NCBI GenBank assembly: GCA_963726455.1
Contig: CAVSCK010000004.1
Coordinates: 1-64,000 of the forward strand
Length of the DNA: 64,000 bases
Origin: an uncultured bacterium
GTDB lineage: Bacteria > Zixibacteria > MSB-5A5 > CAIYYT01
Reading direction: 5' to 3'
Part shown: piece after piece, positions 1-64,000 of the stretch
How positions within the stretch are numbered: the stretch's first letter is position 1
Layout: each line of letters opens with the position of its first letter
Notes under the pieces: model-generated
Seen by the model: only the letters and a program-made list of their open reading frames with translations
What the model was told of the DNA's origin: nothing
Database searches by the model: none
Translations under genes and position numbers: made by a program

Positions 1-2214
1 ATTCCCGCGCAGTCGCCGGGAACGGTGATTCAGTATTACATGCGGGCGCATGCATACAACGGCAAAGCCGACACGACGGAAATCTTTTCGTTCCGGGGTG
101 ATCGATTACGCGGCGATTTTGACGCCGCCGATATCGACAGGTTCCCGGTGCGGTCGGTGACACGGTCTGGTATGGATTGAATTGCCAGAACGATGGACTA
201 TACGACGACGCGTTCAATCTGACCGTCGGCCCGTCGCAATGGCCAACGACGATCTGGGACAATGCGGAGACCGCGGAGATAACGGCAACATCGATTTTGG
301 CTGCGGGGGCGAGTTACCCGTTCAAAGTGCGGGTGATTGTGGGACCGAGCATGTATGGCGATGTTGTACGGCTTCGTGTTTGCCAAATCACAGGCCAACG
401 GCGCGGTTCAGGTGTCGGCATCGGTGCGGACGACATCGGCAGGCCAGCCGATAACGCTGCCGTTCGCTGATAATTTTCTGACGCAGACGGTGGATATTGG
501 TTTGTGGGTTTACAATAACGGTGTCACAATCGACGCCCTGGCGCTGAATCCGCCAACCCCGCCATATGCGCTGCGGCTCAACGGAAGTCCAACCGGCGCG
601 GATACGATTATGTCGCAGGCGATCAACTTGAATGTCGCCCAGGGTGTGAATCTCAGTTATTACTACGAACAGACCGGCGGCGGTGAGGCGCCCGATGCCG
701 GTGACGATCTGTTCATAGAGTATCTCAACGATCAAGGACAGTGGAAATTGCTGAATCAGCATCTCGGAGCTGATCCTGACATGGCCAACTTCGCCATGGT
801 GTCAATGGGCCTGCCGGCGGATGCCTATCATGCGGCGTTCCGGCTGCGGCTGCGCAATACCGCCACGGTGGGCGCGTACGATGACTGGTTCGTGGATAAC
901 ATTCGCATCGACTACGGCCCGAATATCTCCGTGACGCAAACGGGATTCAGCAAGAACGTACCGCAGGGAGACTCGGCATACGATCATCTGATCATCAACA
1001 ATGTCGGGCTCGGCGGATTAACGTATTCGCTGTCGGTGGTACCGGATCTGTCGCCCGCGATGCGGTTGTTCGATCAGTTGGTGCAGCAGGGCCGGGTCAA
1101 TCATTACAGTTTCCCGGACGGCTGGAATGATTATCAGCAAGTCAAGGGCGATGAAACGGTGCGCCTCGGACCGGAAGCGGTTTACAACGCCGGTGGTCCG
1201 GATGGATTCGGGTACATGTGGATTGACTCCGATGAACCGGGCGGCCCGACATTCAGTTGGGTAGAGATTGAAGGAACCGGCACTGATATAACAACGGGAC
1301 TGGCAGATGACAACGTGATCGGACCGTTCCCGATCGGATTTGCATTCCCGTACTATGATTCCACGTACGCGGAATTTTACGTCGGATCGAACGGCTTGAT
1401 CGGATTCGGGCCGAATGCCAACTACTCATCGCTCGGAAATGTGGCGCTGCCGAGTAACGTCAGTACGGTGCCGAAGAACATCATTGCCTGGTGCTGGGAT
1501 GACCTGAACATAACCGATCCGGACAGCCCGGGCGGCAAGGTGTTGTATCAGATGGTCGGCAGTGATTTGGTGATCGAGTTTGCACGCTATCCGGAATACG
1601 ACGCGCTGACAAATCCCGGTGATATTATCACGGCGGAGATCATACTGTCGCCGAACGGTAATATCAAGTTGCAGTACCTGACGATTGCGGCGGGCTTCGA
1701 TATTCTCGGCAATACGGTTGGTTTCCAAAACAGACAGGGGACAATGGGCCTGACCGCGGCGATCAACACCGGCTACCTGCACCAGAATCTCGCGATACAG
1801 ATCGAGAAGCCGAAGGTGTGGTTGTTCACCGATCCGGTATCGGGTGAAATTCCGGGGAGCCAGACGGGGACGATCGATCTGATCTTCTCGGGAGTCGATC
1901 TTGACACCGGCACGTATAAAGCCAATCTCAAAATCTACTCCAACGATCCCGATTCGATCGACCAGGTGTTGACATTACCGGTGCAGATGAAGGTCGGACC
2001 GCCGTGGACGTGTGGTGATGCATCGGGCGATGACGTGGTAGACATATCGGATGCGGTGGCACTGATTGCTTACATTTTCAGCGGTGGCCCGCCGCCATCG
2101 CCTTTAGAAGCGGGTGACGCCAGTTGCGACGGAAACGTTGATATCAGCGACGCGGTGTATTTGATCGCCTATATTTTCTCAGGCGGTCCGGTGCCGTGCG
2201 CGACATGTAAATAG
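1..2214 (+). CDS. Secreted multidomain protein with C-terminal dockerin-like domain (5' partial; frameshifts in first ~370 nt)
   Basis: ORF 337..2214 ends in CGDASGDDVVDISDAVALIAYIFSGGPPP..GDASCDGNVDISDAVYLIAYIFSGGPVPCATCK. Plausible coding sequence continues upstream in other frames (frame 1 IPAQSPGTVIQYYMRA; ORF 177..470), implying frameshifts near ~95, ~160 and ~365. Also contains GGPDGFGYMWIDSDEPGGP and SNDPD motifs. Confidence 0.8.
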
Positions 2215-2240
2215 CGGTCCGTAAGGATCATTGTTGATGT

Positions 2241-2273
2241 AACAGGGGCGACCCAACGGGTCGCCCCTGTTTT
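2241..2273 (+). terminator. Rho-independent terminator
   Basis: Perfect stem AACAGGGGCGACCC-AAC-GGGTCGCCCCTGTT followed by T tract, 26 nt after the stop codon. Confidence 0.8.
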
Positions 2274-2350
2274 GTTGTGACCGATTTTGTCGCGCGAGGT
2301 GCGTGATGTAACGGGGATCAGGCACAGGTGTCTTCATGATCGTCATGATT

Positions 2351-2688
2351 TGTAGCCCACCCAGAGGCTTCCGTCGGGTGGGTTTTTCATTCGACTGCCG
2401 CAGCGTCTATTTCGAGAAGAGCGTTCTTGCCAGACGTGTAATAGCCAATTCTCGACCATTGCCCGTCAGCCGCCAGCCGCACCAGTCCCCGCCGGACGAG
2501 ATTGTTGTGACGATCGAATCCCACCCGTCGGAAGCCTTTGGGTGGGGTACAAGTTGACGAAACTGGCGAGACCGTCATGATCATAGTGCTTGAGCTTCAT
2601 TCGATGGGTATACTAGGGACACGGGTTTCAGACAGCAACGAAAGAACCCACCCGACGGAAGCCTTTGGGTGGGGTACAAGTTGACGAA
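2351..2688. repeat. Three REP-like palindromes (GTAG/GTAC + CCCACCC..GGGTGGG hairpin)
   Basis: TGTAGCCCACCCAGAGGCTTCCGTCGGGTGGG at 2351-2382. Opposite-orientation copies at 2520-2561 and 2647-2688 are a 42-mer pair with one mismatch. Confidence 0.8.
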
Positions 2689-4014
2689 GGTACAGACTCA
2701 TCAGATGGGTGACAGATTAGACTCATCACATAGGTAACAGTTATACTGCGTCGCGAATAAGGAGGTGACGCAGTGTGCTGGAAGGAGACTTGTGTGATGG
2801 ATGAGCGACTGAAATTTGTCGCGGAGTATTTGCGGGGAGATCGATCGGTGACGGCATTGTGTCGAACGTTTGGGATTAGTCGGAAGACCGGATACAAGAC
2901 GATCAGCCGTTATGCGGACGAGGGTTTGCAGGGGTTATTTAACCGTTCGCGAGCGCCGCACCAGCAGGCCAACGTCGTTAGCGACGAGGTATTTGGTGCG
3001 ATTGTGGGAGCGCGACGGCAGCATCCGCACTGGGGACCGCGCAAGCTTCTGGCCTGGCTGGAGCGGGAAGAACCGCGGACCGAGTGGCCGGTGGCGAGTA
3101 CGATTGGTCGGATACTGGTGCGTCAGGGACTGATAGTACCGCGCCGTCGTTCGCGGCACAGCCCGCCGTACACGGAGCCTTTCCAAGCTTGTGACCGACC
3201 TAATGCGGTGTGGTGTGCGGATCTGAAGGGTTGGTTTCACACCGCCGACGGCAGTCGCTGTGAACCGCTCACGGTTACCGATGCCTACAGCCGCTACTTG
3301 CTGCGCTGTCAGTCCTTACCGCGTGTTACCCATACTTATGTGCGACCGCTTTTCGAACATCTGTTTCGCGAGTATGGCCTGCCCTGGGCGATCCGCACTG
3401 ATAACGGTGCTCCCTTTGCCACCACGGCAGTTGCCGGCCTATCGCGGTTGGCGGTGTGGTGGATCAGACTCGGTATTGTTCCCGAACGAATCGCGCCAGG
3501 ACACCCCGAACAAAATGGCCGCCACGAACGCTTCCATCGCACCTTGAAGGAAGAGACGGTCACGCCTCCCAAAGGCTCGCTGGTCGAGCAGCAGGTCGCG
3601 TTTGATTGTTTTCGCGAACAGTATAACTGGGATCGTCCCCATGAAGCTTTGGCGGGACAAACGCCCGCCACCTTGTATCGGCCCTCGCTGCGACCTTATC
3701 CAGCACGGCTGCCGGAGATGACCTATCCCGAGCACCTGCAGGTGCGGCGAGTTCGCCCCAGGGGGAGTATCCGTTGGCAAGGAAGTGAATTGTTTATCAG
3801 CGAGGCACTCATCGGTGAACCCGTCGCCTTGGAACAGATCAGTGACCACCTGTTTCAAATCTATTACGGGCCGGTGCTGTTGACCACTTACGATGAGAAA
3901 AAAGCTAAGTTGTTGCGGCCGTCGGCCGCAACAAGAGAGGAACATTGACACCGATAACTTAAAGTGTTACCTATGTGATCGGTCTATTCTGTTACCTATG
4001 TGTCGGAACGCACA
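2689..4014 (+). mobile_element. IS481-family insertion sequence
   Basis: Transposase flanked by imperfect inverted ends, each with two copies of a CACATAGGTAACA-like motif (2702-2739 and 3965-4002). The right end finishes in ACA (4012-4014). No clear target-site duplication. Confidence 0.85.
2773..3948 (+). CDS. IS481-family DDE transposase
   Basis: MCWKET..N-terminal HTH (FGISRKTGYK), WGPRKL, rve core W.ADLKG..DAYSRY..TDNG.PF..QNGRHERFHRTLK; RBS AGGAGG. Confidence 0.93.
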   Translation: MCWKETCVMDERLKFVAEYLRGDRSVTALCRTFGISRKTGYKTISRYADEGLQGLFNRSRAPHQQANVVSDEVFGAIVGARRQHPHWGPRKLLAWLEREEPRTEWPVASTIGRILVRQGLIVPRRRSRHSPPYTEPFQACDRPNAVWCADLKGWFHTADGSRCEPLTVTDAYSRYLLRCQSLPRVTHTYVRPLFEHLFREYGLPWAIRTDNGAPFATTAVAGLSRLAVWWIRLGIVPERIAPGHPEQNGRHERFHRTLKEETVTPPKGSLVEQQVAFDCFREQYNWDRPHEALAGQTPATLYRPSLRPYPARLPEMTYPEHLQVRRVRPRGSIRWQGSELFISEALIGEPVALEQISDHLFQIYYGPVLLTTYDEKKAKLLRPSAATREEH

Positions 4015-4138
4015 GAGTTGGGTGGGGAGTTTCCAAGAATCGCTTGCTCGCATTATCCCCGCCTATTATTCTAGTGAAAGTCTCCGGACTAAATCGGAGG
4101 GCAAGTCGATGTTATTGATCCGAATTTGGAGGTAGTAA

Positions 4139-5212
4139 ATGGATAGAACCGAGTTGTTGTTGGCGGAAATGACCGATGCGTACGGTCCCCCGGGGCATGA
4201 AGATCAGATCGCGAAAATTTTCAAGAAGCATGTCGATAAGCTGGCCAAGGTGTATTACGACAAGATGGGATCGATTATCGCCGAACGGAAGGGGACGTCA
4301 GCCGATCCGAAAATCATGGTGATCGGCCATCTGGACGAAATCGGTTTCATGGTTTCGGAAATCACCGGCAACGGCTTTATCAAGTTCCTGCCGCTCGGTG
4401 GCTGGTGGGGACATGTGGCGCTGGGGCAGCGGGTGATGATCATGACCAAGAAGGGGCCGATACTGGGCGTGATCGGTTCGACACCGCCGCATATTCTGGA
4501 AGCGGAGGCGCGGAAAAAGGTCATGGAAGTGACGGACATGTACATCGACGTCGGTGTGAAGGGGAAGTTTGATATCAAGAAGAAACTGGGGATTGAGGTG
4601 GGCGACGTGATCGTGCCGGACTCGAAGTTCACGGTGATGGCCACCAAGGATATGTATATCGGCAAGGCAATCGACAACCGTTACGGTTGCGCGGCCGCGA
4701 TCGAGGTAATGTGGCGGTTGGAGAAGGTTAAGCATCCGAACACGTTGTATTCGGTCGGATCGGTGCAGGAAGAAGTTGGTTGTCGCGGTGCGGGAACGGC
4801 GGCCTGGATGATCAATCCGGATGTGTGTATCGTGATGGATACCGGTATTGCCAGAGATACGCCGGGAATCGCCGGCGAACCTGCGGAAAAATGCGGCAGC
4901 GGCGCCGAGATACTGGTGTTTGACGGCGGGATGATACCGAACGTCAAGTTGCGGCAGTTTGTCGTCGACACCGCTGAGAAGGCGAAGATCAAGTACCACT
5001 ATTCGAGCATGGCGCGCGGCACCACCGACGGCAGCCGCATTCACATGTCGCGCGTTGGAGTTCCTACAATCGTGGTCGGCGCGCCGGTGCGATACATCCA
5101 CGGGCACAATGGAATCATCAACCGTGGCGATTACGATGCCAGTGTGAAGCTGGTGACGGAGCTGGTCAAGAAGCTGGATGCCAAGACGGTGAAATCGTTC
5201 ACACAAAGCTGA
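4139..5212 (+). CDS. M42 family metallo-aminopeptidase
   Basis: GHLDEIGF, GKAIDNRYG, VQEEVG.RGA, GTTDG, RYIHGH motifs; RBS GGAGG. Confidence 0.92.
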   Translation: MDRTELLLAEMTDAYGPPGHEDQIAKIFKKHVDKLAKVYYDKMGSIIAERKGTSADPKIMVIGHLDEIGFMVSEITGNGFIKFLPLGGWWGHVALGQRVMIMTKKGPILGVIGSTPPHILEAEARKKVMEVTDMYIDVGVKGKFDIKKKLGIEVGDVIVPDSKFTVMATKDMYIGKAIDNRYGCAAAIEVMWRLEKVKHPNTLYSVGSVQEEVGCRGAGTAAWMINPDVCIVMDTGIARDTPGIAGEPAEKCGSGAEILVFDGGMIPNVKLRQFVVDTAEKAKIKYHYSSMARGTTDGSRIHMSRVGVPTIVVGAPVRYIHGHNGIINRGDYDASVKLVTELVKKLDAKTVKSFTQS

Positions 5213-5241
5213 GTTGCTGACGGAAATCTGAGGAGACAGGT

Positions 5242-6648
5242 ATGGCGCTGAGATTCTTCAATACAATGTCGCGGAGACTGGAAGAGTTCAAGGAGATTCA
5301 TCCGGGCGAGGTACGCATGTATACGTGCGGACCGACGGTTTATGGTTTCGCCCACATCGGCAATTTCCGCACCTTCATGTTTGAGGATCTGCTGCGCCGT
5401 TACCTGAAATATCGCGGCTACAAAGTCGTGCACGTGATGAATCTGACGGACGTCGACGACAAAACTATTCGCGACTCCAAGGCCGAAGGAACACCTCTGA
5501 CTGAGTATACCGCTCGATACAAGAAGGCGTTCTTCGAGGATCTGGATGTCCTGCATATGGAGCGGGCGGAATTCTATCCGGAGGCGACGGCGCATATTCC
5601 GGAAATGGTGGCGATGATCAAGAAGCTGTTGGATAAAGGTATCGCCTACCGGTCAGGGAATGACATTTATTTCTCGATTACGAAGTTTCCCAACTATGGG
5701 AAGCTGGCGCACATGGATTTGGATTCGTTGCAGGCGGGCGCGTCGCAGCGAGTTGCTAGCGATGAATATGAGAAAGAGCAAGTGTCGGATTTCGCGCTGT
5801 GGAAGGGTTGGGATGAATCGGACGGCGATGTGTTCTGGGAGACGGAAATTGGAAAAGGCCGGCCGGGCTGGCATATCGAGTGCTCGGCCATGTCGACCAA
5901 ATATCTTGGCAATCATTTTGACATGCATACCGGCGGCGTGGACAATATGTTTCCGCACCACGAGAACGAGCTGGCGCAGTCGGAGGCGGCCAACGACGAG
6001 AAGTTCGTGAATTACTGGCTGCATGCCGCGCACCTGATTGTTGAAGGCCGAAAGATGGCAAAGTCATTCGGGAACTTTTTCACCGTGCGCGACATGCTGG
6101 CCAAGGGCTATCCGGCAGTGGCGATACGGTACTTGCTGCTGTCGACGCATTACCGGGCGTCGCTGAATTTTACTTTCGACGGATTGGAAGGCGCGAAGAG
6201 CGCGATCCAGCGACTGAGGGATTTCTACGACAACCTGGCGCCTTCTGTTAAGGGTGGTGTGCCATCGGGGAGAGTTGACGAGTTCGTGGAACGGGCCAAG
6301 GCGCAGTTTGTCGAGGGACTGGATGACGATCTGAATATATCTCCGGCGCTGGCGGCGATTTTCGATTTCGTTCGTGACATCAATCGGCTGATTCTGGAAG
6401 GCGGAATCTCGAAGGACGATGCGGACAAAGTGACCGCGGCGATGGATGGATTTGATGCGGTGCTGGCGATTCTGAAGCGCGAGGCGGCGTCGCTGGATGC
6501 GGAAGTGGAGGCGCTGATTAAGGAACGCAACGATTCGCGCAAGAGCCGCAATTTCAAACGCGCCGACGAGATTCGGGATCAACTATTGGCGATGGGAATT
6601 GTGCTGGAAGACACGGCGCAGGGAACGGTGTGGAAGAAGAAGTTGTAG
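5242..6648 (+). CDS. cysS: Cysteine--tRNA ligase
   Basis: MYTCGPTVY..HIGN, GRPGWHIECSAM, FPHHENE, KMAKS signatures. Confidence 0.98.
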   Translation: MALRFFNTMSRRLEEFKEIHPGEVRMYTCGPTVYGFAHIGNFRTFMFEDLLRRYLKYRGYKVVHVMNLTDVDDKTIRDSKAEGTPLTEYTARYKKAFFEDLDVLHMERAEFYPEATAHIPEMVAMIKKLLDKGIAYRSGNDIYFSITKFPNYGKLAHMDLDSLQAGASQRVASDEYEKEQVSDFALWKGWDESDGDVFWETEIGKGRPGWHIECSAMSTKYLGNHFDMHTGGVDNMFPHHENELAQSEAANDEKFVNYWLHAAHLIVEGRKMAKSFGNFFTVRDMLAKGYPAVAIRYLLLSTHYRASLNFTFDGLEGAKSAIQRLRDFYDNLAPSVKGGVPSGRVDEFVERAKAQFVEGLDDDLNISPALAAIFDFVRDINRLILEGGISKDDADKVTAAMDGFDAVLAILKREAASLDAEVEALIKERNDSRKSRNFKRADEIRDQLLAMGIVLEDTAQGTVWKKKL

Positions 6649-6785
6649 GCAACTGTGAGCGCACTTTGTTGCGGTGAGTGATTACTAACCCTGAAGATAA
6701 CTATAAGCCGCAGAGAATGTTTTATCTTGAAGCGAATCAGCCGCTGCCGCATATTTGCGCCGGCTAAACAGCGTTTGCGGAAGAA

Positions 6786-7772
6786 ATGATGAAGATTTTC
6801 GATTACATATTCCTGTTGCGACCGATGCTGATAATTCCGGTCTGGACGATTACGCTATTGGGCGCACGCGCGGCAGAATGGCGGACGCGCGGAACCGATC
6901 CGTTTACATTGGATCGCTATCCGTTCGCCGATTTCTCGGTTGATGACAAGCAGATGCTGCTGACGTTATTGGTGGCGACGCTGCTGGCGGGGGGTGTGTT
7001 TATTCTCAATCAGATTTATGATATCGAATCGGATCGCCAGAACAAGAAACTGTTCCTGTTGCCGGAGGGACATGTGTCGCCGTCCGAAGCATGGGTGCTG
7101 TACATCCTGACCACGACGGTGGCGATTGTCGGGGCATTCCTGTTGAACTGGCAAATGGGATTCCTGTTCATCGCAGGCGCTGCGCTGGGTTTCCAATACT
7201 CGTATCCCGGATTGAAGTTGAAGGAACACTCGTATAAGGCGTTTCGCAACAATGTGCTGGGACATGGAATGCTGGCGTTTTTGTTCGGTTGGGTGATGAC
7301 GATGAAGGCGCCGGGTGAATTCACTCAATTCAATATTGAAGGCATCTTGCGCTCGCTGTCCTATTGTTTCGCGGTCGGCGCCGTGTATCTGAACACGACG
7401 CTGCCCGATTTGGAGGGTGACAAAGCGACGGGCAAGAAGACTTATGCCCTGGAATGGGGATTGGAAAAGACACTGCGAATTTCGCTGACAATGACGGTGG
7501 TGGCCGTTGTGCTGTCGGCGATGACGGCAGACTATGCGATGACGATATCGGCGGCGATTACGTTGCCGTTTTTTTGGATAGCAAAGACGCGCAAGTCGAT
7601 ATCGTTGGCCACGCTGGCGTCGAAGGTGGCCATCCTGGCGCTGTCGCTGTTTGCAGCTATCTACTTTCCGATCTACCTCGCAGTAGTGTTTGTCGTGATT
7701 GTCGCGACGCGAATTTATTATGCAGCACGATTTTCCATGCAGTACCCAGTGCTGGTGGAAAAGGATAAGTGA
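6786..7772 (+). CDS. UbiA-family prenyltransferase
   Basis: Multi-TM protein with NQIYDIESDRQNK and TLPDLEGDKATGKKT aspartate-rich motifs. Confidence 0.85.
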   Translation: MMKIFDYIFLLRPMLIIPVWTITLLGARAAEWRTRGTDPFTLDRYPFADFSVDDKQMLLTLLVATLLAGGVFILNQIYDIESDRQNKKLFLLPEGHVSPSEAWVLYILTTTVAIVGAFLLNWQMGFLFIAGAALGFQYSYPGLKLKEHSYKAFRNNVLGHGMLAFLFGWVMTMKAPGEFTQFNIEGILRSLSYCFAVGAVYLNTTLPDLEGDKATGKKTYALEWGLEKTLRISLTMTVVAVVLSAMTADYAMTISAAITLPFFWIAKTRKSISLATLASKVAILALSLFAAIYFPIYLAVVFVVIVATRIYYAARFSMQYPVLVEKDK

Positions 7773-8314
7773 TGAATCGCACCGGTGCCGCGATTGTCGC
7801 GATTGCGCTGTTGATGCTCGGCTGCACACCGAAACCACGATTTACCAACCCTGCCGCCAACACCCCGGTCGAAAGACAACGACCGACTACGGAGACAACC
7901 GAGCCAAGCGAGCATAAAGAGAAGCCGGCGAACAATCTCAGCCGCGTTGATTCGTACAAAATGAACCAGGTTATCGCGAAATATATGTCGACTCCCTACC
8001 AGCGGGGTGGTTCGGGAGTGCTGGGACTGGATTGCTCGGGATTTGTGTATGTTGTCTATCGCGACTACGACGGCACGCGGCTGCCGCTGACGGTGCAGTC
8101 ATTGTATCGACTCGAAGACCGCGTGGAGCCGGCGGAGTTATCGTATGGCGATCTTGTGTTCTTCCGGTCGGACGGCCGCAAGGTGTCGCACGTCGGGATA
8201 TACATCGGTGACGGGAAATTCGTGCACGCCTCGGAGACGCGCGGCGTGGCCTTCGACGATCTAACCTCTGATGCCTTCGCTCCCCAGTACGCCGGCGCCC
8301 GGCGTATCAAGTAA
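7769..8314 (+). CDS. NlpC/P60 (C40) lipoprotein peptidase
   Basis: Lipobox LGC; PY..GG...GLDCSGFV, GDLVFF, HVGIYIGDGKFVHAS. Confidence 0.93.
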   Translation: MMNRTGAAIVAIALLMLGCTPKPRFTNPAANTPVERQRPTTETTEPSEHKEKPANNLSRVDSYKMNQVIAKYMSTPYQRGGSGVLGLDCSGFVYVVYRDYDGTRLPLTVQSLYRLEDRVEPAELSYGDLVFFRSDGRKVSHVGIYIGDGKFVHASETRGVAFDDLTSDAFAPQYAGARRIK

Positions 8315-8374
8315 GGCGGCCAACTCTTTTCAGTGTAAAACGGAATGGAGCCGCGTTGTCGGCCGATAATGATT

Positions 8375-10210
8375 ATGGTGATTGACCTCAAGGATAAACT
8401 CAAAGATCTGCCGGACAAGCCGGGTGTCTATTTGATGAAGGATGCCGGCGGGAAAATAATCTACATCGGCAAAGCGAAGATTCTCAAGAACCGCGTGCGC
8501 ACTTATTTCGGAAGCGCGCCGGAGCCGAATCCGAAGGTCGCAGCGATGCGCGAGAAGATCGCGGATTTCGAGTTGTTGGTGACCGATACGGAAGTGGAGG
8601 CCCTGATTCTTGAGGCAAACCTGGTCAAACTGCACAAACCGCGATATAATATCAGTCTCAAGGACGACAAGCAGTACCCGTACTTCAAGCTGACCCAGGA
8701 CGACGATTTTCCACGCCTGATCGTCACACGCAGCATGAAACGTGACAAGGGCCTGTATTTCGGACCATATGCGAATGTCGGCCCGATGCGCGAGACTCAC
8801 CGTCTGATTACGCGGCTGTTTCACCTGCGGAGTTGCAGTTTGCGGATACCGCATCCACGCGGAGGCAAGTACCGCGTGTGCCTGCAGTATCATATCAAAC
8901 GGTGTCCCGGACCTTGCGAAGGATTGATCTCAAGGGAAGAATATGACCGCGAGGTGCAGAAGGTAATCAAACTTCTGCAGGGGAAGTCCGCCAGTTTAGT
9001 CGAGCAACTACAGAAGGAAATGGCCGAGCACGCGACGTTGCAGAACTACGAAGAGGCGGCGACTATCCGCGATCAGATTCGGGCGATCGAATCGGTGATG
9101 CAAAAGCAGAAGGTGACGGAAGATCATGTGGTCGACCGTGATATCATTGCGTTTGCGCGCAGCGCCGGCGATGTGGCGGCCGTTGTGTTGCAGTTGCGCG
9201 ATGGACTGCTCATCGGCAGGCAGAATTATCATCTCCGGGCGGACAAAGCCGAGGGCGAATCGGAGATTGCCGGGGCATTTTTCGAGCAGTACTACCTGAA
9301 TTCGACGTTCATTCCGGAAGAGGTTTACTGCTCGTTTGGAGTGGACGATGAACAGGTGATTCGCAAATGGCTGGCGCAGAAACGCGGAGGCAGAGTCGAA
9401 CTATTGTTTCCGCAAAAGGGAGAGAAAGCGCGCCTGGTGGAGATGGCGGAGACGAATGCGCGGCTGCTTCTGAACGAATTGCTGAAACAACGTCGTGAAC
9501 GGGAGGATAAACTTCCGGCGAACGTGGCAGCGCTGCAGAAGGATTTGTATCTGGTCAGACCGCCAAGGGATATCTGTGCGTTTGATATTTCCAATCTGGG
9601 CACCAGTGATGCGGTCGGATCGATGGTATTCTTCCGCGACGGTAAACCGTTCAAGAAAAACTATCGTCATTTTAAGATCAAGACAGTGGTCGGGCAGGAC
9701 GATTTCGCGATGATGCGGGAAGTGGTGTCGCGTTACTTTACGCGAGTGCTGGTGGATGAAGAGGCCATGCCGGATTTGTGCCTGATCGATGGCGGCCGCG
9801 GGCAGCTCAATGCAGCATTGGCGGCGTTGAAAGAGGTGGGAATTGACGAACTGCAAATCTGCGGTCTGGCGAAACGACTCGAAGAAATCGTGTTACCGAC
9901 CGACAGGAAGATGCTGTCGCTGCCGCGAACCTCGCCGTCGTTGAAGTTGCTGCAACGCGTGCGTGATGAGGCGCATCGATTCGCCGTGACCTATCATAAG
10001 AAATTGCGCGACGGCAAGATCGAGCGCTCGATATTGGACGATATACCCGGAATCGGCGGCAAACGTAAGGAGCAGTTGCTGACGGCATTTGCATCGACCG
10101 ACGCGATTCGGGAAGCGCCGTTGGAGAAACTGCAGGAAGTGTTGCGGAATAAGAAGCTGGCGAAGACGATCAGGGAGTTTTTTGATACGAAATCGGGAGC
10201 GAGATCGTAA
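8375..10210 (+). CDS. uvrC: Excinuclease ABC subunit C (start could be 8345-8378)
   Basis: LPDKPGVYLM..IYIGKAK.LKNRV (GIY-YIG), UVR domain, FDISN, IDGGRGQL, RDEAHRFA, C-terminal HhH. Confidence 0.97.
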   Translation: MVIDLKDKLKDLPDKPGVYLMKDAGGKIIYIGKAKILKNRVRTYFGSAPEPNPKVAAMREKIADFELLVTDTEVEALILEANLVKLHKPRYNISLKDDKQYPYFKLTQDDDFPRLIVTRSMKRDKGLYFGPYANVGPMRETHRLITRLFHLRSCSLRIPHPRGGKYRVCLQYHIKRCPGPCEGLISREEYDREVQKVIKLLQGKSASLVEQLQKEMAEHATLQNYEEAATIRDQIRAIESVMQKQKVTEDHVVDRDIIAFARSAGDVAAVVLQLRDGLLIGRQNYHLRADKAEGESEIAGAFFEQYYLNSTFIPEEVYCSFGVDDEQVIRKWLAQKRGGRVELLFPQKGEKARLVEMAETNARLLLNELLKQRREREDKLPANVAALQKDLYLVRPPRDICAFDISNLGTSDAVGSMVFFRDGKPFKKNYRHFKIKTVVGQDDFAMMREVVSRYFTRVLVDEEAMPDLCLIDGGRGQLNAALAALKEVGIDELQICGLAKRLEEIVLPTDRKMLSLPRTSPSLKLLQRVRDEAHRFAVTYHKKLRDGKIERSILDDIPGIGGKRKEQLLTAFASTDAIREAPLEKLQEVLRNKKLAKTIREFFDTKSGARS

Positions 10211-10227
10211 ATGGATTCTGCGTGCCA

Positions 10228-10306
10228 GGTCGCGCCTAAAGTCGCTCCTACAATGACATTTCCCTGCTTGATCTAAACTGATGTAGGAGCGACTTTAGGC
10301 GCGACC
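10228..10306. repeat. GTAG-type REP inverted pair (REPIN) between convergent uvrC and mtnA; may double as a bidirectional terminator
   Basis: GGTCGCGCCTAAAGTCGCTCCTACA (10228-10252) and its exact reverse complement TGTAGGAGCGACTTTAGGCGCGACC (10282-10306). Confidence 0.85.
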
Positions 10307-10328
10307 CTGGGGCGGAATTGATAGCCGT

Positions 10329-11342
10329 CTAATGCGTGCGTTCATACCAGCGTTTGCAGTGGATGATGTCGCGGTCGGTGATGATGGCGGTAATCAAATT
10401 GACGGGTGTGATGTCAAAGGCGGGGTTAAAGACGCGGACCTGATCGGGCGCAACGTTACAGCCGCCAAAAGAAGTGACCTCGTGCGCGGCACGCTGCTCG
10501 ATTTCGATGTCGATTCCGGACGCGATGCGGTGATCGAAGGTTGAAGTTGGCGCGGCAACGTAGAAGGGAATGCCGTGTTCTTTCGCCAGAACGGCGAGAG
10601 TATAAGTGCCGATTTTATTGGCAACATCATAGTTGATGGCGATGCGGTCGGCGCCGACTATCACGCAGTCGATCGTGCCACGTGACATCAGATAACCCGC
10701 CATGCTGTCGGTTACGAGAGTGACGTCAATACCTTCACGCGTCAATTCCCACGCGGTAAGACGCGATCCCTGCAACACCGGCCGTGTCTCGTCGGCGATA
10801 ACGCACAGCCGTTTGCCGGCGCGCACGGCATGATAGACAACTCCGAGAGCAGTGCCGCAGCCCGCGGTTGCCAAGGCTCCGGCGTTACAGTGCGTGAGAA
10901 TGGTCCCGGTGTCAGGCATCAGCTCACGACCGAGAGTTCCAATGCGCTCGCACATATCGGCGTCGTCCTGATGGATGGCCTTGGCCAGTTCCAGCAGGCG
11001 ATTGTTACGGTCTGGCGCGTCGGCGTAAGCGTGATAGGTGATGAGCATTCGTTCAACCGCCCAGCTCAGATTTACTGCGGTCGGACGCGCGGACTTGATT
11101 TCATTCACCGCGACGGCGAATTCGATGCGATTGCGGCAAATGGCATCAGCCATCACGACGGCATAGGCGGCGGCGACACCGATGAGCGGCGCTCCGCGAA
11201 GCTGAAGGGTCTTGATCGCTGAGACGACTTCATGGTAAGTTTTGAGCGGGATGTAACGTTCCTGTGAAGGCAATAACGTCTGGTCGAGGATCTCCAGTTC
11301 GCCGTTGATCCATTTTATCGTGTGAAAATTGAGCGAATGCAT
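10329..11342 (-). CDS. mtnA: S-methyl-5-thioribose-1-phosphate isomerase
   Basis: LDQTLLP, RGAPLIG, RPTAVNL, THCNAGALAT, ETRP.LQGSRLTAWEL, ANKIGTY, NPAFDITP. Confidence 0.96.
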   Translation of the reverse strand: MHSLNFHTIKWINGELEILDQTLLPSQERYIPLKTYHEVVSAIKTLQLRGAPLIGVAAAYAVVMADAICRNRIEFAVAVNEIKSARPTAVNLSWAVERMLITYHAYADAPDRNNRLLELAKAIHQDDADMCERIGTLGRELMPDTGTILTHCNAGALATAGCGTALGVVYHAVRAGKRLCVIADETRPVLQGSRLTAWELTREGIDVTLVTDSMAGYLMSRGTIDCVIVGADRIAINYDVANKIGTYTLAVLAKEHGIPFYVAAPTSTFDHRIASGIDIEIEQRAAHEVTSFGGCNVAPDQVRVFNPAFDITPVNLITAIITDRDIIHCKRWYERTH

Positions 11343-11348
11343 ACTTAG

Positions 11349-12381
<1,033 letters not shown>

Positions 12382-12385
<4 letters not shown>

Positions 12386-13014
12386 GAAGCTTTACTCCTG
12401 TTCCGAAGATAACGTCTTCGTAGTATGACAGTCAAGATGACAATTCCGGTTCCGATTAGAATGAACCAGCCATAAACCGCCAGGATATGGTCGATTTTGT
12501 GCCAATCGTGCCGCAGCCGCACTGCCAGGAAGAGCACGGCAAAGTTCCAGGTCAGTGTTGAAATGAGCGAATAGATGAACATGCGGGTCACCGGAACATT
12601 GCCGACACCGGCAAATAACGCCAGTAGCGCGCGGATGCCGGAGAGCCAGCGCGAGAACAGCAATATTTCGTTGCCCCAGCGACCGAACCAGCGTTCGACC
12701 TTATTGAGCTTGTCGATGCCGAGCCAGCGCGCATGTGGGTTCTGGAAAGCCGCACGGCCCTTGCTGCGGCCGAGGTAGTACAAAAGCATGACGGACATCA
12801 GAGTACCGATGACGGACAAGAAGTAAATAGCCACCAGGGAGGCGTGTCCGCCGGCGGCGTAAACGCCGCAAACAAATATCACCGTGTCACCGGGAAATGG
12901 GGGAATGATGTTTTCTACGATCATGGCAACCAGAACGATCAAGTATATCGTGAGGGTGCCGTGCTGAGCGATGAAGTCGAAGATGAGATCGGCTTTCGCG
13001 AAGAATAGATCCAT
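12382..13014 (-). CDS. DedA family membrane protein
   Basis: ENIIPPFPGD, YYLGR..G, RWLSGIR..AG motifs. Confidence 0.9.
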
Positions 13015-13499
13015 TATCTGCTTAGCAGTACCACGGCCATGGCGGCGATGCCTTCCTCGCGGCCGGTAAATCCCATCTTCTCAGTGGTGGTCGCTTTGAC
13101 CGAGACTGAGTCGAGGGGAGCATCGAACATGGCAGAGATGTTCTGGCGCATGCGTTCGGAGTGAGGAGCGATCTTTGGCTCTTCGCAAATTATCGTGATG
13201 TCGGCGTTGACGAATTTCCATTTGTCCTGTCGCACGATCGCGGCCACGCGTTCAAGGATTATCAGTGACGAGATGTCCTGGAATTCGGGATCGCTCGGGG
13301 GAAAATGTTGGCCGATGTCACCGAGTGAAGCCGCACCGAGGAGTGCATCACAGAGCGCGTGCAGGACAACATCGGCGTCCGAGTGTCCCGCCAGTCCGCG
13401 TGGATGATCAATAAGAACGCCCCCGAGTACCAGCTTGCGACCATCGGCGAAGCGATGAGCGTCGAAGCCGGAGCCAATTCGGAAAATCGTATCTGCCAT
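13014..13499 (-). CDS. ispF: 2-C-methyl-D-erythritol 2,4-cyclodiphosphate synthase
   Basis: RIG.GFDAH, GHSDADVVLHALCDALLGA, DIGQHFP, VKATTTEKMGFTGREEG. Confidence 0.97.
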   Translation of the reverse strand: MADTIFRIGSGFDAHRFADGRKLVLGGVLIDHPRGLAGHSDADVVLHALCDALLGAASLGDIGQHFPPSDPEFQDISSLIILERVAAIVRQDKWKFVNADITIICEEPKIAPHSERMRQNISAMFDAPLDSVSVKATTTEKMGFTGREEGIAAMAVVLLSR

Positions 13500-13510
13500 A
13501 GTCTCGCGTG

Positions 13511-14191
13511 TTAATCGTGTAGTATTTTCTTGGCCAGTTCGAGGTCTTCCGGCGTGGTGATTTTGATATTGGCCGTGCTGCCCTCGACAATGCGAACGCT
13601 GATGCCGTACGCTTCGCAGACGGCGGCATCATCGGTAAAGGTGCGTTTCTGATCGAGCGCCTGAATGTAGGCGGAAATGATGGCTTCGTACTTGAACGCC
13701 TGCGGTGTTTGCGCGACATAAATCTTGTCACGATCCAGAGTGGCAATGACGAATTTGTCCTCGACCCGCTTGAGCGTTTCGTTCTGCTTGACCGCCAGAA
13801 TGGCAGCATCATGCAACTCGGCTTCCTTGCCGACCCGCTCGATCTCTTGTGGAGTGACAAACGGCCGCACCGCGTCATGAATGAACACCAGATTCGCTGA
13901 TTCAGGAATCGAGCGCAAGCCGCAGAGAATGGAGTCGAAACGCGTAGTGCCGCCGGCGACGATTTTGGCGATTTTGCCCAGATTGTAGCGGTCAACGATG
14001 GCTTCCTTGGCGTAGACTAGATATTCGCTGCCAACCACGAGGTGGATGGCATCGATGCAGCCCGTGCGTTCGAATTGTTCGATGGTCCAGACGATCAGCG
14101 GTTTCTGGCCGATCGGCCGGAATTGTTTGGGAACGGCGCCGGGCAGACGAGTGCCCGATCCGGCGGCGGTGATTATGCAGTAGTTTCTCAT
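13511..14191 (-). CDS. ispD: 2-C-methyl-D-erythritol 4-phosphate cytidylyltransferase
   Basis: AAGSGTR..PKQF, HDAVRP, QTPQ.F, TDDA, NIKITTPEDL. Confidence 0.97.
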   Translation of the reverse strand: MRNYCIITAAGSGTRLPGAVPKQFRPIGQKPLIVWTIEQFERTGCIDAIHLVVGSEYLVYAKEAIVDRYNLGKIAKIVAGGTTRFDSILCGLRSIPESANLVFIHDAVRPFVTPQEIERVGKEAELHDAAILAVKQNETLKRVEDKFVIATLDRDKIYVAQTPQAFKYEAIISAYIQALDQKRTFTDDAAVCEAYGISVRIVEGSTANIKITTPEDLELAKKILHD

Positions 14192-15207
14192 GTAATTATC
14201 ATGGCGTCGCCATAGGAATAGAAACGATACTTGTTCGCTACGGCGAAATTATAGGCGTTCAGGGTATGGTCGATACCGGCGAAGGCAGCAATCAGAGCCA
14301 GAAGCGATGACTCCGGCAGGTGGAAGTTGGTGATTATCGACTTGACGACTTTGAATTCGAAGTCGGGGTAGATAAACAGGTCGGTTTCATCGTGTCCGGC
14401 AACGATTTCCTGATGCTTTTGGAAACAGCCCTCAAGTGCGCGCGCCGAACTGGTGCCGACCGCGATAATGCGCCGATTCTTCTTGATCGCCTTATTAACC
14501 AACTTGGCAGTGTCCTTGGAAATCCAATATTCCTCAGAATCCATTTTGTGTTTGTCGTAGTGTTTGGCCTCAATCGGCTTGAACGTGCCACGACCGATAT
14601 CGAGCCGAAGCTGGCAGATTTCAACGCCCATGTCGTCGATCTGTTCCAGCAACTCTTCAGTAAAATGCAGCCCCGCAGTCGGCGCCGCAATGGAAAAACC
14701 TTCCTTGGCGTATACGGTCTGATACATCTTGCGGTCGACGGAGGAATCCTCACGTTTGATGTAGGGCGGCAACGGCATGTGGCCGTACTTTTCCATCAGA
14801 GCGTCTGCAGTCGATCCGGTGAATTTGATGCGACGCGATCCATCCGGCAACACCGAAACGATCGTTGCATTTTCGCGCGCCGAGAAATAGAAACGGTCGC
14901 CGGCTTTGGCTTTCTTGCCGGGACGAACCAGGCAAATCCACTCGTCAGGGGACAATTTTTCCACGAGGAATATCTCACAGCGCCTGCCGGCCTGTCCGCC
15001 GACTCCGTAGAGGCGCGATCGTTGCACCATCGTGTCGTTCATCACCAGAAGGTCGTCTTTAGCGAGCAGCTTTGTGATGTCGCTGAACAAGTATTCCTTG
15101 AGTTCGCCGGTCGCTTTCTCCATGTGGAGGAGCTTGCAGCGGTCACGCTTGTCCAACGGAAACTGCGCTATCAACTCTTCGGGTAATTGATAGGTAATCT
15201 TTTCCAT
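14188..15207 (-). CDS. queA: S-adenosylmethionine:tRNA ribosyltransferase-isomerase
   Basis: Y.LPEELIAQ.P, PLPPYIKR, YQTVYA, AAPTAGLHFT, TNFHLP.SSLL, YRFYSYGDAM. Confidence 0.97.
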   Translation of the reverse strand: MEKITYQLPEELIAQFPLDKRDRCKLLHMEKATGELKEYLFSDITKLLAKDDLLVMNDTMVQRSRLYGVGGQAGRRCEIFLVEKLSPDEWICLVRPGKKAKAGDRFYFSARENATIVSVLPDGSRRIKFTGSTADALMEKYGHMPLPPYIKREDSSVDRKMYQTVYAKEGFSIAAPTAGLHFTEELLEQIDDMGVEICQLRLDIGRGTFKPIEAKHYDKHKMDSEEYWISKDTAKLVNKAIKKNRRIIAVGTSSARALEGCFQKHQEIVAGHDETDLFIYPDFEFKVVKSIITNFHLPESSLLALIAAFAGIDHTLNAYNFAVANKYRFYSYGDAMIIT

Positions 15208-15264
15208 AGTTGTTAGTTTTTCGCCCGAGCTTTTGCCCTCTTTTGGGCTGGTACCTTTCTAATG

Positions 15265-16287
15265 CTACAATAGTTTTCCCTGTTGTGGCTCCTGGCTGAG
15301 ATCCAGATGCTTATAGGCCCCCGGCGTGGCAACGCGGCCCCTCGGGGTGCGATCCAACAAGCCCTCCTGTATCAAGTACGGCTCATAAATCTCTTCGATA
15401 GTCTCGGCTTCTTCACCGACAGCCGCAGCCAGAGTATTCAGTCCGACGGGTCCGCCGTGGAATTTGCCGATTAGCACGCTGATAATTCGCTTGTCCATGT
15501 CATCCAACCCCAATTCATCGACGTCGAGACGGTCGAGACTATCGCTCGCAAGCTGCTCGTTGATTCGTCCGTCGCCCTTGACCTGCGCGAAGTCGCGGAT
15601 GCGCCGCAGCAACCGATTAGCAATACGTGGTGTGCCGCGCGAACGACGGGCAATCTGTCGGCAGCCGGACTCGTCGACTTCGACTTTGAGAATACGCGCC
15701 GAGCGTCTGATAATTCGTTCGATATCTTCGACGACGTAATAGTCGAGGCGTCCCACTACCCCGAAACGCGCGCGCATCGGCGACGTCAACAATCCGGCGC
15801 GGGTGGTGGCGCCGATCAAGGTGAACGGCTTAAGCGGCAGTTTTACCGAGCGTGCAGCGGGGCCCTTGTCAATCATGATGTCAAGCGTGAAATCTTCGAG
15901 AGCCGGATACAGATATTCTTCCACGACGCGGTTGATGCGATGAATTTCATCGATGAACAAGACGTCGCGTTCGTTGAGATTGGTCAGAATTCCTGCGAGG
16001 TCGATGGCTTTTTCCATAATAGGGCCGGAGGTAGCTTTGATGGATACGCCCAGTTCGTTGGCAATGATGAATGCCAGAGTGGTCTTGCCCAATCCCGGAG
16101 GCCCGTAGAACAGGCAATGGTCGAGCGCCTCGCCGCGCTGACGGGCGGCTTCGATAAATACCTTGAGGTTCTCGACAACCTTGCCCTGGCCGATGAATTC
16201 ATCGAACTTGGTCGGCCGCAGGGTGGCGTCGAATTCGGCCTCGCCATTAATGACCTGTGGTGTTGTTAATCTTTCTGTATCTGACAT
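15265..16287 (-). CDS. ruvB: Holliday junction branch migration helicase RuvB
   Basis: [48 protein letters not shown]. Confidence 0.98.
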
Positions 16288-16303
16288 TGCTGCTCGTGAA
16301 TTC

Positions 16304-16894
16304 TTATACCGTGGCTTTCAGTGCTTCGCGAATAATGACTTCCGACGGCTGCTGAGTACCGATCTCTTTCAACACAGCATCGACTGCTTTCTTGGCTTCG
16401 TAGCGACTGTATCCCAGCGCTTCGAGAGCCATGATGGCTTCCTCAACCTGCGAAATCTTAATTTGGGTGGCGATGCCTGTTGAGGCCATCACTTTTGCGA
16501 CCTTTTCCTTGAGTTCGAGAATTACTCTGCCGGCAGTCTTGGGGCCGATGCCCGACACTGACGACAGCAGTTTCTTGTCTTCCGCCATGATCGAGTTCAC
16601 CAGATCGTCAAGTTTAATGCCGGACAGAATCGTGAGCGCCAGTTTCACACCGACACCCGAAACGGACAGGAGAAGCTCGAAGACTTCACGCTCGGCCTCG
16701 GTGGCGAAACCGACGAGATCCATGCCGTTCTCCTTGACCTGCAAGGAGGTGAAGAGATGCACTTCTTCGTTGGCATCCGGAAGCGACTGATAAGTTGAGA
16801 GGGGAATCAACACCTTGTAGCCGACGCCCATCACGATCACTTCGACTTTGTCGGATGCTTTGCGCGCGATTCTACCGCGCAGAGACGAAATCAA
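16304..16894 (-). CDS. ruvA: Holliday junction DNA-binding protein RuvA
   Basis: [35 protein letters not shown]; operon context. Confidence 0.96.
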
Positions 16895-17367
16895 AATCGC
16901 CTCGCTTTCTTGAGATAGTGGCAGTAGGCAACCGCCAGCGCATCGGAGACGTCGAACGGCGAGGGGCCTTCTCGAAGATTCAGCAGTTGCTTGATCATGT
17001 AATTGACTTGTTCTTTCGATGCCGAACCCCGACCCACGACCGCCTGCTTGACTTCACGCGGAGAATACTCATAGATCGGCAGGCCGTTCAGTCCGCAGGC
17101 CAGCATTACAGCGCCGCGCGCCTGTCCCAAACTTAATGCCACCTTGACGTTCTTGCCGTAGAAACCTTCTTCGACTGCAACCTCGGACGGGGACGATGTG
17201 TCGAGCAGTTGTTTTACCCGCACGAAAATACTCTTGAGCCGATCAGACAGAATACTGCCGTTGGTGGTGTGGGTGCCCGCATCAATTAGTTTCACTTTGT
17301 CTCCGTCGACATCGAGAATACCATAGCCGGTGACGGCTAACCCGGGGTCGATCCCGAGGATCTTCAT
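16891..17367 (-). CDS. ruvC: Crossover junction endodeoxyribonuclease RuvC
   Basis: ILGIDPG..TGYG, LGQARG, EYSP..VK.AVVG.G.A.KEQV, D.SDALAVA. Confidence 0.97.
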   Translation of the reverse strand: MKILGIDPGLAVTGYGILDVDGDKVKLIDAGTHTTNGSILSDRLKSIFVRVKQLLDTSSPSEVAVEEGFYGKNVKVALSLGQARGAVMLACGLNGLPIYEYSPREVKQAVVGRGSASKEQVNYMIKQLLNLREGPSPFDVSDALAVAYCHYLKKARRF

Positions 17368-18116
17368 TAGCCGCTCAGCTTCTCGAGGAGCTCGTCGTCG
17401 ATATCGAAGTTGGCGTAGACTTTCTGGACGTCGTCGTGTTCGTCCAGTGATTCGTAAAGCTTGATCATCTGTTCGGCGTGCTTGGCGTCGAGTTTGACGA
17501 AGTTCTGCGGTACCTTGGATACTTCCGCAGAGACCATCGGCAAGCCCTTTTTCTCCAGCGCTACGCGAACCGGTTCAAAGGCATCGGGAGCAGTGGTGAT
17601 TTCGTAAACGTCGCCTTCGCCGGAAACGTCGGAGGCGCCGGCTTCAAGTGCCAATTCCAGCAATTCATCTTCGCCGATCTTTGATTTTTCGATCTCGATC
17701 ACGCCCTTCTTTTCGAAGATCCAGCCGACACAGCCCGCTTCGCCGAGATTTCCGGAATGTTTGGTAAACATATGGCGGATGTCGGAGACGGTGCGGTTCT
17801 TGTTGTCGGTAAAGACCTCGACCAGGACCGCGACGCCACCAGGACCGTAACCTTCGTAGGTGACTTCTTCGTAATTAACGCCGGGAAGTTCGCCGGTGCC
17901 TTTCTGGATCGCACGCTTGATGTTGTCGGCGGGCATACTGCTGGCTTTGGCCGCCAGGATTGCCGACCTGAGACGAGGATTGCCTTCGGGATTGCCGCCA
18001 CCGGAACGCGCCGCGACGGTGATTTCCTTGATGAGTTTGGTGAACAGCCGGCCGCGCTCGGCATCGGCTTTCCCTTTCTTACGTTTTATCGTCGACCATT
18101 TGGAATGACCGGACAT
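17367..18116 (-). CDS. yebC: YebC/PmpR family protein
   Basis: [41 protein letters not shown]; RBS GGAGG before ATG at 18116. Confidence 0.96.
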
Positions 18117-18283
18117 CGATACCTCCAACAAATCAATACTAAACATCGCATTTTAACACTCCGGACGGCGCTACGCAATAGAAATCAGCGAGTTTACGGA
18201 CGCCGCAAATGCAGACGCAGAGGGGGTTTCAGGAGCAGTGTGGTTGGGGTTGCTGCGACCGGGAGCGACCGCTGAAAAGAGCG

Positions 18284-18964
18284 CTACTGCAGGTGATAGA
18301 GAATGCTGAAATAGACGGGCACGAACAGCAGATTCTGGTTGAGCGGCCCGGTGTTGGCACCGGCGGTTTGCCATGAAGAGCGACAGGAATTGAGATAGAT
18401 GCCCTCGATGGAGAATGACGCGCTCAAAGTCGGCGTCAGGTCGCTTACGAATCCAATACCTGCCGAAAATGCCGGCTGACCGCCAAGAGTGTAATCGCCG
18501 ACAGTTACAGGATCGTTGCCCGGTTGCGGCATCGACCAGCGGTTGGCATCGAAGATGCCGACGCCGACCTTGATGAAGGGGCGATACTTGCCGGTCGGCA
18601 CGACCTGATATTGATAGAACACGCTCGCACGGCGAATGCGCATACGGGATTTGTCTTTCTGACCTGCGGCCGCCAGGATTGACAGTCGCTTGGGACTGAA
18701 GGTGGAATAGGACAACTCCAATCCGGCAATCGAAGTGTTGGAGAGATAGCAACCCGCTTCGAGAGTGAGCGAGAAACCATCCTTGCGCCAACTCGAAGCA
18801 GGATCGTTATAGTTCTCATCGGCCATTGCACCCATCGGAATGGCATATGCAAACTTGGGAGAGAGGTAGACTGAGCCGGTACGATCAAGGTCGAGATGGG
18901 CGCCTGCGAATGCATGGGAAGCGCAAACCAGAACCAGGGCTGTGACAATTATTCTTCTCATCAC
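18284..18964 (-). CDS. Outer-membrane beta-barrel (OmpA/OmpW-like) protein
   Basis: Signal peptide, alternating beta-strand pattern, RPFIKVGVG, aromatic-rich C-terminal strand. Confidence 0.7.
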   Translation of the reverse strand: MMRRIIVTALVLVCASHAFAGAHLDLDRTGSVYLSPKFAYAIPMGAMADENYNDPASSWRKDGFSLTLEAGCYLSNTSIAGLELSYSTFSPKRLSILAAAGQKDKSRMRIRRASVFYQYQVVPTGKYRPFIKVGVGIFDANRWSMPQPGNDPVTVGDYTLGGQPAFSAGIGFVSDLTPTLSASFSIEGIYLNSCRSSWQTAGANTGPLNQNLLFVPVYFSILYHLQ

Positions 18965-19001
18965 AGTTTGTATCGGCAGAATCAGGGTTTGTATTTAGCG
19001 G

Positions 19002-19667
19002 TCAAGGTTTGCAATTTCGGCAGGGGGAAAAACAAAGTTCAAGGAAATAGTCGCGGTCGGAGTTGCGCACCAGCGAGCTTGTGTCGCTAAGGGCGACCGA
19101 ATTGCAGCCGGGACGGTGGAAGCGCAGAGTCTCTGAATTACCGAAATAACGGCTCTCCGGGCGTGGCTGGGGCAGCGACCAGACGCCTTGGTGCTTCCGG
19201 AGAGCGGTCTTCTGCGCCAGGCATAGCCGGTCGGCATAAGGGCTGGAGGCCATGTTTTCCTCGAAAAAGTAGGTGCGCGCCAGTCCTTCGACCAAAAGCC
19301 GCTCATTGACGAAAATCGAGTCATCGGCAAAAACAAAGGCCAATGACCGCCCATAACGGTCGGTCGGCTCCGGTCCCAGCTCGAATTTGAGCCGGCGGCC
19401 AGCCAGGAAGCGGGCGAGCTCGGCCTTGGCCTCGGCGTAATACGGTTCGCCTTTTTCGGGGGTGTCCAGCGCCAGGAGACGAATCTTGCGGCCATCGGCG
19501 TCCACGAAGGTGTCGCCGTCAATTACCCTGACTGATCCGGCCTTACCCTCCGGCAGCGGGCGCGGTTTTTGATACTGCTGCTTTATTATTATTGATAATA
19601 CAAGGAGAGCAAGAATAATCAGGACAAAAATAAGGCGGTTAAATGCACGGGAGGAAGCCCGACTCAA
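19002..19667 (-). CDS. Membrane-anchored thermonuclease (SNase) with C-terminal Ada-like Cys motif
   Basis: VIDGDTF, IRLLALDTPE, DRYGRSLA.V, VNE.LL.EGLA; C-terminal FHRPGC..PCRNCKP. Confidence 0.9.
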   Translation of the reverse strand: MSRASSRAFNRLIFVLIILALLVLSIIIKQQYQKPRPLPEGKAGSVRVIDGDTFVDADGRKIRLLALDTPEKGEPYYAEAKAELARFLAGRRLKFELGPEPTDRYGRSLAFVFADDSIFVNERLLVEGLARTYFFEENMASSPYADRLCLAQKTALRKHQGVWSLPQPRPESRYFGNSETLRFHRPGCNSVALSDTSSLVRNSDRDYFLELCFSPCRNCKP

Positions 19668-20986
19668 AGATCTTCGCCCTGCAGCCGGTCACGCAGAAGC
19701 CGCATCTCCTCAGTGTCGTGCCCGAAATCGGCCGCTTCGTTAAGGTGGTGCATGGAGCGCTTCTTACGTCCCAGCTCAAGATAGACCTCGGCGGCAAGGA
19801 TGTGCGCCGATTGATTGGTGGGCGAGACGCGAATGGCCGCTTCGATTTCTTTGCGGGCCTCAGTGAGATTATCTTCCAACAGGAAATATTCGGCCAGGAT
19901 CATGTGCGGCTCGGGATACTGCGGGTCAAGATCAATCGAGCGCTTGGCCGCAGCGAGCAACTTGTCCTGCTCGATTATTTCGCCGGCGCGCGCGCGTTCC
20001 AGATAGACGTATGCCAGCCCGACATAGAAGCCACCATCAAAGGGATTCTTGCGAATGGCCTTGAGCACTTCTTCCTCGGCAAGTTCAGCGCGCTCCTGCA
20101 TCAGGTAGGTCCAGCCAAGAGCAAAATTGACCTGTGCGCTGCCGGGGTTATACTGGAATGCTTTTTTGATGTGCTTTTCGGCCTCGTCGAATTGCTGCAG
20201 TTCTTTGAACGTAAAAGCAATTCCAAGGTGCATATCGAAGTCGTGCGGATTCTGTAACAGGGCCTCATTAAACGAATCCAAGGCCAGATCGAAATTGCCG
20301 ACACCAAGGAAATAGTCAGCGCGCTGGCGCGGATCATTCTGGATTTCGGACAGCAGATGCAGATGCGAAAGCACTTCACGATTGTCGGGCGACAGGCGGT
20401 GCGCTTCGGAGAAGGCACGGCGCGCGCCACGATAGTCGGCCTGCTCCAACTGCAGCAGCCCCACGCCGATCTGAGCGCGGCTGGCATAAAAGCTGTCGTC
20501 AGTGAGATCGTTATCAATCGCCTTCTGGAAAGCGATGGAGGCATCGGCGTATTGCTTCATGTTGAAGAGAATGAAACCCAGTTCAACGAGATACTTGGCG
20601 GAATCAGGGAACTCGATCAGCGACTTCTCGATTTCTTCCTTGCTGGACTTCATGCGCCCCGATTTCTGGAACACCAGCGCGCGATGGAAATGCGCTTCGG
20701 GCGCCAGCGGAAATTCCCAACTGATAAAGGATTGCGACGGGTGGCGCAGCAGGTAGTTGTTGTATTCCTCGGAGGAATTGAAGAACCGCTTTTGGGCACG
20801 GACCCGCCCGGTCAGTTTGGAGACATAATGGGAGCGCGAGAGGATTTTCTCGGTCTCTTCGAGGACGGTCTTGTAGTCGCCCTCCTCCAAAGCGTCGTTT
20901 ATCAGTTCAAATTGGCTTTCGGGGTCGTGAAAATGGTTCACCCTATGCCAAAACGCCCCTAGCCAGTCTTTCAGTGATATCTTCAT
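19664..20986 (-). CDS. Tetratricopeptide repeat protein
   Basis: Many 34-aa helical repeats with A..LG..Y...G.Y..A...F.KA....P pattern. Confidence 0.88.
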   Translation of the reverse strand: MKISLKDWLGAFWHRVNHFHDPESQFELINDALEEGDYKTVLEETEKILSRSHYVSKLTGRVRAQKRFFNSSEEYNNYLLRHPSQSFISWEFPLAPEAHFHRALVFQKSGRMKSSKEEIEKSLIEFPDSAKYLVELGFILFNMKQYADASIAFQKAIDNDLTDDSFYASRAQIGVGLLQLEQADYRGARRAFSEAHRLSPDNREVLSHLHLLSEIQNDPRQRADYFLGVGNFDLALDSFNEALLQNPHDFDMHLGIAFTFKELQQFDEAEKHIKKAFQYNPGSAQVNFALGWTYLMQERAELAEEEVLKAIRKNPFDGGFYVGLAYVYLERARAGEIIEQDKLLAAAKRSIDLDPQYPEPHMILAEYFLLEDNLTEARKEIEAAIRVSPTNQSAHILAAEVYLELGRKKRSMHHLNEAADFGHDTEEMRLLRDRLQGEDL

Positions 20987-20994
20987 TCGCTGCT

Positions 20995-21022
20995 AATGTA
21001 CGTAAGTTTTAGATTTGGTCAA
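20995..21022 (-). promoter_or_regulatory. sigma70-type promoter, probably leaderless TPR transcript
   Basis: TTGACC-N16-TACATT on the minus strand; ATG is 8 nt after the -10 box and there is no SD. Confidence 0.55.
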
Positions 21023-21039
21023 GGACATTATATCGAACT

Positions 21040-21268
21040 ATTATTAACGATAATAAAGATAGTCTGAATGTAGTAGGCGGCAGGCGATATTGGGGCAGGA
21101 CTTGGGCGATAGTCGGGTCAGGATCTGCCGACAGAGAGGTGTAATTATTAATGATAATAGCAAGTTTGGCGGGGATCGGGAGGGTCGGAGCCCAAATTGG
21201 CGTAATTGCCGGAATGGCTGGCTAGCGAGATGATAACACGGAACAGGCGTATATTATTAATGATAATA
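21040..21268. repeat. Three periodic copies of the AT-rich quasi-palindrome ATTATTAA(T/C)GATAATA
   Basis: Copies at 21040-21055, 21144-21159 and 21253-21268 (spacing 104 and 109 bp). Confidence 0.7.
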
Positions 21269-21516
21269 GCTTTGGAGAATGAGCTAGAAACCGTGCCTTA
21301 CCTCATGCCGGAGGCCGGCGTGACGGGGCAAGAAACCCGGGCTGGTGTAGGTCAGGTGATAGTGCAAACGGGGCGGATGGCTGGAAGATTCCGGATTTAC
21401 AGCCCTGGTTGGGGGGCTATATAGAGGAAATGGCGAAAATGGGAGGGGAATCAGGTGTCCGGATGGGAAGAGGGGAAGGCATATACAGGGAAAGGGGGTT
21501 CGTCAAGGCAGTTGCG

Positions 21517-21542
21517 GTCGTCAGGAAGGGATTCCTGACGAC
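21517..21542. repeat. CGTC-type REP palindrome
   Basis: GTCGTCAGGAAGGGATTCCTGACGAC; same family recurs in the 27.2-28.2 kb array and at 42546-42569. Confidence 0.75.
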
Positions 21543-21626
21543 GCCCTAAAGACAGACTATCTGTGTGGGCTGCACCGTTTAGGCAAGGGGAGAGCCACCA
21601 TCGCCCGGGTGGATGCAAAAATGTTC

Positions 21627-21697
21627 TTGACATTCCGGCGCAAAACTGTACATTGCAGCCGGTTGGTTGAACGTTTTGATGTGACTTGATCACATCA
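21627..21697 (+). promoter_or_regulatory. sigma70 promoter with downstream operator-like palindrome
   Basis: TTGACA-N16-TACATT (21627-21654); TGATGTGA-N5-TCACATCA (21677-21697). Confidence 0.6.
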
Positions 21698-22227
21698 TGT
21701 TTGCAGAACAAGCACTTTTACGAAGCATAAGCCTCAAAAACCAAGATCTCGCATTTGGTAACGTTGGATTTTATCCGCGTCAAATCAAAGCAGAGATGGT
21801 CATTCTTAATCCTTTTCTACCAAATCTCATTTTTCATTTACTTGTCGTTGATTACTAACTTGTTGTCTTCTACAGATCGAGGAGGTGAAATCGCTTAGGG
21901 CGGTTCACGTTTAGATAAAGAAACCTAGACAATTATCGTGTACGACCCATTTGGGGAAAACTAAAGTATCAATTCGGTTCGCCGAATACGATAAGGTAGT
22001 TAACCCCTGACTCCAGATTAGGAATCAGTAAGAACGTAGTTGGCCTGTGATCCTAATACCCTAGACAAGTTGAACGGATCTGCGCCGGCTTGAGTAGTTC
22101 CCGGGAGCTACGCCAGACTACATGATCTGTCGCGGCAGACGGGAGCGGAATGCTGACGTGTCCAAGTCGAGATGGCTTGGAGAGGTTGACTACAAACGTT
22201 ATTTCCTAAGTGTTAAGGAGGAAGTAC

Positions 22228-25200
22228 ATGTTCAAAAAACTTTTGGTAGCTGTGCTCGCACTTACCATTATCATTGGTTTGTTTAGTCCAGCTTTGGCTA
22301 CCAAGAACCCCAACGAAGCCAAGCGGCTATTGCACCAGCAATTGCCTCCGGGACCAGCACGCCAGTTAAGTGGCTATGCAACTCATGAATTTGGTCCCTA
22401 CACAGGCCATGCTAGTAAAGTAGTTGCTCCGTCGAACACCAGAGTTCCGAACGTGGGCCCCTGCACTGATTATTCTTATAATGGTGCGGCCTGGTACAGA
22501 ATTACCGGTGGCGATTACGGCGCGGCTGTCCGCTTTACTCCTGCGGGAACATGCACTCTGAAAACCGTCAGCATGCTATTTGATCCAACTGGAACAGGTA
22601 CTGTCGGTATCACCGTGTATGTCTGGCAGGATGGTGGTGGAGTTCCTGGTAGTGTAGCTTTTTCGCAATTGATTGACCCGACGGCAATGCAGTTCAATCC
22701 GAACTTTTTGACTGTAGATGTCTCCGCGTCAAATCTGATATTCAACAGCGACTATTTTGTCGGCTGGGTGATGAACAGCTCGGATACCCTGGTTTCCAAC
22801 TGGCAGGGAATGTCCGACGATGGTTCAGCCGGCGCCGGCCGCTCGTTCATTAAGAACGGTATTGCCGGTCCCTGGGTGGACAATGGGACAGCTTTTGGTC
22901 TTGACATCAACTGGGTAATCGTCGCCAACGCCTGCTGCGGAGCTGCTCCGGGCGGCGGTTGCGAAAGCAACGTCTATAATGGCGCTGTGTATTATCGCTG
23001 GGGTGGCAAGTACGTAAGAGCAGTCCGCTTTAGCGCTGCTAACGAGTGCTCCATCAAGACGGTGACGCTCGGATTCTCAAGCGGCGGCCAGGTGGGAACC
23101 GGTGGTGTCGATCTGTTGTTCTTCGCGGACAACGGCGGCCTTCCGGGCACCCTGCTCGGCACACAGCACATTCCCCATACGTCGATGGTTATTCCGGGCA
23201 ACACGGTTGTTGACGTTTCCGCCAACAATTGGATTGCAGGTAGTGACTATCACCTTGGTGTGAAGATCACCAATTGGCAAACGGACGATTATCAACTTCG
23301 TTCGGACGATGGTTTAACTGGAACCGGACGCTCCTCGGAATTGGATACTACGTATCTGCTTCCCGGCGCGACCTGGACCCTTACCCAAGTACTTTATGCT
23401 TCATACGGACTGGACCCGAACTTCATCATTACGGATTCAGTTTGCTGTTCGTCGCTGCCTCCGGTGTGCAGCAACGAGAGCTATCATGGCGGCGCCGCCT
23501 ACTTCTGGCCGTTGCCTGATGCGTACGGAGATGATTTCTTCAACATGAGATTCTCCGCTGCCACCAAGTGCACCCTGAAGACCCTCAAACTCGGTTTCTA
23601 TGGACCGGGCACAGTGGGTAATCCGGGCGCCACGGTGTATCTGTGGAAGTCTGATGGTACGTTCCCGACCACGGTTATCAACTCCTTCCCGGTCAACCCG
23701 GTTGTTGATTTCTTCCCAGCCTTCACCGAAGTGGACGTTAGTGCTCTGAACATCATTCGTCAGGGTGACTTCCATGTCGGTTATTCTCCGATTATCAACA
23801 CCTCGGGTGACGTGTTGGCGATTCTGTCTGACGACGGTTCGACCGGCACGATGCGCGGCTCCGAAAAATACGGCGCCTCGTTCAGTCTGATGAAAGACGA
23901 CTGGGGCATCGATGCGGCATTCTTTATCGAAGTTTACAAATGCTGCCAGCCCCCGGGATATTGCGACGTGGCCGCTAATCCTGATGATCAATGGCCGACC
24001 TTTGCGCACGACTTTGCTCGTACATCAGAGTCCGGTCTGAAACTGGGTGATCTGTGCGGTATCCAGAGAGCGTGGATTTATACTCCAGCCGCCGTCCGGA
24101 ATATCGACTTCACCGCCCCAGTTATTATGAACGATCGCGTATATGTCGCATTTGCCGACAGATACGTTTGCATTAACCTGCTGACCGGCGTTGAAGTGTG
24201 GAACACGAAAGTGGCCCCGCTTTCCAGTCAGTATACTGCGATCGTCGGCTCCATGCGTACCATGCCGACTATCGAAGGCGACTTTATTTATATGCCGACC
24301 GGTTCAAGCCGTGGTATCATCAAGGCCAATCGCTTGACCGGCGACACGATCTGGGTAAGAGCTTCGGTCAGCAACCCGCTGCCGGGCACTCCCGGAACGA
24401 TTTCTTACGGCGCTAGCGTAATTCTTGGCGATGCTGTTTACTTTGGTGACAACAACGGCCAGGTCTATGCGTTGGATAAGAATACCGGCGCCAACAAGTA
24501 CTTTACGCAACTGCATGCCGATCCCCCGACCAACACGCTGCTTGGTGGGACCAACACTTCAGGCACGACTGACGGCACCCAGTTGTTCTTTAGCAGTTCA
24601 TTTGCTTCTCCGGAAGCATTCGCCATTTACGCTCTTAATCCGGGCGTTGGCGGATTCACCCAGAACTGGGTTTACACTTCGCCGTTGGCTGGCGTCTGGG
24701 GTAACCAGATGCTTGCGGCGCAGAGTTTCCGTTGCGACAACCTGTTCTTGAACACGTATGCCGGAACGTATTACAGCAGCACCAGCTTGTATAAGGGCTT
24801 CCGCCAGAACCTTGACCCGTTGACCGGTATTGAAAAATGGCCGGATTATTATCTGATGGGTCAGGCCTGGTCGGCTCCGCCGGCTACCATCGGTGGTTAC
24901 ACACCGTTGGCGGTGTTTGCTAACCTTAACAACGGTAGCTCGGGTTCCGCCAATACCCGTGCGGTCCGTGCGGTCAACTTCTCTAACAGCACCGTGTGGA
25001 TCAATCCGGGTACGGCTGGTATCTATGACAATGATGTATTCCTTCATGTGTCAACGACCCAGGATCCGTATGTTATTTACGGCACTTACGATCAGTCTGC
25101 TGGTGACGGCCATCTGTATTTTGTCGATGGCAACTCCGGTAACATGCTGATCGACTACTCGATGCTGGGCGCGTTTGTAGAAGGTTCTGCGATTGCGAAG

Positions 25201-27099
25201 GGATCCGACGGCAAGCCGTGGATCGTGACTTCGATTCGTAACACCAACTACACAGCCTCCACGGGCAAGCTCATCGCGTTCTCGGACATGGGTCCGCGTC
25301 CGCGCATGATCGTGCCTGAACTCGCGGTCGTATTCGCGTCCACGAATACCAGTGAAGCGGCTCCGATTCAGAGAACCCACTCCAGTGCTCTGTTGAACAT
25401 TGGTTGTGCTCCTCTGACCTTCACCGGTACGATGGAAGCCGGTGCTCCTCCGAAAGCTCGGCTCACCAGCGTGAGTCCGTTCGCTCAGAAGAACGCGACT
25501 CAGCTTGCCAGCAGACTCGTCGACTACAGAGTCGAGGATCTGGTGACGAGACAAGAACGTTCAAGCGTTGGTAAGATGTTCGAGAATTCCTTTACCCAGG
25601 ATGAAAACGGATTGTTCGTTTCGAACGCGCTGTCCGTCAAGCCAGCCGATGCCAATTCGTCACGTCTTGCTCCTCCGTCATGGGTGAGCTGGGTGACTCC
25701 GGCAAGCGGTACGGGCGCAGTTCCGGGTGCGAGTGCTCAGGACTTCACGTTCCAATTTGACCGTACGGGTATGCAGCTTCTGGGAGTTAACTACTACTAC
25801 GTAGATATCTTCTCGAACGATCCTGACTACTCAGTTCTGGATATGACGCAGCCGGCAATACAGGCGGAAATCTATTATGAACTTCCGTACGTGTACTGCG
25901 ACTACGATTCAGGCCGTATGGCATTTGGCACAACCGGCAGTGAATGGTACAACAACGCAGGCAGATTCGGTGATGCAACCGTAACGTTCGGATTCACTCT
26001 GGACGGTTCTTCCGACGGCGCTTTTCTCTATGGTGGTTCGATGTTCTTCATGACCAACATGGACAACGCTGCTTGGAATCCGTTTGGATCGAGCGTACCG
26101 GCCAACTTCGGCTACCTGTTTGGTTTCTACCTGTCCGGCACCGATTGCGGTGGCTGCCAGTTTAACACCACGCTTCCTGTCGAATACACAATTAACGGCG
26201 GCGTTAGCTATGCTAACCTCACCGGTGATCTTTGCTCGTTTGCGGTTATTGATTCGGGTCAGAGCTTGGGCTTCTGGGCGCATCAGGCCGGCCCGTCCAT
26301 GGGCATTTTGGTCAAGTACAGAGAAGTCGGTGCTTATGGTCCTGATTTCGGCGCCTTCAAGTTAGTGGTTGCCGACATCATCAACCGTAACGCTACACCG
26401 CTTGACGGACTGTATTACGGTAACTTCGAGGATTGGGACGTTGGATCCGGCGCCAACAATGGTAGCGCCGATATGGATAAGGGCATCGTTTACTTGAACG
26501 AAGGTCCTGTCATTCGTGGTCAGATTGGTCTGCCGCTGAAGGGTTCATACTGGCCCGACGGTACGAAGACTGATCCGGCTTACAACGTTCAAATCAATGC
26601 GAACGCCGATGTAGTCTATCCGTCAGCTCCGTGCCCGGAATGCTTGCTTGACAGCTTGTATGCATACATCGATGAACATGCGGAAGGCGCCGTGACTTAC
26701 ACCCCGGGTGCAAGTGCTTCTGGTGCTGCCGATGACTTGTCGTACGAAGTCGCGTTTGGTAAGGTTAACCTTGCCGGTGGCGCGACCAAGACGTACGGCT
26801 TCGCGATGTACGGATTTGACAACGCGACTTCGCCGATGGCTGAGTCCGAGACGTTGTCCAAGTTCATCAACAAGTACGCCGGCTTTGGCCGTGGCGACAT
26901 CGATAACAACGACGTTATTGATCTGCGCGATCTGGTTCGCTTGCAGAGATACCTCCACTCCGGTGGTGCCGGCCCCGTGCCGTTCAAACACCTGGGTGAT
27001 GTAAACAATGATGGTCTCGTGAACGATGCTGACTGCACTTATATGGCCGCGTTCTTCTTCACGGGCGGTCCTGCCCCGAGAGGCGCGTTCAAGTTCTAA
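22228..27099 (+). CDS. Giant secreted protein: 3 Cys-linked beta-rich repeats, PQQ-like beta-propeller, Ig-like region, C-terminal dockerin-like domain
   Basis: RBS AAGGAGG, signal peptide, three ~160-aa repeats each ending in CC, WPTFAHDFARTS followed by propeller blades, C-terminal GDIDNNDVIDLRD..GDVNNDGLVNDAD. Confidence 0.88.
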   Translation: MFKKLLVAVLALTIIIGLFSPALATKNPNEAKRLLHQQLPPGPARQLSGYATHEFGPYTGHASKVVAPSNTRVPNVGPCTDYSYNGAAWYRITGGDYGAAVRFTPAGTCTLKTVSMLFDPTGTGTVGITVYVWQDGGGVPGSVAFSQLIDPTAMQFNPNFLTVDVSASNLIFNSDYFVGWVMNSSDTLVSNWQGMSDDGSAGAGRSFIKNGIAGPWVDNGTAFGLDINWVIVANACCGAAPGGGCESNVYNGAVYYRWGGKYVRAVRFSAANECSIKTVTLGFSSGGQVGTGGVDLLFFADNGGLPGTLLGTQHIPHTSMVIPGNTVVDVSANNWIAGSDYHLGVKITNWQTDDYQLRSDDGLTGTGRSSELDTTYLLPGATWTLTQVLYASYGLDPNFIITDSVCCSSLPPVCSNESYHGGAAYFWPLPDAYGDDFFNMRFSAATKCTLKTLKLGFYGPGTVGNPGATVYLWKSDGTFPTTVINSFPVNPVVDFFPAFTEVDVSALNIIRQGDFHVGYSPIINTSGDVLAILSDDGSTGTMRGSEKYGASFSLMKDDWGIDAAFFIEVYKCCQPPGYCDVAANPDDQWPTFAHDFARTSESGLKLGDLCGIQRAWIYTPAAVRNIDFTAPVIMNDRVYVAFADRYVCINLLTGVEVWNTKVAPLSSQYTAIVGSMRTMPTIEGDFIYMPTGSSRGIIKANRLTGDTIWVRASVSNPLPGTPGTISYGASVILGDAVYFGDNNGQVYALDKNTGANKYFTQLHADPPTNTLLGGTNTSGTTDGTQLFFSSSFASPEAFAIYALNPGVGGFTQNWVYTSPLAGVWGNQMLAAQSFRCDNLFLNTYAGTYYSSTSLYKGFRQNLDPLTGIEKWPDYYLMGQAWSAPPATIGGYTPLAVFANLNNGSSGSANTRAVRAVNFSNSTVWINPGTAGIYDNDVFLHVSTTQDPYVIYGTYDQSAGDGHLYFVDGNSGNMLIDYSMLGAFVEGSAIAKGSDGKPWIVTSIRNTNYTASTGKLIAFSDMGPRPRMIVPELAVVFASTNTSEAAPIQRTHSSALLNIGCAPLTFTGTMEAGAPPKARLTSVSPFAQKNATQLASRLVDYRVEDLVTRQERSSVGKMFENSFTQDENGLFVSNALSVKPADANSSRLAPPSWVSWVTPASGTGAVPGASAQDFTFQFDRTGMQLLGVNYYYVDIFSNDPDYSVLDMTQPAIQAEIYYELPYVYCDYDSGRMAFGTTGSEWYNNAGRFGDATVTFGFTLDGSSDGAFLYGGSMFFMTNMDNAAWNPFGSSVPANFGYLFGFYLSGTDCGGCQFNTTLPVEYTINGGVSYANLTGDLCSFAVIDSGQSLGFWAHQAGPSMGILVKYREVGAYGPDFGAFKLVVADIINRNATPLDGLYYGNFEDWDVGSGANNGSADMDKGIVYLNEGPVIRGQIGLPLKGSYWPDGTKTDPAYNVQINANADVVYPSAPCPECLLDSLYAYIDEHAEGAVTYTPGASASGAADDLSYEVAFGKVNLAGGATKTYGFAMYGFDNATSPMAESETLSKFINKYAGFGRGDIDNNDVIDLRDLVRLQRYLHSGGAGPVPFKHLGDVNNDGLVNDADCTYMAAFFFTGGPAPRGAFKF

Positions 27100-27129
27100 T
27101 CTCGAACCGTAAGGTTGTTGAGATAGAAG

Positions 27130-27163
27130 AGAGTGAGGGTCGAAAGACCCTCACTCTTTTTTT
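27130..27163 (+). terminator. Rho-independent terminator
   Basis: AGAGTGAGGGTC-GAAA-GACCCTCACTCT followed by a T run. Confidence 0.9.
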
Positions 27164-27174
27164 GTGCGTGATTT

Positions 27175-28206
27175 CCCTCATTGCCGGCCTGACGGGAGCT
27201 CCCTCACCCCCGACCTGACGGAAGCGAAGTCCCTCACCCCCGACCCCTCTCCCGGAGGGCGAGGGGAGAAAACGTCGGTAGGATAAACATTCCTGTTTGT
27301 CCTTTTCACCGGGCCACAAAGAAACGGTCAAACAAGAATGTTTAACCTACCGGGTTTACAGGTTCCCGTCAGGAGGGGATTCCTGACGGCGCATTCCCTC
27401 ACCGTCGACCTGATAGAGCGCGAAGTCCCTCACCGTCGACCTGACGGAAGCGAAGTCCCTCACCCCCGACCCCTCTCCCGGAGGGCGAGGGGAGGAACGT
27501 CGGTAGGATAAACATTCCTGTTTGTCCTTTTCACCGGAGCCACAGAGAAACGGTCAAACAAGAATGTTTAACCTACCGGGTTTACCGGTTCCCGTCAGGA
27601 AGGGATTCCTGACGGCGCATTCCCTCACCGTCGACCTGATGGAACGCGCATTCCCTCACCGTCGACCTGACGGAAGCGAAGTCCCTCACCCCCGACCCCT
27701 CTCCCGGAGGGCGAGGGGAGGAACGTCGGTAGGATAAACATTCCTGTTTGTCCTTTTCACCGGAGCCACAGAGAAACGGTCAAACAAGAATGTTTAACCT
27801 ACCGGGTTTACCGGTTCCCGTCAGGAAGGGATTCCTGACGGCGCATTCCCTCACCGTCGACCTGATAGAGCGCGAGCTCCCTCACCCCCGACCTGACGGA
27901 AGCTTAGTCCCTCACCCCCGGCCCCTCTCCCGGAGGGCGAGGGGAGGAAACGTCGGTAGGATAAACATTCCTGTTTGTCCTTTTCACCGGAGCCACAGAG
28001 AAACGGTCAAACAAGAATGTTTAACCTACCGGGTTTACCGGTTCCCGTCAGGAAGGGATTTCTGACGGCGCATTCCCTCACCGTCGGCCTGACGGAAGCG
28101 AAGTCCCTCACCGTCGGCCTGACGGAAGCGAAATCCCGCACCGTCGACCTGATAGAGCGCGAAGTCCCTCACCCCCGACCCCTCTCCCGGAGGGCGAGGG
28201 GAGGAA
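27175..28206. repeat. Mosaic tandem array of REP-like palindromes (~226-bp unit x4 plus partial unit)
   Basis: GTAG of GTAGGATAAACATTC at 27278, 27503, 27729 and 27956. Each unit also carries the inverted partner GAATGTTTAACCTAC, a CCGTCAGGAAGGGATTCCTGACGG hairpin, ~30-bp CCCTCACCGTCGACCTGA sub-repeats and a CCCCTCTCCCGGAGGGCGAGGGG hairpin. Confidence 0.92.
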
Positions 28207-28323
28207 ACACCTTTTGCGTTTGCGCTGACTCGCACGACACGTATTTTGATTGTGATTGGGCATCGATGGAACGGTGTGGCGTTTTGGAACTATCGGGTAA
28301 AGGAATCGGTTTAAGAAGATAAT

Positions 28324-29391
28324 ATGGGCACTGAGACAGCGACAGAAACAGTAGAGAATATCATAACGCGGGCGAGCCGTTATTTGGCCGTGGATGGCTA
28401 TTACACGCGCGGTGGCGAGATTAATCTGAGGGGGACGTTGTCTGATGAAGGTGACGCCTGGCGGCCCGTGCTGGGCGCGGAATTGAAGTCGCTGGGCTAT
28501 GCGATGAAAGTGCACCAAAATGGAACGGTGGCGCATTTGAGCATCTATCCGTCAACGAGGCGCATACCGTGGCTCAATATCTGGCTGTTTATCGCGACGG
28601 CCATATCAGTATCGATCCTGCCGGCGTGGCTGACCGAAGGCAACAAGGTCTTTCACGATTTCAGTGTGATCTTGCGCTGGCAGAAGTTCGCGATACCGTT
28701 GCTGCTGATTTTACTGTGCCACGAATTCGGGCATTATCTGGCGGCGCGCCGCCGCGGGATACGGGTATCGCTGCCGTACTTCCTGCCGGCGCCGTCGGCG
28801 ATTGGAACGTTTGGCGCGTTTATCAAGTCAAATTCGCCGTTTCCATCGCGACGTGATCTGCTGGAGGTGGGAGCCTATGGCCCGATCGCCGGATTCGTCG
28901 TGGCAGCCGTGTTTTTGGTGATTGGATTAAGCAACGTTGTCGTGCGCGCGGTACCGCCGGAATTACATGCCGGGGCACTGGTTGAACCGCTGATCATGCG
29001 TATTGCGCAGGCAATCGTGGCGCCGGGTTCGATACGCGACGGATACGATATATTTCTGCAGGAAAATCCGATGCTGTATGCCGCCTGGGTGGGGATGGTG
29101 GTGACGATGCTGAACCTGCTGCCGGTAGGGCAGCTCGACGGCGGGCATATCGTGTATGCATTGTCGCCGCGCTGGCATTGGCTGGTGTCGCGGCTGGTGT
29201 TTGCGGGACTGGTGCTGTTCGGATTCGTCTGGCCGGGTTGGTGGATCTGGGCGGTGATGATATTTTTCGTGATTCGGTTTGGGCATCCGCCGACGCTGAA
29301 TGACTATCAACCGTTGGAGCGGCACAATCGCTGGACCGGCTGGGTCGCGATGGGGATGTTTATACTGACGTTTTCGCCGGTGCCGTTTTAG
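28324..29391 (+). CDS. Site-2 protease (M50 family)
   Basis: HEFGH, GTFGAFI, GPIAG, NLLPVGQLDGGH. Confidence 0.94.
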   Translation: MGTETATETVENIITRASRYLAVDGYYTRGGEINLRGTLSDEGDAWRPVLGAELKSLGYAMKVHQNGTVAHLSIYPSTRRIPWLNIWLFIATAISVSILPAWLTEGNKVFHDFSVILRWQKFAIPLLLILLCHEFGHYLAARRRGIRVSLPYFLPAPSAIGTFGAFIKSNSPFPSRRDLLEVGAYGPIAGFVVAAVFLVIGLSNVVVRAVPPELHAGALVEPLIMRIAQAIVAPGSIRDGYDIFLQENPMLYAAWVGMVVTMLNLLPVGQLDGGHIVYALSPRWHWLVSRLVFAGLVLFGFVWPGWWIWAVMIFFVIRFGHPPTLNDYQPLERHNRWTGWVAMGMFILTFSPVPF

Positions 29392-30890
29392 CTGCGTGAC
29401 TCGCGGTCGAGGCGCCGTAAATGACCTCGATCTTGTCGCGGTGTTTCCGCAAAGCTTCCAAAAAGATTTCGACGATCGCGGGATCGAATTGCCTTCCCGA
29501 AAAATCGATCAATTCTCGCACCGCTTGTTCGACCGTGCGGCTATTGCGGTACGGCCGGTCGGTAACGATGGCGTCAAAGGAGTCAGCAACGGCAAGGATA
29601 CGGCCCTCGATGGGGATTCCTTCGCCCTTGAGATGGTCGGGGTAGCCGCTGCCGTCCCACCATTCGTGATGGGCGGTGATATAGGGCGTGCAGGGGCGCA
29701 GGAAGTCGATGCCTTCAATGATGCGGGCGCCCAGTTCCGTGTGCTTGCGCATAATGGCCATCTCGTTGGGATTGAGGAAGCCGGGTTTGTTGAGGATTGA
29801 ATCGGGCACGCCGATTTTGCCGATGTCGTGCAGCGAGCAGCCCATCGACAGAATGAACATGCGTTCCTCGTCCCAGCCGAATTGACGAGCCATCATCTCG
29901 GCAAGATAGGTTACGCGAACGGTGTGACCCGACGTGTAACGGTCGCGTGCTTCGACCGCGTTCGCCAGCGCCATCATGGTGGAGAGATAGGCCTTCTCCA
30001 GATCATCGTAAAGTTTCGAGTTGCTGATGGCGTAGGCGGCTTTGGAAGCGATGACTTTCAGCGACTGCAGTTCGCCGGTGGTGAACTCGTGGTGTAAGCC
30101 GACGCGCTGCAGGTTGAGAACGCCGATTACGCGTCCGCGAATTAGCAAAGGACAGGACAGGTAGCTGGTGATTTGCGCCTGGCCGAAGATGTCTTCGGAT
30201 TGATCGGCAGTGGCATAGACGTTTTCGATTTCGACGATTTTGGATTTGGCGGACATGAGCGAGTGATTAGTTCGGCCCTCGAGAAAGTCACGATTCGACT
30301 GCAGAATGAGTTTGCGCCTGCAGCGCCTGCAACACGAACGGAGACTCCTTGTTGAAGTCATAGAATAGGATCGAGGCCGCTTCGGCGTTGAATTCCTTAA
30401 TCGTCAATTTCAGCACCTGGTTGAGCGCGGTGCCGAGATGAATGGTCAGACTCATGGCTTCAGCGATACGGAAGAGCGCCAGTTGTTCTTTCAGGCGGAT
30501 ATTCTCGCGCGCCAGTTGCAGTTTACGCAGTCCGCGTTCGACGGTGGCGAGGAGTTCATCCATTTTGAAGGGTTTGGTCAGGAAGTCATAGGCGCCGTGT
30601 TTGAGCGCCTCGGTGGCGTTCTCGACCGTCGGGTAGCCGGTCATGAAGACGACGACGGTGTCGGGATCGGACTCGAGCGCGGCCTCCAATATCTCCATGC
30701 CGGAGTAATCGCCCATCATGAGGTCGGTGAGCACGAGGTCGAAGTGGGATGACTTGATGAGCGTGAGCGCTTTCTGCGGATTGCACTCGCCAGCCACGGC
30801 GAAGTTGGGCTCGTCGCGCAGCATTTCCGCAGCGACGGCGCAGACTTCCGGCTCATCGTCGACCACTAATATTCTGTTCTTAAACGCCAT
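29360..30890 (-). CDS. Response regulator-GAF-HD-GYP cyclic-di-GMP phosphodiesterase (one frameshift near 30320)
   Basis: REC domain in ORF 30288..30890 (VVDDE, DLVLTDLMM, TGY, KPF). GAF remainder and HD-GYP (LHDIGK, HHEWWDGSGYP, VADSFDA) in ORF 29360..30361. Confidence 0.88.
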
Positions 30891-31057
30891 CTTCGCTCTT
30901 CACGTTGTTAACAGTTTTCGACAAGAAAACACGCACGGTATCTGCCCCCCTTACCTGTCGTAGGAAATATCGTCAGAGCAGCGCGTAGCGTTGAGACAGA
31001 ACGCTGTGCATTTATTACATAGTTGCGGCGCGGGAGCGCATCTGGAACAGTAAAATG

Positions 31058-31086
31058 TTGACAGAAATTCGGTCGTTGGTGATAAT
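31058..31086 (+). promoter_or_regulatory. sigma70 promoter, probably leaderless PadR transcript
   Basis: TTGACA-N17-GATAAT with ATG 5 nt downstream; no SD. Confidence 0.55.
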
Positions 31087-31091
31087 GAGTT

Positions 31092-31661
31092 ATGCCGATC
31101 ACGCGTACCGATCTGATAATCCTTGCGTTCCTTTCTGAAAATCCAGCGCACGCCTGGGATATCGACCGCCGTTTAGTCGCGATGGGCGCCGATTTTTGGG
31201 CAGAGTATTCGAGACCACATCTGTATTATTCGCTGCGGAAACTGGCCCGCGCCGAGTTGGTGGAATTGGTCCAGAAGGAGCGCGCGCAAGCGAAAAAGGA
31301 ATATTGCATCACGGAGAAGGGGAGGCAAACGCTCCAGAATAATGATGCCGTGTCGCAGCTTTTCTACAATCAGGTCTATTTCGATTTCGATTTGCTGCTC
31401 GGATTTTCAGAGCGGTTTGCCTCGGACGCCGTGTCATTCAAGCGGCTGCTGGAACATCGGAGCGAGGCGCTACAGAAGGAGCTGGAGGGAATTCAGGAAG
31501 TGTGGGCGAAGGCCGAACGCCAGGGTGATTTGTCGTTCGGCAAGCTGGCGGTAATGAAGCATCGGATCAAGTTCCTCAAGTCGGAAATTGATTTCCTCAA
31601 GTGGCTCGACAAAAACACTCCCGAAGAATGGCAGTCGCTGAAACGCACCGGCGGCGAATAG
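31092..31661 (+). CDS. PadR-family transcriptional regulator
   Basis: ILAFLSENPAHAWDI, LYYSLRKL...LV, K.Y.ITEKGR wHTH followed by a helical C-terminal domain. Confidence 0.85.
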   Translation: MPITRTDLIILAFLSENPAHAWDIDRRLVAMGADFWAEYSRPHLYYSLRKLARAELVELVQKERAQAKKEYCITEKGRQTLQNNDAVSQLFYNQVYFDFDLLLGFSERFASDAVSFKRLLEHRSEALQKELEGIQEVWAKAERQGDLSFGKLAVMKHRIKFLKSEIDFLKWLDKNTPEEWQSLKRTGGE

Positions 31662-31698
31662 ACTCTTCTTTCGTCAGATGCGGCACCATCTGGAAACA

Positions 31699-31734
31699 CC
31701 CTCACCCTCAATCCCTCTCCCAACGGGAGAGGGA
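31699..31734. repeat. CCCTCACCC..CTCTCCC..GGGAGAGGG palindromic repeat
   Basis: Same family as the terminal hairpin of each 27.2-28.2 kb array unit. Confidence 0.7.
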
Positions 31735-31764
31735 AGGAACAGCGCACATGTTGCTTGCGGTGAT

Positions 31765-31790
31765 AAACAAAGGGCGCCCGAAGGCGCCCT
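31765..31790 (-). terminator. Terminator of the deiminase gene
   Basis: Minus strand AGGGCGCC-TTCG-GGCGCCCT followed by TTGTTT. Confidence 0.7.
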
Positions 31791-31857
31791 GTGGTGCGAA
31801 CTCACTGGAGCAAGGGAAGTCCGGAGCAACCGGGTCTGGCTGCTCCGGTGTCATAGC

Positions 31858-33705
31858 TCATTTGCAGAAGAAGCAGGGCGCCGGACCTCCTGAGAAGATG
31901 TAGGCGATAAGGTAAACGGCGTCCGAAATGTCTATTGATGCGCTGCAATCGGCATCACCGGAGGCAAGCGGGCTTGGCGCCACGCCGCCGGAGAAAATGT
32001 AGGCGATAAGATTCACAGCGTCAGAGATGTCCACTGCGCCGCTGCCGTCAGCGTCGCCGCAAACGTAAGTCTGCACGGTCAGCGTCTTGCTCGAACTGCC
32101 ATGCGGGTCAGCGACATTCACGCGAATACTGTCAGTCATCAGTGCGCCGGGTATGATTCCCACTAAACTGTCATGGCTGATTGTTGTCCAGGCCGGATGA
32201 TAATCATAGCTGATCTGATGCAGGGTGTCATCGAGGTCGGTGTAATGCGGGTAATAGGCGAACGAAGCACCGGCGCGCAGTATCATGTTGGTGTCCGTAA
32301 TCAGCGGCATCATGTTGATGTCAACGCGGAATTCATGCGCGGCGACCTCACCGAGGTAAGGATGCGTGACCACTTTGGCCGAATCATCGGCCGCCTTGAG
32401 GTAATAGCGAATGGTTGCCGCTGAAGTTTGACGAGGGATGTAGCCCGCGAATGAGTCAGGAACGGCTGTGGCGCTCAGCAACGCAAACTGGAACGGCCCG
32501 CCGTTAACCTGGTAGTAGATCCTGAGCGAATCAGAGATGAATTGCCCATGCGAGTGCGCATAGATATGGGCGCCGACCGGATAATCATTTATCGTGTCAG
32601 TCGTCGTTGAAAGTGGAACGTGCCGGATGTAGATCATGTGTTCGTCGGCGATTCCCATCGCGCGACAGTGAATGGCATCGTCGGACAACCACGAGCCGGT
32701 GAAGCCGAGAACTTCGTAGCCGGGCATGGCGTCCCGATAGACGGCCAGTGCCGAATCATCCCAGGTGGTGCTGAAGGTGGGCACGAGCACTTTCTTGTTC
32801 AGAATGAGCGAATTAGTATAGGCGGTGCCGGTCGGGCAGAATACGCGGACGACTTTGTAGGGCTTACCCCATGGGCTCATCAGGTGCGACATGGAATCGG
32901 CACGAGCATTGTAGTTGGCGTAGAACGGATCGCTCGGCGCAACGTTCTTGACTAAGATCGTTGCCGGATCGAGCATTTTCGCCCAGCAGTCGATGTGATG
33001 AATACCGTACGTTTCGACATAAGGCCAGACGGTGAATTCGTTGCCCATGTATTGCTTCATGTAGTCTCTTACCTGTTGCTGGCTATAAGACGAGTTTTCG
33101 TCGTAGACCAGCCAGGAGGACATCGAGGTGCCGAGGCCGTCGCACATGTGATTGCCACCGGGAGTTGCAAGAGGAAGAGCATAGACGGGAACTCCCCAAA
33201 GCGATCCCAAGGTCGCCGGGATGACATCATCCTGCGGGCGCGGGCGATTGTAGATCGGGTCGACGATACCCACGTTACCGCTGCCGTCGAAAATATACCA
33301 GGGGCCGTAATCTCGGGTCCAGATGGAATTCGTGGCGGCAATGATGAACTGCGTGTTCGCCATATTCACGCCGCCGGAAGTATAGGAACTGATGGCCTGA
33401 TTCTTTTCAGAAAGGGTGCCGACCAGCGTGTAGACCATACAGTCTTCCGCCATTTCCTTGACAATGGCAACAGAAATACCAAGCGGCCAACGAATCAGAA
33501 CGCCCTTCATCGGCTCCCATTCGGCGCAAGCGTGCATGATGCCGGGAGGCGGCGCAGTTCGTTGGAAATTGAGGCCGATTTCGTTCAGGCGTGTTTTTTC
33601 CTCATCGGTCAGGCCGATCGGGAGGTTTTGATCCTGTGCCGCCGATAGCAGCGGCGCGTGGATGCTCAAGAGCCCCAGCAGCATGAGCAGCGATAGCAAT
33701 CTCAT
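31858..33705 (-). CDS. Secreted agmatine deiminase / peptidylarginine deiminase-family enzyme with Ig-like domains and C-terminal dockerin-like domain
   Basis: Signal peptide from ATG 33705; AEWEP, WTRDYGP, GGN..DG.G, HHIDCW, YTNSLILN, DAIHC catalytic motifs; tail CGDADGSGAVDISDAV..GDADCSASIDISDAVYLIAYIFSGGPAPCFFCK. Confidence 0.92.
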   Translation of the reverse strand: MRLLSLLMLLGLLSIHAPLLSAAQDQNLPIGLTDEEKTRLNEIGLNFQRTAPPPGIMHACAEWEPMKGVLIRWPLGISVAIVKEMAEDCMVYTLVGTLSEKNQAISSYTSGGVNMANTQFIIAATNSIWTRDYGPWYIFDGSGNVGIVDPIYNRPRPQDDVIPATLGSLWGVPVYALPLATPGGNHMCDGLGTSMSSWLVYDENSSYSQQQVRDYMKQYMGNEFTVWPYVETYGIHHIDCWAKMLDPATILVKNVAPSDPFYANYNARADSMSHLMSPWGKPYKVVRVFCPTGTAYTNSLILNKKVLVPTFSTTWDDSALAVYRDAMPGYEVLGFTGSWLSDDAIHCRAMGIADEHMIYIRHVPLSTTTDTINDYPVGAHIYAHSHGQFISDSLRIYYQVNGGPFQFALLSATAVPDSFAGYIPRQTSAATIRYYLKAADDSAKVVTHPYLGEVAAHEFRVDINMMPLITDTNMILRAGASFAYYPHYTDLDDTLHQISYDYHPAWTTISHDSLVGIIPGALMTDSIRVNVADPHGSSSKTLTVQTYVCGDADGSGAVDISDAVNLIAYIFSGGVAPSPLASGDADCSASIDISDAVYLIAYIFSGGPAPCFFCK

Positions 33706-33780
33706 CGTTTCACCTTTATGTTCGCAAGTAGTCTCGGTGCAAGTAACCGTCCTGTCATGACGGCGGTTGTCGACACTGTC

Positions 33781-33808
33781 AATATAGCAGGAAACCGCAT
33801 TTATCCAA
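33781..33808 (-). promoter_or_regulatory. Promoter with extended -10
   Basis: TTGGAT-N16-TATATT with TGn immediately before the -10 box, upstream of the deiminase gene. Confidence 0.45.
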
Positions 33809-34178
33809 GCTGAAAGTAGGGCTGAGCGCCGTGGAAATCGCTTCAGAACCACGTGCCGGCCAACTACTTGGACTAGCCAGGCCCGGCAGTTGGGTCGGTA
33901 CTGGTCGCCGTGACTTTGGAAGTCCCATCATTTGACCGGAGAAGGCACAATCAGTGCAAGCGGATGCAGTCTGTCGGCAGTTAATCGCAGTTGGCTCCGG
34001 CAAGGCACTTAAAGTATTACTTTCACAAAGCCGTTCAGTTGATTCTTTGGCAATGACGAAACTTTGAACCCGGTTGGTGGTCAAGAGACGCGAGATCTGC
34101 GACTGCTTCGGCATAACTCTTGCGTAGTTAGTGTGTGGCAGAATTGAAAGACCGTCCGGCGGTCTTGCGGAGGCAGTC

Positions 34179-34424
34179 ATGCGCAAACTTGTGATATCAA
34201 CAAATCTCATAGTCTTTCTCGGTTCATTGGTTTTGGAACTAATGGGGATCGGCCTGATAGCCCGCTGGCGGACGCACGAACTATACTCGTTTGTCAGCGT
34301 GACCGGCCACGGGACGATGATTACATTTCTGTATTCCGTGTTCTTCTTGCTGTTGCCGTTCGTCAATTTCGTGGCCTTGATATCCAAGGACAGGGGTTTC
34401 CTGATCGAGGAATCGAAACGTTAG
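34179..34424 (+). CDS. Small 2-TM hypothetical membrane protein
   Basis: RBS GGAGG before ATG 34179; two hydrophobic segments. Confidence 0.55.
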   Translation: MRKLVISTNLIVFLGSLVLELMGIGLIARWRTHELYSFVSVTGHGTMITFLYSVFFLLLPFVNFVALISKDRGFLIEESKR

Positions 34425-34439
34425 CATCCGGAGAAGGTC

Positions 34440-34859
34440 TTGACGGATTTGATTTTCGCAGACGTGATTCTGGTCATTCACTTCCTGTGGGTGATTTTCA
34501 TGATTGGCGGATTCGTGCTGACGCTTTGCGCGTTCAGGTGGAAACGACTATTCGAGTGGTTCTGGCTGCGAACGATACATGTGGTCGGAATCGTGTTCGT
34601 GGCGACACTGGAGATTTTCGGCTGGTATTGTCCGCTGACGACCTGGGAGATGGCGCTGCGCCAACATGTCGATCCCAACGCCGTGTACGCCGGATCATTT
34701 GTCATTCACTGGATTGAGAGATTGATTTATCCTGACGTCAGTCCGCTGGTGTTGACGATTCCGGCGATAGCGATAGCGGCGGTGACGGTGGTCGTATATG
34801 TGGTGAGGCCGCCGGAGAGGGTGCTGAGGATGTTGGGGCGGAATCCGAGCAGAAGATAA
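34440..34859 (+). CDS. DUF2784-like membrane protein
   Basis: AD.ILVIHFLWVIF, R.IH, CPLT.WE..LR, SF..HWIERLIYP pattern. Confidence 0.85.
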   Translation: MTDLIFADVILVIHFLWVIFMIGGFVLTLCAFRWKRLFEWFWLRTIHVVGIVFVATLEIFGWYCPLTTWEMALRQHVDPNAVYAGSFVIHWIERLIYPDVSPLVLTIPAIAIAAVTVVVYVVRPPERVLRMLGRNPSRR

Positions 34860-34945
34860 TGTCGGGTTTCTCGTCCGGTGATGAAATCGGCATTAATCAT
34901 GTGATAGGCGCACTGCCGAATGCAACCGTATAGGCGTTCGTCACA

Positions 34946-35077
34946 ACGGACTCCGAACCCGACCTACTGGACTTGCATGACATTCATTCCCACAGCAAGC
35001 TGTGGGGTACCGTTGTTGATGCGACGGACTCGGAACTCGACCTGCTAACATTCCCACCGCAAGCGGTGGGGTACCGT
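34946..35077. repeat. Duplicated REP-like unit (GTAGGTCGGG half plus CCCAC-GCAAGC-GTGGGGTAC hairpin)
   Basis: CCCACAGCAAGCTGTGGGGTAC at 34989-35010 and CCCACCGCAAGCGGTGGGGTAC at 35053-35074 (compensatory A-T/C-G change), each preceded by ACGGACTC.GAAC.CGACCT.C. Confidence 0.7.
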
Positions 35078-35082
35078 GGGAA

Positions 35083-35676
35083 TTATTTCTTCCCCGGAGG
35101 TGAATCGAGCGGCGCGCCCACGGCGATATCGCAGCGATGATTTGGCTGTCCGTGCGGCGGATTCATGCCCGGAGCAGTCGCGGCGGTTGTAGTCGGAGTC
35201 GTGGTGTTTGGCTGCTGGACAATAGTTGGCGTTGCAACCTGCTTCACAGGCGTACTGAGCGGCTCACCGACCTTGATATCACAGCGATGATTCGGCTGTC
35301 CGTGGGGAGGATTCATACCCGGCGCTGTCGTGACTTGTGCAGTCTGGGCAGGCGCATTTAGTGGTGAAGCATTAGGTAACGACTTTCCCGTTCCTGCAGG
35401 CGAATTAAGCGGCGCACCAACGGCGATATCGCAGCGATGATTCGGCTGTCCGTGCGGGGGATTCATGGCCTGGTCAGAAGCGGATTCGGAGGCCAGAACC
35501 GGTGCCGCTCCATCGGGATTGGCGGTTGGTGTGGTCGAACCTGTTGTCGATTGAGCTGACGCGGGGGCAGACTGTGATATGCCTGAAGTTGTGCCTGGGA
35601 CCTCTTTCGATGACTTATTGCAGCCAAACGCAAAGACAATTAAGAAGACTGCGATCGTGATGCTTAAGAGTTTCAT
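35083..35676 (-). CDS. Lipoprotein with three MNPPHGQPNHRCDIxVGxPL repeats
   Basis: Lipobox FGC; repeats start at 35466, 35316 and 35166; P/T/A-rich linkers. Confidence 0.85.
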   Translation of the reverse strand: MKLLSITIAVFLIVFAFGCNKSSKEVPGTTSGISQSAPASAQSTTGSTTPTANPDGAAPVLASESASDQAMNPPHGQPNHRCDIAVGAPLNSPAGTGKSLPNASPLNAPAQTAQVTTAPGMNPPHGQPNHRCDIKVGEPLSTPVKQVATPTIVQQPNTTTPTTTAATAPGMNPPHGQPNHRCDIAVGAPLDSPPGKK

Positions 35677-35799
35677 AAATAACCTTCTACTTTCGATGTG
35701 TATGCCGTATGACAATTCCAGAATAACTCTATTGACAGGAATGCTGATTCAAGATAATGCCGACAGGGGCTGGAAGCAAGGTGATTGTGGCGGGGTTCG

Positions 35800-35949
35800 G
35801 TAGGTCGAAACCCCTAATGGATTTTGGTTGCCATTGCGACACGCCTCTCCGGGGTTTCGACAATTCCGTTCCATTGATACAGAGCAATGTCGAAACCCCG
35901 TTCATGGGCGTGAGAGATGTGCGCGATACCACTAGGGGTTTCGACCTAC
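35800..35949. repeat. REPIN/MITE-like element copy 1 (GTAGGTCGAAACCCC...GGGGTTTCGACCTAC)
   Basis: Terminal inverted repeats plus an internal inverted pair of GTCGAAACCCC; highly similar to 36930-37081. Confidence 0.85.
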
Positions 35950-36368
35950 GAAACTGGGCCACCCTCGTCGATCCAAACAATCTGAACATCTTTCCCGGCT
36001 ATGTGGATGAACGCACTCCACTCCTGCACCGTGAATCGGTAGCACGAGACTCCGGGCATGAAAGTCTCGGACAATTGCGCAAGTTGTGGGAATCTATCGG
36101 GCTTGGCAGTGCTTCCATAAACGGTTAGGGGCGAACCGTGTGGCATGTAGCGATAGTAAGGATCAGGATGGTCAATCACGCAAAAGTATAGTTCAGAGAC
36201 TTGCACCTTCCCCATTCGGTAATCCTCCTGCTTCGGGCTACCGGGTCTGCTCACGTCAAGCCCCATGTGCAGAACTAGAGTCCCGTTGACGTAGTCGATC
36301 CTGATCTCATATAGTTTTGCAGCATCGAAACCATGTGGCAGCTTACCTTCCAATTCCTCGAATGTCAT
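35946..36368 (-). CDS. Hypothetical protein, paralog A (MTFEELE..LP.GF family)
   Basis: 140 aa; aligns end to end with 36445..36897 (LP.GF, IDxVNGT, EDYR..K.QV..LYFC.I.PP, YRF.V..W...I.IA..DVQI.W). Confidence 0.8.
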   Translation of the reverse strand: MTFEELEGKLPHGFDAAKLYEIRIDYVNGTLVLHMGLDVSRPGSPKQEDYRMGKVQVSELYFCVIDHPDPYYRYMPHGSPLTVYGSTAKPDRFPQLAQLSETFMPGVSCYRFTVQEWSAFIHIAGKDVQIVWIDEGGPVS

Positions 36369-36444
36369 TGAACATCTCGCTTTCTCTATAGTTTTCTGCG
36401 CAACGGGATGCACAATTGGCGACTGACATTCCCGCTCCGCAACC

Positions 36445-36897
36445 TTATTCTTCTGTTGTCTCTCCCCCGTCGAGCCAAGTAATCTGGACGTCCCTTGCGG
36501 CAATGATAATGCAGGAGCGCCAGTCTTCCACGAAGAATCGATATACGGTAATCCCCGGTGGGGGATTGTGCAAGAGAGGCTCGAGCGGTATCATCGTCCC
36601 GGGACCGCCGCTGTCTCCTTTGACACACAAAGGATACCCACGTGGCACATACTCACGGTTCAGCGCGAGCCCAGTGTCAGGGCTAGGGGGACCGATTGAG
36701 CAGAAATAGAGACCTGTAACCTGCAGCTTTGCCGCCCGGTAGTCTTCCTTCGAAGGACCGGTATCGTTATAGTCTCCGTAGTCCAAAGCCATATGCATCA
36801 CCGCGGTCCCGTTTACCAGATCGATCTTCAGATCATGTAGAAAGTCATCATGGAACCCGCTCGGCAATTCTCTTTCCAGTTCCTCGAATGTCATCAT
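36445..36897 (-). CDS. Hypothetical protein, paralog B
   Basis: 150 aa; paralogous to 35946..36368 and shares a ~40-nt near-identical translation start region. Confidence 0.8.
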   Translation of the reverse strand: MMTFEELERELPSGFHDDFLHDLKIDLVNGTAVMHMALDYGDYNDTGPSKEDYRAAKLQVTGLYFCSIGPPSPDTGLALNREYVPRGYPLCVKGDSGGPGTMIPLEPLLHNPPPGITVYRFFVEDWRSCIIIAARDVQITWLDGGETTEE

Positions 36898-36929
36898 ACA
36901 TCTCGCTTTCTCTTGAACACTCTAGTTCA

Positions 36930-37081
36930 GTAGGTCGAAACCCCTAATGGATTTCGGTTGCCATTACGACGCACCTTTCCGGGTTTCGACAATCTCTGTT
37001 CAATCGCCGCAAAAAAAGATGTCGAAACCCCGTTCATGGGCGTGAAAGATGTGCGCGGTACCACTAGGGGTTTCGACCTAC
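36930..37081. repeat. REPIN/MITE-like element copy 2
   Basis: Direct repeat of 35800-35949 with scattered substitutions and small indels, mostly in the loops. Confidence 0.85.
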
Positions 37082-37085
37082 GAAA

Positions 37086-38198
37086 CTACTTCACAAACCC
37101 CGGGACGAACTTGCCGTCTTTGTAGATTAGTTCGTCGTCGCCGTAAATTTCGCCGCCTTTGCGCAGGTCGCAGACCATGTCCCAATGGATGGCCGATTGG
37201 TTAGTTCCGCCGGCTTCGTAAATCGCGTTGCCGACCGCCATGTGGCAGGTGCCGCCGATTTTTTCGTCAAAGAGCGTATTCTTGGAGAAGGTCTGGATGC
37301 CGTAATTGGTGCCGATCGCAAATTCACCGATACGCTTGGCGCCCTCATCGACATTCAACATCTCGCGCAGGAAGTCGATGCCTTTGCCGGCGGTGAAATC
37401 ACTGACCACACCGTCTTTGAATTTGAGTTGCACGTTTTCGACTTCACGCCCGGCGTAGGTAGCGGGATAGGTATAGGTGATGACACCGTTGGCGGAGTTT
37501 TCGATGGGGCTGGTGAAGATTTCGCCGTCGGGGAAATTCTCAGTGCCGTCGCAGTTGATCCATTTGCGTCCGGCGACATTGAGACGCAGGTCGGTGTCAG
37601 CGCTCTTGACATGGATCGTTTTGAGCCGGGTTAGCGCGACGGCGATCTTCTCCTGTTCGGCGGAAATTCGTTTCCACTGGCTGATCGGGTCGGCAGTGTC
37701 GCAGTAACCAGCGGAATAAACGAAATCCTCGAATTCGGTCAGTGACTTACCGGCGTCCTGAGCCATGGCATTATTCGGGAACAACGTCCCGCACCAGCGC
37801 AGTGACTGGTCGGCAGTGCGACGGAAGAATATCTCCGAGATCTCTTTGCGCGCTGCCTGCGCCATCGCCTGTCGTTTGGGGTCGGTGTTGGTGAGATACT
37901 TGGTGTTATCCGAGCCCCAGACGAACAAACGCGCATCGATGCGTTCAATTTCGTTTTTGCGCAGCGGGGAGACGAACTTGAGTTGTTCTTCGGAAGCGTT
38001 CTTGAAATAGATTTCAGTGAAGTCCTCTACATACAGTTCGACGTAGGGGAAGGCGCCGTTTTCGAGCGCTTTCTTGTAGACTGCTTTCGCCAGCGGCAGC
38101 GCCTGCACCGGCACTTCGATCTTGAACAGATCACCCTTTTTGATTCGCAGCGAGTAGTTGACCATGACGTCGGCAAGTTTTTCAATGCGTGGATCCAT
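37086..38198 (-). CDS. Aminopeptidase, M29 (AmpS/PepS) family
   Basis: MDPRIEKLA..VNYS, NFPDGEIFT.P, GEFAIGTN, LFDEKIGGT.H.A.G, SAIHWDMV. Confidence 0.94.
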   Translation of the reverse strand: MDPRIEKLADVMVNYSLRIKKGDLFKIEVPVQALPLAKAVYKKALENGAFPYVELYVEDFTEIYFKNASEEQLKFVSPLRKNEIERIDARLFVWGSDNTKYLTNTDPKRQAMAQAARKEISEIFFRRTADQSLRWCGTLFPNNAMAQDAGKSLTEFEDFVYSAGYCDTADPISQWKRISAEQEKIAVALTRLKTIHVKSADTDLRLNVAGRKWINCDGTENFPDGEIFTSPIENSANGVITYTYPATYAGREVENVQLKFKDGVVSDFTAGKGIDFLREMLNVDEGAKRIGEFAIGTNYGIQTFSKNTLFDEKIGGTCHMAVGNAIYEAGGTNQSAIHWDMVCDLRKGGEIYGDDELIYKDGKFVPGFVK

Positions 38199-38218
38199 GA
38201 CATCCTCTCATCAGTAGT

Positions 38219-38701
38219 TTATCGTTTGTAAGTAGCTTTTTCGAGGTCAAGTAGCTGACGTTTAACCGGCAGACCGCCGCCGAAGCCACCCAGCGTTCTG
38301 TCAGCTTTGAGCACACGGTGGCAGGGAATAACGATCGGCAGGGGATTATGCGCACACGCACTACCGGCCGCGCGGAACGCATTGGGCGAACCGGCGCGCT
38401 CGGCGAGCGTTCGGTAGCTGATGGTTTCACCGTAGGGAACGCGGGCGAGCGCCTGGAGCGCTTTCTGATTGAAACCGTCAACGTTGAGAGAGTAGGGGAA
38501 GGTGAACTTCGTCAATTCGCCTCGGAAGTAACGTTGGAGTTCGTCGACTGCCTGCTGGTAGGCTGTTGCGCTGGTGGAGATGTTGCTCTTGTACGGACTC
38601 GGAACCGGCGATCCTTCGAACAGGATGCATTCGACGACATTGCCGTCGCCGATCAAGGTGAGTTCGCCGATGATGGTTTTGACTTTGCGGGCTGAGTACA
38701 T
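38219..38701 (-). CDS. ogt: Methylated-DNA--protein-cysteine methyltransferase
   Basis: VPYGETISY..LA, RAAGSA..NP..IVIPCHRV, K..LL.LE. Confidence 0.95.
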   Translation of the reverse strand: MYSARKVKTIIGELTLIGDGNVVECILFEGSPVPSPYKSNISTSATAYQQAVDELQRYFRGELTKFTFPYSLNVDGFNQKALQALARVPYGETISYRTLAERAGSPNAFRAAGSACAHNPLPIVIPCHRVLKADRTLGGFGGGLPVKRQLLDLEKATYKR

Positions 38702-39108
38702 TCTAAGCGCTCCTCTGACTGAGATGCCAATATAACACCCCGAACCTACTTGTAAATACTGTTAGAATGCTGTAGAAGTTTTGTACATTCCTCTGCACGG
38801 ATGACTGGCTGGTTTCGTATCATGGTGTATGTCACGTGGTTAAAGGTGTGCTCGATGCAGACAGCCAAATGGTAACAGTCGAAATCGTGACTGCGCGGGA
38901 AGGATGATTGGTTAAGATGCTCAGGGATACTCTTTTATCCTCGCTGTTCAGGAAAAGTGCGCGAACACGGAAACAATATTGTTTGTATAACCGTTGTAAT
39001 GATAAGAAGATACCAGCCGATCAGAACAAAGTGGCGATCAGGAGGGTAGCTTGACAGAATGGATGAAATCCTTTTATTGTAAGCGACATCAGCTTGGAGG
39101 AATAATAC

Positions 39109-40902
39109 ATGAGTGACTTTCGTCTTCGAATCTATGTGTTAATGCTGGCGATTATCGCCATCGGTGTGATCTGGGTAGTTGGGTCGGGCGACGCGGCTCA
39201 AAATGCGCTGCAGGATGTGGTGTACAGCAAGGGTGTTTATGCGCAGACAGGGCAGCCGCCGGCAGAGACAGAGCCGATGGACGCTCAGAAGCACTCGATT
39301 GCCTATTACACCAAGCTGATGGCAGATATCGCCTACAAGATACACACGCGTTACATGGAAGATGTCGACCCGGAGAGTCTGGTCGAATCTGGAATTGAAG
39401 GGATGCTCTCCAACCTTGACCCGTACAGTGTGATCCTGAAGCCGAAGACTTACAACGCGCTGATGGAAAACACGCACGGCAAGTATGAGGGCGTCGGCAT
39501 GCAGATTGATCTGCGCGATAATCGGGTGACGATTGTGGCGCCGATGGAAGGCACGCCCGCCTGGAGAATGGGATTCCGCGCCGGTGACCAGATCATGAAA
39601 ATTGATTCGGTCTCTACGGACGGAATGAACACTGAGGACGCCGCGAATTTGATGCGCGGCCAGGCAGGAACCAAGGTGAAATTGAGCATCAAGCGGCTCG
39701 GTGTTGAAGGGTTGATGGACTTTGAGGTTGAACGCGCCGTGATTGAGTTGAAGTCCGTCAAATACTACGGCGTGGTAGAACCGGGAATCGGCTACGTGCG
39801 CATCGACAAGTTTGCCGAGCAGACGACCGACGAGTTGAGAGATGCCATTCTCGATATGAAAAACAATATGGGCGTCAAGTCATTGATCTTTGACCTGCGC
39901 TCAAACGGCGGCGGCCTGCTGGATCAGGCGATTTCGGTCGCAAATCTGTTTCTGCCCAAAGATAAACTCGTGGTCGAAACCAAGGGCAAATATCCGGCCT
40001 CGGACAAGCAATATTATTCTTCGACCGACCCGATCTTTTCTGACGGTGAGGTCGTGGTGTTGGTGAACGGCGGAACGGCGTCGGCATCCGAAATCGTATC
40101 GGGCGCATTGCAGGATTGGGACCGCGCCGTGATTTTGGGTACCACGACTTTCGGCAAGGGTTTGGTGCAACAAATATTCGGTGGCGATCAGGGCGACTTT
40201 GCGCTGAAGCTGACGACGGCCAAGTACTACATCCCGTCGGGACGTTGTATTCAGAAGCCGGAGAAGGCACACAAGGGCACCGAAGATCTGATGGACGACA
40301 TCACGATCAGTACCAAGACTCCGGAAGTTGACAGTCTGCATCCGATCTTCTACACCAAAGCCGGACGCAAGGTATTTGGCGGTGGTGGAGTGGTTCCGGA
40401 CGTGGTAGTGGAAGAGGAAATGTGGAAGCCGATCGAATACAACTTGATTCGCAAGAATCTGTTCTTTGAATTTGCGGTCGATTACTCTGCCAAACATCCG
40501 GAAATCCAGAAGGATTTCGAAGTGTCGAATCAGATGTTCGAGGATTTCCGCAGCTACATCAAAGAGAAGAATTTTACGTACAAGACCGGGCTGGAGCTCG
40601 ATCTCGACAAATTCATCGATGCCGCCAAGGACGAGAAGAAGTCTGACCTGTTCCAGAAAGATGTTGCCGATTTGCAGGCCAACATCGACCGCGACAAGGC
40701 CAAGGATTTCGATGCGTCGAGAGACTACATTCGCCAGTCAATCAAGCGGGAAATCCTGCGCGCCAAGTTCGGTGAGAGCGCGGTTTATCAGTACCTGACG
40801 CTTAAGGAAGATAAGGATGTGCTGAAAGCGGCTGATCTGCTGAAGGACAAGACCAAATATGGTTCGCTTCTGAAGCCGATCAAGAGGGACAACAAGGGCT
40901 AA
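39109..40902 (+). CDS. ctpA: Carboxyl-terminal processing protease (S41A, PDZ)
   Basis: GML..LDPYS, PDZ G.G..I, DLRSNGGGLL, TASASEIVSGALQD, TFGKGLVQ; RBS GGAGG. Confidence 0.93.
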   Translation: MSDFRLRIYVLMLAIIAIGVIWVVGSGDAAQNALQDVVYSKGVYAQTGQPPAETEPMDAQKHSIAYYTKLMADIAYKIHTRYMEDVDPESLVESGIEGMLSNLDPYSVILKPKTYNALMENTHGKYEGVGMQIDLRDNRVTIVAPMEGTPAWRMGFRAGDQIMKIDSVSTDGMNTEDAANLMRGQAGTKVKLSIKRLGVEGLMDFEVERAVIELKSVKYYGVVEPGIGYVRIDKFAEQTTDELRDAILDMKNNMGVKSLIFDLRSNGGGLLDQAISVANLFLPKDKLVVETKGKYPASDKQYYSSTDPIFSDGEVVVLVNGGTASASEIVSGALQDWDRAVILGTTTFGKGLVQQIFGGDQGDFALKLTTAKYYIPSGRCIQKPEKAHKGTEDLMDDITISTKTPEVDSLHPIFYTKAGRKVFGGGGVVPDVVVEEEMWKPIEYNLIRKNLFFEFAVDYSAKHPEIQKDFEVSNQMFEDFRSYIKEKNFTYKTGLELDLDKFIDAAKDEKKSDLFQKDVADLQANIDRDKAKDFDASRDYIRQSIKREILRAKFGESAVYQYLTLKEDKDVLKAADLLKDKTKYGSLLKPIKRDNKG

Positions 40903-40928
40903 ACACCCGCAAGACAGAGACTATTATG

Positions 40929-40954
40929 AGGGCGGTCAAATGGCCGCCCTTTTT
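40929..40954 (+). terminator. Rho-independent terminator
   Basis: AGGGCGGTCA-AA-TGGCCGCCCT followed by TTTT. Confidence 0.8.
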
Positions 40955-40977
40955 GTTGGTGGCTATCAGATCACGAT

Positions 40978-41925
40978 TTACGGACTCCTCGGATAGCGAA
41001 TGAAAATGTAATACTTCGACGAATCGACGCGATTATGTTGGGAGGGCGTGTTGTATAGCTCATTAACCTTGACGTTGAGCGCCGAATCGGCAAACGACTC
41101 GCGCGCGGGAAAGACAAGATGTCCGCGCACGGGGTCAAGAATCTGCGGGTTACGGGTGTCGACCAGGCCGTCATTATTATTATCGAGCCCAAGTATGCTA
41201 ATGAATGAAGATGCCCCCTGATGGTCGATATCTGACGGGTCCCTTTCCTCGGAAATGGTCGCATAACCAAGGAAGATATCTATCCGCAAACCATCAATAT
41301 CTTCGATCCGTCCACCCAAGCTGTAAACATTGCGCCAGACATAATTCCATGTCACATATTGCCGCTGCGGGTTTAGGTGTGCAATGAGCTTAAGTACGTA
41401 CGGACCCCCGTCGGGCTTATTCCCGATTGTGCGGTGAGTCGATTCCCCCATCCGTCGAAATGAGATGTAGGCGCCGAGTGAGAGGTCGGGGGTCACGGGT
41501 CGATCCATGATTAAATAATGTTCCAAGAGGCTATAGTAGTATGACCCACCACCCGTGTAGACGGGTGAATATGGTAGAAACTTGCCGGTTACGGTCTCGT
41601 TAGCATACTCATCGCGTCTGAAAGGATCCACAAAGAGACTGCATGGCTTGGCATTTTCGCTACCGGGCCAATTAGCGTTGATATTCACCGAGAAGAAGAG
41701 CTCCAGATTCGTGATGCTGTCGAGCGGCATCAGGTCATCTTCAGAGACGGTGTCGCGGCGCACCAGATCGTAATAAGTATTGTCAAGGAACTGGTAATCG
41801 CGAATGACTCTTTCATTCCACTTCTGAACGTTAACCGCCGGCGTGGTTCCATGGTCGCTGCAGGAAATCGCGGATAATGCCACAGAGATGGTCAGTAACA
41901 ATAAGCGGACACTGCCTTTTTTCAT
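40978..41925 (-). CDS. Lipoprotein resembling the N-terminal region of T9SS translocon SprA/Sov
   Basis: Lipobox ISC; LKLI..TWNYVWRNVYSLG..L.IDI..LGLDN..DG.VD..G.LVFP..E.F..LY..KYYI pattern, which matches the SprA N-terminal region as recalled, not searched. Confidence 0.6.
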   Translation of the reverse strand: MKKGSVRLLLLTISVALSAISCSDHGTTPAVNVQKWNERVIRDYQFLDNTYYDLVRRDTVSEDDLMPLDSITNLELFFSVNINANWPGSENAKPCSLFVDPFRRDEYANETVTGKFLPYSPVYTGGGSYYYSLLEHYLIMDRPVTPDLSLGAYISFRRMGESTHRTIGNKPDGGPYVLKLIAHLNPQRQYVTWNYVWRNVYSLGGRIEDIDGLRIDIFLGYATISEERDPSDIDHQGASSFISILGLDNNNDGLVDTRNPQILDPVRGHLVFPARESFADSALNVKVNELYNTPSQHNRVDSSKYYIFIRYPRSP

Positions 41926-42131
41926 GATTGCCTCCGGTGAAAGATTACGTAACTTTCTACATTTCCAATCAGAATGATGTTCCCGGATTCGTTTCCGGGG
42001 GGCGAGCGCGCTTTGGCGGCAATTACCAGAGAATAAAAATCGGGCTTTCCGGCGACCGAAATGTGCTATATTTGTTCTGCATCATTCCCGCTGGATTCCG
42101 ATCTAATGGGATATGAGAAAGGAATTGTGTC

Positions 42132-42452
42132 ATGTTGTTCGTCAGCGATAGTGCCAGAGATTCGCTGAAGGATGTCTTCCAGTCGGAGAAGGCGAAGAAT
42201 CAGCAGTTGATTCTCTATCTGCAAGGCGTTGGCTGAAGCGGTCCCGCAATGGGAATGACTCTGGATGAGTCAACGGACGGAATGGAGAAACTCGAATCCA
42301 ACGGAGTTTCTGCCTACATTGACCCCGATCTTTATCGCAACCTGAGCCAGCGGGGCAATATCTACATCGATTACGGAACCGATCGCTTTGGGATGACGGG
42401 GTTTTCGATCTCGATTAAGAAGAACGCCTCGGACTCCTCGGCCTGCTGTTAG
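42132..42452 (+). CDS. HesB/IscA-like selenoprotein (in-frame TGA at 42234-42236)
   Basis: RBS AAGGA, ATG 42132, MLFVSDSARDSLK..LYLQGVG-TGA-SGPAMGMTLDE continuing in frame into ORF 42249..42452; G-U-x-G-P..LDE is the HesB-like motif. Confidence 0.82.
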
Positions 42453-42474
42453 CGACGCGCTCGGCAGACGAATC

Positions 42475-42569
42475 GAGATTGCTTCGTCGTTCACCACACC
42501 ACCCGGCACACAGCTCACTCCTCGCAATGACTGGTGCATGCGATTCCGTCAGGAAAGGGTTCCTGACGG
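42475..42569. repeat. Two further REP-like elements
   Basis: GAGATTGCTTCGTCG..CTCCTCGCAATGAC (42475-42531) and the CGTC-type hairpin CCGTCAGGAAAGGGTTCCTGACGG (42546-42569). Confidence 0.6.
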
Positions 42570-42644
42570 CGCAACAGGGGGCCTGACGGCGAGAAAGCCC
42601 TCATGATCCCTCCTGTTTGAGTTCTTTGGTTAATATGTTCCCAC

Positions 42645-44507
42645 TTATTTCAACAGGACCATCTTTCTGCTTTCCACGAAGTCTATACCTGACACCTCCA
42701 ATCTGTAAAAGTAAACACCACTGGCGACCGGCAGCCCTGCGTCATTATCCCCCATCCAGTAAGCCGTGTGCCGCCCCGGATATTGCCTCTCGTCTATCAG
42801 TGTCTTGGTCTGCTGTCCCAGAGCGTTGTAGACGATCAGCTTTATCGGCGTCGGCTGCGCACCGAGATTTGGGAGTGCATACACTAATGCTGTGACTGCA
42901 TTAAAAGGGTTCGGATAGTTCTGTTCCAGTTCAGGTCGTCGTGGCATTTGAGCCGTTCCGATGTCTTGGACGTCCGTGACAAGAAACTCAACTGCGGTAG
43001 CCGGCGGTGAAACCAGAGCCGAACTGTCTACTGCCACGACCGTATAGTAGTAGTCCTGCGGTACAACCATTCCTGAGTCAGTGAACCAGAAGCGGGTCGT
43101 GTCCATCCCCGTCCAGTTGAAAATTGAATCTACTCGATGAGGCACGTAGCCGATCACGTGAGCGCTATCCAAAGGGATTGAAGCTCCTTCAGAACGAAAG
43201 ACCGCGTAGTACCTTACATCGGCCTCAGTGTTGGGGAACCAGCTAAGAGTCACTGATGTTCGTGTGGCCGTGCCGGCAAAGTCCCTCGGCGTGGAAGGTG
43301 GATAATCCTGGTAAATATAGAACGATCCCCCCGGACCTCCGAAGGCTCCCATATCCGAGCGACTGCCATCAACGTCAAGAATCCAGGGCGCTCCGGCATC
43401 AATGCAGGGCGAACCTGCCTGTAATTGCAGGTCGCCATTCTCAGGATCGACGTACATCGGATCCCGATACACGTTCAGCCAAAGCGAGTCGATTTGAATT
43501 GTGTCCCAGTCGACCGCGATGAAATCCTCGTTGTGGAAGGGCTTGAGAGAAGAAAAGCAGTTGTACTCGATCCGGAGGTGGCTACTGTCTGGTCCCGGTT
43601 CCCCAACCCTGATTCGCGGGCGGTAGCCGCCGAAGATGTTGTTGTATATCTCACAACTCTCCAAATACGGCATCCACATCCAGACAGCTTCGTATGGGAA
43701 ACCGTGCGCTTGCCCGGAGAAATAGAAGCTATTATTCAGGACTTTTAGCCTGGCCGCCCCTACGGTGAAGCCACCGGTGGCCCACTCGTTCTTGTAGAAG
43801 AGATTGTTCGAAACCTCCACGTTGGCATAGAATGACGTGCCATCAAACCCAGGCGACGTACCCACAAAGATGTTCTTCCGGACGATAAATGCACCCGTGC
43901 AGCCGATGAAGCTGCAACCGTAAGCCCAACCATTTGGATCATACACGGTGTTATTTTCAAACAGCAGATTTCTGCTCTCGGAAATACTGAGTCCACTAAA
44001 CACAAATGCCTCGAACCAACACGAGTTAATCTGTGCAGTTTGAGGCCTAAGGATCTCTATCCCGTCATCCTCAAAATTGGAGAACTTGCAGCCGGTGATA
44101 AAGTAACTGTCGGTGTAATGGCTGGTTGCGAATACGCCGTGCATACTCTCATTTGCGATGCAGTGGACGCCTTCCAATGAGCATGAGTCGGCCAACCTAA
44201 ATAGAGCATACACATTGATCGAGCCAATAACCGTCGTCGAATCCATCCCCTGACCACGAATCAGGACGTGTGGCTTTAAGTCTATTTGCTTGGAGAGGTG
44301 GTATTGCCCGGAGGCAATCAAGACCGTATCACCCGGGGAAGCCAGGTCGTTTGCCATTTCGATGAACCAGGCTGCCGTTTCCCAGGAAGTGTAGGGAGCA
44401 ATGGAGGTACCCGATGTAGAAACGTAGCAGATTGTGGCGTAACTGGGAACAGACCATCCCAAGACTAAAAGCAGGAGGCAGCCAAACCGCAATCGCCGAA
44501 AAGACAT
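42645..44507 (-). CDS. Secreted right-handed beta-helix protein with FN3 domain and T9SS type-A/FlgD-like C-terminal domain
   Basis: Signal peptide, A.PGDTVLIASG.Y, beta-helix coils, DP.YVD..GD..LQAGSPCIDAG..DGSRSDMGAFGGP, QNYPNPFN..ASGVYFYRL..KMVLLK. Confidence 0.9.
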   Translation of the reverse strand: MSFRRLRFGCLLLLVLGWSVPSYATICYVSTSGTSIAPYTSWETAAWFIEMANDLASPGDTVLIASGQYHLSKQIDLKPHVLIRGQGMDSTTVIGSINVYALFRLADSCSLEGVHCIANESMHGVFATSHYTDSYFITGCKFSNFEDDGIEILRPQTAQINSCWFEAFVFSGLSISESRNLLFENNTVYDPNGWAYGCSFIGCTGAFIVRKNIFVGTSPGFDGTSFYANVEVSNNLFYKNEWATGGFTVGAARLKVLNNSFYFSGQAHGFPYEAVWMWMPYLESCEIYNNIFGGYRPRIRVGEPGPDSSHLRIEYNCFSSLKPFHNEDFIAVDWDTIQIDSLWLNVYRDPMYVDPENGDLQLQAGSPCIDAGAPWILDVDGSRSDMGAFGGPGGSFYIYQDYPPSTPRDFAGTATRTSVTLSWFPNTEADVRYYAVFRSEGASIPLDSAHVIGYVPHRVDSIFNWTGMDTTRFWFTDSGMVVPQDYYYTVVAVDSSALVSPPATAVEFLVTDVQDIGTAQMPRRPELEQNYPNPFNAVTALVYALPNLGAQPTPIKLIVYNALGQQTKTLIDERQYPGRHTAYWMGDNDAGLPVASGVYFYRLEVSGIDFVESRKMVLLK

Positions 44508-44536
44508 ATCGGCCCTCTCATATTTGAGTCTGCTAC

Positions 44537-44565
44537 AATATAGACACGATAATTAATATTGTCAA
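44537..44565 (-). promoter_or_regulatory. sigma70 promoter
   Basis: TTGACA-N17-TATATT, ~30 nt upstream of ATG 44507. Confidence 0.65.
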
Positions 44566-44610
44566 GAAGACGTTGAGCAGATCAAGACCCACTACGGCGC
44601 GGGAACCGAA

Positions 44611-45267
44611 TCAACTTTCGGGTTTGTCTTCAAGATTGCGGATGAGAATCGTGCCTTCGATAATCGGGGGAATGCCGCGAGCGATGCAGACAGTCGCGGC
44701 AATGACGGCGGTGACGTAGCCGATCCTGAAACCGACATGGAGGAAATCAGCCGTGACAAAGTGCAGCTCATGTTGCAGTTGTTGCAGGCCGGAGACGAGC
44801 AATAGCCAGCCAAACGTAAAGGCCTTTAGCACGGCATAACCGGTGCGCATGATGGGGGAGCCGGTGAGAAACCTGCCAAGCGCGCTATGCATCATGGTGG
44901 TCTTGCCGAACGCCGTATATCCGAATTTGAGCAAGTAGCCGCGAATCGAATCGGTGAGGACGGAGCGCGAAATGACGGCAATGGGAATCCAGAGCGGGAC
45001 GAGTTTCAAGTCGGCCAGCACGATCCAGAGCACGGATTCGACAATACGGTCGCCGGCAATGTCGAGTACGCTGCCCAATGCCGAGGACTCGTGCAATTTG
45101 CGCGCAAGAAAACCATCGAGCCAGTCGCCAATAATGACCACAACAGCTAGAAAGGCCGCAGTGACGCGCGCCCAGAGACTTTGCCCATAGACCAGAACGA
45201 CTAGATAGAACAACAGCCCGATACGGGCGATGGTAACGCGGTTGGCCCAGGAACTGATCTTCGGCAA
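44611..45267 (-). CDS. CDP-alcohol phosphatidyltransferase
   Basis: AN.VTIAR, DWLDGFLAR..S.LG..LD..GDR signature. Confidence 0.92.
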   Translation of the reverse strand: MPKISSWANRVTIARIGLLFYLVVLVYGQSLWARVTAAFLAVVVIIGDWLDGFLARKLHESSALGSVLDIAGDRIVESVLWIVLADLKLVPLWIPIAVISRSVLTDSIRGYLLKFGYTAFGKTTMMHSALGRFLTGSPIMRTGYAVLKAFTFGWLLLVSGLQQLQHELHFVTADFLHVGFRIGYVTAVIAATVCIARGIPPIIEGTILIRNLEDKPES

Positions 45268-45502
45268 TTGATACCTCTTCGATTGGTCGTGAAAATTACG
45301 TGATTTACGCCGTCAAGGCAAACAGAAAACACCCTATTTAAGCCGATTTGGGGCGGCTACTTTTACGTTGCCCGATTGTCCATCCGGGACTTACCTTGGT
45401 GTGTGCAGCCGATAATCCCAATATGGTTTGCGAGTTGAAGAACATGCAAGACCGCCCGGTTTTCGGACCAGATTGTCCCGTCGAGATCGCAGGAGCAAGT
45501 CG

Positions 45503-46906
45503 ATGAGAATTAGGCGCCTCGAACCTGAGACCATATTGGTGCTGAGTTTTGCCGCTTTTATTCTTGGGGGCGCGCTGTTGCTGATGTTACCGGGGGCTAC
45601 CACAGACAATTCGATAAGTTTCGTCGACGCGCTGTTCACCACGACTTCCGCGACCTGCGTTACCGGATTGGTTGTCCACGATGTCGGAAAATTCTACACT
45701 ATGTTTGGCCAGGTTGTGATTCTAGTGTCCATCCAACTCGGTGGCATAGGCATCATGACATTTTCGACGTTTCTGCTGTACATATTCGGACGACGGCTGA
45801 CAGTACGCGATTCAGATCTCCTGACGAAGACGTTGGGGCGCACCGGGAGCCAGACGCCGATCGGGCTCCTCTGGACAGTTATTGTAGTCAGCTTGCTGGT
45901 CGAGGCCATCGGCGCGATGCTGCTATATAGCCGTTTTGCGGGCGATATGCCGGAATCGCAGGCGGCTTGGGCGTCGATATTTCATTCCGTGTCGGCATTC
46001 TGTAACGCCGGATTCTCAATTTTCACGGCCAACTTGATGGGCTATAGTGCCGATCTGACGGTCAACATCACAATCATGTTGCTGGTTATTTTCGGTGGCA
46101 TCGGCTTTATCGTGTTCCTGGAGCTATATCAATTCGGTCGCTCCAAGGTCAGGTCCATTCTGGACACGTTCCGTGGCCGCAGGCAGGCAAGCTACTTGTC
46201 CGAAGCGCCGTTTCGGTTTTCGATTCACTCCAAGATCGTCATCACAGTAACGATAATCCTGATCGTCGGCGGAGCCCTGGTGATCGGCGTACTTGAGTAC
46301 AACAATGTCGGCAAAGGGATGTCGGTCAAGGAGCGCGTGCTGACGTCGCTATTCCAAGCGGTGACGCCTCGCACGGCGGGATTCAATACGATCGACACGG
46401 GAGCGTTAACCGATGCCACGCTCGTGATCATTACGTTCTTAATGTTCATCGGCGCATCGCCCGGTTCAACGGGTGGCGGTATCAAGACCTCGACCTTCGC
46501 CGTGCTGATGGGCATGATCAGATCGACGATGTCCAAGAAACAGCGCGTTACGTTTTTCAGGCGTAGCGTCAGCACGCTGGTGCAGTCGGAGGCGGTGACA
46601 CTCACCTTTCTGGCAGCAGGAGTCGTGATAGTCGGCAGTATGCTGTTACAGATCGCAGAAACGGCGGCGTCATCATCCACTGGTCACGGCAAGTTTCTGG
46701 AACTGATGTTCGAGACGGTCTCGGCCTTCGGCACGGTCGGGTTGTCGGCGAATGTCACGCCGACACTGTCAACATTCAGCAAATACGTGTTGATAGCCGA
46801 GATGTTTATAGGACGACTCGGACCACTGACACTGGCGGTCGTCCTGAGCCGGCGCAAGCGGGGTACGGAAATTGTATTTCCGGACGGTCGGATAATTATC
46901 GGATAG
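45503..46906 (+). CDS. ktrB: Ktr/Trk potassium uptake membrane subunit (KtrB/TrkH)
   Basis: DALFT.TSA.CVTGL, FHSVSAFCNAGF, RTAGFN, FIGASPGSTGGGIK, FETVSAFGTVGLS; RBS AGGAG before ATG 45503. Confidence 0.93.
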   Translation: MRIRRLEPETILVLSFAAFILGGALLLMLPGATTDNSISFVDALFTTTSATCVTGLVVHDVGKFYTMFGQVVILVSIQLGGIGIMTFSTFLLYIFGRRLTVRDSDLLTKTLGRTGSQTPIGLLWTVIVVSLLVEAIGAMLLYSRFAGDMPESQAAWASIFHSVSAFCNAGFSIFTANLMGYSADLTVNITIMLLVIFGGIGFIVFLELYQFGRSKVRSILDTFRGRRQASYLSEAPFRFSIHSKIVITVTIILIVGGALVIGVLEYNNVGKGMSVKERVLTSLFQAVTPRTAGFNTIDTGALTDATLVIITFLMFIGASPGSTGGGIKTSTFAVLMGMIRSTMSKKQRVTFFRRSVSTLVQSEAVTLTFLAAGVVIVGSMLLQIAETAASSSTGHGKFLELMFETVSAFGTVGLSANVTPTLSTFSKYVLIAEMFIGRLGPLTLAVVLSRRKRGTEIVFPDGRIIIG

Positions 46907-46976
46907 TTGTTGACCATGACTGGCCCGACGAGGCAGGACAACCTGATTGGGATATTGTTAGACTGGAGTTGATAGA

Positions 46977-47642
46977 ATGGGATTGAGAACATTCGGGATA
47001 ATCGGCCTGAGCAGTTTCGGCCACTATCTGGCGCTGGAACTTGCCAAGGCAGGACACGATGTGGTGGTGGTCGACAATGACGAGGAGAAGGTTGAGGCCG
47101 TCAAGGATTACGTGGCCAAGGCCGTAATCGCAGACGCGTCCGACCGCAAGACGCTGCAAGGCCTGGGGCTCAAGCGGTGCGATGCGGTGGTCGTGAGTCT
47201 GGGTACGTCGATCGCGGTGAGCATTCTGGTGACGTTGTACCTAAAAGAAATCGGCATCAAGCACATCATGGTGAAAGCAATCAACCCCGATCAAGGCAAG
47301 ATCGTCGAGTTGATTGGCGCCAACGAAGTTGTGTACCCGGAGCGTGATATGGCACTGCGAGTCGCCAACAAACTGCGGTTTCCGAATGTTATTGAGCAGA
47401 TGACGATCGGTGACCGAATGCAATTCGTCGAGATTGTCGTGCCTGACCGTTTCGTTGGCAAGACATTGAAACAGCTCGATCTCCGGAAACAGTATCAGGT
47501 ACAGGTGGTACTGTTGCGAGCTGCAGGAACTGAGAAGACGACGCTGCTTCCGACCGGAGACCGGGCGCTGCAGAAAGGAGAAATCCTGATCATTCTGGGT
47601 GAAACCAATGCTATCGAGCGGTTTCAGCAAGAGTGGCAGTAG
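46977..47642 (+). CDS. ktrA: Ktr/Trk RCK regulatory subunit (KtrA/TrkA)
   Basis: IIGL..FG..LA.EL...GHDV, IGA..VVYPERDM, C-terminal TrkA_C. Confidence 0.93.
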   Translation: MGLRTFGIIGLSSFGHYLALELAKAGHDVVVVDNDEEKVEAVKDYVAKAVIADASDRKTLQGLGLKRCDAVVVSLGTSIAVSILVTLYLKEIGIKHIMVKAINPDQGKIVELIGANEVVYPERDMALRVANKLRFPNVIEQMTIGDRMQFVEIVVPDRFVGKTLKQLDLRKQYQVQVVLLRAAGTEKTTLLPTGDRALQKGEILIILGETNAIERFQQEWQ

Positions 47643-47858
47643 ACTAAACGAGCGCTTGATTAATGAGCACTATTTCATTATTATACATGGGGTTATCATA
47701 ACGGTGGCCGGCTTTTCGGTTGGAGAACTGAGAAGACTCTTCGAGCATAAGAGTCCACTGCTATTGATGGCCGGATTTGTCCCGAGGAAAAGCTTTTCAC
47801 ACCGTAATGGTCTGATCAGCACCAAATCAGAAAGTTGCTTTCATTGAAAGGTACCAAT

Positions 47859-49931
47859 ATGTCGGGAAGTTCGCTAACGCGTCAGCTACTTTTCGTAGTT
47901 ATCGCCGTCGCTTTTATGGCCTCCATTTCCTACGGGGCGGGCAAAGTTGCCTACCGGGTTGAGAAGGGAAGCACCACAGCAACGGCATCAATTACTTCCC
48001 CCGAAGAAATCAATCGGGTTCCACATCCGATTTCGACAAACAAGCCGATGCGGAAGAACCACAAGCCACCAATGGTTCCGCCGGCGGACAAGGTTGCGCA
48101 GATTGTTTGGGAAACGTACGATCCTGCCAATCCGCGGCACCTGCTCGACAAAGCAGATACTGAGTTGGGCAAGGCGCTGTCGACGATGGAGCCATGCCAG
48201 AGCTTCACGGGCGTGACGAATACCGGCTGGAATCCACCCGATCCGCATGTCGCAGTAGGGCCGAGTCATGTAGTCGTCGTGGTAAACAGTTCGATCGGTA
48301 TTTTCGATCGTACCACAGGGCAACAACTACTGCAGAGTACGAGCGCATTCTGGTTTCAGAATACTGTTCCGGCGCCTGCCAGCGGGTTCATTTATGACCC
48401 AAAGGTTTTCTATGATCCGGTTGCCGGGAGATTCGTGATTCTTTATTTGTGTACTGACGATGTCTCGAAGGCGCAGTATCTCATATCAGCATCACAAAGT
48501 TCAAACGCTATGGGGAACTGGTACAGCTACGCATTGGATGCGGGACGCGACGGCGATCAGCCGACCAACAACTGGGCGGACTATCCCGGTCTGGGATTTG
48601 ACTACAATGGCGCCGTTTACGTCACTTCGAACCAGTGGCTATTCAACGGCGGGTATCAGTATGCCAAAGTTCGTGTCATTCCCAAGAGCCAGTTATACGG
48701 CGGCGGACCCGTGTCGTATACTGATCTCTGGAATCTGACATACGAAGACGGCTCAGTTGCCTTCACCGTCAAGCCGGCATCGACGTACTCCGACGCCAAC
48801 GGCGAATTTCTCATCAGCAACATCTGGTATGGCAGCAATTACACAACGTATTGGAAAATTACCTATCCTGCGGGCAATCCTGGAGCGCCAGTCTTGACGC
48901 GCAGGCCGCAAGTAAATCTGACGACTTACTATCCGGCTTCGCCAACGATGCAGCAGCAGGGTGGAAGTCCGGTTGGGTCATTGGGCGCTATGACACAGGA
49001 TGTCGCCTACCGTAACGGAATGGTATACACTTCGTTTGACGAGGGATTCAACTGGGGATCGGGCCAGGTCGCGGCGATTCGCGTTCTGGGTATCGATACG
49101 GTTACGTCAGTTGCAGACGTCGACAAGGTTTTTGGTTCCGATCAGAAATTCTACTTCTTCCCGAACATCTATATCGATCCGACTAACAAGATCTATCTGG
49201 TCTACAACCGGTCGGCGAGCAACGAGTGGATCGCCGTTCGCTACGTCGAGGATCTCCTGAATGATAATACCAGCCGTGTGTTGAAGGCGGGTGAGGGACC
49301 GCACAGCGGCGGCTCGCCGGTACGTTGGGGAGACTACGCCGGAATCGTCCCTGATCCGCTCGATCAAAACCGCGCCTGGATTTGCAGCGAGTACAGTCCG
49401 GCATCGCTGAACAGTTGGAGCACCTGGGTGGGAGAAATACCATCCAAGATTTCCAAGCCGGTGCTGGCAATGCCTGCTGATGGCGCGCGAGTTACCGTGC
49501 CAGTTTCGTTGACCTGGGATCAAGCCGCATCTGCGACAACCTACTTCCTGCAGGTTGACGACGATTCGACCTTCGCTACTCCGAAGATCGAAGTGGTAGT
49601 CAATACGAACAATTATTCTGCCAGTGCGCTGGATGACCGCACTCACTACTATTGGCGCGTCAAGGGTAACACAGTCTGTCCGTCGAATGAGTGGTCATTG
49701 CGGCGGTCATTTGGAACCTGCAGCTATGTATCGGGGGATGCCAACGGCAGTGGAACTGTCGATATCAGCGACGTCGTCTTCCTGATTAGTTACATCTTCG
49801 GTAACGGTGCGGCGCCGTCGCCGTTGTCGTCAGGAGACGCAACCTGCGATACCGCGATAGATATATCCGACGCCGTGTACCTTATCGCCTATATCTTCTC
49901 AGGAGGCCCCGCTCCGTGCAATCCATGCTAA
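47859..49931 (+). CDS. Secreted protein (PPDP..AVGP / RWGDY putative beta-propeller, FN3-like domain) with C-terminal dockerin-like domain
   Basis: Signal peptide; PPDPHVAVGPSHVV, DP.V.YD, DYP.LG, RWGDY; YYWRVK; tail GDANGSGTVDISDVVFLISYIF..GDATCDTAIDISDAVYLIAYIFSGGPAPCNPC. Confidence 0.88.
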   Translation: MSGSSLTRQLLFVVIAVAFMASISYGAGKVAYRVEKGSTTATASITSPEEINRVPHPISTNKPMRKNHKPPMVPPADKVAQIVWETYDPANPRHLLDKADTELGKALSTMEPCQSFTGVTNTGWNPPDPHVAVGPSHVVVVVNSSIGIFDRTTGQQLLQSTSAFWFQNTVPAPASGFIYDPKVFYDPVAGRFVILYLCTDDVSKAQYLISASQSSNAMGNWYSYALDAGRDGDQPTNNWADYPGLGFDYNGAVYVTSNQWLFNGGYQYAKVRVIPKSQLYGGGPVSYTDLWNLTYEDGSVAFTVKPASTYSDANGEFLISNIWYGSNYTTYWKITYPAGNPGAPVLTRRPQVNLTTYYPASPTMQQQGGSPVGSLGAMTQDVAYRNGMVYTSFDEGFNWGSGQVAAIRVLGIDTVTSVADVDKVFGSDQKFYFFPNIYIDPTNKIYLVYNRSASNEWIAVRYVEDLLNDNTSRVLKAGEGPHSGGSPVRWGDYAGIVPDPLDQNRAWICSEYSPASLNSWSTWVGEIPSKISKPVLAMPADGARVTVPVSLTWDQAASATTYFLQVDDDSTFATPKIEVVVNTNNYSASALDDRTHYYWRVKGNTVCPSNEWSLRRSFGTCSYVSGDANGSGTVDISDVVFLISYIFGNGAAPSPLSSGDATCDTAIDISDAVYLIAYIFSGGPAPCNPC

Positions 49932-49994
49932 TGAATAACAATCACCGTGAAACCATCGACCGCCGAATTCGCACCGGTTATAAGGAATTCATCA

Positions 49995-52121
49995 ATGCAG
50001 AGAATCGCAATCCTCTGGGTGTGGGCAACTCTAATCCTGGCTGCCGTCGCCACAGCTAGTCTCATGGCCTCAGCCAATAAGATCACCTATCCTTCGACGC
50101 GCACGGTCAATGTAATCGACACACTCCACGGTGTGCCGGTTGCTGATCCGTATCGCTGGCTGGAACCGAGCGACAGCCCCGAGGTGGGCAAGTGGACGGA
50201 CCAGGAAAACGCTTTGACGCGCAGTCTGTTGGATGCACAGCCGTCGCGTGAAAAGATCAAGGAACGCATTAAGGAGTTGTGGGACTACCCGCGTACATCT
50301 GCTCCCGCCAGGTATGGCAAGCGGTATTTCTTCTCCAAGAATAGCGGCCTACAGAACCAGGCAGTGCTCTATGTCAGGGACGGCCTTGACGGCGAACCAA
50401 AAGTGCTGATTGACCCGAACACTTTTTCCACCGACGGCACATTGGCGATGGATTGGAAATACATCTCGTACGACGGTTCCATGATCGCCTATGGAGTTTC
50501 GGCGTCCGGTTCGGAAGATGCAACTCTCAGAGTCATGAATGTGAATACAGGCGAGGTTTTGCCACTGGAGATCACGCGCTGCAAATACGCATCCGTTGCC
50601 TGGGAGAAGGATAACAGCGGATTTTTCTACACGCGTTTGCCCATATTGGGCACCGTTGCGTCGGGAGATGAGAATTATCATCAGCGCTTGTATTATCACA
50701 AGATGGGGACTGAGCTGTCGGCGGATTCGCTGGTCTACGAGCGTCCTGAACAGAAGGAGCTGGGAATCGGCGTGGGGATGTCGGAGGACTATCGCTATTT
50801 GATCATTCAAGTTTACGCCGGTACCGGTCAGACGAACGAAGTCTATTATATGGACCTGACCAAGCGAGATGGCATTCAGCCGATAGTCACCGGTTTCAAG
50901 AGTTCCTATACTTGTCAGATTGCTGACGACAAGATCTACATCCACACGCGGGAGAATGCGCCCAACTTCAAGGTGATGGTCGCCGACATGAGCGATCCGC
51001 GCCAGGGGAACTGGAAAGAACTGATACCTGAAGGAGCGGACGCGTTGCAGGATGTGCGACTGATCAATCATAGTCTGGTATTGCAGTATCTCCACAACGC
51101 CTACTCAATTCTCAGAGTGCACGGACTCGACGGCAAACAGATTTCGGAAATACCACTTCCGACCATGGGCGACGTCAGCGGTGTGTCAGGCAGATGGGAC
51201 GATCCGCTGATGTTCTTCGGATTCAGTTCGTTTGCCTATGCGCCAACCATCATGAAGTATGACATGCGTGATGGAAAACCGGTCATCTACGAGCAGTCGC
51301 CGGTGAAGTTCGATCCGGAGTTGTATGAGACCAAGCAAGTGTGGTATCCCTCGAAAGACGGCACCAAGATTTCAATGTTCATTATCAGCAAGAAGGGACT
51401 GAAGCTTGACGGCAACAATCCGACGCTGCTCTATGGATATGGCGGGTTTTCGATAAACATGACACCATACTTCAGCGCCACTCTGTTGCTGTGGCTCGAT
51501 CACGGTGGTGTCTACGCCCTGACGAATTTGCGGGGTGGAAACGAATACGGCGAGAATTGGCACCAGGCAGGAATGCTCGCCAAGAAGCAGAACGTGTTCG
51601 ATGACTTTATAGCCGCGGCGGAGTGGTTAATTGCCAACAAATATACCAGCAAGGAAAAGCTTGCCATCGAAGGCGCCAGCAATGGTGGCCTTTTGGTGGG
51701 CGCCGTTATGGTGCAGCGTCCCGATCTGTTCAAGGCGGTGATCTGTGATGTGCCGTTGCTCGACATGATTCGCTATCAACTGTTCTTGATCGCCCGCTTC
51801 TGGGTGCCGGAATATGGCTCTTCAGAAGATTCCAGCCAACTCAAGTATTTGCTGGCGTACTCACCTTACCACAACATCAAGAAGGGCGTGTCCTATCCGG
51901 CGACGCTGATCAAGGCAGGGGAATCCGATGGCCGGGTTGATCCAGCGCATGCCCGCAAATTTGCAGCGGCTCTGCAGTCAGCCAACGGAGGCACAAACCC
52001 CGCTCTGCTATTAATTGAACGCAAAGCCGGACATGGACAGGGCAAGCCGATCGGGATGCAGATGGACGACGTAGCCGACACCTGGAGTTTCCTGTTCTGG
52101 CAACTGGGAATGCAGTTCTAG
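49995..52121 (+). CDS. Prolyl oligopeptidase (S9A), exported
   Basis: DPYRWLE, LYGYGGF, RGG.EYG..WH.AG, GASNGGLL (nucleophile), D.RV...H, GHG.GK. Confidence 0.96.
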   Translation: MQRIAILWVWATLILAAVATASLMASANKITYPSTRTVNVIDTLHGVPVADPYRWLEPSDSPEVGKWTDQENALTRSLLDAQPSREKIKERIKELWDYPRTSAPARYGKRYFFSKNSGLQNQAVLYVRDGLDGEPKVLIDPNTFSTDGTLAMDWKYISYDGSMIAYGVSASGSEDATLRVMNVNTGEVLPLEITRCKYASVAWEKDNSGFFYTRLPILGTVASGDENYHQRLYYHKMGTELSADSLVYERPEQKELGIGVGMSEDYRYLIIQVYAGTGQTNEVYYMDLTKRDGIQPIVTGFKSSYTCQIADDKIYIHTRENAPNFKVMVADMSDPRQGNWKELIPEGADALQDVRLINHSLVLQYLHNAYSILRVHGLDGKQISEIPLPTMGDVSGVSGRWDDPLMFFGFSSFAYAPTIMKYDMRDGKPVIYEQSPVKFDPELYETKQVWYPSKDGTKISMFIISKKGLKLDGNNPTLLYGYGGFSINMTPYFSATLLLWLDHGGVYALTNLRGGNEYGENWHQAGMLAKKQNVFDDFIAAAEWLIANKYTSKEKLAIEGASNGGLLVGAVMVQRPDLFKAVICDVPLLDMIRYQLFLIARFWVPEYGSSEDSSQLKYLLAYSPYHNIKKGVSYPATLIKAGESDGRVDPAHARKFAAALQSANGGTNPALLLIERKAGHGQGKPIGMQMDDVADTWSFLFWQLGMQF

Positions 52122-52245
52122 TAGCTGCAATTCTCAGGTCATCAGAGGAATTTTCACGGAATTGCCTCCCACAAATCAGCGCGGGCACCGACCCCACCCT
52201 AAGCCGTTGCCTGCGCTATAGTACCATGAAGCCAAAAAGAGAAAG

Positions 52246-52524
52246 CTAGAAATTGACCGGCAGGTCGTATTCGGCCGCAAGCAATCTCGCCTTCGAGATT
52301 TCGATAAACGGATTGTCGCTTATCTTGGTCACGTACAGTTGTTCGTTTGCGGACATGCTGATCAGCGGCGAACGACCAATCTTGATGCCATCTTCTGGAA
52401 CGCGGAGCAGATGCCCGCTCCAATTGCACACGTACGTCCCGGGCTCGTTTATGGAATGGAACAGCGTCTGAGTGCCAAATCCCCTCGTTCCTTGCTGGAC
52501 ATCACCGGGTGTTTCCATCGACAT
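52246..52524 (-). CDS. Small hypothetical protein (PGTYVCNWSGHLLRVPED motif)
   Basis: 92 aa from ATG 52524 with RBS AAGGAG and an upstream sigma54 promoter. Confidence 0.75.
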   Translation of the reverse strand: MSMETPGDVQQGTRGFGTQTLFHSINEPGTYVCNWSGHLLRVPEDGIKIGRSPLISMSANEQLYVTKISDNPFIEISKARLLAAEYDLPVNF

Positions 52525-52602
52525 AACAACTTCTCCTTGTTGGTGAAGACCTACTTCGGCTCCATGACCACATGGAACCTCTTTCTTACGTTTAGTTGTT
52601 AA

Positions 52603-52618
52603 TGCAAGCTGCGTGCCG
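52603..52618 (-). promoter_or_regulatory. sigma54 (-24/-12) promoter
   Basis: Minus strand CGGCACG-CAGC-TTGCA matches TGGCACG-N4-TTGCW with correct GG/GC spacing. Confidence 0.8.
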
Positions 52619-52808
52619 AGGCTCACAATACTGGACAGACTCTGAAAAGAAGCTGTCTCGACAACGATTCCCCTTGGGGCACACACGATTGCGAAGCCAT
52701 GTTGATGTCGTAGTCGGTCTCGCTTCGCCGAGCAGTTGCCATCAAGTTCGAATTTTCACGAGGCAGAAATCCACATGGGGCGGATCACCACGCCACAACC
52801 GGAGGTTT

Positions 52809-54170
52809 TCAGCTCTTGGGTAGGTACTTGTCGAGTTTGCGATAGAGGGTCTTGCGGTCAAAGCCAAGGATGCGGCTGGCCAGGGTTTTGTTTCCCTGCA
52901 CCGAATCCATAACCCGCAGGACATACCGGCGTTCAACTTCTTCCATGGACACCAACTCGGAGGGATTGCTGCTAGCCAACAATACGTCGGAAGAATGGTA
53001 CGATCTGATTTTGCTGGGCAGATCTTCGACGGTAAGCAGGTTGTACTGCGTCATTGCGACTGCACGCTCGATGCAGTTCTGCAGTTCCCGCACATTTCCC
53101 GGCCAGGTATAGGATTGCAGCTTCTCGGCGGCGCCGCCGGACAGGCCCTCGATGTTCTTGCCCATCTTCTGTCCGAAATGCTTGATAAAATACTGTGCCA
53201 GCAACAGAACATCGATTCCGCGGGCGCGCAGGGGCGGAACTTCGATGGAGATTACGTTGATACGAAAGAACAGATCGCCGCGAAAACGTCCTTCCTCGAC
53301 GGCGCTTTCCAAATCGCAATTGGTCGCAGCGATGATTCTCGCATCGAATTCGATTTCGGAGTTGTCGCCGACGGGACGTACACGGCGTTCTTGCAGTGCC
53401 CTCAGCAATTTGGGCTGCAATCCAAACGGCATATTGCCAATTTCATCGAGGAAGAGCGTCCCTCCATCGGCCTGTTGGAAGAGACCCTTGTGTTCGAGTT
53501 TGGCATCGGTGAAGGCGCCTTTGGCGTGCCCGAACAACTCGCTTTCCAGAAGCGGCTCCGGCATGGCTGCGCAGTTTATGGCGATAAACGGGCGATTGCC
53601 ACGACGACTGCGTTTATGCAGCGCCCGGGCGACCAATTCCTTGCCGGTACCGGTCTCGCCGGTGATCAGGACGGATGTCTCCGTGTCCGCAACATGTTCG
53701 ATCATATCATAGAGCCGTTTCATGCCGGCGCTGTCGCCGATGATTTCATCCGGCCGACGGGCGGCTTCCACGGCCAGACGCAAGCGTTTCACCTCGGATG
53801 AGAGTACCCGGTGCTGGACGGCGCGATCGAGAGCCAGGGCGAGTTCCTCAATTTCGAATGGCTTGGTGATGAAATCGTAGGCGCCGGCGCGTATCGAGGC
53901 CACGGCGGTATCGAAGTTGCCGAAGGCCGTAATAACCACCACCGGCACATCGCGCCGATTGGACATAATGCGTTCGCAGAAAGTGATGCCGTTTGTACCC
54001 GGCATATTCAAGTCTGTAACTACAGCGTCGAAATTGTCGCGTTCCAAGACAGAAAATGCTTCTTCGACATTCGTGCGCCAGCAGGTGCTGAACTCGCGCT
54101 TCTTCAGCCCGAGGTCAAGAATCTCGCACATGTCACGATCATCGTCGCAAATCAGAACATTACCCCTCAT
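52809..54170 (-). CDS. sigma54-dependent response regulator (NtrC/AtoC/ZraR family)
   Basis: REC domain, GETGTGKE, ESELFGH.KGAFTDA, WPGNVREL, Fis-type HTH. Confidence 0.96.
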   Translation of the reverse strand: MRGNVLICDDDRDMCEILDLGLKKREFSTCWRTNVEEAFSVLERDNFDAVVTDLNMPGTNGITFCERIMSNRRDVPVVVITAFGNFDTAVASIRAGAYDFITKPFEIEELALALDRAVQHRVLSSEVKRLRLAVEAARRPDEIIGDSAGMKRLYDMIEHVADTETSVLITGETGTGKELVARALHKRSRRGNRPFIAINCAAMPEPLLESELFGHAKGAFTDAKLEHKGLFQQADGGTLFLDEIGNMPFGLQPKLLRALQERRVRPVGDNSEIEFDARIIAATNCDLESAVEEGRFRGDLFFRINVISIEVPPLRARGIDVLLLAQYFIKHFGQKMGKNIEGLSGGAAEKLQSYTWPGNVRELQNCIERAVAMTQYNLLTVEDLPSKIRSYHSSDVLLASSNPSELVSMEEVERRYVLRVMDSVQGNKTLASRILGFDRKTLYRKLDKYLPKS

Positions 54171-55621
54171 ACCTGTGACTCCTGAGGAAGAAAGACCGTG
54201 AAGGTAGTGCCGACGCCAAGCCGGCTCTCGACATCAATCCAACCGCTATGCTCGTGCACGATGTCCTCTGAAATCGAAAGTCCAAGACCGGTTCCGCCTT
54301 CATTGCCTTTGGTCGTGAAGAAAGGATTGAACAACCGTTTGAGGTTCTCCTCCGAGATACCTATTCCTTCGTCTCTTACATATACGCAAGCGAAGCGCGT
54401 GGCGAGACTGCGATTACCGGACGGAGGCGCCGATTCTTCGCGGCAGATGCCGACGTTGATTTTGCCCCCCTCGGGCATCGCCTCGATAGCATTGATTATC
54501 AGGTTGGAAAGCACTTGTTGAATCTGGTCGGTGTCAACGTCCACCATAGCAGGGTCATCGCCCGGGTTGAATTGAATGTTTATGCCCCGACTCTGCGCCA
54601 GCGGGCTGAGCACCGAAACGACTTCCCGAACCACGGTGGTCAAATCGATTCTCATAACTTTGGGAGCGCGGCGCCGGGCCGAGTTCAAGAGCTGTCCGAT
54701 TATGGACGTCATGCGACTCGCCTGATTGATAATCACCCGGTTGCTTTCACAAGCTTCCTCGCCCTCAATTTCCCCGTTGGCAATCATCTTGGAACGTGCC
54801 AGAATGACATTGAGAGGTGTCCCCAACTCGTGGGCAATCACCGAGGCAAGTTTGCCGATTGTTGTCAGACGATTAACGTGCCGTAGCTGCGCGATCGTCA
54901 TCTGGTGAGCGGACGTTTCTTCCTCAACACGCTGATAGGCGCTCGCAAGCTGATTGCTCATCTTCCTCAACTCCACAGCGAGTTCACCGAATTCGTCGTT
55001 ACTCGATATGGCGATATCGCTGGAAAGGTTTCCGACCGCGACTTGCCGCGCCTTGGAGATAAGAGTCTTGACCGGTCGGCCGACCATCCAGGTGCTGAGC
55101 AGCATGGCGATTATCCCTGACACGATACCGACAAGAATCATAGCCACCAGCGTGATGTAGGTGCTGGTGCGAATGACATGCGCCTCTTCGAGCGGAGATT
55201 CGGCAAGTTCTATCGTGCCCAGATGCCTGCCGTCCAGAACCACGGGAACGCGGGTAAACAGCCGTTGAATGGCGCTGTCCGATCGCATTGGCCATGGAAT
55301 CCCGAGGCCGGGCACTTCAGTATGGCTTGCGTTTTCAGAACTGCTGTCGCCGGCGATGGACGGGCTTGGCACCCACAGAATCGTCACTCGGTCACTGTTC
55401 CTGGATATTTGGTCGAAGAACGATCGGACACCCGCCTCACCCGAGAGTTGCCATACAGTCTCTACTGCGGTCGCCAATTGCTGGCCTATCAGGGTATTAT
55501 CACGGACGATGTCGGCGCGCAGGAAGGTCTGTTCGTGTTCAATCGCAAGAAAAGCAGCCAGACCGCAAATGATCCACATTCCCGCCACAATCACAACTGC
55601 AAATCGATACGCTAGCTTCAT
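54167..55621 (-). CDS. HAMP-domain sensor histidine kinase
   Basis: 2 TM segments, HAMP, AHELGTPL, NL.INA.EAM, D.G.GI, FFTTK..GTGLGL. Confidence 0.95.
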   Translation of the reverse strand: MKLAYRFAVVIVAGMWIICGLAAFLAIEHEQTFLRADIVRDNTLIGQQLATAVETVWQLSGEAGVRSFFDQISRNSDRVTILWVPSPSIAGDSSSENASHTEVPGLGIPWPMRSDSAIQRLFTRVPVVLDGRHLGTIELAESPLEEAHVIRTSTYITLVAMILVGIVSGIIAMLLSTWMVGRPVKTLISKARQVAVGNLSSDIAISSNDEFGELAVELRKMSNQLASAYQRVEEETSAHQMTIAQLRHVNRLTTIGKLASVIAHELGTPLNVILARSKMIANGEIEGEEACESNRVIINQASRMTSIIGQLLNSARRRAPKVMRIDLTTVVREVVSVLSPLAQSRGINIQFNPGDDPAMVDVDTDQIQQVLSNLIINAIEAMPEGGKINVGICREESAPPSGNRSLATRFACVYVRDEGIGISEENLKRLFNPFFTTKGNEGGTGLGLSISEDIVHEHSGWIDVESRLGVGTTFTVFLPQESQV

Positions 55622-55899
55622 GACACGCTGGTTTTCGAAGAGCCAAATGAATTACGTCAGCGAGCAACTTAATCTCGGACGCCGGAGTGAGAAAGACGAC
55701 GCCCATGCAATACGCGGACCCGAGCAGTTATGATTCCGCTGAAGCTCGGATTCCTTTACAATACGAATTGAGTCGGGTTTCCGATTGCTTCCTTGCTGCT
55801 GAGGTGCCGGTAGTGATCGCGGATGATTCTAGGAGAGAACCTCGACATCCGGAATCTATTACGGGGAAAACATGGGGTCTGCGGTTGAAGCAATTCAGG

Positions 55900-57489
55900 T
55901 TACCGGGCTTTCGCCCAAAGGCGGCGGTCTTCGACCCGCCGAAATATCGAGATCAGCGAGTCCGTCTCCCTATCCGACAGAAACATCCTCGCTCCTTTGG
56001 GATTTTCAGCGAACACGTCGACGGTTCGTACTAAGTAGTCGAAATAAGTCGCATCTTTCACAGCCCTAAATGCAGCGTTGTTGACCAGGCAGTCGAGATT
56101 CGTCACCGTGATACCTGAGTGGGGTAATGCGACCCAGGCAAGTGCGCCTGCATTGAAGGCGCCTACAACTGCCCCATCGGGATAAAGTAATGTGATCTCA
56201 TCGATTGTAGCACCCGGCCCCTTGTCAAGGCGCTCAGATCGGAAGGGCAGACGAAACAGAGCCAGAACGTAGAGTACCACGCAGAGCGCCACGATCGAGG
56301 CTGGGAACGTCCTTCTCAACACTGCCGGAAAGCGCGTATCTGCAACAAGCGACGGGAATGTCAATCCCATAATCATGCACAGGCAGGCCAGATAGGGTTG
56401 GCTATACCAGGTTGCATATGAACGGAACACGAAGCCCAGAATCAATGTGTGAACCAGCATTAAGAGAAGAAGCAAGGTCAGGAGATGTAGTCCGCCAGCG
56501 GTTCGTAGCCGATCAATGATATTTCGCTTCGCGAGAATGAAAGGTAACGCGATAGCGCCAATGGCCGACGCCGTCACAATAATTGACAACAAAGGTGATA
56601 TAAACTCTTCGCCCGAAATCCACCTCAATGGCCAAAACAGTGGGACAATGGCTGGATAAAATATCGTCTTGGCAATTCCTTGGGCACTCGACCAATCCAT
56701 CGGGAGCGAGCCATAGATGTTGCTGGCGTAAAACTTGACCTGTCCCGATACCTGAAGGGGGCTGCCGAATTTGGCCACATTCCAGATAAACCATGGTGCA
56801 GCAACCAAGAACGCTACAGTGCCTGCTATTGCTGCCTGTGACAGCTTACGGAAGAACCGTCCATGTCCTAATCCGTTGGTCAGCAGCAAAAATAACGGAA
56901 ACAGAGAACCCAGAATAACGAGGTTGTCAGTACGAGCCCAGCCGGCCGCTCCGATTGCGATGCCGACTAGAATGGCAGCAGTCCGGGATCGGCTCTCCGG
57001 CCCATCAACAGAGCGAATCACGAGTCGGAGGAATATCAGAGTCAGGAGCGTGCTCAGTGAGGCTTCAGTTCCTCTTAGAGAAACAAAGACCGTAAATGGT
57101 GAGACAAACCAGATTGCTGCGGCGACCAGCGCTTCACGCTTCATTCCGGCCGATTGAAGCATTTTGAAGATGATGATTCCCGAAAAGAGATCGAGGATGG
57201 CTGAAAGGGTCAATGCCATGCGCACCGGCGCCCAAATGTCGGCATTGACGATGCCGAACACCGGCACCAGAATCGCTGTCCAAAGTGGATGGTATCCGTT
57301 GGTAGCCGCGAGGCGATCAAACGTAGAGCCGAACCCGTGCGCTATATTGTCGGCGATTTTGAAGTAGTAATATGAATCGTCTGCAACCAGAGTTCCCTCG
57401 GCAAGACCTGTCCAAACGAAGTACAGGCGAAGCAAAATGCCGACTGCTCCTGCCAGCCAGAGTAACGACCTATCGTTCAATTGTCGCAT
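55900..57489 (-). CDS. Polytopic membrane glycosyltransferase-like protein (GT-C/ArnT-PMT-like)
   Basis: DDSYYY..IA.N...G.G.TFD....TNGYHPLW first loop, G.E, AR.D, many TM segments. Confidence 0.75.
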   Translation of the reverse strand: MRQLNDRSLLWLAGAVGILLRLYFVWTGLAEGTLVADDSYYYFKIADNIAHGFGSTFDRLAATNGYHPLWTAILVPVFGIVNADIWAPVRMALTLSAILDLFSGIIIFKMLQSAGMKREALVAAAIWFVSPFTVFVSLRGTEASLSTLLTLIFLRLVIRSVDGPESRSRTAAILVGIAIGAAGWARTDNLVILGSLFPLFLLLTNGLGHGRFFRKLSQAAIAGTVAFLVAAPWFIWNVAKFGSPLQVSGQVKFYASNIYGSLPMDWSSAQGIAKTIFYPAIVPLFWPLRWISGEEFISPLLSIIVTASAIGAIALPFILAKRNIIDRLRTAGGLHLLTLLLLLMLVHTLILGFVFRSYATWYSQPYLACLCMIMGLTFPSLVADTRFPAVLRRTFPASIVALCVVLYVLALFRLPFRSERLDKGPGATIDEITLLYPDGAVVGAFNAGALAWVALPHSGITVTNLDCLVNNAAFRAVKDATYFDYLVRTVDVFAENPKGARMFLSDRETDSLISIFRRVEDRRLWAKAR

Positions 57490-57672
57490 ATGTTACCTCA
57501 CCCTTTATCTTCTGCGAACGTATCGAACGATTCAATATAGTCCTACGAGAGCTGATTATCAAGACCATAATCGTGGAACCGGTGCGGTACGATAGCTGGC
57601 GAGATATCCATATGAAAAGACGGTTGGAGACGATCAGGCAGGCGATCGCATCCGCAGCTTAGAAAGTCCTAC

Positions 57673-57706
57673 AAAAAAAGAGAGCGGGTGGCTTAGACCC
57701 GCTCTC
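57673..57706 (-). terminator. Rho-independent terminator
   Basis: Minus strand GAGAGCGGGT-loop-ACCCGCTCTC followed by T7. Confidence 0.85.
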
Positions 57707-57731
57707 CGAATGATGTATCCGTGAAGTAGGA

Positions 57732-60311
57732 TTACTTCATCAAGACCATCTTCTTGGTGTCGGTGAATGAACCGGCAGTAACTTTATAGAAGTAGATACC
57801 GCTAGCAGCATTCGACGCATCCCAAGTGACCTCTACGTGGCCAATGTTCGTTCCGTTATAGCTCTGAACCAGCTGACCATTTACGTTGTAAATGTCAATC
57901 TTCCAGTCGGTGAGACTGGCAGATCCAATCCGATCTTGGTGGTCGGGTTGAACGGGTTCGGGATGTTCTGAGACAGCGAGAACTGTGTCGGAAGCGCGGT
58001 CTTCTCAACACGAGTATTCATCAGGTTACCGTAGTAATCGGAAACCTCGACGCTGTTCAGTTCGGCTCCAGTAACAGTCAGGAGCTCGTTAGTTCCGGCC
58101 GGAATGGCATTGCTCATGTTGGTCATACCAGAGTAGACCAGGACATTGAGCTTGTCACCAACCCGGTTGGACATGACTTCCATGTTGGTATGGTTGACAA
58201 CCGTGTAGTTACCCTTAACATCGAAGGTCAAGTACAGAGCGCCGATTGTCATCGGAGCTGCTGGTCGAAATCTTGTCGCCGAAAACGCTAATGTCAGCAT
58301 TAGCAGCTATACGGAGCAAGTTTCGCGTACGGAAGAGCATCACCAACGATGATTCTCAGCAAGTACACAAGTCACCAACCGACAACGGATTGCCATCGGC
58401 ATTAACGTCGGAAGCGGCAATCGCGCCTTGACGACCTAGCGGAGTTCGGTATCGGGAAGGCGGAGATGCCATACAGGAAGTACTTGGTGTACATAACCGC
58501 ATCAGCGATTTCGTTGGCGATACCGTTCAGGTTGATATCACCACGAGCATCAATCGAGTCGGCGCAGACGATATCAATACCACCGTCGTAGAAATCAACG
58601 ACAGTATCAGGATGAGTCTTCTGTGAAGGATCGATCATACAGTTGATCGCAGGAACGATTCCCTGCCATCCGCCGATACAGCGGATCGTGACCAGTAATG
58701 TCGCCTTCAGTATCGAAGCCCATCACCTGGCGAGCGATGAACAACGTGTCACCGGTGATCGACGAGAGGCCGTTGTCGCCGCAATCGAACCACGCGAAGT
58801 GGATCGGAACTTACATGCACTCAAAGGTACGGTCGTTGGTTACTAGGAATTTCAAAGTAGCCAAAGTACCATTGGTGACGTTCTGACCAAAGCAGGCCGC
58901 ATGGTGGGCACCGTTGTTCATGTCGGCAATAGCGTTCAAACGAACGAAGCCGGATGGACACGGACCACCGCAGTTGCCCTGTGCGCCAAAGCGGTAAGTG
59001 AAATACTCCCACTCGCACGTGGTCAGAATACTACCCATAGTAGCCTCGACAAAGGTCAGAGCTGATGCATCATAAGCGAGCAACAGGTCGTAACCGCCGA
59101 GACCTTCGGTCCAGTGCTTCAGGGTGATATCGACGAACTCATACTGTCCCTGGAGGGAAGCATGAGTCTTTTCGATCTCAACCTGGTAGGTCGGGGCAAC
59201 GTGAATATTGAACTGACAAGGAACAGTAGTGCAACCGTCAGTCACGTTGACAACAACCGTGAAGGTGCCGAGGTAGGAATCGTTTCCATACACCGTCGGC
59301 CAACTCCACACACCAGTAACCGGATCAATCGTAAACGTACCCGGGCCAGAGAAACTGACCAGGCTATACGCTAACGCTAATGGGCAATTGTCCGGATCGA
59401 CAGCAGTGACAGCGCCGTCCGCGGTCCAACCCCAGTATACGAACAATTCGGAACTGGGAGTCGGGCACTCGGTGAAGTGCGGTGCTGCAGAGGTCAAGCT
59501 GATTTCAAAATGGCACTGCGCAAATGCGCCGTACTCGTCAGTGACCTTGACATCGACTTCATGGAGACCGCAGATACCGGCAACTGCGGGCGGATCCCAT
59601 CTGTAAGCACCGGTAACGCCATCAATCTGGCCGGGACCAGTCACGATCGACCATGTGAGAGGAGCCACGCCGGTACGGCATGGCTGATCAGGATCAGTGG
59701 CCAGGAACGTCATAATTGACGATATCGCACGCATTATACAGCAACGCCTGAGTCGGGCAGTTGGTGATAGTCGGTGCGGTATTGAACACACGATAGGTAC
59801 CCGGAGTAACCGTTACCTGCGCTTCAGCAGCGCTCGTGTTGACAAACATCGTCTTGGCAATCACTGGATCCGGATCAATCATCCAATCACCGCCGTCTTC
59901 CATAACGAAAGCGCCGGTGTCACAGGACGTCGAAACCGTAAACGTAAAATTGTAAGTACCGGGAGCCATAATTACTGGCGTGCCACAGGCAAACCCGTAA
60001 ACACGGGTGGTATCTTCGGAGCCATTTCTAACCTTGGTGGTGTTAGCAACAGCGCCGGCTACCGCCGACACGTTAACTCCGGTAATGGTGCCAAAAGCGT
60101 TGGTGACGGTCGATCTGACTTTCGTCATCAGGTCGAAGGCCGCAATCTGCTCGTTGGTCACTACCTGAGCGGTAATTGTCTGACCGGTCTTATTATACGG
60201 AAAACTTGCATTTTGGTAAGTTACCGTTACAGCCGCGAATATTGAGCTAAACGAGAACAGAAGCATTGTGAACGTCAGCAAATAAAGTAACGAACGATCT
60301 TTTTGCCTCAT
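57732..60311 (-). CDS. Scaffoldin-like secreted protein: cohesin-like, 2 cadherin/Ig-like, cohesin-like, dockerin-like, T9SS CTD (interrupted by several indels and one TAA; sequencing error or pseudogene)
   Basis: Fragments 59694..60311, 58811..59791, 58402..58638, 57881..58300 and a last frame ending ASGIYFYKVTAGSFTDTKKMVLMK-stop at 57732. Motifs: GGYDLLLAYDASALTF (cohesin-like), RGDINLNG..EIADAV and SDVNADG (dockerin-like), QNxPNPFNP (T9SS CTD). Confidence 0.8.
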
Positions 60312-60600
60312 TACTATGCTCCTTAAAGTTTCAAACTGTTTCGAATCAGGAAAGCCACTTTCGATATTGTTTCACTTTTCCACCCTCGCTTACGTTCTCG
60401 AAAATGACTTCTTCCAAAGTCTTGCATCTCGCCGATCCCTCATAAGGACGGGCAACATGCGTTTTCAAATCACGTTGGAAATTTTTATGTAAGGGGTGTG
60501 CTGACTACAATAATGTGCTTACGCAACTAGTCAGAACCTGGCTCTTGTGAAGGATAAAGAAACTAAAACTTACTTGTACGACAAAACCCTAGACAGCCCC

Positions 60601-60628
60601 AATGTAAGCGATGGGGGAAAAATGTCAA
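60601..60628 (-). promoter_or_regulatory. sigma70 promoter of the scaffoldin-like gene
   Basis: TTGACA-N16-TACATT on the minus strand, ~290 nt upstream of ATG 60311. Confidence 0.6.
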
Positions 60629-60876
60629 GCGTATTCTTACGATTTCCCGGTACTTTTTGTCAACTGACGCGGCGCCACCGGCCTCCCTGGGGTTATCACT
60701 CCTAAAGTCCGGCTACGAGAGTCTTGAAATCCTCGCCAACAAAATGCGTCGCCGTCTCACTTAATATTAGGACTGAGCCCTGTGCTTCAATAAGACCGAC
60801 TCTCGCCTAAGCTCTGTCATGTGATATTAATGGCAATATGGCAATATGCACATTTATGCCATGAAATAGGAAGGAC

Positions 60877-60905
60877 AAAAAAGCGGCCCCGCGCTGCACG
60901 GGGCC
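60877..60905 (-). terminator. Terminator after the YceI-like gene
   Basis: GGCCCCG/CGGGGCC stem, followed on the minus strand by GC and T6. Confidence 0.65.
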
Positions 60906-60945
60906 TGATAGTGAGATATGCTACACTGGCAAATGAAGGGCGACC

Positions 60946-61599
60946 CTATTGAGTCGACGCGAAGATATCGAAGTGTACTCTCACCAAATCGTTAAGCATT
61001 AACAAAGCTTCCTGCGGGATGCGGATACCGAAATCCGACAGCTTGAAATTGAAATTGCCGACCAGGTGGACCAAGTCACCCGGCAGCCGGCCTTTCGTAA
61101 CTTCGTTCTGTTCCAGATAGGTCACGAACAGGTCGATCGCCACGGCGTTGGTTTTACCGGCCATCGTCAATTCGCCCGTACCCGTGACTTCAATGCGTTG
61201 CTCATTATTCAACGCCCAATTCCGGCTCCTCTCGAATTGAAGCAGATGGAACGTCATTGTATTGGCGGTACTAAGATCCAGCAGTGTGCGGGAAAAGACC
61301 ACAGAATTGCGATCCGCATAGCCGGTCGTCAATTTGGTCAGATCAACAGTCAGTTCGAGTTTGGGAGCGTCCTGGATAGTATCGAGGCGAACCTCTGCCT
61401 GAGCGGTCAAAGCAGTCGTGAGCGCCAGAACGGTCTGTAATTGTCCATCCGATTCAATGGTCACGAAATTGCGATTGTTGTCGTCAGTTGCACGAAATGA
61501 CCTGCGGCCGGTAGCGCCGGCAGCATCATTGCTGCTCACAAACGCCAACAGCGTCACGCCCATCAACACCATAACCCAAAACTTCGATACCTGTCTCAT
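60946..61599 (-). CDS. YceI-family lipid/polyisoprenoid-binding protein
   Basis: Signal peptide; VDL..L.TG...R, G.LT..G.T..V, F.LSDFGI..P, V.V.F.I pattern. Confidence 0.8.
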   Translation of the reverse strand: MRQVSKFWVMVLMGVTLLAFVSSNDAAGATGRRSFRATDDNNRNFVTIESDGQLQTVLALTTALTAQAEVRLDTIQDAPKLELTVDLTKLTTGYADRNSVVFSRTLLDLSTANTMTFHLLQFERSRNWALNNEQRIEVTGTGELTMAGKTNAVAIDLFVTYLEQNEVTKGRLPGDLVHLVGNFNFKLSDFGIRIPQEALLMLNDLVRVHFDIFASTQ

Positions 61600-61797
61600 T
61601 CTCCGGATCCTCCAAATGACTTAGATCAATTAGGCGCCGAATATAAGTTGTATCCAACCCCCGGCGCAAGCCCTAAACCGAATGACGCGTTTTTTTTGCT
61701 AGCCGCTATCACTTAATAGACGAAAAGACCACCCGGGCATAAAAAAATCAGCCGGACGCCGGAGCTGATGATGTAGTGATATATGCGGATATTACTA

Positions 61798-62715
61798 TTA
61801 GATGTCTCTGGAGGCCAGGACTGCCGCACCTATAAGGCCGGCGTCGTTGCCCAGCTTGGCCGGCACGACCTTTATACCCCTGCGGCACGAAGGGGAAGCA
61901 TATTTGAGTATTCCCTGGCGGATTGCCCGAAAGTAAGGGGCTCCTCCGGCGGCAATTCCGCCTCCGATAACGATAATCTCCGGATTCAACAATTCCATCG
62001 CCGAACCGATGCCGCAGGCCAGATTGTCCGCCGCCAGAGCAACGGCTCGTGTTGCGTCCTTGTCACCCTGTTTCGCCCGGTCAAAAATGAATTTGACGCC
62101 GCCGTCCCTAGGAACCGGTTTGCCATAGAATTCCAGGAAAGCGTCGGTCGCGGCCAGTGCTTCGACACAGCCGTGCTTGCCGCACTTGCAGAGCTTTCCG
62201 TCCTTTTGAATTATCGTGTGGCCGATCTCCGCGCCGGCGAAATGAGCGCCGCGCCAGATCTCGTTATTGAGGATGATGCCCGAGCCGATGCCGGTACCGA
62301 CCGTTATGTAAAGCCCGGAACGGTGACCCCGTCCGGCGCCGAAACGGTGCTCGGCGAGCGCCATAACATTGGCGTCGTTGTCGACCGACACACGAAGCCC
62401 GGTGGCTTTGCTGACCGCCTTCTTTACCTCTGCGCCTTGCCAACCGGGGGTATTGGGAGAACGACCGATGATCTTGCCTTGATGTGCGTCGACGATGCCG
62501 GGACTGCCGATACCGACCGCCCGCAACTTGCAGCCCTCCTGTTTGGCAATCCAGCCAAGATGAGAGACGATTGACGCAAATTCGTGTAGAATTGCAGCCC
62601 GGCCTTTCGGCGTCGGGGTGGAGGATTTGTAGATGATTTTCCCGTTGCTGTGAACCAGCCCGAACTTAATGAATGTTCCCCCGAGGTCGATTCCGGCAGC
62701 AATCGTCTTTAGCAT
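61798..62715 (-). CDS. ROK family sugar kinase (glucokinase-like)
   Basis: GIDLGGT.IK, NDAN..ALAE, GTGIGSG, EIGH..C.CG..GC.E, GNDAGLIGAA. Confidence 0.95.
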   Translation of the reverse strand: MLKTIAAGIDLGGTFIKFGLVHSNGKIIYKSSTPTPKGRAAILHEFASIVSHLGWIAKQEGCKLRAVGIGSPGIVDAHQGKIIGRSPNTPGWQGAEVKKAVSKATGLRVSVDNDANVMALAEHRFGAGRGHRSGLYITVGTGIGSGIILNNEIWRGAHFAGAEIGHTIIQKDGKLCKCGKHGCVEALAATDAFLEFYGKPVPRDGGVKFIFDRAKQGDKDATRAVALAADNLACGIGSAMELLNPEIIVIGGGIAAGGAPYFRAIRQGILKYASPSCRRGIKVVPAKLGNDAGLIGAAVLASRDI

Positions 62716-62768
62716 GCAGTCATGCTGCCATCCCGATCACAAGAATTCAACAAAAACTGTGTCGACTG

Positions 62769-63749
62769 CTATTCTTGAAAAGGATGATTACGCAGGAAAT
62801 CTGGCCGATAGTGATGCGGACTGCTTAGTTCCTGTACCCAGCCACGGTACAAACCCAGGCGTGCGAATTCGGTGAGCATTTCGTCGTACTCTGCTTTCGT
62901 GACTGTTCGTCCCAGCAGGGGATCATTGCCGACCTCGGACGTGGGGTAGTACTGCGACATGAGTGACACATGTACGGAAGGGGAAAGCTCTTCGGCGATA
63001 AAACGCAGGACGGCCTTGGAATTTTCAACTTCGCCGGGAAGGACTAGATGACGAATGATGAGGCCTGATTCGATCACGCCCTCATCATTCAAACGAATGG
63101 TGCTGCCGACTTGGCGATACATCTCACGGATCGCAGCCGTGGCGTGCTCGACGTAACGGGGCGTGTCTGAATACTTCTCGGCAAGGTTGTTATCCATATA
63201 CTTCAAGTCGGGGAGATATACCTGGATGGTGCCTTCCAGATCACCAATGGTCTCGACCGTGTCATACCCGTTCGTGTTGAAAACAAAAATCGGCTGACGA
63301 CCCCGCGCCTTGAGGGTTTGGATAATGACTTTCATTTGCGGTATGAAGTGTGACGGCGAAACAAAGCCAACGAGCCGGATTCCGGAATCCAGAATTGCCT
63401 CGATCCGTTTCACGATCGAGAATAATTCGTCGAAATCATTGGCGACAGGACGCGAGTTGCGGCTGATCTGGTAGTTCTGGCAGAAGACGCACTGCATATT
63501 GCAGTGGCTGAAGAAGATGTTGCAGATACCCAGGGAGCCTGACAGAACGGGTTCCTCACCACGGTGGGGAAAGATGGAATCTACTGCAAATCCGGCGCCT
63601 GCGAGACAATAACCGAGTATAGGGGAAGTGCGATCAGCATGGCATTGGCGCGGACAGATGGCGCAGTCGCGTAGCTCGTCGAGGGGCTCGAAGATGGTTC
63701 GCCAGTCGAGTTGCCAGGTGTCGTCCAGGGGGCGGGGAAGCTCGTACAT
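62769..63749 (-). CDS. Radical SAM protein, PflX-like
   Basis: C.ICPR.C, H.GEEP.LSG, CNMQCVFCQN (CxxxCxxC), YLPDLKY, IRHLVLPG, SLMSQY.P. Confidence 0.92.
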   Translation of the reverse strand: MYELPRPLDDTWQLDWRTIFEPLDELRDCAICPRQCHADRTSPILGYCLAGAGFAVDSIFPHRGEEPVLSGSLGICNIFFSHCNMQCVFCQNYQISRNSRPVANDFDELFSIVKRIEAILDSGIRLVGFVSPSHFIPQMKVIIQTLKARGRQPIFVFNTNGYDTVETIGDLEGTIQVYLPDLKYMDNNLAEKYSDTPRYVEHATAAIREMYRQVGSTIRLNDEGVIESGLIIRHLVLPGEVENSKAVLRFIAEELSPSVHVSLMSQYYPTSEVGNDPLLGRTVTKAEYDEMLTEFARLGLYRGWVQELSSPHHYRPDFLRNHPFQE

Positions 63750-63895
63750 CTAGCCCAATATACATGCTGGCTCCGTGCATAACAACCAGTGGATACCTGT
63801 TTCTAAGGTCTAAGATATCAGATTTTCAGACTTATTGTTGTGCAAACATCGCGCCGTCCGTAGCTTTTATGGATATTTTGAGAATGGAGTAGGCA

Positions 63896-64000
63896 ATGCT
63901 AGCGATTGAAAACAGTGTCTTGGTAATAATTGATGTTCAGGGGAAACTCTCCCAGTTGATGTATGAGAAGGAGAAGCTGTTCGCGAATCTCGTGCGAATG
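63896..64000 (+). CDS. Isochorismatase-family hydrolase (3' partial)
   Basis: RBS GGAG; MLAIENSVLVIIDVQGKL.. runs off the end of the window. Confidence 0.8.
   Translation, partial: MLAIENSVLVIIDVQGKLSQLMYEKEKLFANLVRM

Follow-up and report, generated by a model that had tools for sequence, protein, structure and literature searches.

Dockerin-tailed genes in the window

The window, that is, the whole stretch of 64,000 nucleotides analysed here from an uncultured member of the Zixibacteria, carries four genes ending in a dockerin, a gene with a T9SS CTD-like tail and a disrupted gene that combines cohesin, dockerin and CTD. The first five, with the dockerins, are:

1..2214, plus strand: S8 subtilase-dockerin gene, second copy, partial (listed ORF 337-2214; dockerin 2011-2211, Dockerin_1 32.2 bits)
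22210..27099, plus strand: 1629-aa secreted protein with a PQQ-like beta-propeller region (PQQ_2 43.4 bits, Dockerin_1 28.8 bits)
26893-27096, plus strand: C-terminal dockerin of the propeller protein, divergent, without cysteine staples
31858..33705, minus strand: 615-aa secreted protein of the Porphyromonas-type peptidyl-arginine/agmatine deiminase family (PAD_porph 106.3 bits)
31861-32063, minus strand: C-terminal, four-cysteine dockerin of the deiminase (Dockerin_1 20.7 bits by hmmscan, below the Pfam cut-off of 22.9 bits; 25.6 bits in the genome search)
42645..44507, minus strand: 620-aa right-handed beta-helix protein, intact, with a T9SS CTD-like tail (Beta_helix 44.3 bits)
47835..49931, plus strand: secreted protein of 698 aa whose N-terminal region belongs to no known family (Dockerin_1 26.5 bits)
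49735-49928, plus strand: C-terminal dockerin of the 698-aa protein, putatively stapled

The sequence-only reading of this DNA had placed dockerins at four C-termini, and all four are present: Dockerin_1 matched them in hmmscan and again in a genome-wide search (37.0, 30.3, 25.6 and 31.5 bits at 2014-2175, 26893-27042, 31897-32058 and 49734-49895 of contig C4). Translations and alignment also bear out the near-invariant duplicated module, closed by CxxC, that had been described for three of the tails (those of ORF 337-2214, the deiminase and the 698-aa protein); the fourth, at 26893-27096, is divergent and has no such cysteine pattern. Judged by eye, the N-termini of the propeller protein, the 698-aa protein and the deiminase (from an internal Met) resemble signal peptides, as had been proposed. 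The public gene call for the deiminase is 615 aa, consistent with a start at that internal Met, and the continuation of its ORF to 33852 is probably an upstream extension of the 615-aa gene. The deiminase and the beta-propeller, both named earlier as cargo, were recovered as PAD_porph and PQQ_2 matches; the former has a conserved ortholog family whose named members are Zixibacteria, and in the 698-aa protein no significant Pfam family was found besides Dockerin_1.

The first gene needs a correction, since its dockerin is real but the gene itself is a truncated duplicate of a 1270-aa subtilase-dockerin gene on contig C3 (signal peptide, Peptidase_S8 94.8 bits, Dockerin_1 32.7 bits). Positions 1-4014 of the window are an inverted copy of C3:4431-8442 (99.65% identity, 14 differing positions) in which the contig start cuts the gene off, and four of the differences from the C3 copy, indels at window positions 95, 144, 366 and 372, lie upstream of or inside the start of the ORF.

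A disrupted cohesin-dockerin-CTD gene

The remaining gene was pieced together from its ORF fragments and intact orthologs (module boundaries are approximate):

57732..60311, minus strand: disrupted gene with signal peptide, Ig-like region, cohesin, dockerin, short cohesin-like module and T9SS CTD
~58640-59185, minus strand: cohesin
~58330-58560, minus strand: internal dockerin
~57985-58300, minus strand: short cohesin-like module
~57735-57965, minus strand: CTD
near 59710, minus strand: lesion, frame change
58811-58813, minus strand: lesion, in-frame TAA produced by a base substitution (Tyr in orthologs)
near 58633, 58436, 58369, 58304, 58251 and 57920, minus strand: lesions, frame-changing indels placed against an intact copy from the same genus

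Orthologs of 864-887 aa are intact in six relatives, and tblastn with one of them (870 aa) matched the window in frames 3, 1, 2, 3, 1 and 3. The window copy is split into ORF pieces of 205, 326, 78, 48 and 139 aa and others by about seven frame-changing indels and the TAA; its CTD fragment scores 39.7 bits and its cohesin 17.8 bits, below the cut-off. Fold matching was done on an intact ortholog, not on the window copy. Model 1 (pLDDT 84.8) has the cohesin fold on which the sequence-only reading depended, matching type I cohesins (5nrm_A: Z 16.5, rmsd 1.8, 136/141 residues), with a cohesin in every Foldseek row shown. Model 2 (pLDDT 91.2) matched a dockerin (4fl4_A: Z 10.6, rmsd 1.8, 67/68, a score within the range that common helical arrangements can yield for this helical module), a cohesin (6kgc_A: Z 10.7, 107/144 residues) and a T9SS CTD (8qb1_A: Z 9.6, 76/88 residues). 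As modelled, then, the architecture of the ortholog family is cohesin, dockerin, short cohesin-like module and T9SS CTD.

The first three modules form a conserved block of ~480 aa directly before the CTD. Homologs of this cassette number at least 1265 at E <= 1e-5; among the 120 listed, nearly all carry PF18962 and one has a subtilisin in its N-terminal part, which varies and otherwise includes Ig/PKD repeats. With one full cohesin, a second short one and a dockerin of its own, the gene is of the anchor or adaptor type and is not a multi-cohesin scaffoldin. The architecture claimed for it thus stands on the intact orthologs, and so does the union of cohesin and CTD in one protein; the idea of a working scaffoldin in this window does not, as the window copy is not one open frame. 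As assembled the gene is inactivated, and therefore incapable of acting here.

The frameshifts might instead be assembly errors, with the gene intact in the organism and encoding a working anchor. There are other indel-type defects in the assembly: the essential ddl gene lies in two different frames (a 228-aa ORF holds only its C-terminal domain), a response-regulator/GAF/HD gene appears split, and the 4-kb repeat differs between its two copies by six indels. We nevertheless think this explanation unlikely, given some seven frame-changing indels in 2.6 kb, several of them outside homopolymer runs, against about two suspected in the remaining 61 kb of the window, a further lesion that is a base substitution, and the 39 other CTD matches of the genome, which sit in ORFs of 160-1969 aa. 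In the public reads, only two runs held ~5% of the sampled words, covering short pieces.

Dockerins, cohesins and secretion genes across the genome

A genome-wide HMM count, suggested by the sequence-only reading, gave 122 dockerin ORFs, 40 T9SS CTD matches and 13 intact cohesin ORFs. Dockerin_1 had 129 matches in the 3.64-Mb genome, 127 of them placed in these 122 ORFs, and in 113 of the 122 the dockerin lies no more than 20 aa from the C-terminus; in about 116 proteins a type-I-like dockerin ends within ~12 residues of it. With 122 such ORFs in 3.64 Mb, 2.1 are expected per 64 kb, so the four seen here are no enrichment for this genome (Poisson P(>=4) = 0.17; at least four occur in 15 of the 58 bins of 64 kb). 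The window randomly samples a trait spread over the genome and is not the locus of a special system.

Four cysteine columns (58, 78, 89 and 56% Cys) stand out when the 116 C-terminal tails are reduced to a consensus. All four are occupied in 51 tails, only C2 and C3 in 30, only C1 and C3 in 12, only C2 and C4 in 4, and none in 7; the cysteine number is even in 104 of the 116, as expected for disulfide pairs, a pattern that suggests one or two disulfide staples in most dockerin tails. By a crude signal-peptide heuristic, 88 of the 116 dockerin ORFs are positive, against 592 of 1451 background ORFs.

The earlier suggestion that the cargo is not cellulases gains support from a random draw of 60 of the 116 C-terminal-dockerin ORFs: these are mainly peptidases (among them Peptidase_S8 (6), M14 (2), M1 (2), Reprolysin_3 (2), M43 (2), C10 (1) and M6 (1)), beta-propellers, beta-helices and Ig-like proteins. 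Propeller, Ig and TSP_3 families are numerous in the sample, and none of the 25 families shown for it is a glycoside hydrolase. The dockerin-tailed proteins had also been said to lack a T9SS CTD, and the two tails are indeed nearly exclusive (a Pfam CTD in 2 of the 122 dockerin ORFs).

Pfam finds 12 weak cohesin matches in the whole genome, four of them above cut-off, and an HMM built from the cassette cohesin finds 11 ORFs; their union is the 13 intact ORFs, eight with a CTD (two by the cassette HMM only), four with a dockerin and two standing alone. Cohesins therefore concentrate on CTD proteins, and at C5:151.5-159.7 kb three cohesin-CTD genes follow one another (Cohesin 50.3 and 45.1 bits). 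Core T9SS genes are present (SprA 636 bits, PorU 721 bits; the best PorV match is 88 bits against a cut-off of 250). The beta-helix protein of the window is ordinary T9SS cargo between dockerin genes: its tail scores 23.7 bits against the CTD part of PorU and 84.6 bits against that of the cassette HMM, and Pfam Por_Secre_tail did not reach E 0.05 on it. Dockerins and SprA are phylum-wide, Dockerin_1 occurring in 119 and SprA in 120 of the 121 genomes of our phylum sample.

A proposed display system

On balance we favor, with some reserve, a genome- and phylum-wide display system in which CTD-anchored cohesins are putative docking posts for dockerin-tagged exoproteins. SprA would export the CTD proteins, PorU would attach them to the surface of the outer membrane, and their cohesins would then bind dockerin-tagged enzymes in a Ca-dependent manner. 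The cargo would be the ~116 Sec-exported proteins; of the ~13 intact cohesin proteins, the eight with a CTD would supply the posts. The outcome may be a cell-bound exoproteome aimed at protein-rich detritus, not cellulose, to which the window would contribute four cargo genes (one a truncated subtilase duplicate) and one inactivated gene of the anchor/adaptor type.

Counting against this model are the 13 cohesin ORFs to 122 dockerin ORFs, the sub-threshold Pfam scores of most cohesin matches, the low PorV score and the broken anchor gene of the window itself.

The dockerins could also be Ca-binding, disulfide-locked modules for stability or adhesion, or binders of polysaccharide or of a non-cohesin protein, like the many non-cellulosomal dockerins without a matched cohesin. 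The imbalance in numbers and the poor Pfam detection of cohesins would suit this, as would two genomes of the phylum sample with SprA and no dockerin, which make the traits separable. Against it, the cohesin folds are real as judged by the structure-model matches, the surface-anchoring CTD is on 8 of the 13 cohesin ORFs, and the tails are nearly invariant on unrelated cargo (mean column identity 70%), as expected if they had one receptor in common. In cellulosomes, too, many dockerin enzymes are served by few cohesin proteins, and we regard a function other than docking as improbable.

The way to the surface also counts against the model: the dockerin proteins bear no recognised signal for outer-membrane export, and a search of this genome for canonical GspD-type secretins gave none, turning up no more than a PilQ within a pilMNOPQ cluster and a secretin remnant of 126 aa. 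The surface location of the dockerin proteins is therefore an assumption. They might fold and be stapled in the periplasm, dock on CTD carriers and cross through the T9SS as complexes, or, in a variant, the dockerin tail might itself be a sorting signal. The near-exclusivity of the two tails speaks for such a route, as do the absence of GspD above the curated cut-off in all 121 phylum-sample genomes (where only short secretin matches of ~200 bits occur) and one deiminase homolog, among the 120 listed, that has a CTD instead of a dockerin, which makes the tags interchangeable on one enzyme family. The T9SS does transport folded proteins (PMC9251779); piggy-back transport, however, appears in that review as a feature of Tat and of peroxisomes and not of T9SS. 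With T2SSE/T2SSF genes here and two short secretins (~430-450 aa) in many relatives, the proteins may instead take a T2SS-like or pilus-type route, and the near-universality of SprA in the phylum deprives its co-occurrence with dockerins of any weight. We give export as complexes, or by a sorting tail, little credence.

Comparison with known systems

The proposed display system shares its two folds with the type I pairs of clostridial cellulosomes (1OHZ, 5NRM, 2CCL, 3UL4), in which dockerins are likewise duplicated Ca-loop/helix modules at the C-termini of secreted enzymes, and cohesins are carried by cell-anchored non-catalytic proteins, few in comparison with the dockerin proteins. It differs in its diderm host, in an anchor that is a T9SS CTD and not an SLH domain or sortase signal, in sampled cargo of mainly peptidases, propellers and Ig-like proteins, in the two or four conserved cysteines of most dockerins, and in cohesins that are larger (~210 aa), Cys-rich and mostly below the Pfam cut-off; the pairing here is putative.

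As in Bacteroidota T9SS display, known from Porphyromonas gingivalis, a Sec signal peptide is combined with a folded C-terminal beta-sandwich CTD (PMC9251779). The SprA translocon and PorU sortase are present here as well, and, as in P. gingivalis, a PAD_porph-family deiminase is among the exoproteins. The P. gingivalis deiminase is CTD cargo; here, in contrast, a dockerin takes the place of the CTD on the deiminase and on most other exoenzymes, and the CTD is reserved for ~40 proteins, cohesin carriers included.

The general concept is already published for Cloacimonadota: PMC8542988 predicts for Candidatus Stygibacter a cellulosome-like complex with a CTD-anchored cohesin scaffoldin and dockerin-tagged peptidases, and proposes that it breaks down both polypeptides and polysaccharides. 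In the literature searched, no publication mentions both Zixibacteria and dockerin, or both Zixibacteria and T9SS. By the account in PMC8542988 that organism, too, is an FCB-group diderm known from MAGs, with signal-peptide enzymes that end in dockerins (S8 and C25 peptidases included) and a cohesin protein whose CTD serves surface attachment. What that account gives, however, is a single 3755-aa scaffoldin with tandem cohesins and CBMs, and a handful of named dockerin enzymes, whereas here, in a different phylum, ~13 small cohesin proteins with one or two cohesins each face ~120 dockerin proteins, the dockerins appear cysteine-stapled, and there is a conserved cohesin-dockerin-cohesin-CTD cassette family. 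With cohesin and dockerin on one polypeptide, this family resembles adaptor and anchoring scaffoldins; unlike them, it sets the cohesin-dockerin-short cohesin block directly before a T9SS CTD, behind N-terminal parts that vary.

Dockerin-tailed proteins of the window

Four proteins encoded in the window end in a type I dockerin (Dockerin_1, Pfam PF00404, curated cut-off 22.9 bits), as the sequence-only reading had claimed of these C-terminal modules; dockerin scores are given for hmmscan and for the whole-genome search, in that order.

337-2214 (+): P0001, partial subtilase copy; 32.2 and 37.0 bits
22210-27099 (+): P0002, PQQ-like beta-propeller (43.4 bits); 28.8 and 30.3 bits
31858-33852 (-): P0003, PAD_porph deiminase (106.3 bits); 20.7 (below cut-off) and 25.6 bits
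47835-49931 (+): P0004, 698-aa protein with no recognised Pfam family besides the dockerin; 26.5 and 31.5 bits

Three of the four tails pass the cut-off in hmmscan and all four do so in the genome search. Tandem Ca-loop and helix segments of ~22 residues (GDAxxDGxVDISDAVYLIxYIF) are visible in the translations, in the alignment of the tails (A2) and in a consensus of 116 tails from the genome. The further claim of a nearly invariant duplicated module closing in CxxC is borne out by the alignment for P0001, P0003 and P0004; the P0002 dockerin is divergent and lacks that cysteine pattern. Signal peptides had been read wherever an N-terminus is visible, and the starts of P0002, P0003 (from an internal Met; the public gene call, P0126, has 615 aa) and P0004 do read as such. 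A search of the four proteins against NCBIfam returned no C-terminal sorting-domain family, only sub-threshold BamB-like and agmatine deiminase matches. The 698-aa dockerin gene is followed, 16 bases 3', by a prolyl oligopeptidase gene (S9, 373.7 bits; 49947-52121, +) with neither dockerin nor T9SS sorting domain (CTD), and the two may be co-transcribed.

The first of these genes kept its dockerin tail on closer inspection and lost its standing as a whole gene. Positions 1-4014 of the window, which carry its 3' part, are an inverted copy (99.65% identical) of C3:4431-8442, near the start of another contig of the same assembly; the two 4-kb copies have 14 differences, indels accounting for 6. 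The protein encoded by the C3 copy is 1270 aa long and has a signal peptide, a Peptidase_S8 domain (94.8 bits) and a dockerin tail identical to that of P0001. Since the C3 copy is intact and the repeat lies at the very start of the window's contig, the missing N-terminus of P0001 is an effect of the contig edge and of duplication. An IS481-family transposase gene (2773-3948) lies inside the repeat, which could be due either to IS-mediated duplication or to one locus assembled at two contig ends.

Dockerins, cohesins and cargo across the genome

The 3.64-Mb genome yields 129 Dockerin_1 matches, 40 Por_Secre_tail (CTD) matches and 12 weak Pfam Cohesin matches, 4 of the latter over cut-off. All but two of the dockerin matches (127/129) and all but one of the CTD matches (39/40) could be placed in ORFs, the unplaced CTD being the window's own. 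The genome-wide comparison of tails that the sequence-only reading had called for thus sets 122 ORFs with a dockerin against 40 CTD matches. In 113 of these ORFs no more than 20 aa separate the dockerin from the C-terminus, and a Pfam CTD occurs together with the dockerin in only 2. With four dockerin genes in the window against 2.1 expected (P = 0.17), the system is a dispersed, genome-wide trait and not a locus.

The consensus of 116 tails has four cysteine columns. All four are occupied in 51/116 tails, C2 and C3 in 30/116, C1 and C3 in 12/116, C2 and C4 in 4/116, and none in 7/116; the dominance of even numbers suggests that most tails are held by one or two disulfide “staples,” with C2-C3 and C1-C4 as the putative pairs, judging from co-occurrence.

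Cargo was surveyed in a random 60 of the 116 ORFs with C-terminal dockerins, the four window genes having been excluded before the draw. Peptidases include S8 (6), M14 (2), M1 (2), Reprolysin_3 (2), M43 (2), C10 (1) and M6 (1); propellers are represented by FG-GAP, LVIVD, SBBP, Sortilin, BNR and NHL; and beta-helix (3), TSP_3 (7) and He_PIG (7) proteins also occur. No glycoside hydrolase is found among the 25 families listed of the 43 in this sample. The window also encodes an intact 620-aa beta-helix protein (42645-44507, -) with a CTD-like tail that scores 84.6 bits against our own CTD HMM and 23.7 bits against the CTD part of PorU, and that Pfam Por_Secre_tail misses at E 0.05.

On the cohesin side, Pfam and an HMM of the cassette cohesin together give 13 intact ORFs: 8 with a CTD (2 of these calls resting on our own HMM only), 4 with a dockerin and 2 alone. 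The best candidate for a core locus in this genome is a cluster of three consecutive cohesin-CTD genes at C5:151.5-159.7 kb (locus L011, C5:150500-160500), after which a dockerin-tagged gene follows:

C5 cluster, 759 aa: two Pfam cohesin stretches, dockerin and CTD
C5 cluster, 821 aa: two Pfam cohesin stretches and CTD
C5 cluster, 923 aa: cassette type (cohesin, dockerin, short cohesin, CTD)
C5:159926-160885: dockerin-tagged gene

It is unlikely, in our estimate, that the dockerins work without cohesin partners. An uncontrolled complex prediction was made for the dockerin tail of P0003 (A2) and the cohesin (residues 1-218 of alignment A3) from the most similar unbroken paralog in the genome. 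Its scores, 0.07 and 0.02, fall short of the 0.32 mark and speak neither for nor against binding.

A conserved cohesin-dockerin-CTD family and its broken copy in the window

A fifth window gene (57732-60311, -) had been read as combining cohesin-like domains, a dockerin-like module of its own and a T9SS CTD. The domain architecture held, by way of an intact 870-aa ortholog (P0005) on which the fold tests were done in place of the broken window copy; the notion of one gene did not. Sequence profiles detect little of it: the window piece 58811-59791 scores 17.8 and 17.6 bits against Pfam Cohesin (PF00963), under the curated cut-off of 24.1 bits, and in P0005 there is no Cohesin match at E <= 1, Pfam detecting the CTD only (37.3 bits, residues 795-867 of 870). 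By the standard of a PF18962 or TIGR04183 type domain at the extreme C-terminus (cut-off 27 bits), the window's fragment is also a CTD (39.7 bits, profile positions 18-74), with its N-terminal part in another frame.

In the predicted structures, residues 1-213 of model 1 (ortholog residues 385-700; pLDDT 84.8, pTM 0.67) take the nine-stranded jelly-roll fold of a type I cohesin, with 5nrm_A as the best match (Z 16.5, rmsd 1.8, 136/141 residues) and with all of the top Foldseek rows listed being cohesins (E 1e-8), so that the scaffold domains do not lack a cohesin fold, the outcome that would have told against the sequence-only reading. In model 2 (residues 600-870; pLDDT 91.2, pTM 0.69), Foldseek on the three domains together gave generic tandem Ig-like matches of poor rmsd, and the parts were resolved by a domain-wise VIA search. 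The dockerin part matches 4fl4_A (Z 10.6, rmsd 1.8, 67/68 residues) and 2ccl_B (Z 10.4, 62/62), helical matches, which may be generic at Z values under about 13; the call of an internal dockerin is supported by two Ca-loop motifs in the sequence, and phmmer against PDB sequences gave only E 0.5, to the dockerin 3ul4_B. The short cohesin-like sandwich matches 6kgc_A (Z 10.7, 107/144 residues) and 2xdh_A (Z 10.6), and the CTD matches that of mirolase (8qb1_A, Z 9.6, 76/88) and 8glk_D (Z 8.7, 75/75).

The family therefore combines one complete cohesin, a second and shorter cohesin-like module, and a dockerin of its own. For comparison, a scaffoldin in the cellulosome sense gathers several cohesins on a non-catalytic protein and recruits the dockerins of enzymes. 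Homologs of the cohesin-dockerin block number at least 1265 proteins at E <= 1e-5, joined to varied N-terminal parts; of the 120 listed, almost every one has PF18962 and every one with a name comes from Zixibacteria. Judging by this homology, the block forms a large conserved family. An additional HMM (“idoc”) was set aside for its insertion columns, which came from tandem-cassette proteins.

In the window itself, the gene is split into pieces of 205, 326, 78, 48 and 139 aa and more. These are 66-67% identical to the intact ortholog, which in tblastn runs through frames 3, 1, 2, 3, 1 and 3, that is, at least five frame changes where a single open frame would have none. In six relatives of the sister genus the gene forms one ORF, 864-887 aa long, with ~70% nucleotide identity from end to end, and the 3' part is unbroken in one genome of the host's own genus. 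Compared with that copy, the 3' 1.07 kb carries six frame-changing indels (near 58633, 58436, 58369, 58304, 58251 and 57920) and two in-frame deletions; the reading frame also changes near 59710, and the first cohesin is interrupted at 58811-58813 by an in-frame TAA in place of the Tyr of the orthologs.

These lesions could be due either to real decay of the gene or to errors of assembly. The load is about 7 indels and a substitution-type stop in 2.6 kb, against about 2 suspected in the other 61 kb, and the remaining 39 CTD matches of the genome sit in ORFs of 160-1969 aa; on both grounds we favor real decay with good confidence. That the gene is really intact in the organism seems to us rather improbable, and what speaks for it is that the assembly does have indel problems, as in ddl, split between two frames, and in an apparently split response-regulator/GAF/HD gene. 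In the former (D-Ala-D-Ala ligase; 11349-12385, -), the Dala_Dala_lig_C part lies in a 228-aa ORF and the N-terminal part in the other frame; a frameshift in so essential a gene suggests some indel errors in the assembly. In the latter, a response-regulator ORF (30288-30890, -) overlaps a GAF/HD ORF (29360-30361, -) whose GAF match begins only at profile position 64-65, and a frameshift seems to have divided a single RR-GAF-HD gene at 29360-30890. Among public metagenome runs, only two contain about 5% of the words sampled from 57500-60500; the contigs of these two match short conserved pieces at 85-95% likeness, and no public run spans the fifth gene.

Secretion machinery and export route

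Both the translocon and the sortase of the T9SS are present in the host, with SprA at 636 bits summed (cut-off 200) and PorU at 720.8 bits (cut-off 420). The best PorV-like match, at 88 bits, stays under the cut-off of 250. It lies, with a second of 65 bits (also below cut-off), in a 1076-aa ORF directly adjoining PorU (C3:164629-171041); this ORF may encode a PorV-type protein that is fused or of unusual length.

With this machinery, the most likely arrangement, which we hold with moderate confidence, is that proteins with both cohesin and CTD serve as “docking posts” for dockerin-tagged enzymes. The domains, predicted folds, counts and machinery genes that make up its base are observed. From these we infer that the T9SS would export the CTD-bearing cohesin proteins and anchor them on the cell surface, where their cohesins would bind, presumably in a Ca-dependent manner, the dockerins of Sec-exported enzymes whose tails are stapled by putative disulfides.

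How the enzymes themselves leave the cell is a question that these counts raise, with ~120 proteins without CTD in a diderm where searches turned up no canonical type II secretin. The genome has only two secretin matches, PilQ in a pilMNOPQ cluster (also the one Secretin_N match) and a 126-aa remnant beside T2SSE and T2SSF genes. The 126-aa ORF (locus L010, G000:C4:1806000-1825000, locus positions 8194-9724) covers no more of the Secretin domain than its final 77 positions and adjoins a divergently oriented T2SSE/T2SSF pair; it looks like a remnant left by rearrangement. A second short secretin of ~430-450 aa is frequent in relatives. Among 121 genomes of the phylum (at most 48 dockerin candidates scored in each), Dockerin_1 is found in 119/121, SprA in 120/121 and GspD above its curated cut-off in 0/121; short secretins (~430-560 aa) occur frequently, in many cases two to a genome, so that a T2SS-like or pilus-type route is a possible path for the dockerin cargo. 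Because dockerins and SprA are both near-universal, the T9SS and dockerins are inseparable within the phylum and their co-occurrence does not discriminate.

The sequence-only reading had also raised the idea that cargo might “piggy-back” across the outer membrane. The dockerin tail would then be an indirect T9SS ticket for the Sec-exported enzymes, over 100 in each genome, which would be stapled by disulfides in the periplasm, dock on the cohesins of CTD carriers (the conserved cohesin-dockerin-cohesin-CTD cassette, with its at least 1265 homologs) and pass through SprA as folded complexes. Its premise is that the enzymes lack a CTD and that a canonical T2SS is not at their disposal. In PMC9251779 the T9SS is described as a mover of folded proteins, and the piggy-back transport described there is that of Tat and peroxisomes only. 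We regard this route as improbable, and if true it would be the first such route through a T9SS. Among 120 listed homologs of the deiminase, one (P0159) has a CTD in place of the dockerin, a single case of tag replacement.

Significance and relation to known systems

Zixibacteria are widespread in sediments and soils and, to our knowledge, have never been cultured. If docking on T9SS-anchored posts is real, ~4% of Zixibacteria genes would serve a cell-bound, peptidase-rich exoproteome assembled by cohesin-dockerin pairs, which bears on the attack of detrital protein. The small, disulfide-locked dockerins and compact cohesins would also be a natural set that could serve as orthogonal assembly parts. 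Taken alone, the window is of modest value: its four cargo genes are ordinary and its anchor gene is decayed.

Our literature search (main texts, with the spelling “Zixiibacteriota” partly covered) found no publication joining Zixibacteria with dockerins or T9SS, and nothing relevant on Latescibacteria and dockerin. What appears undescribed is the scale (~4% of genes and phylum-wide), the dockerin subtype with its inferred staples, the cohesin-dockerin-cohesin-CTD cassette family and the missing canonical secretin. Non-cellulosomal cohesins and dockerins are reportedly reviewed, for all domains of life, by Peer et al. in 2009. The type I cohesin-dockerin pairs of clostridia have the same folds as those found here, and for the FCB diderm Candidatus Stygibacter a complex of dockerin-bearing peptidases and a CTD-bearing scaffoldin has already been proposed (PMC8542988). 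The observation made from the window is thus real and was well read, and the system is a variant of cohesin-dockerin systems already known.
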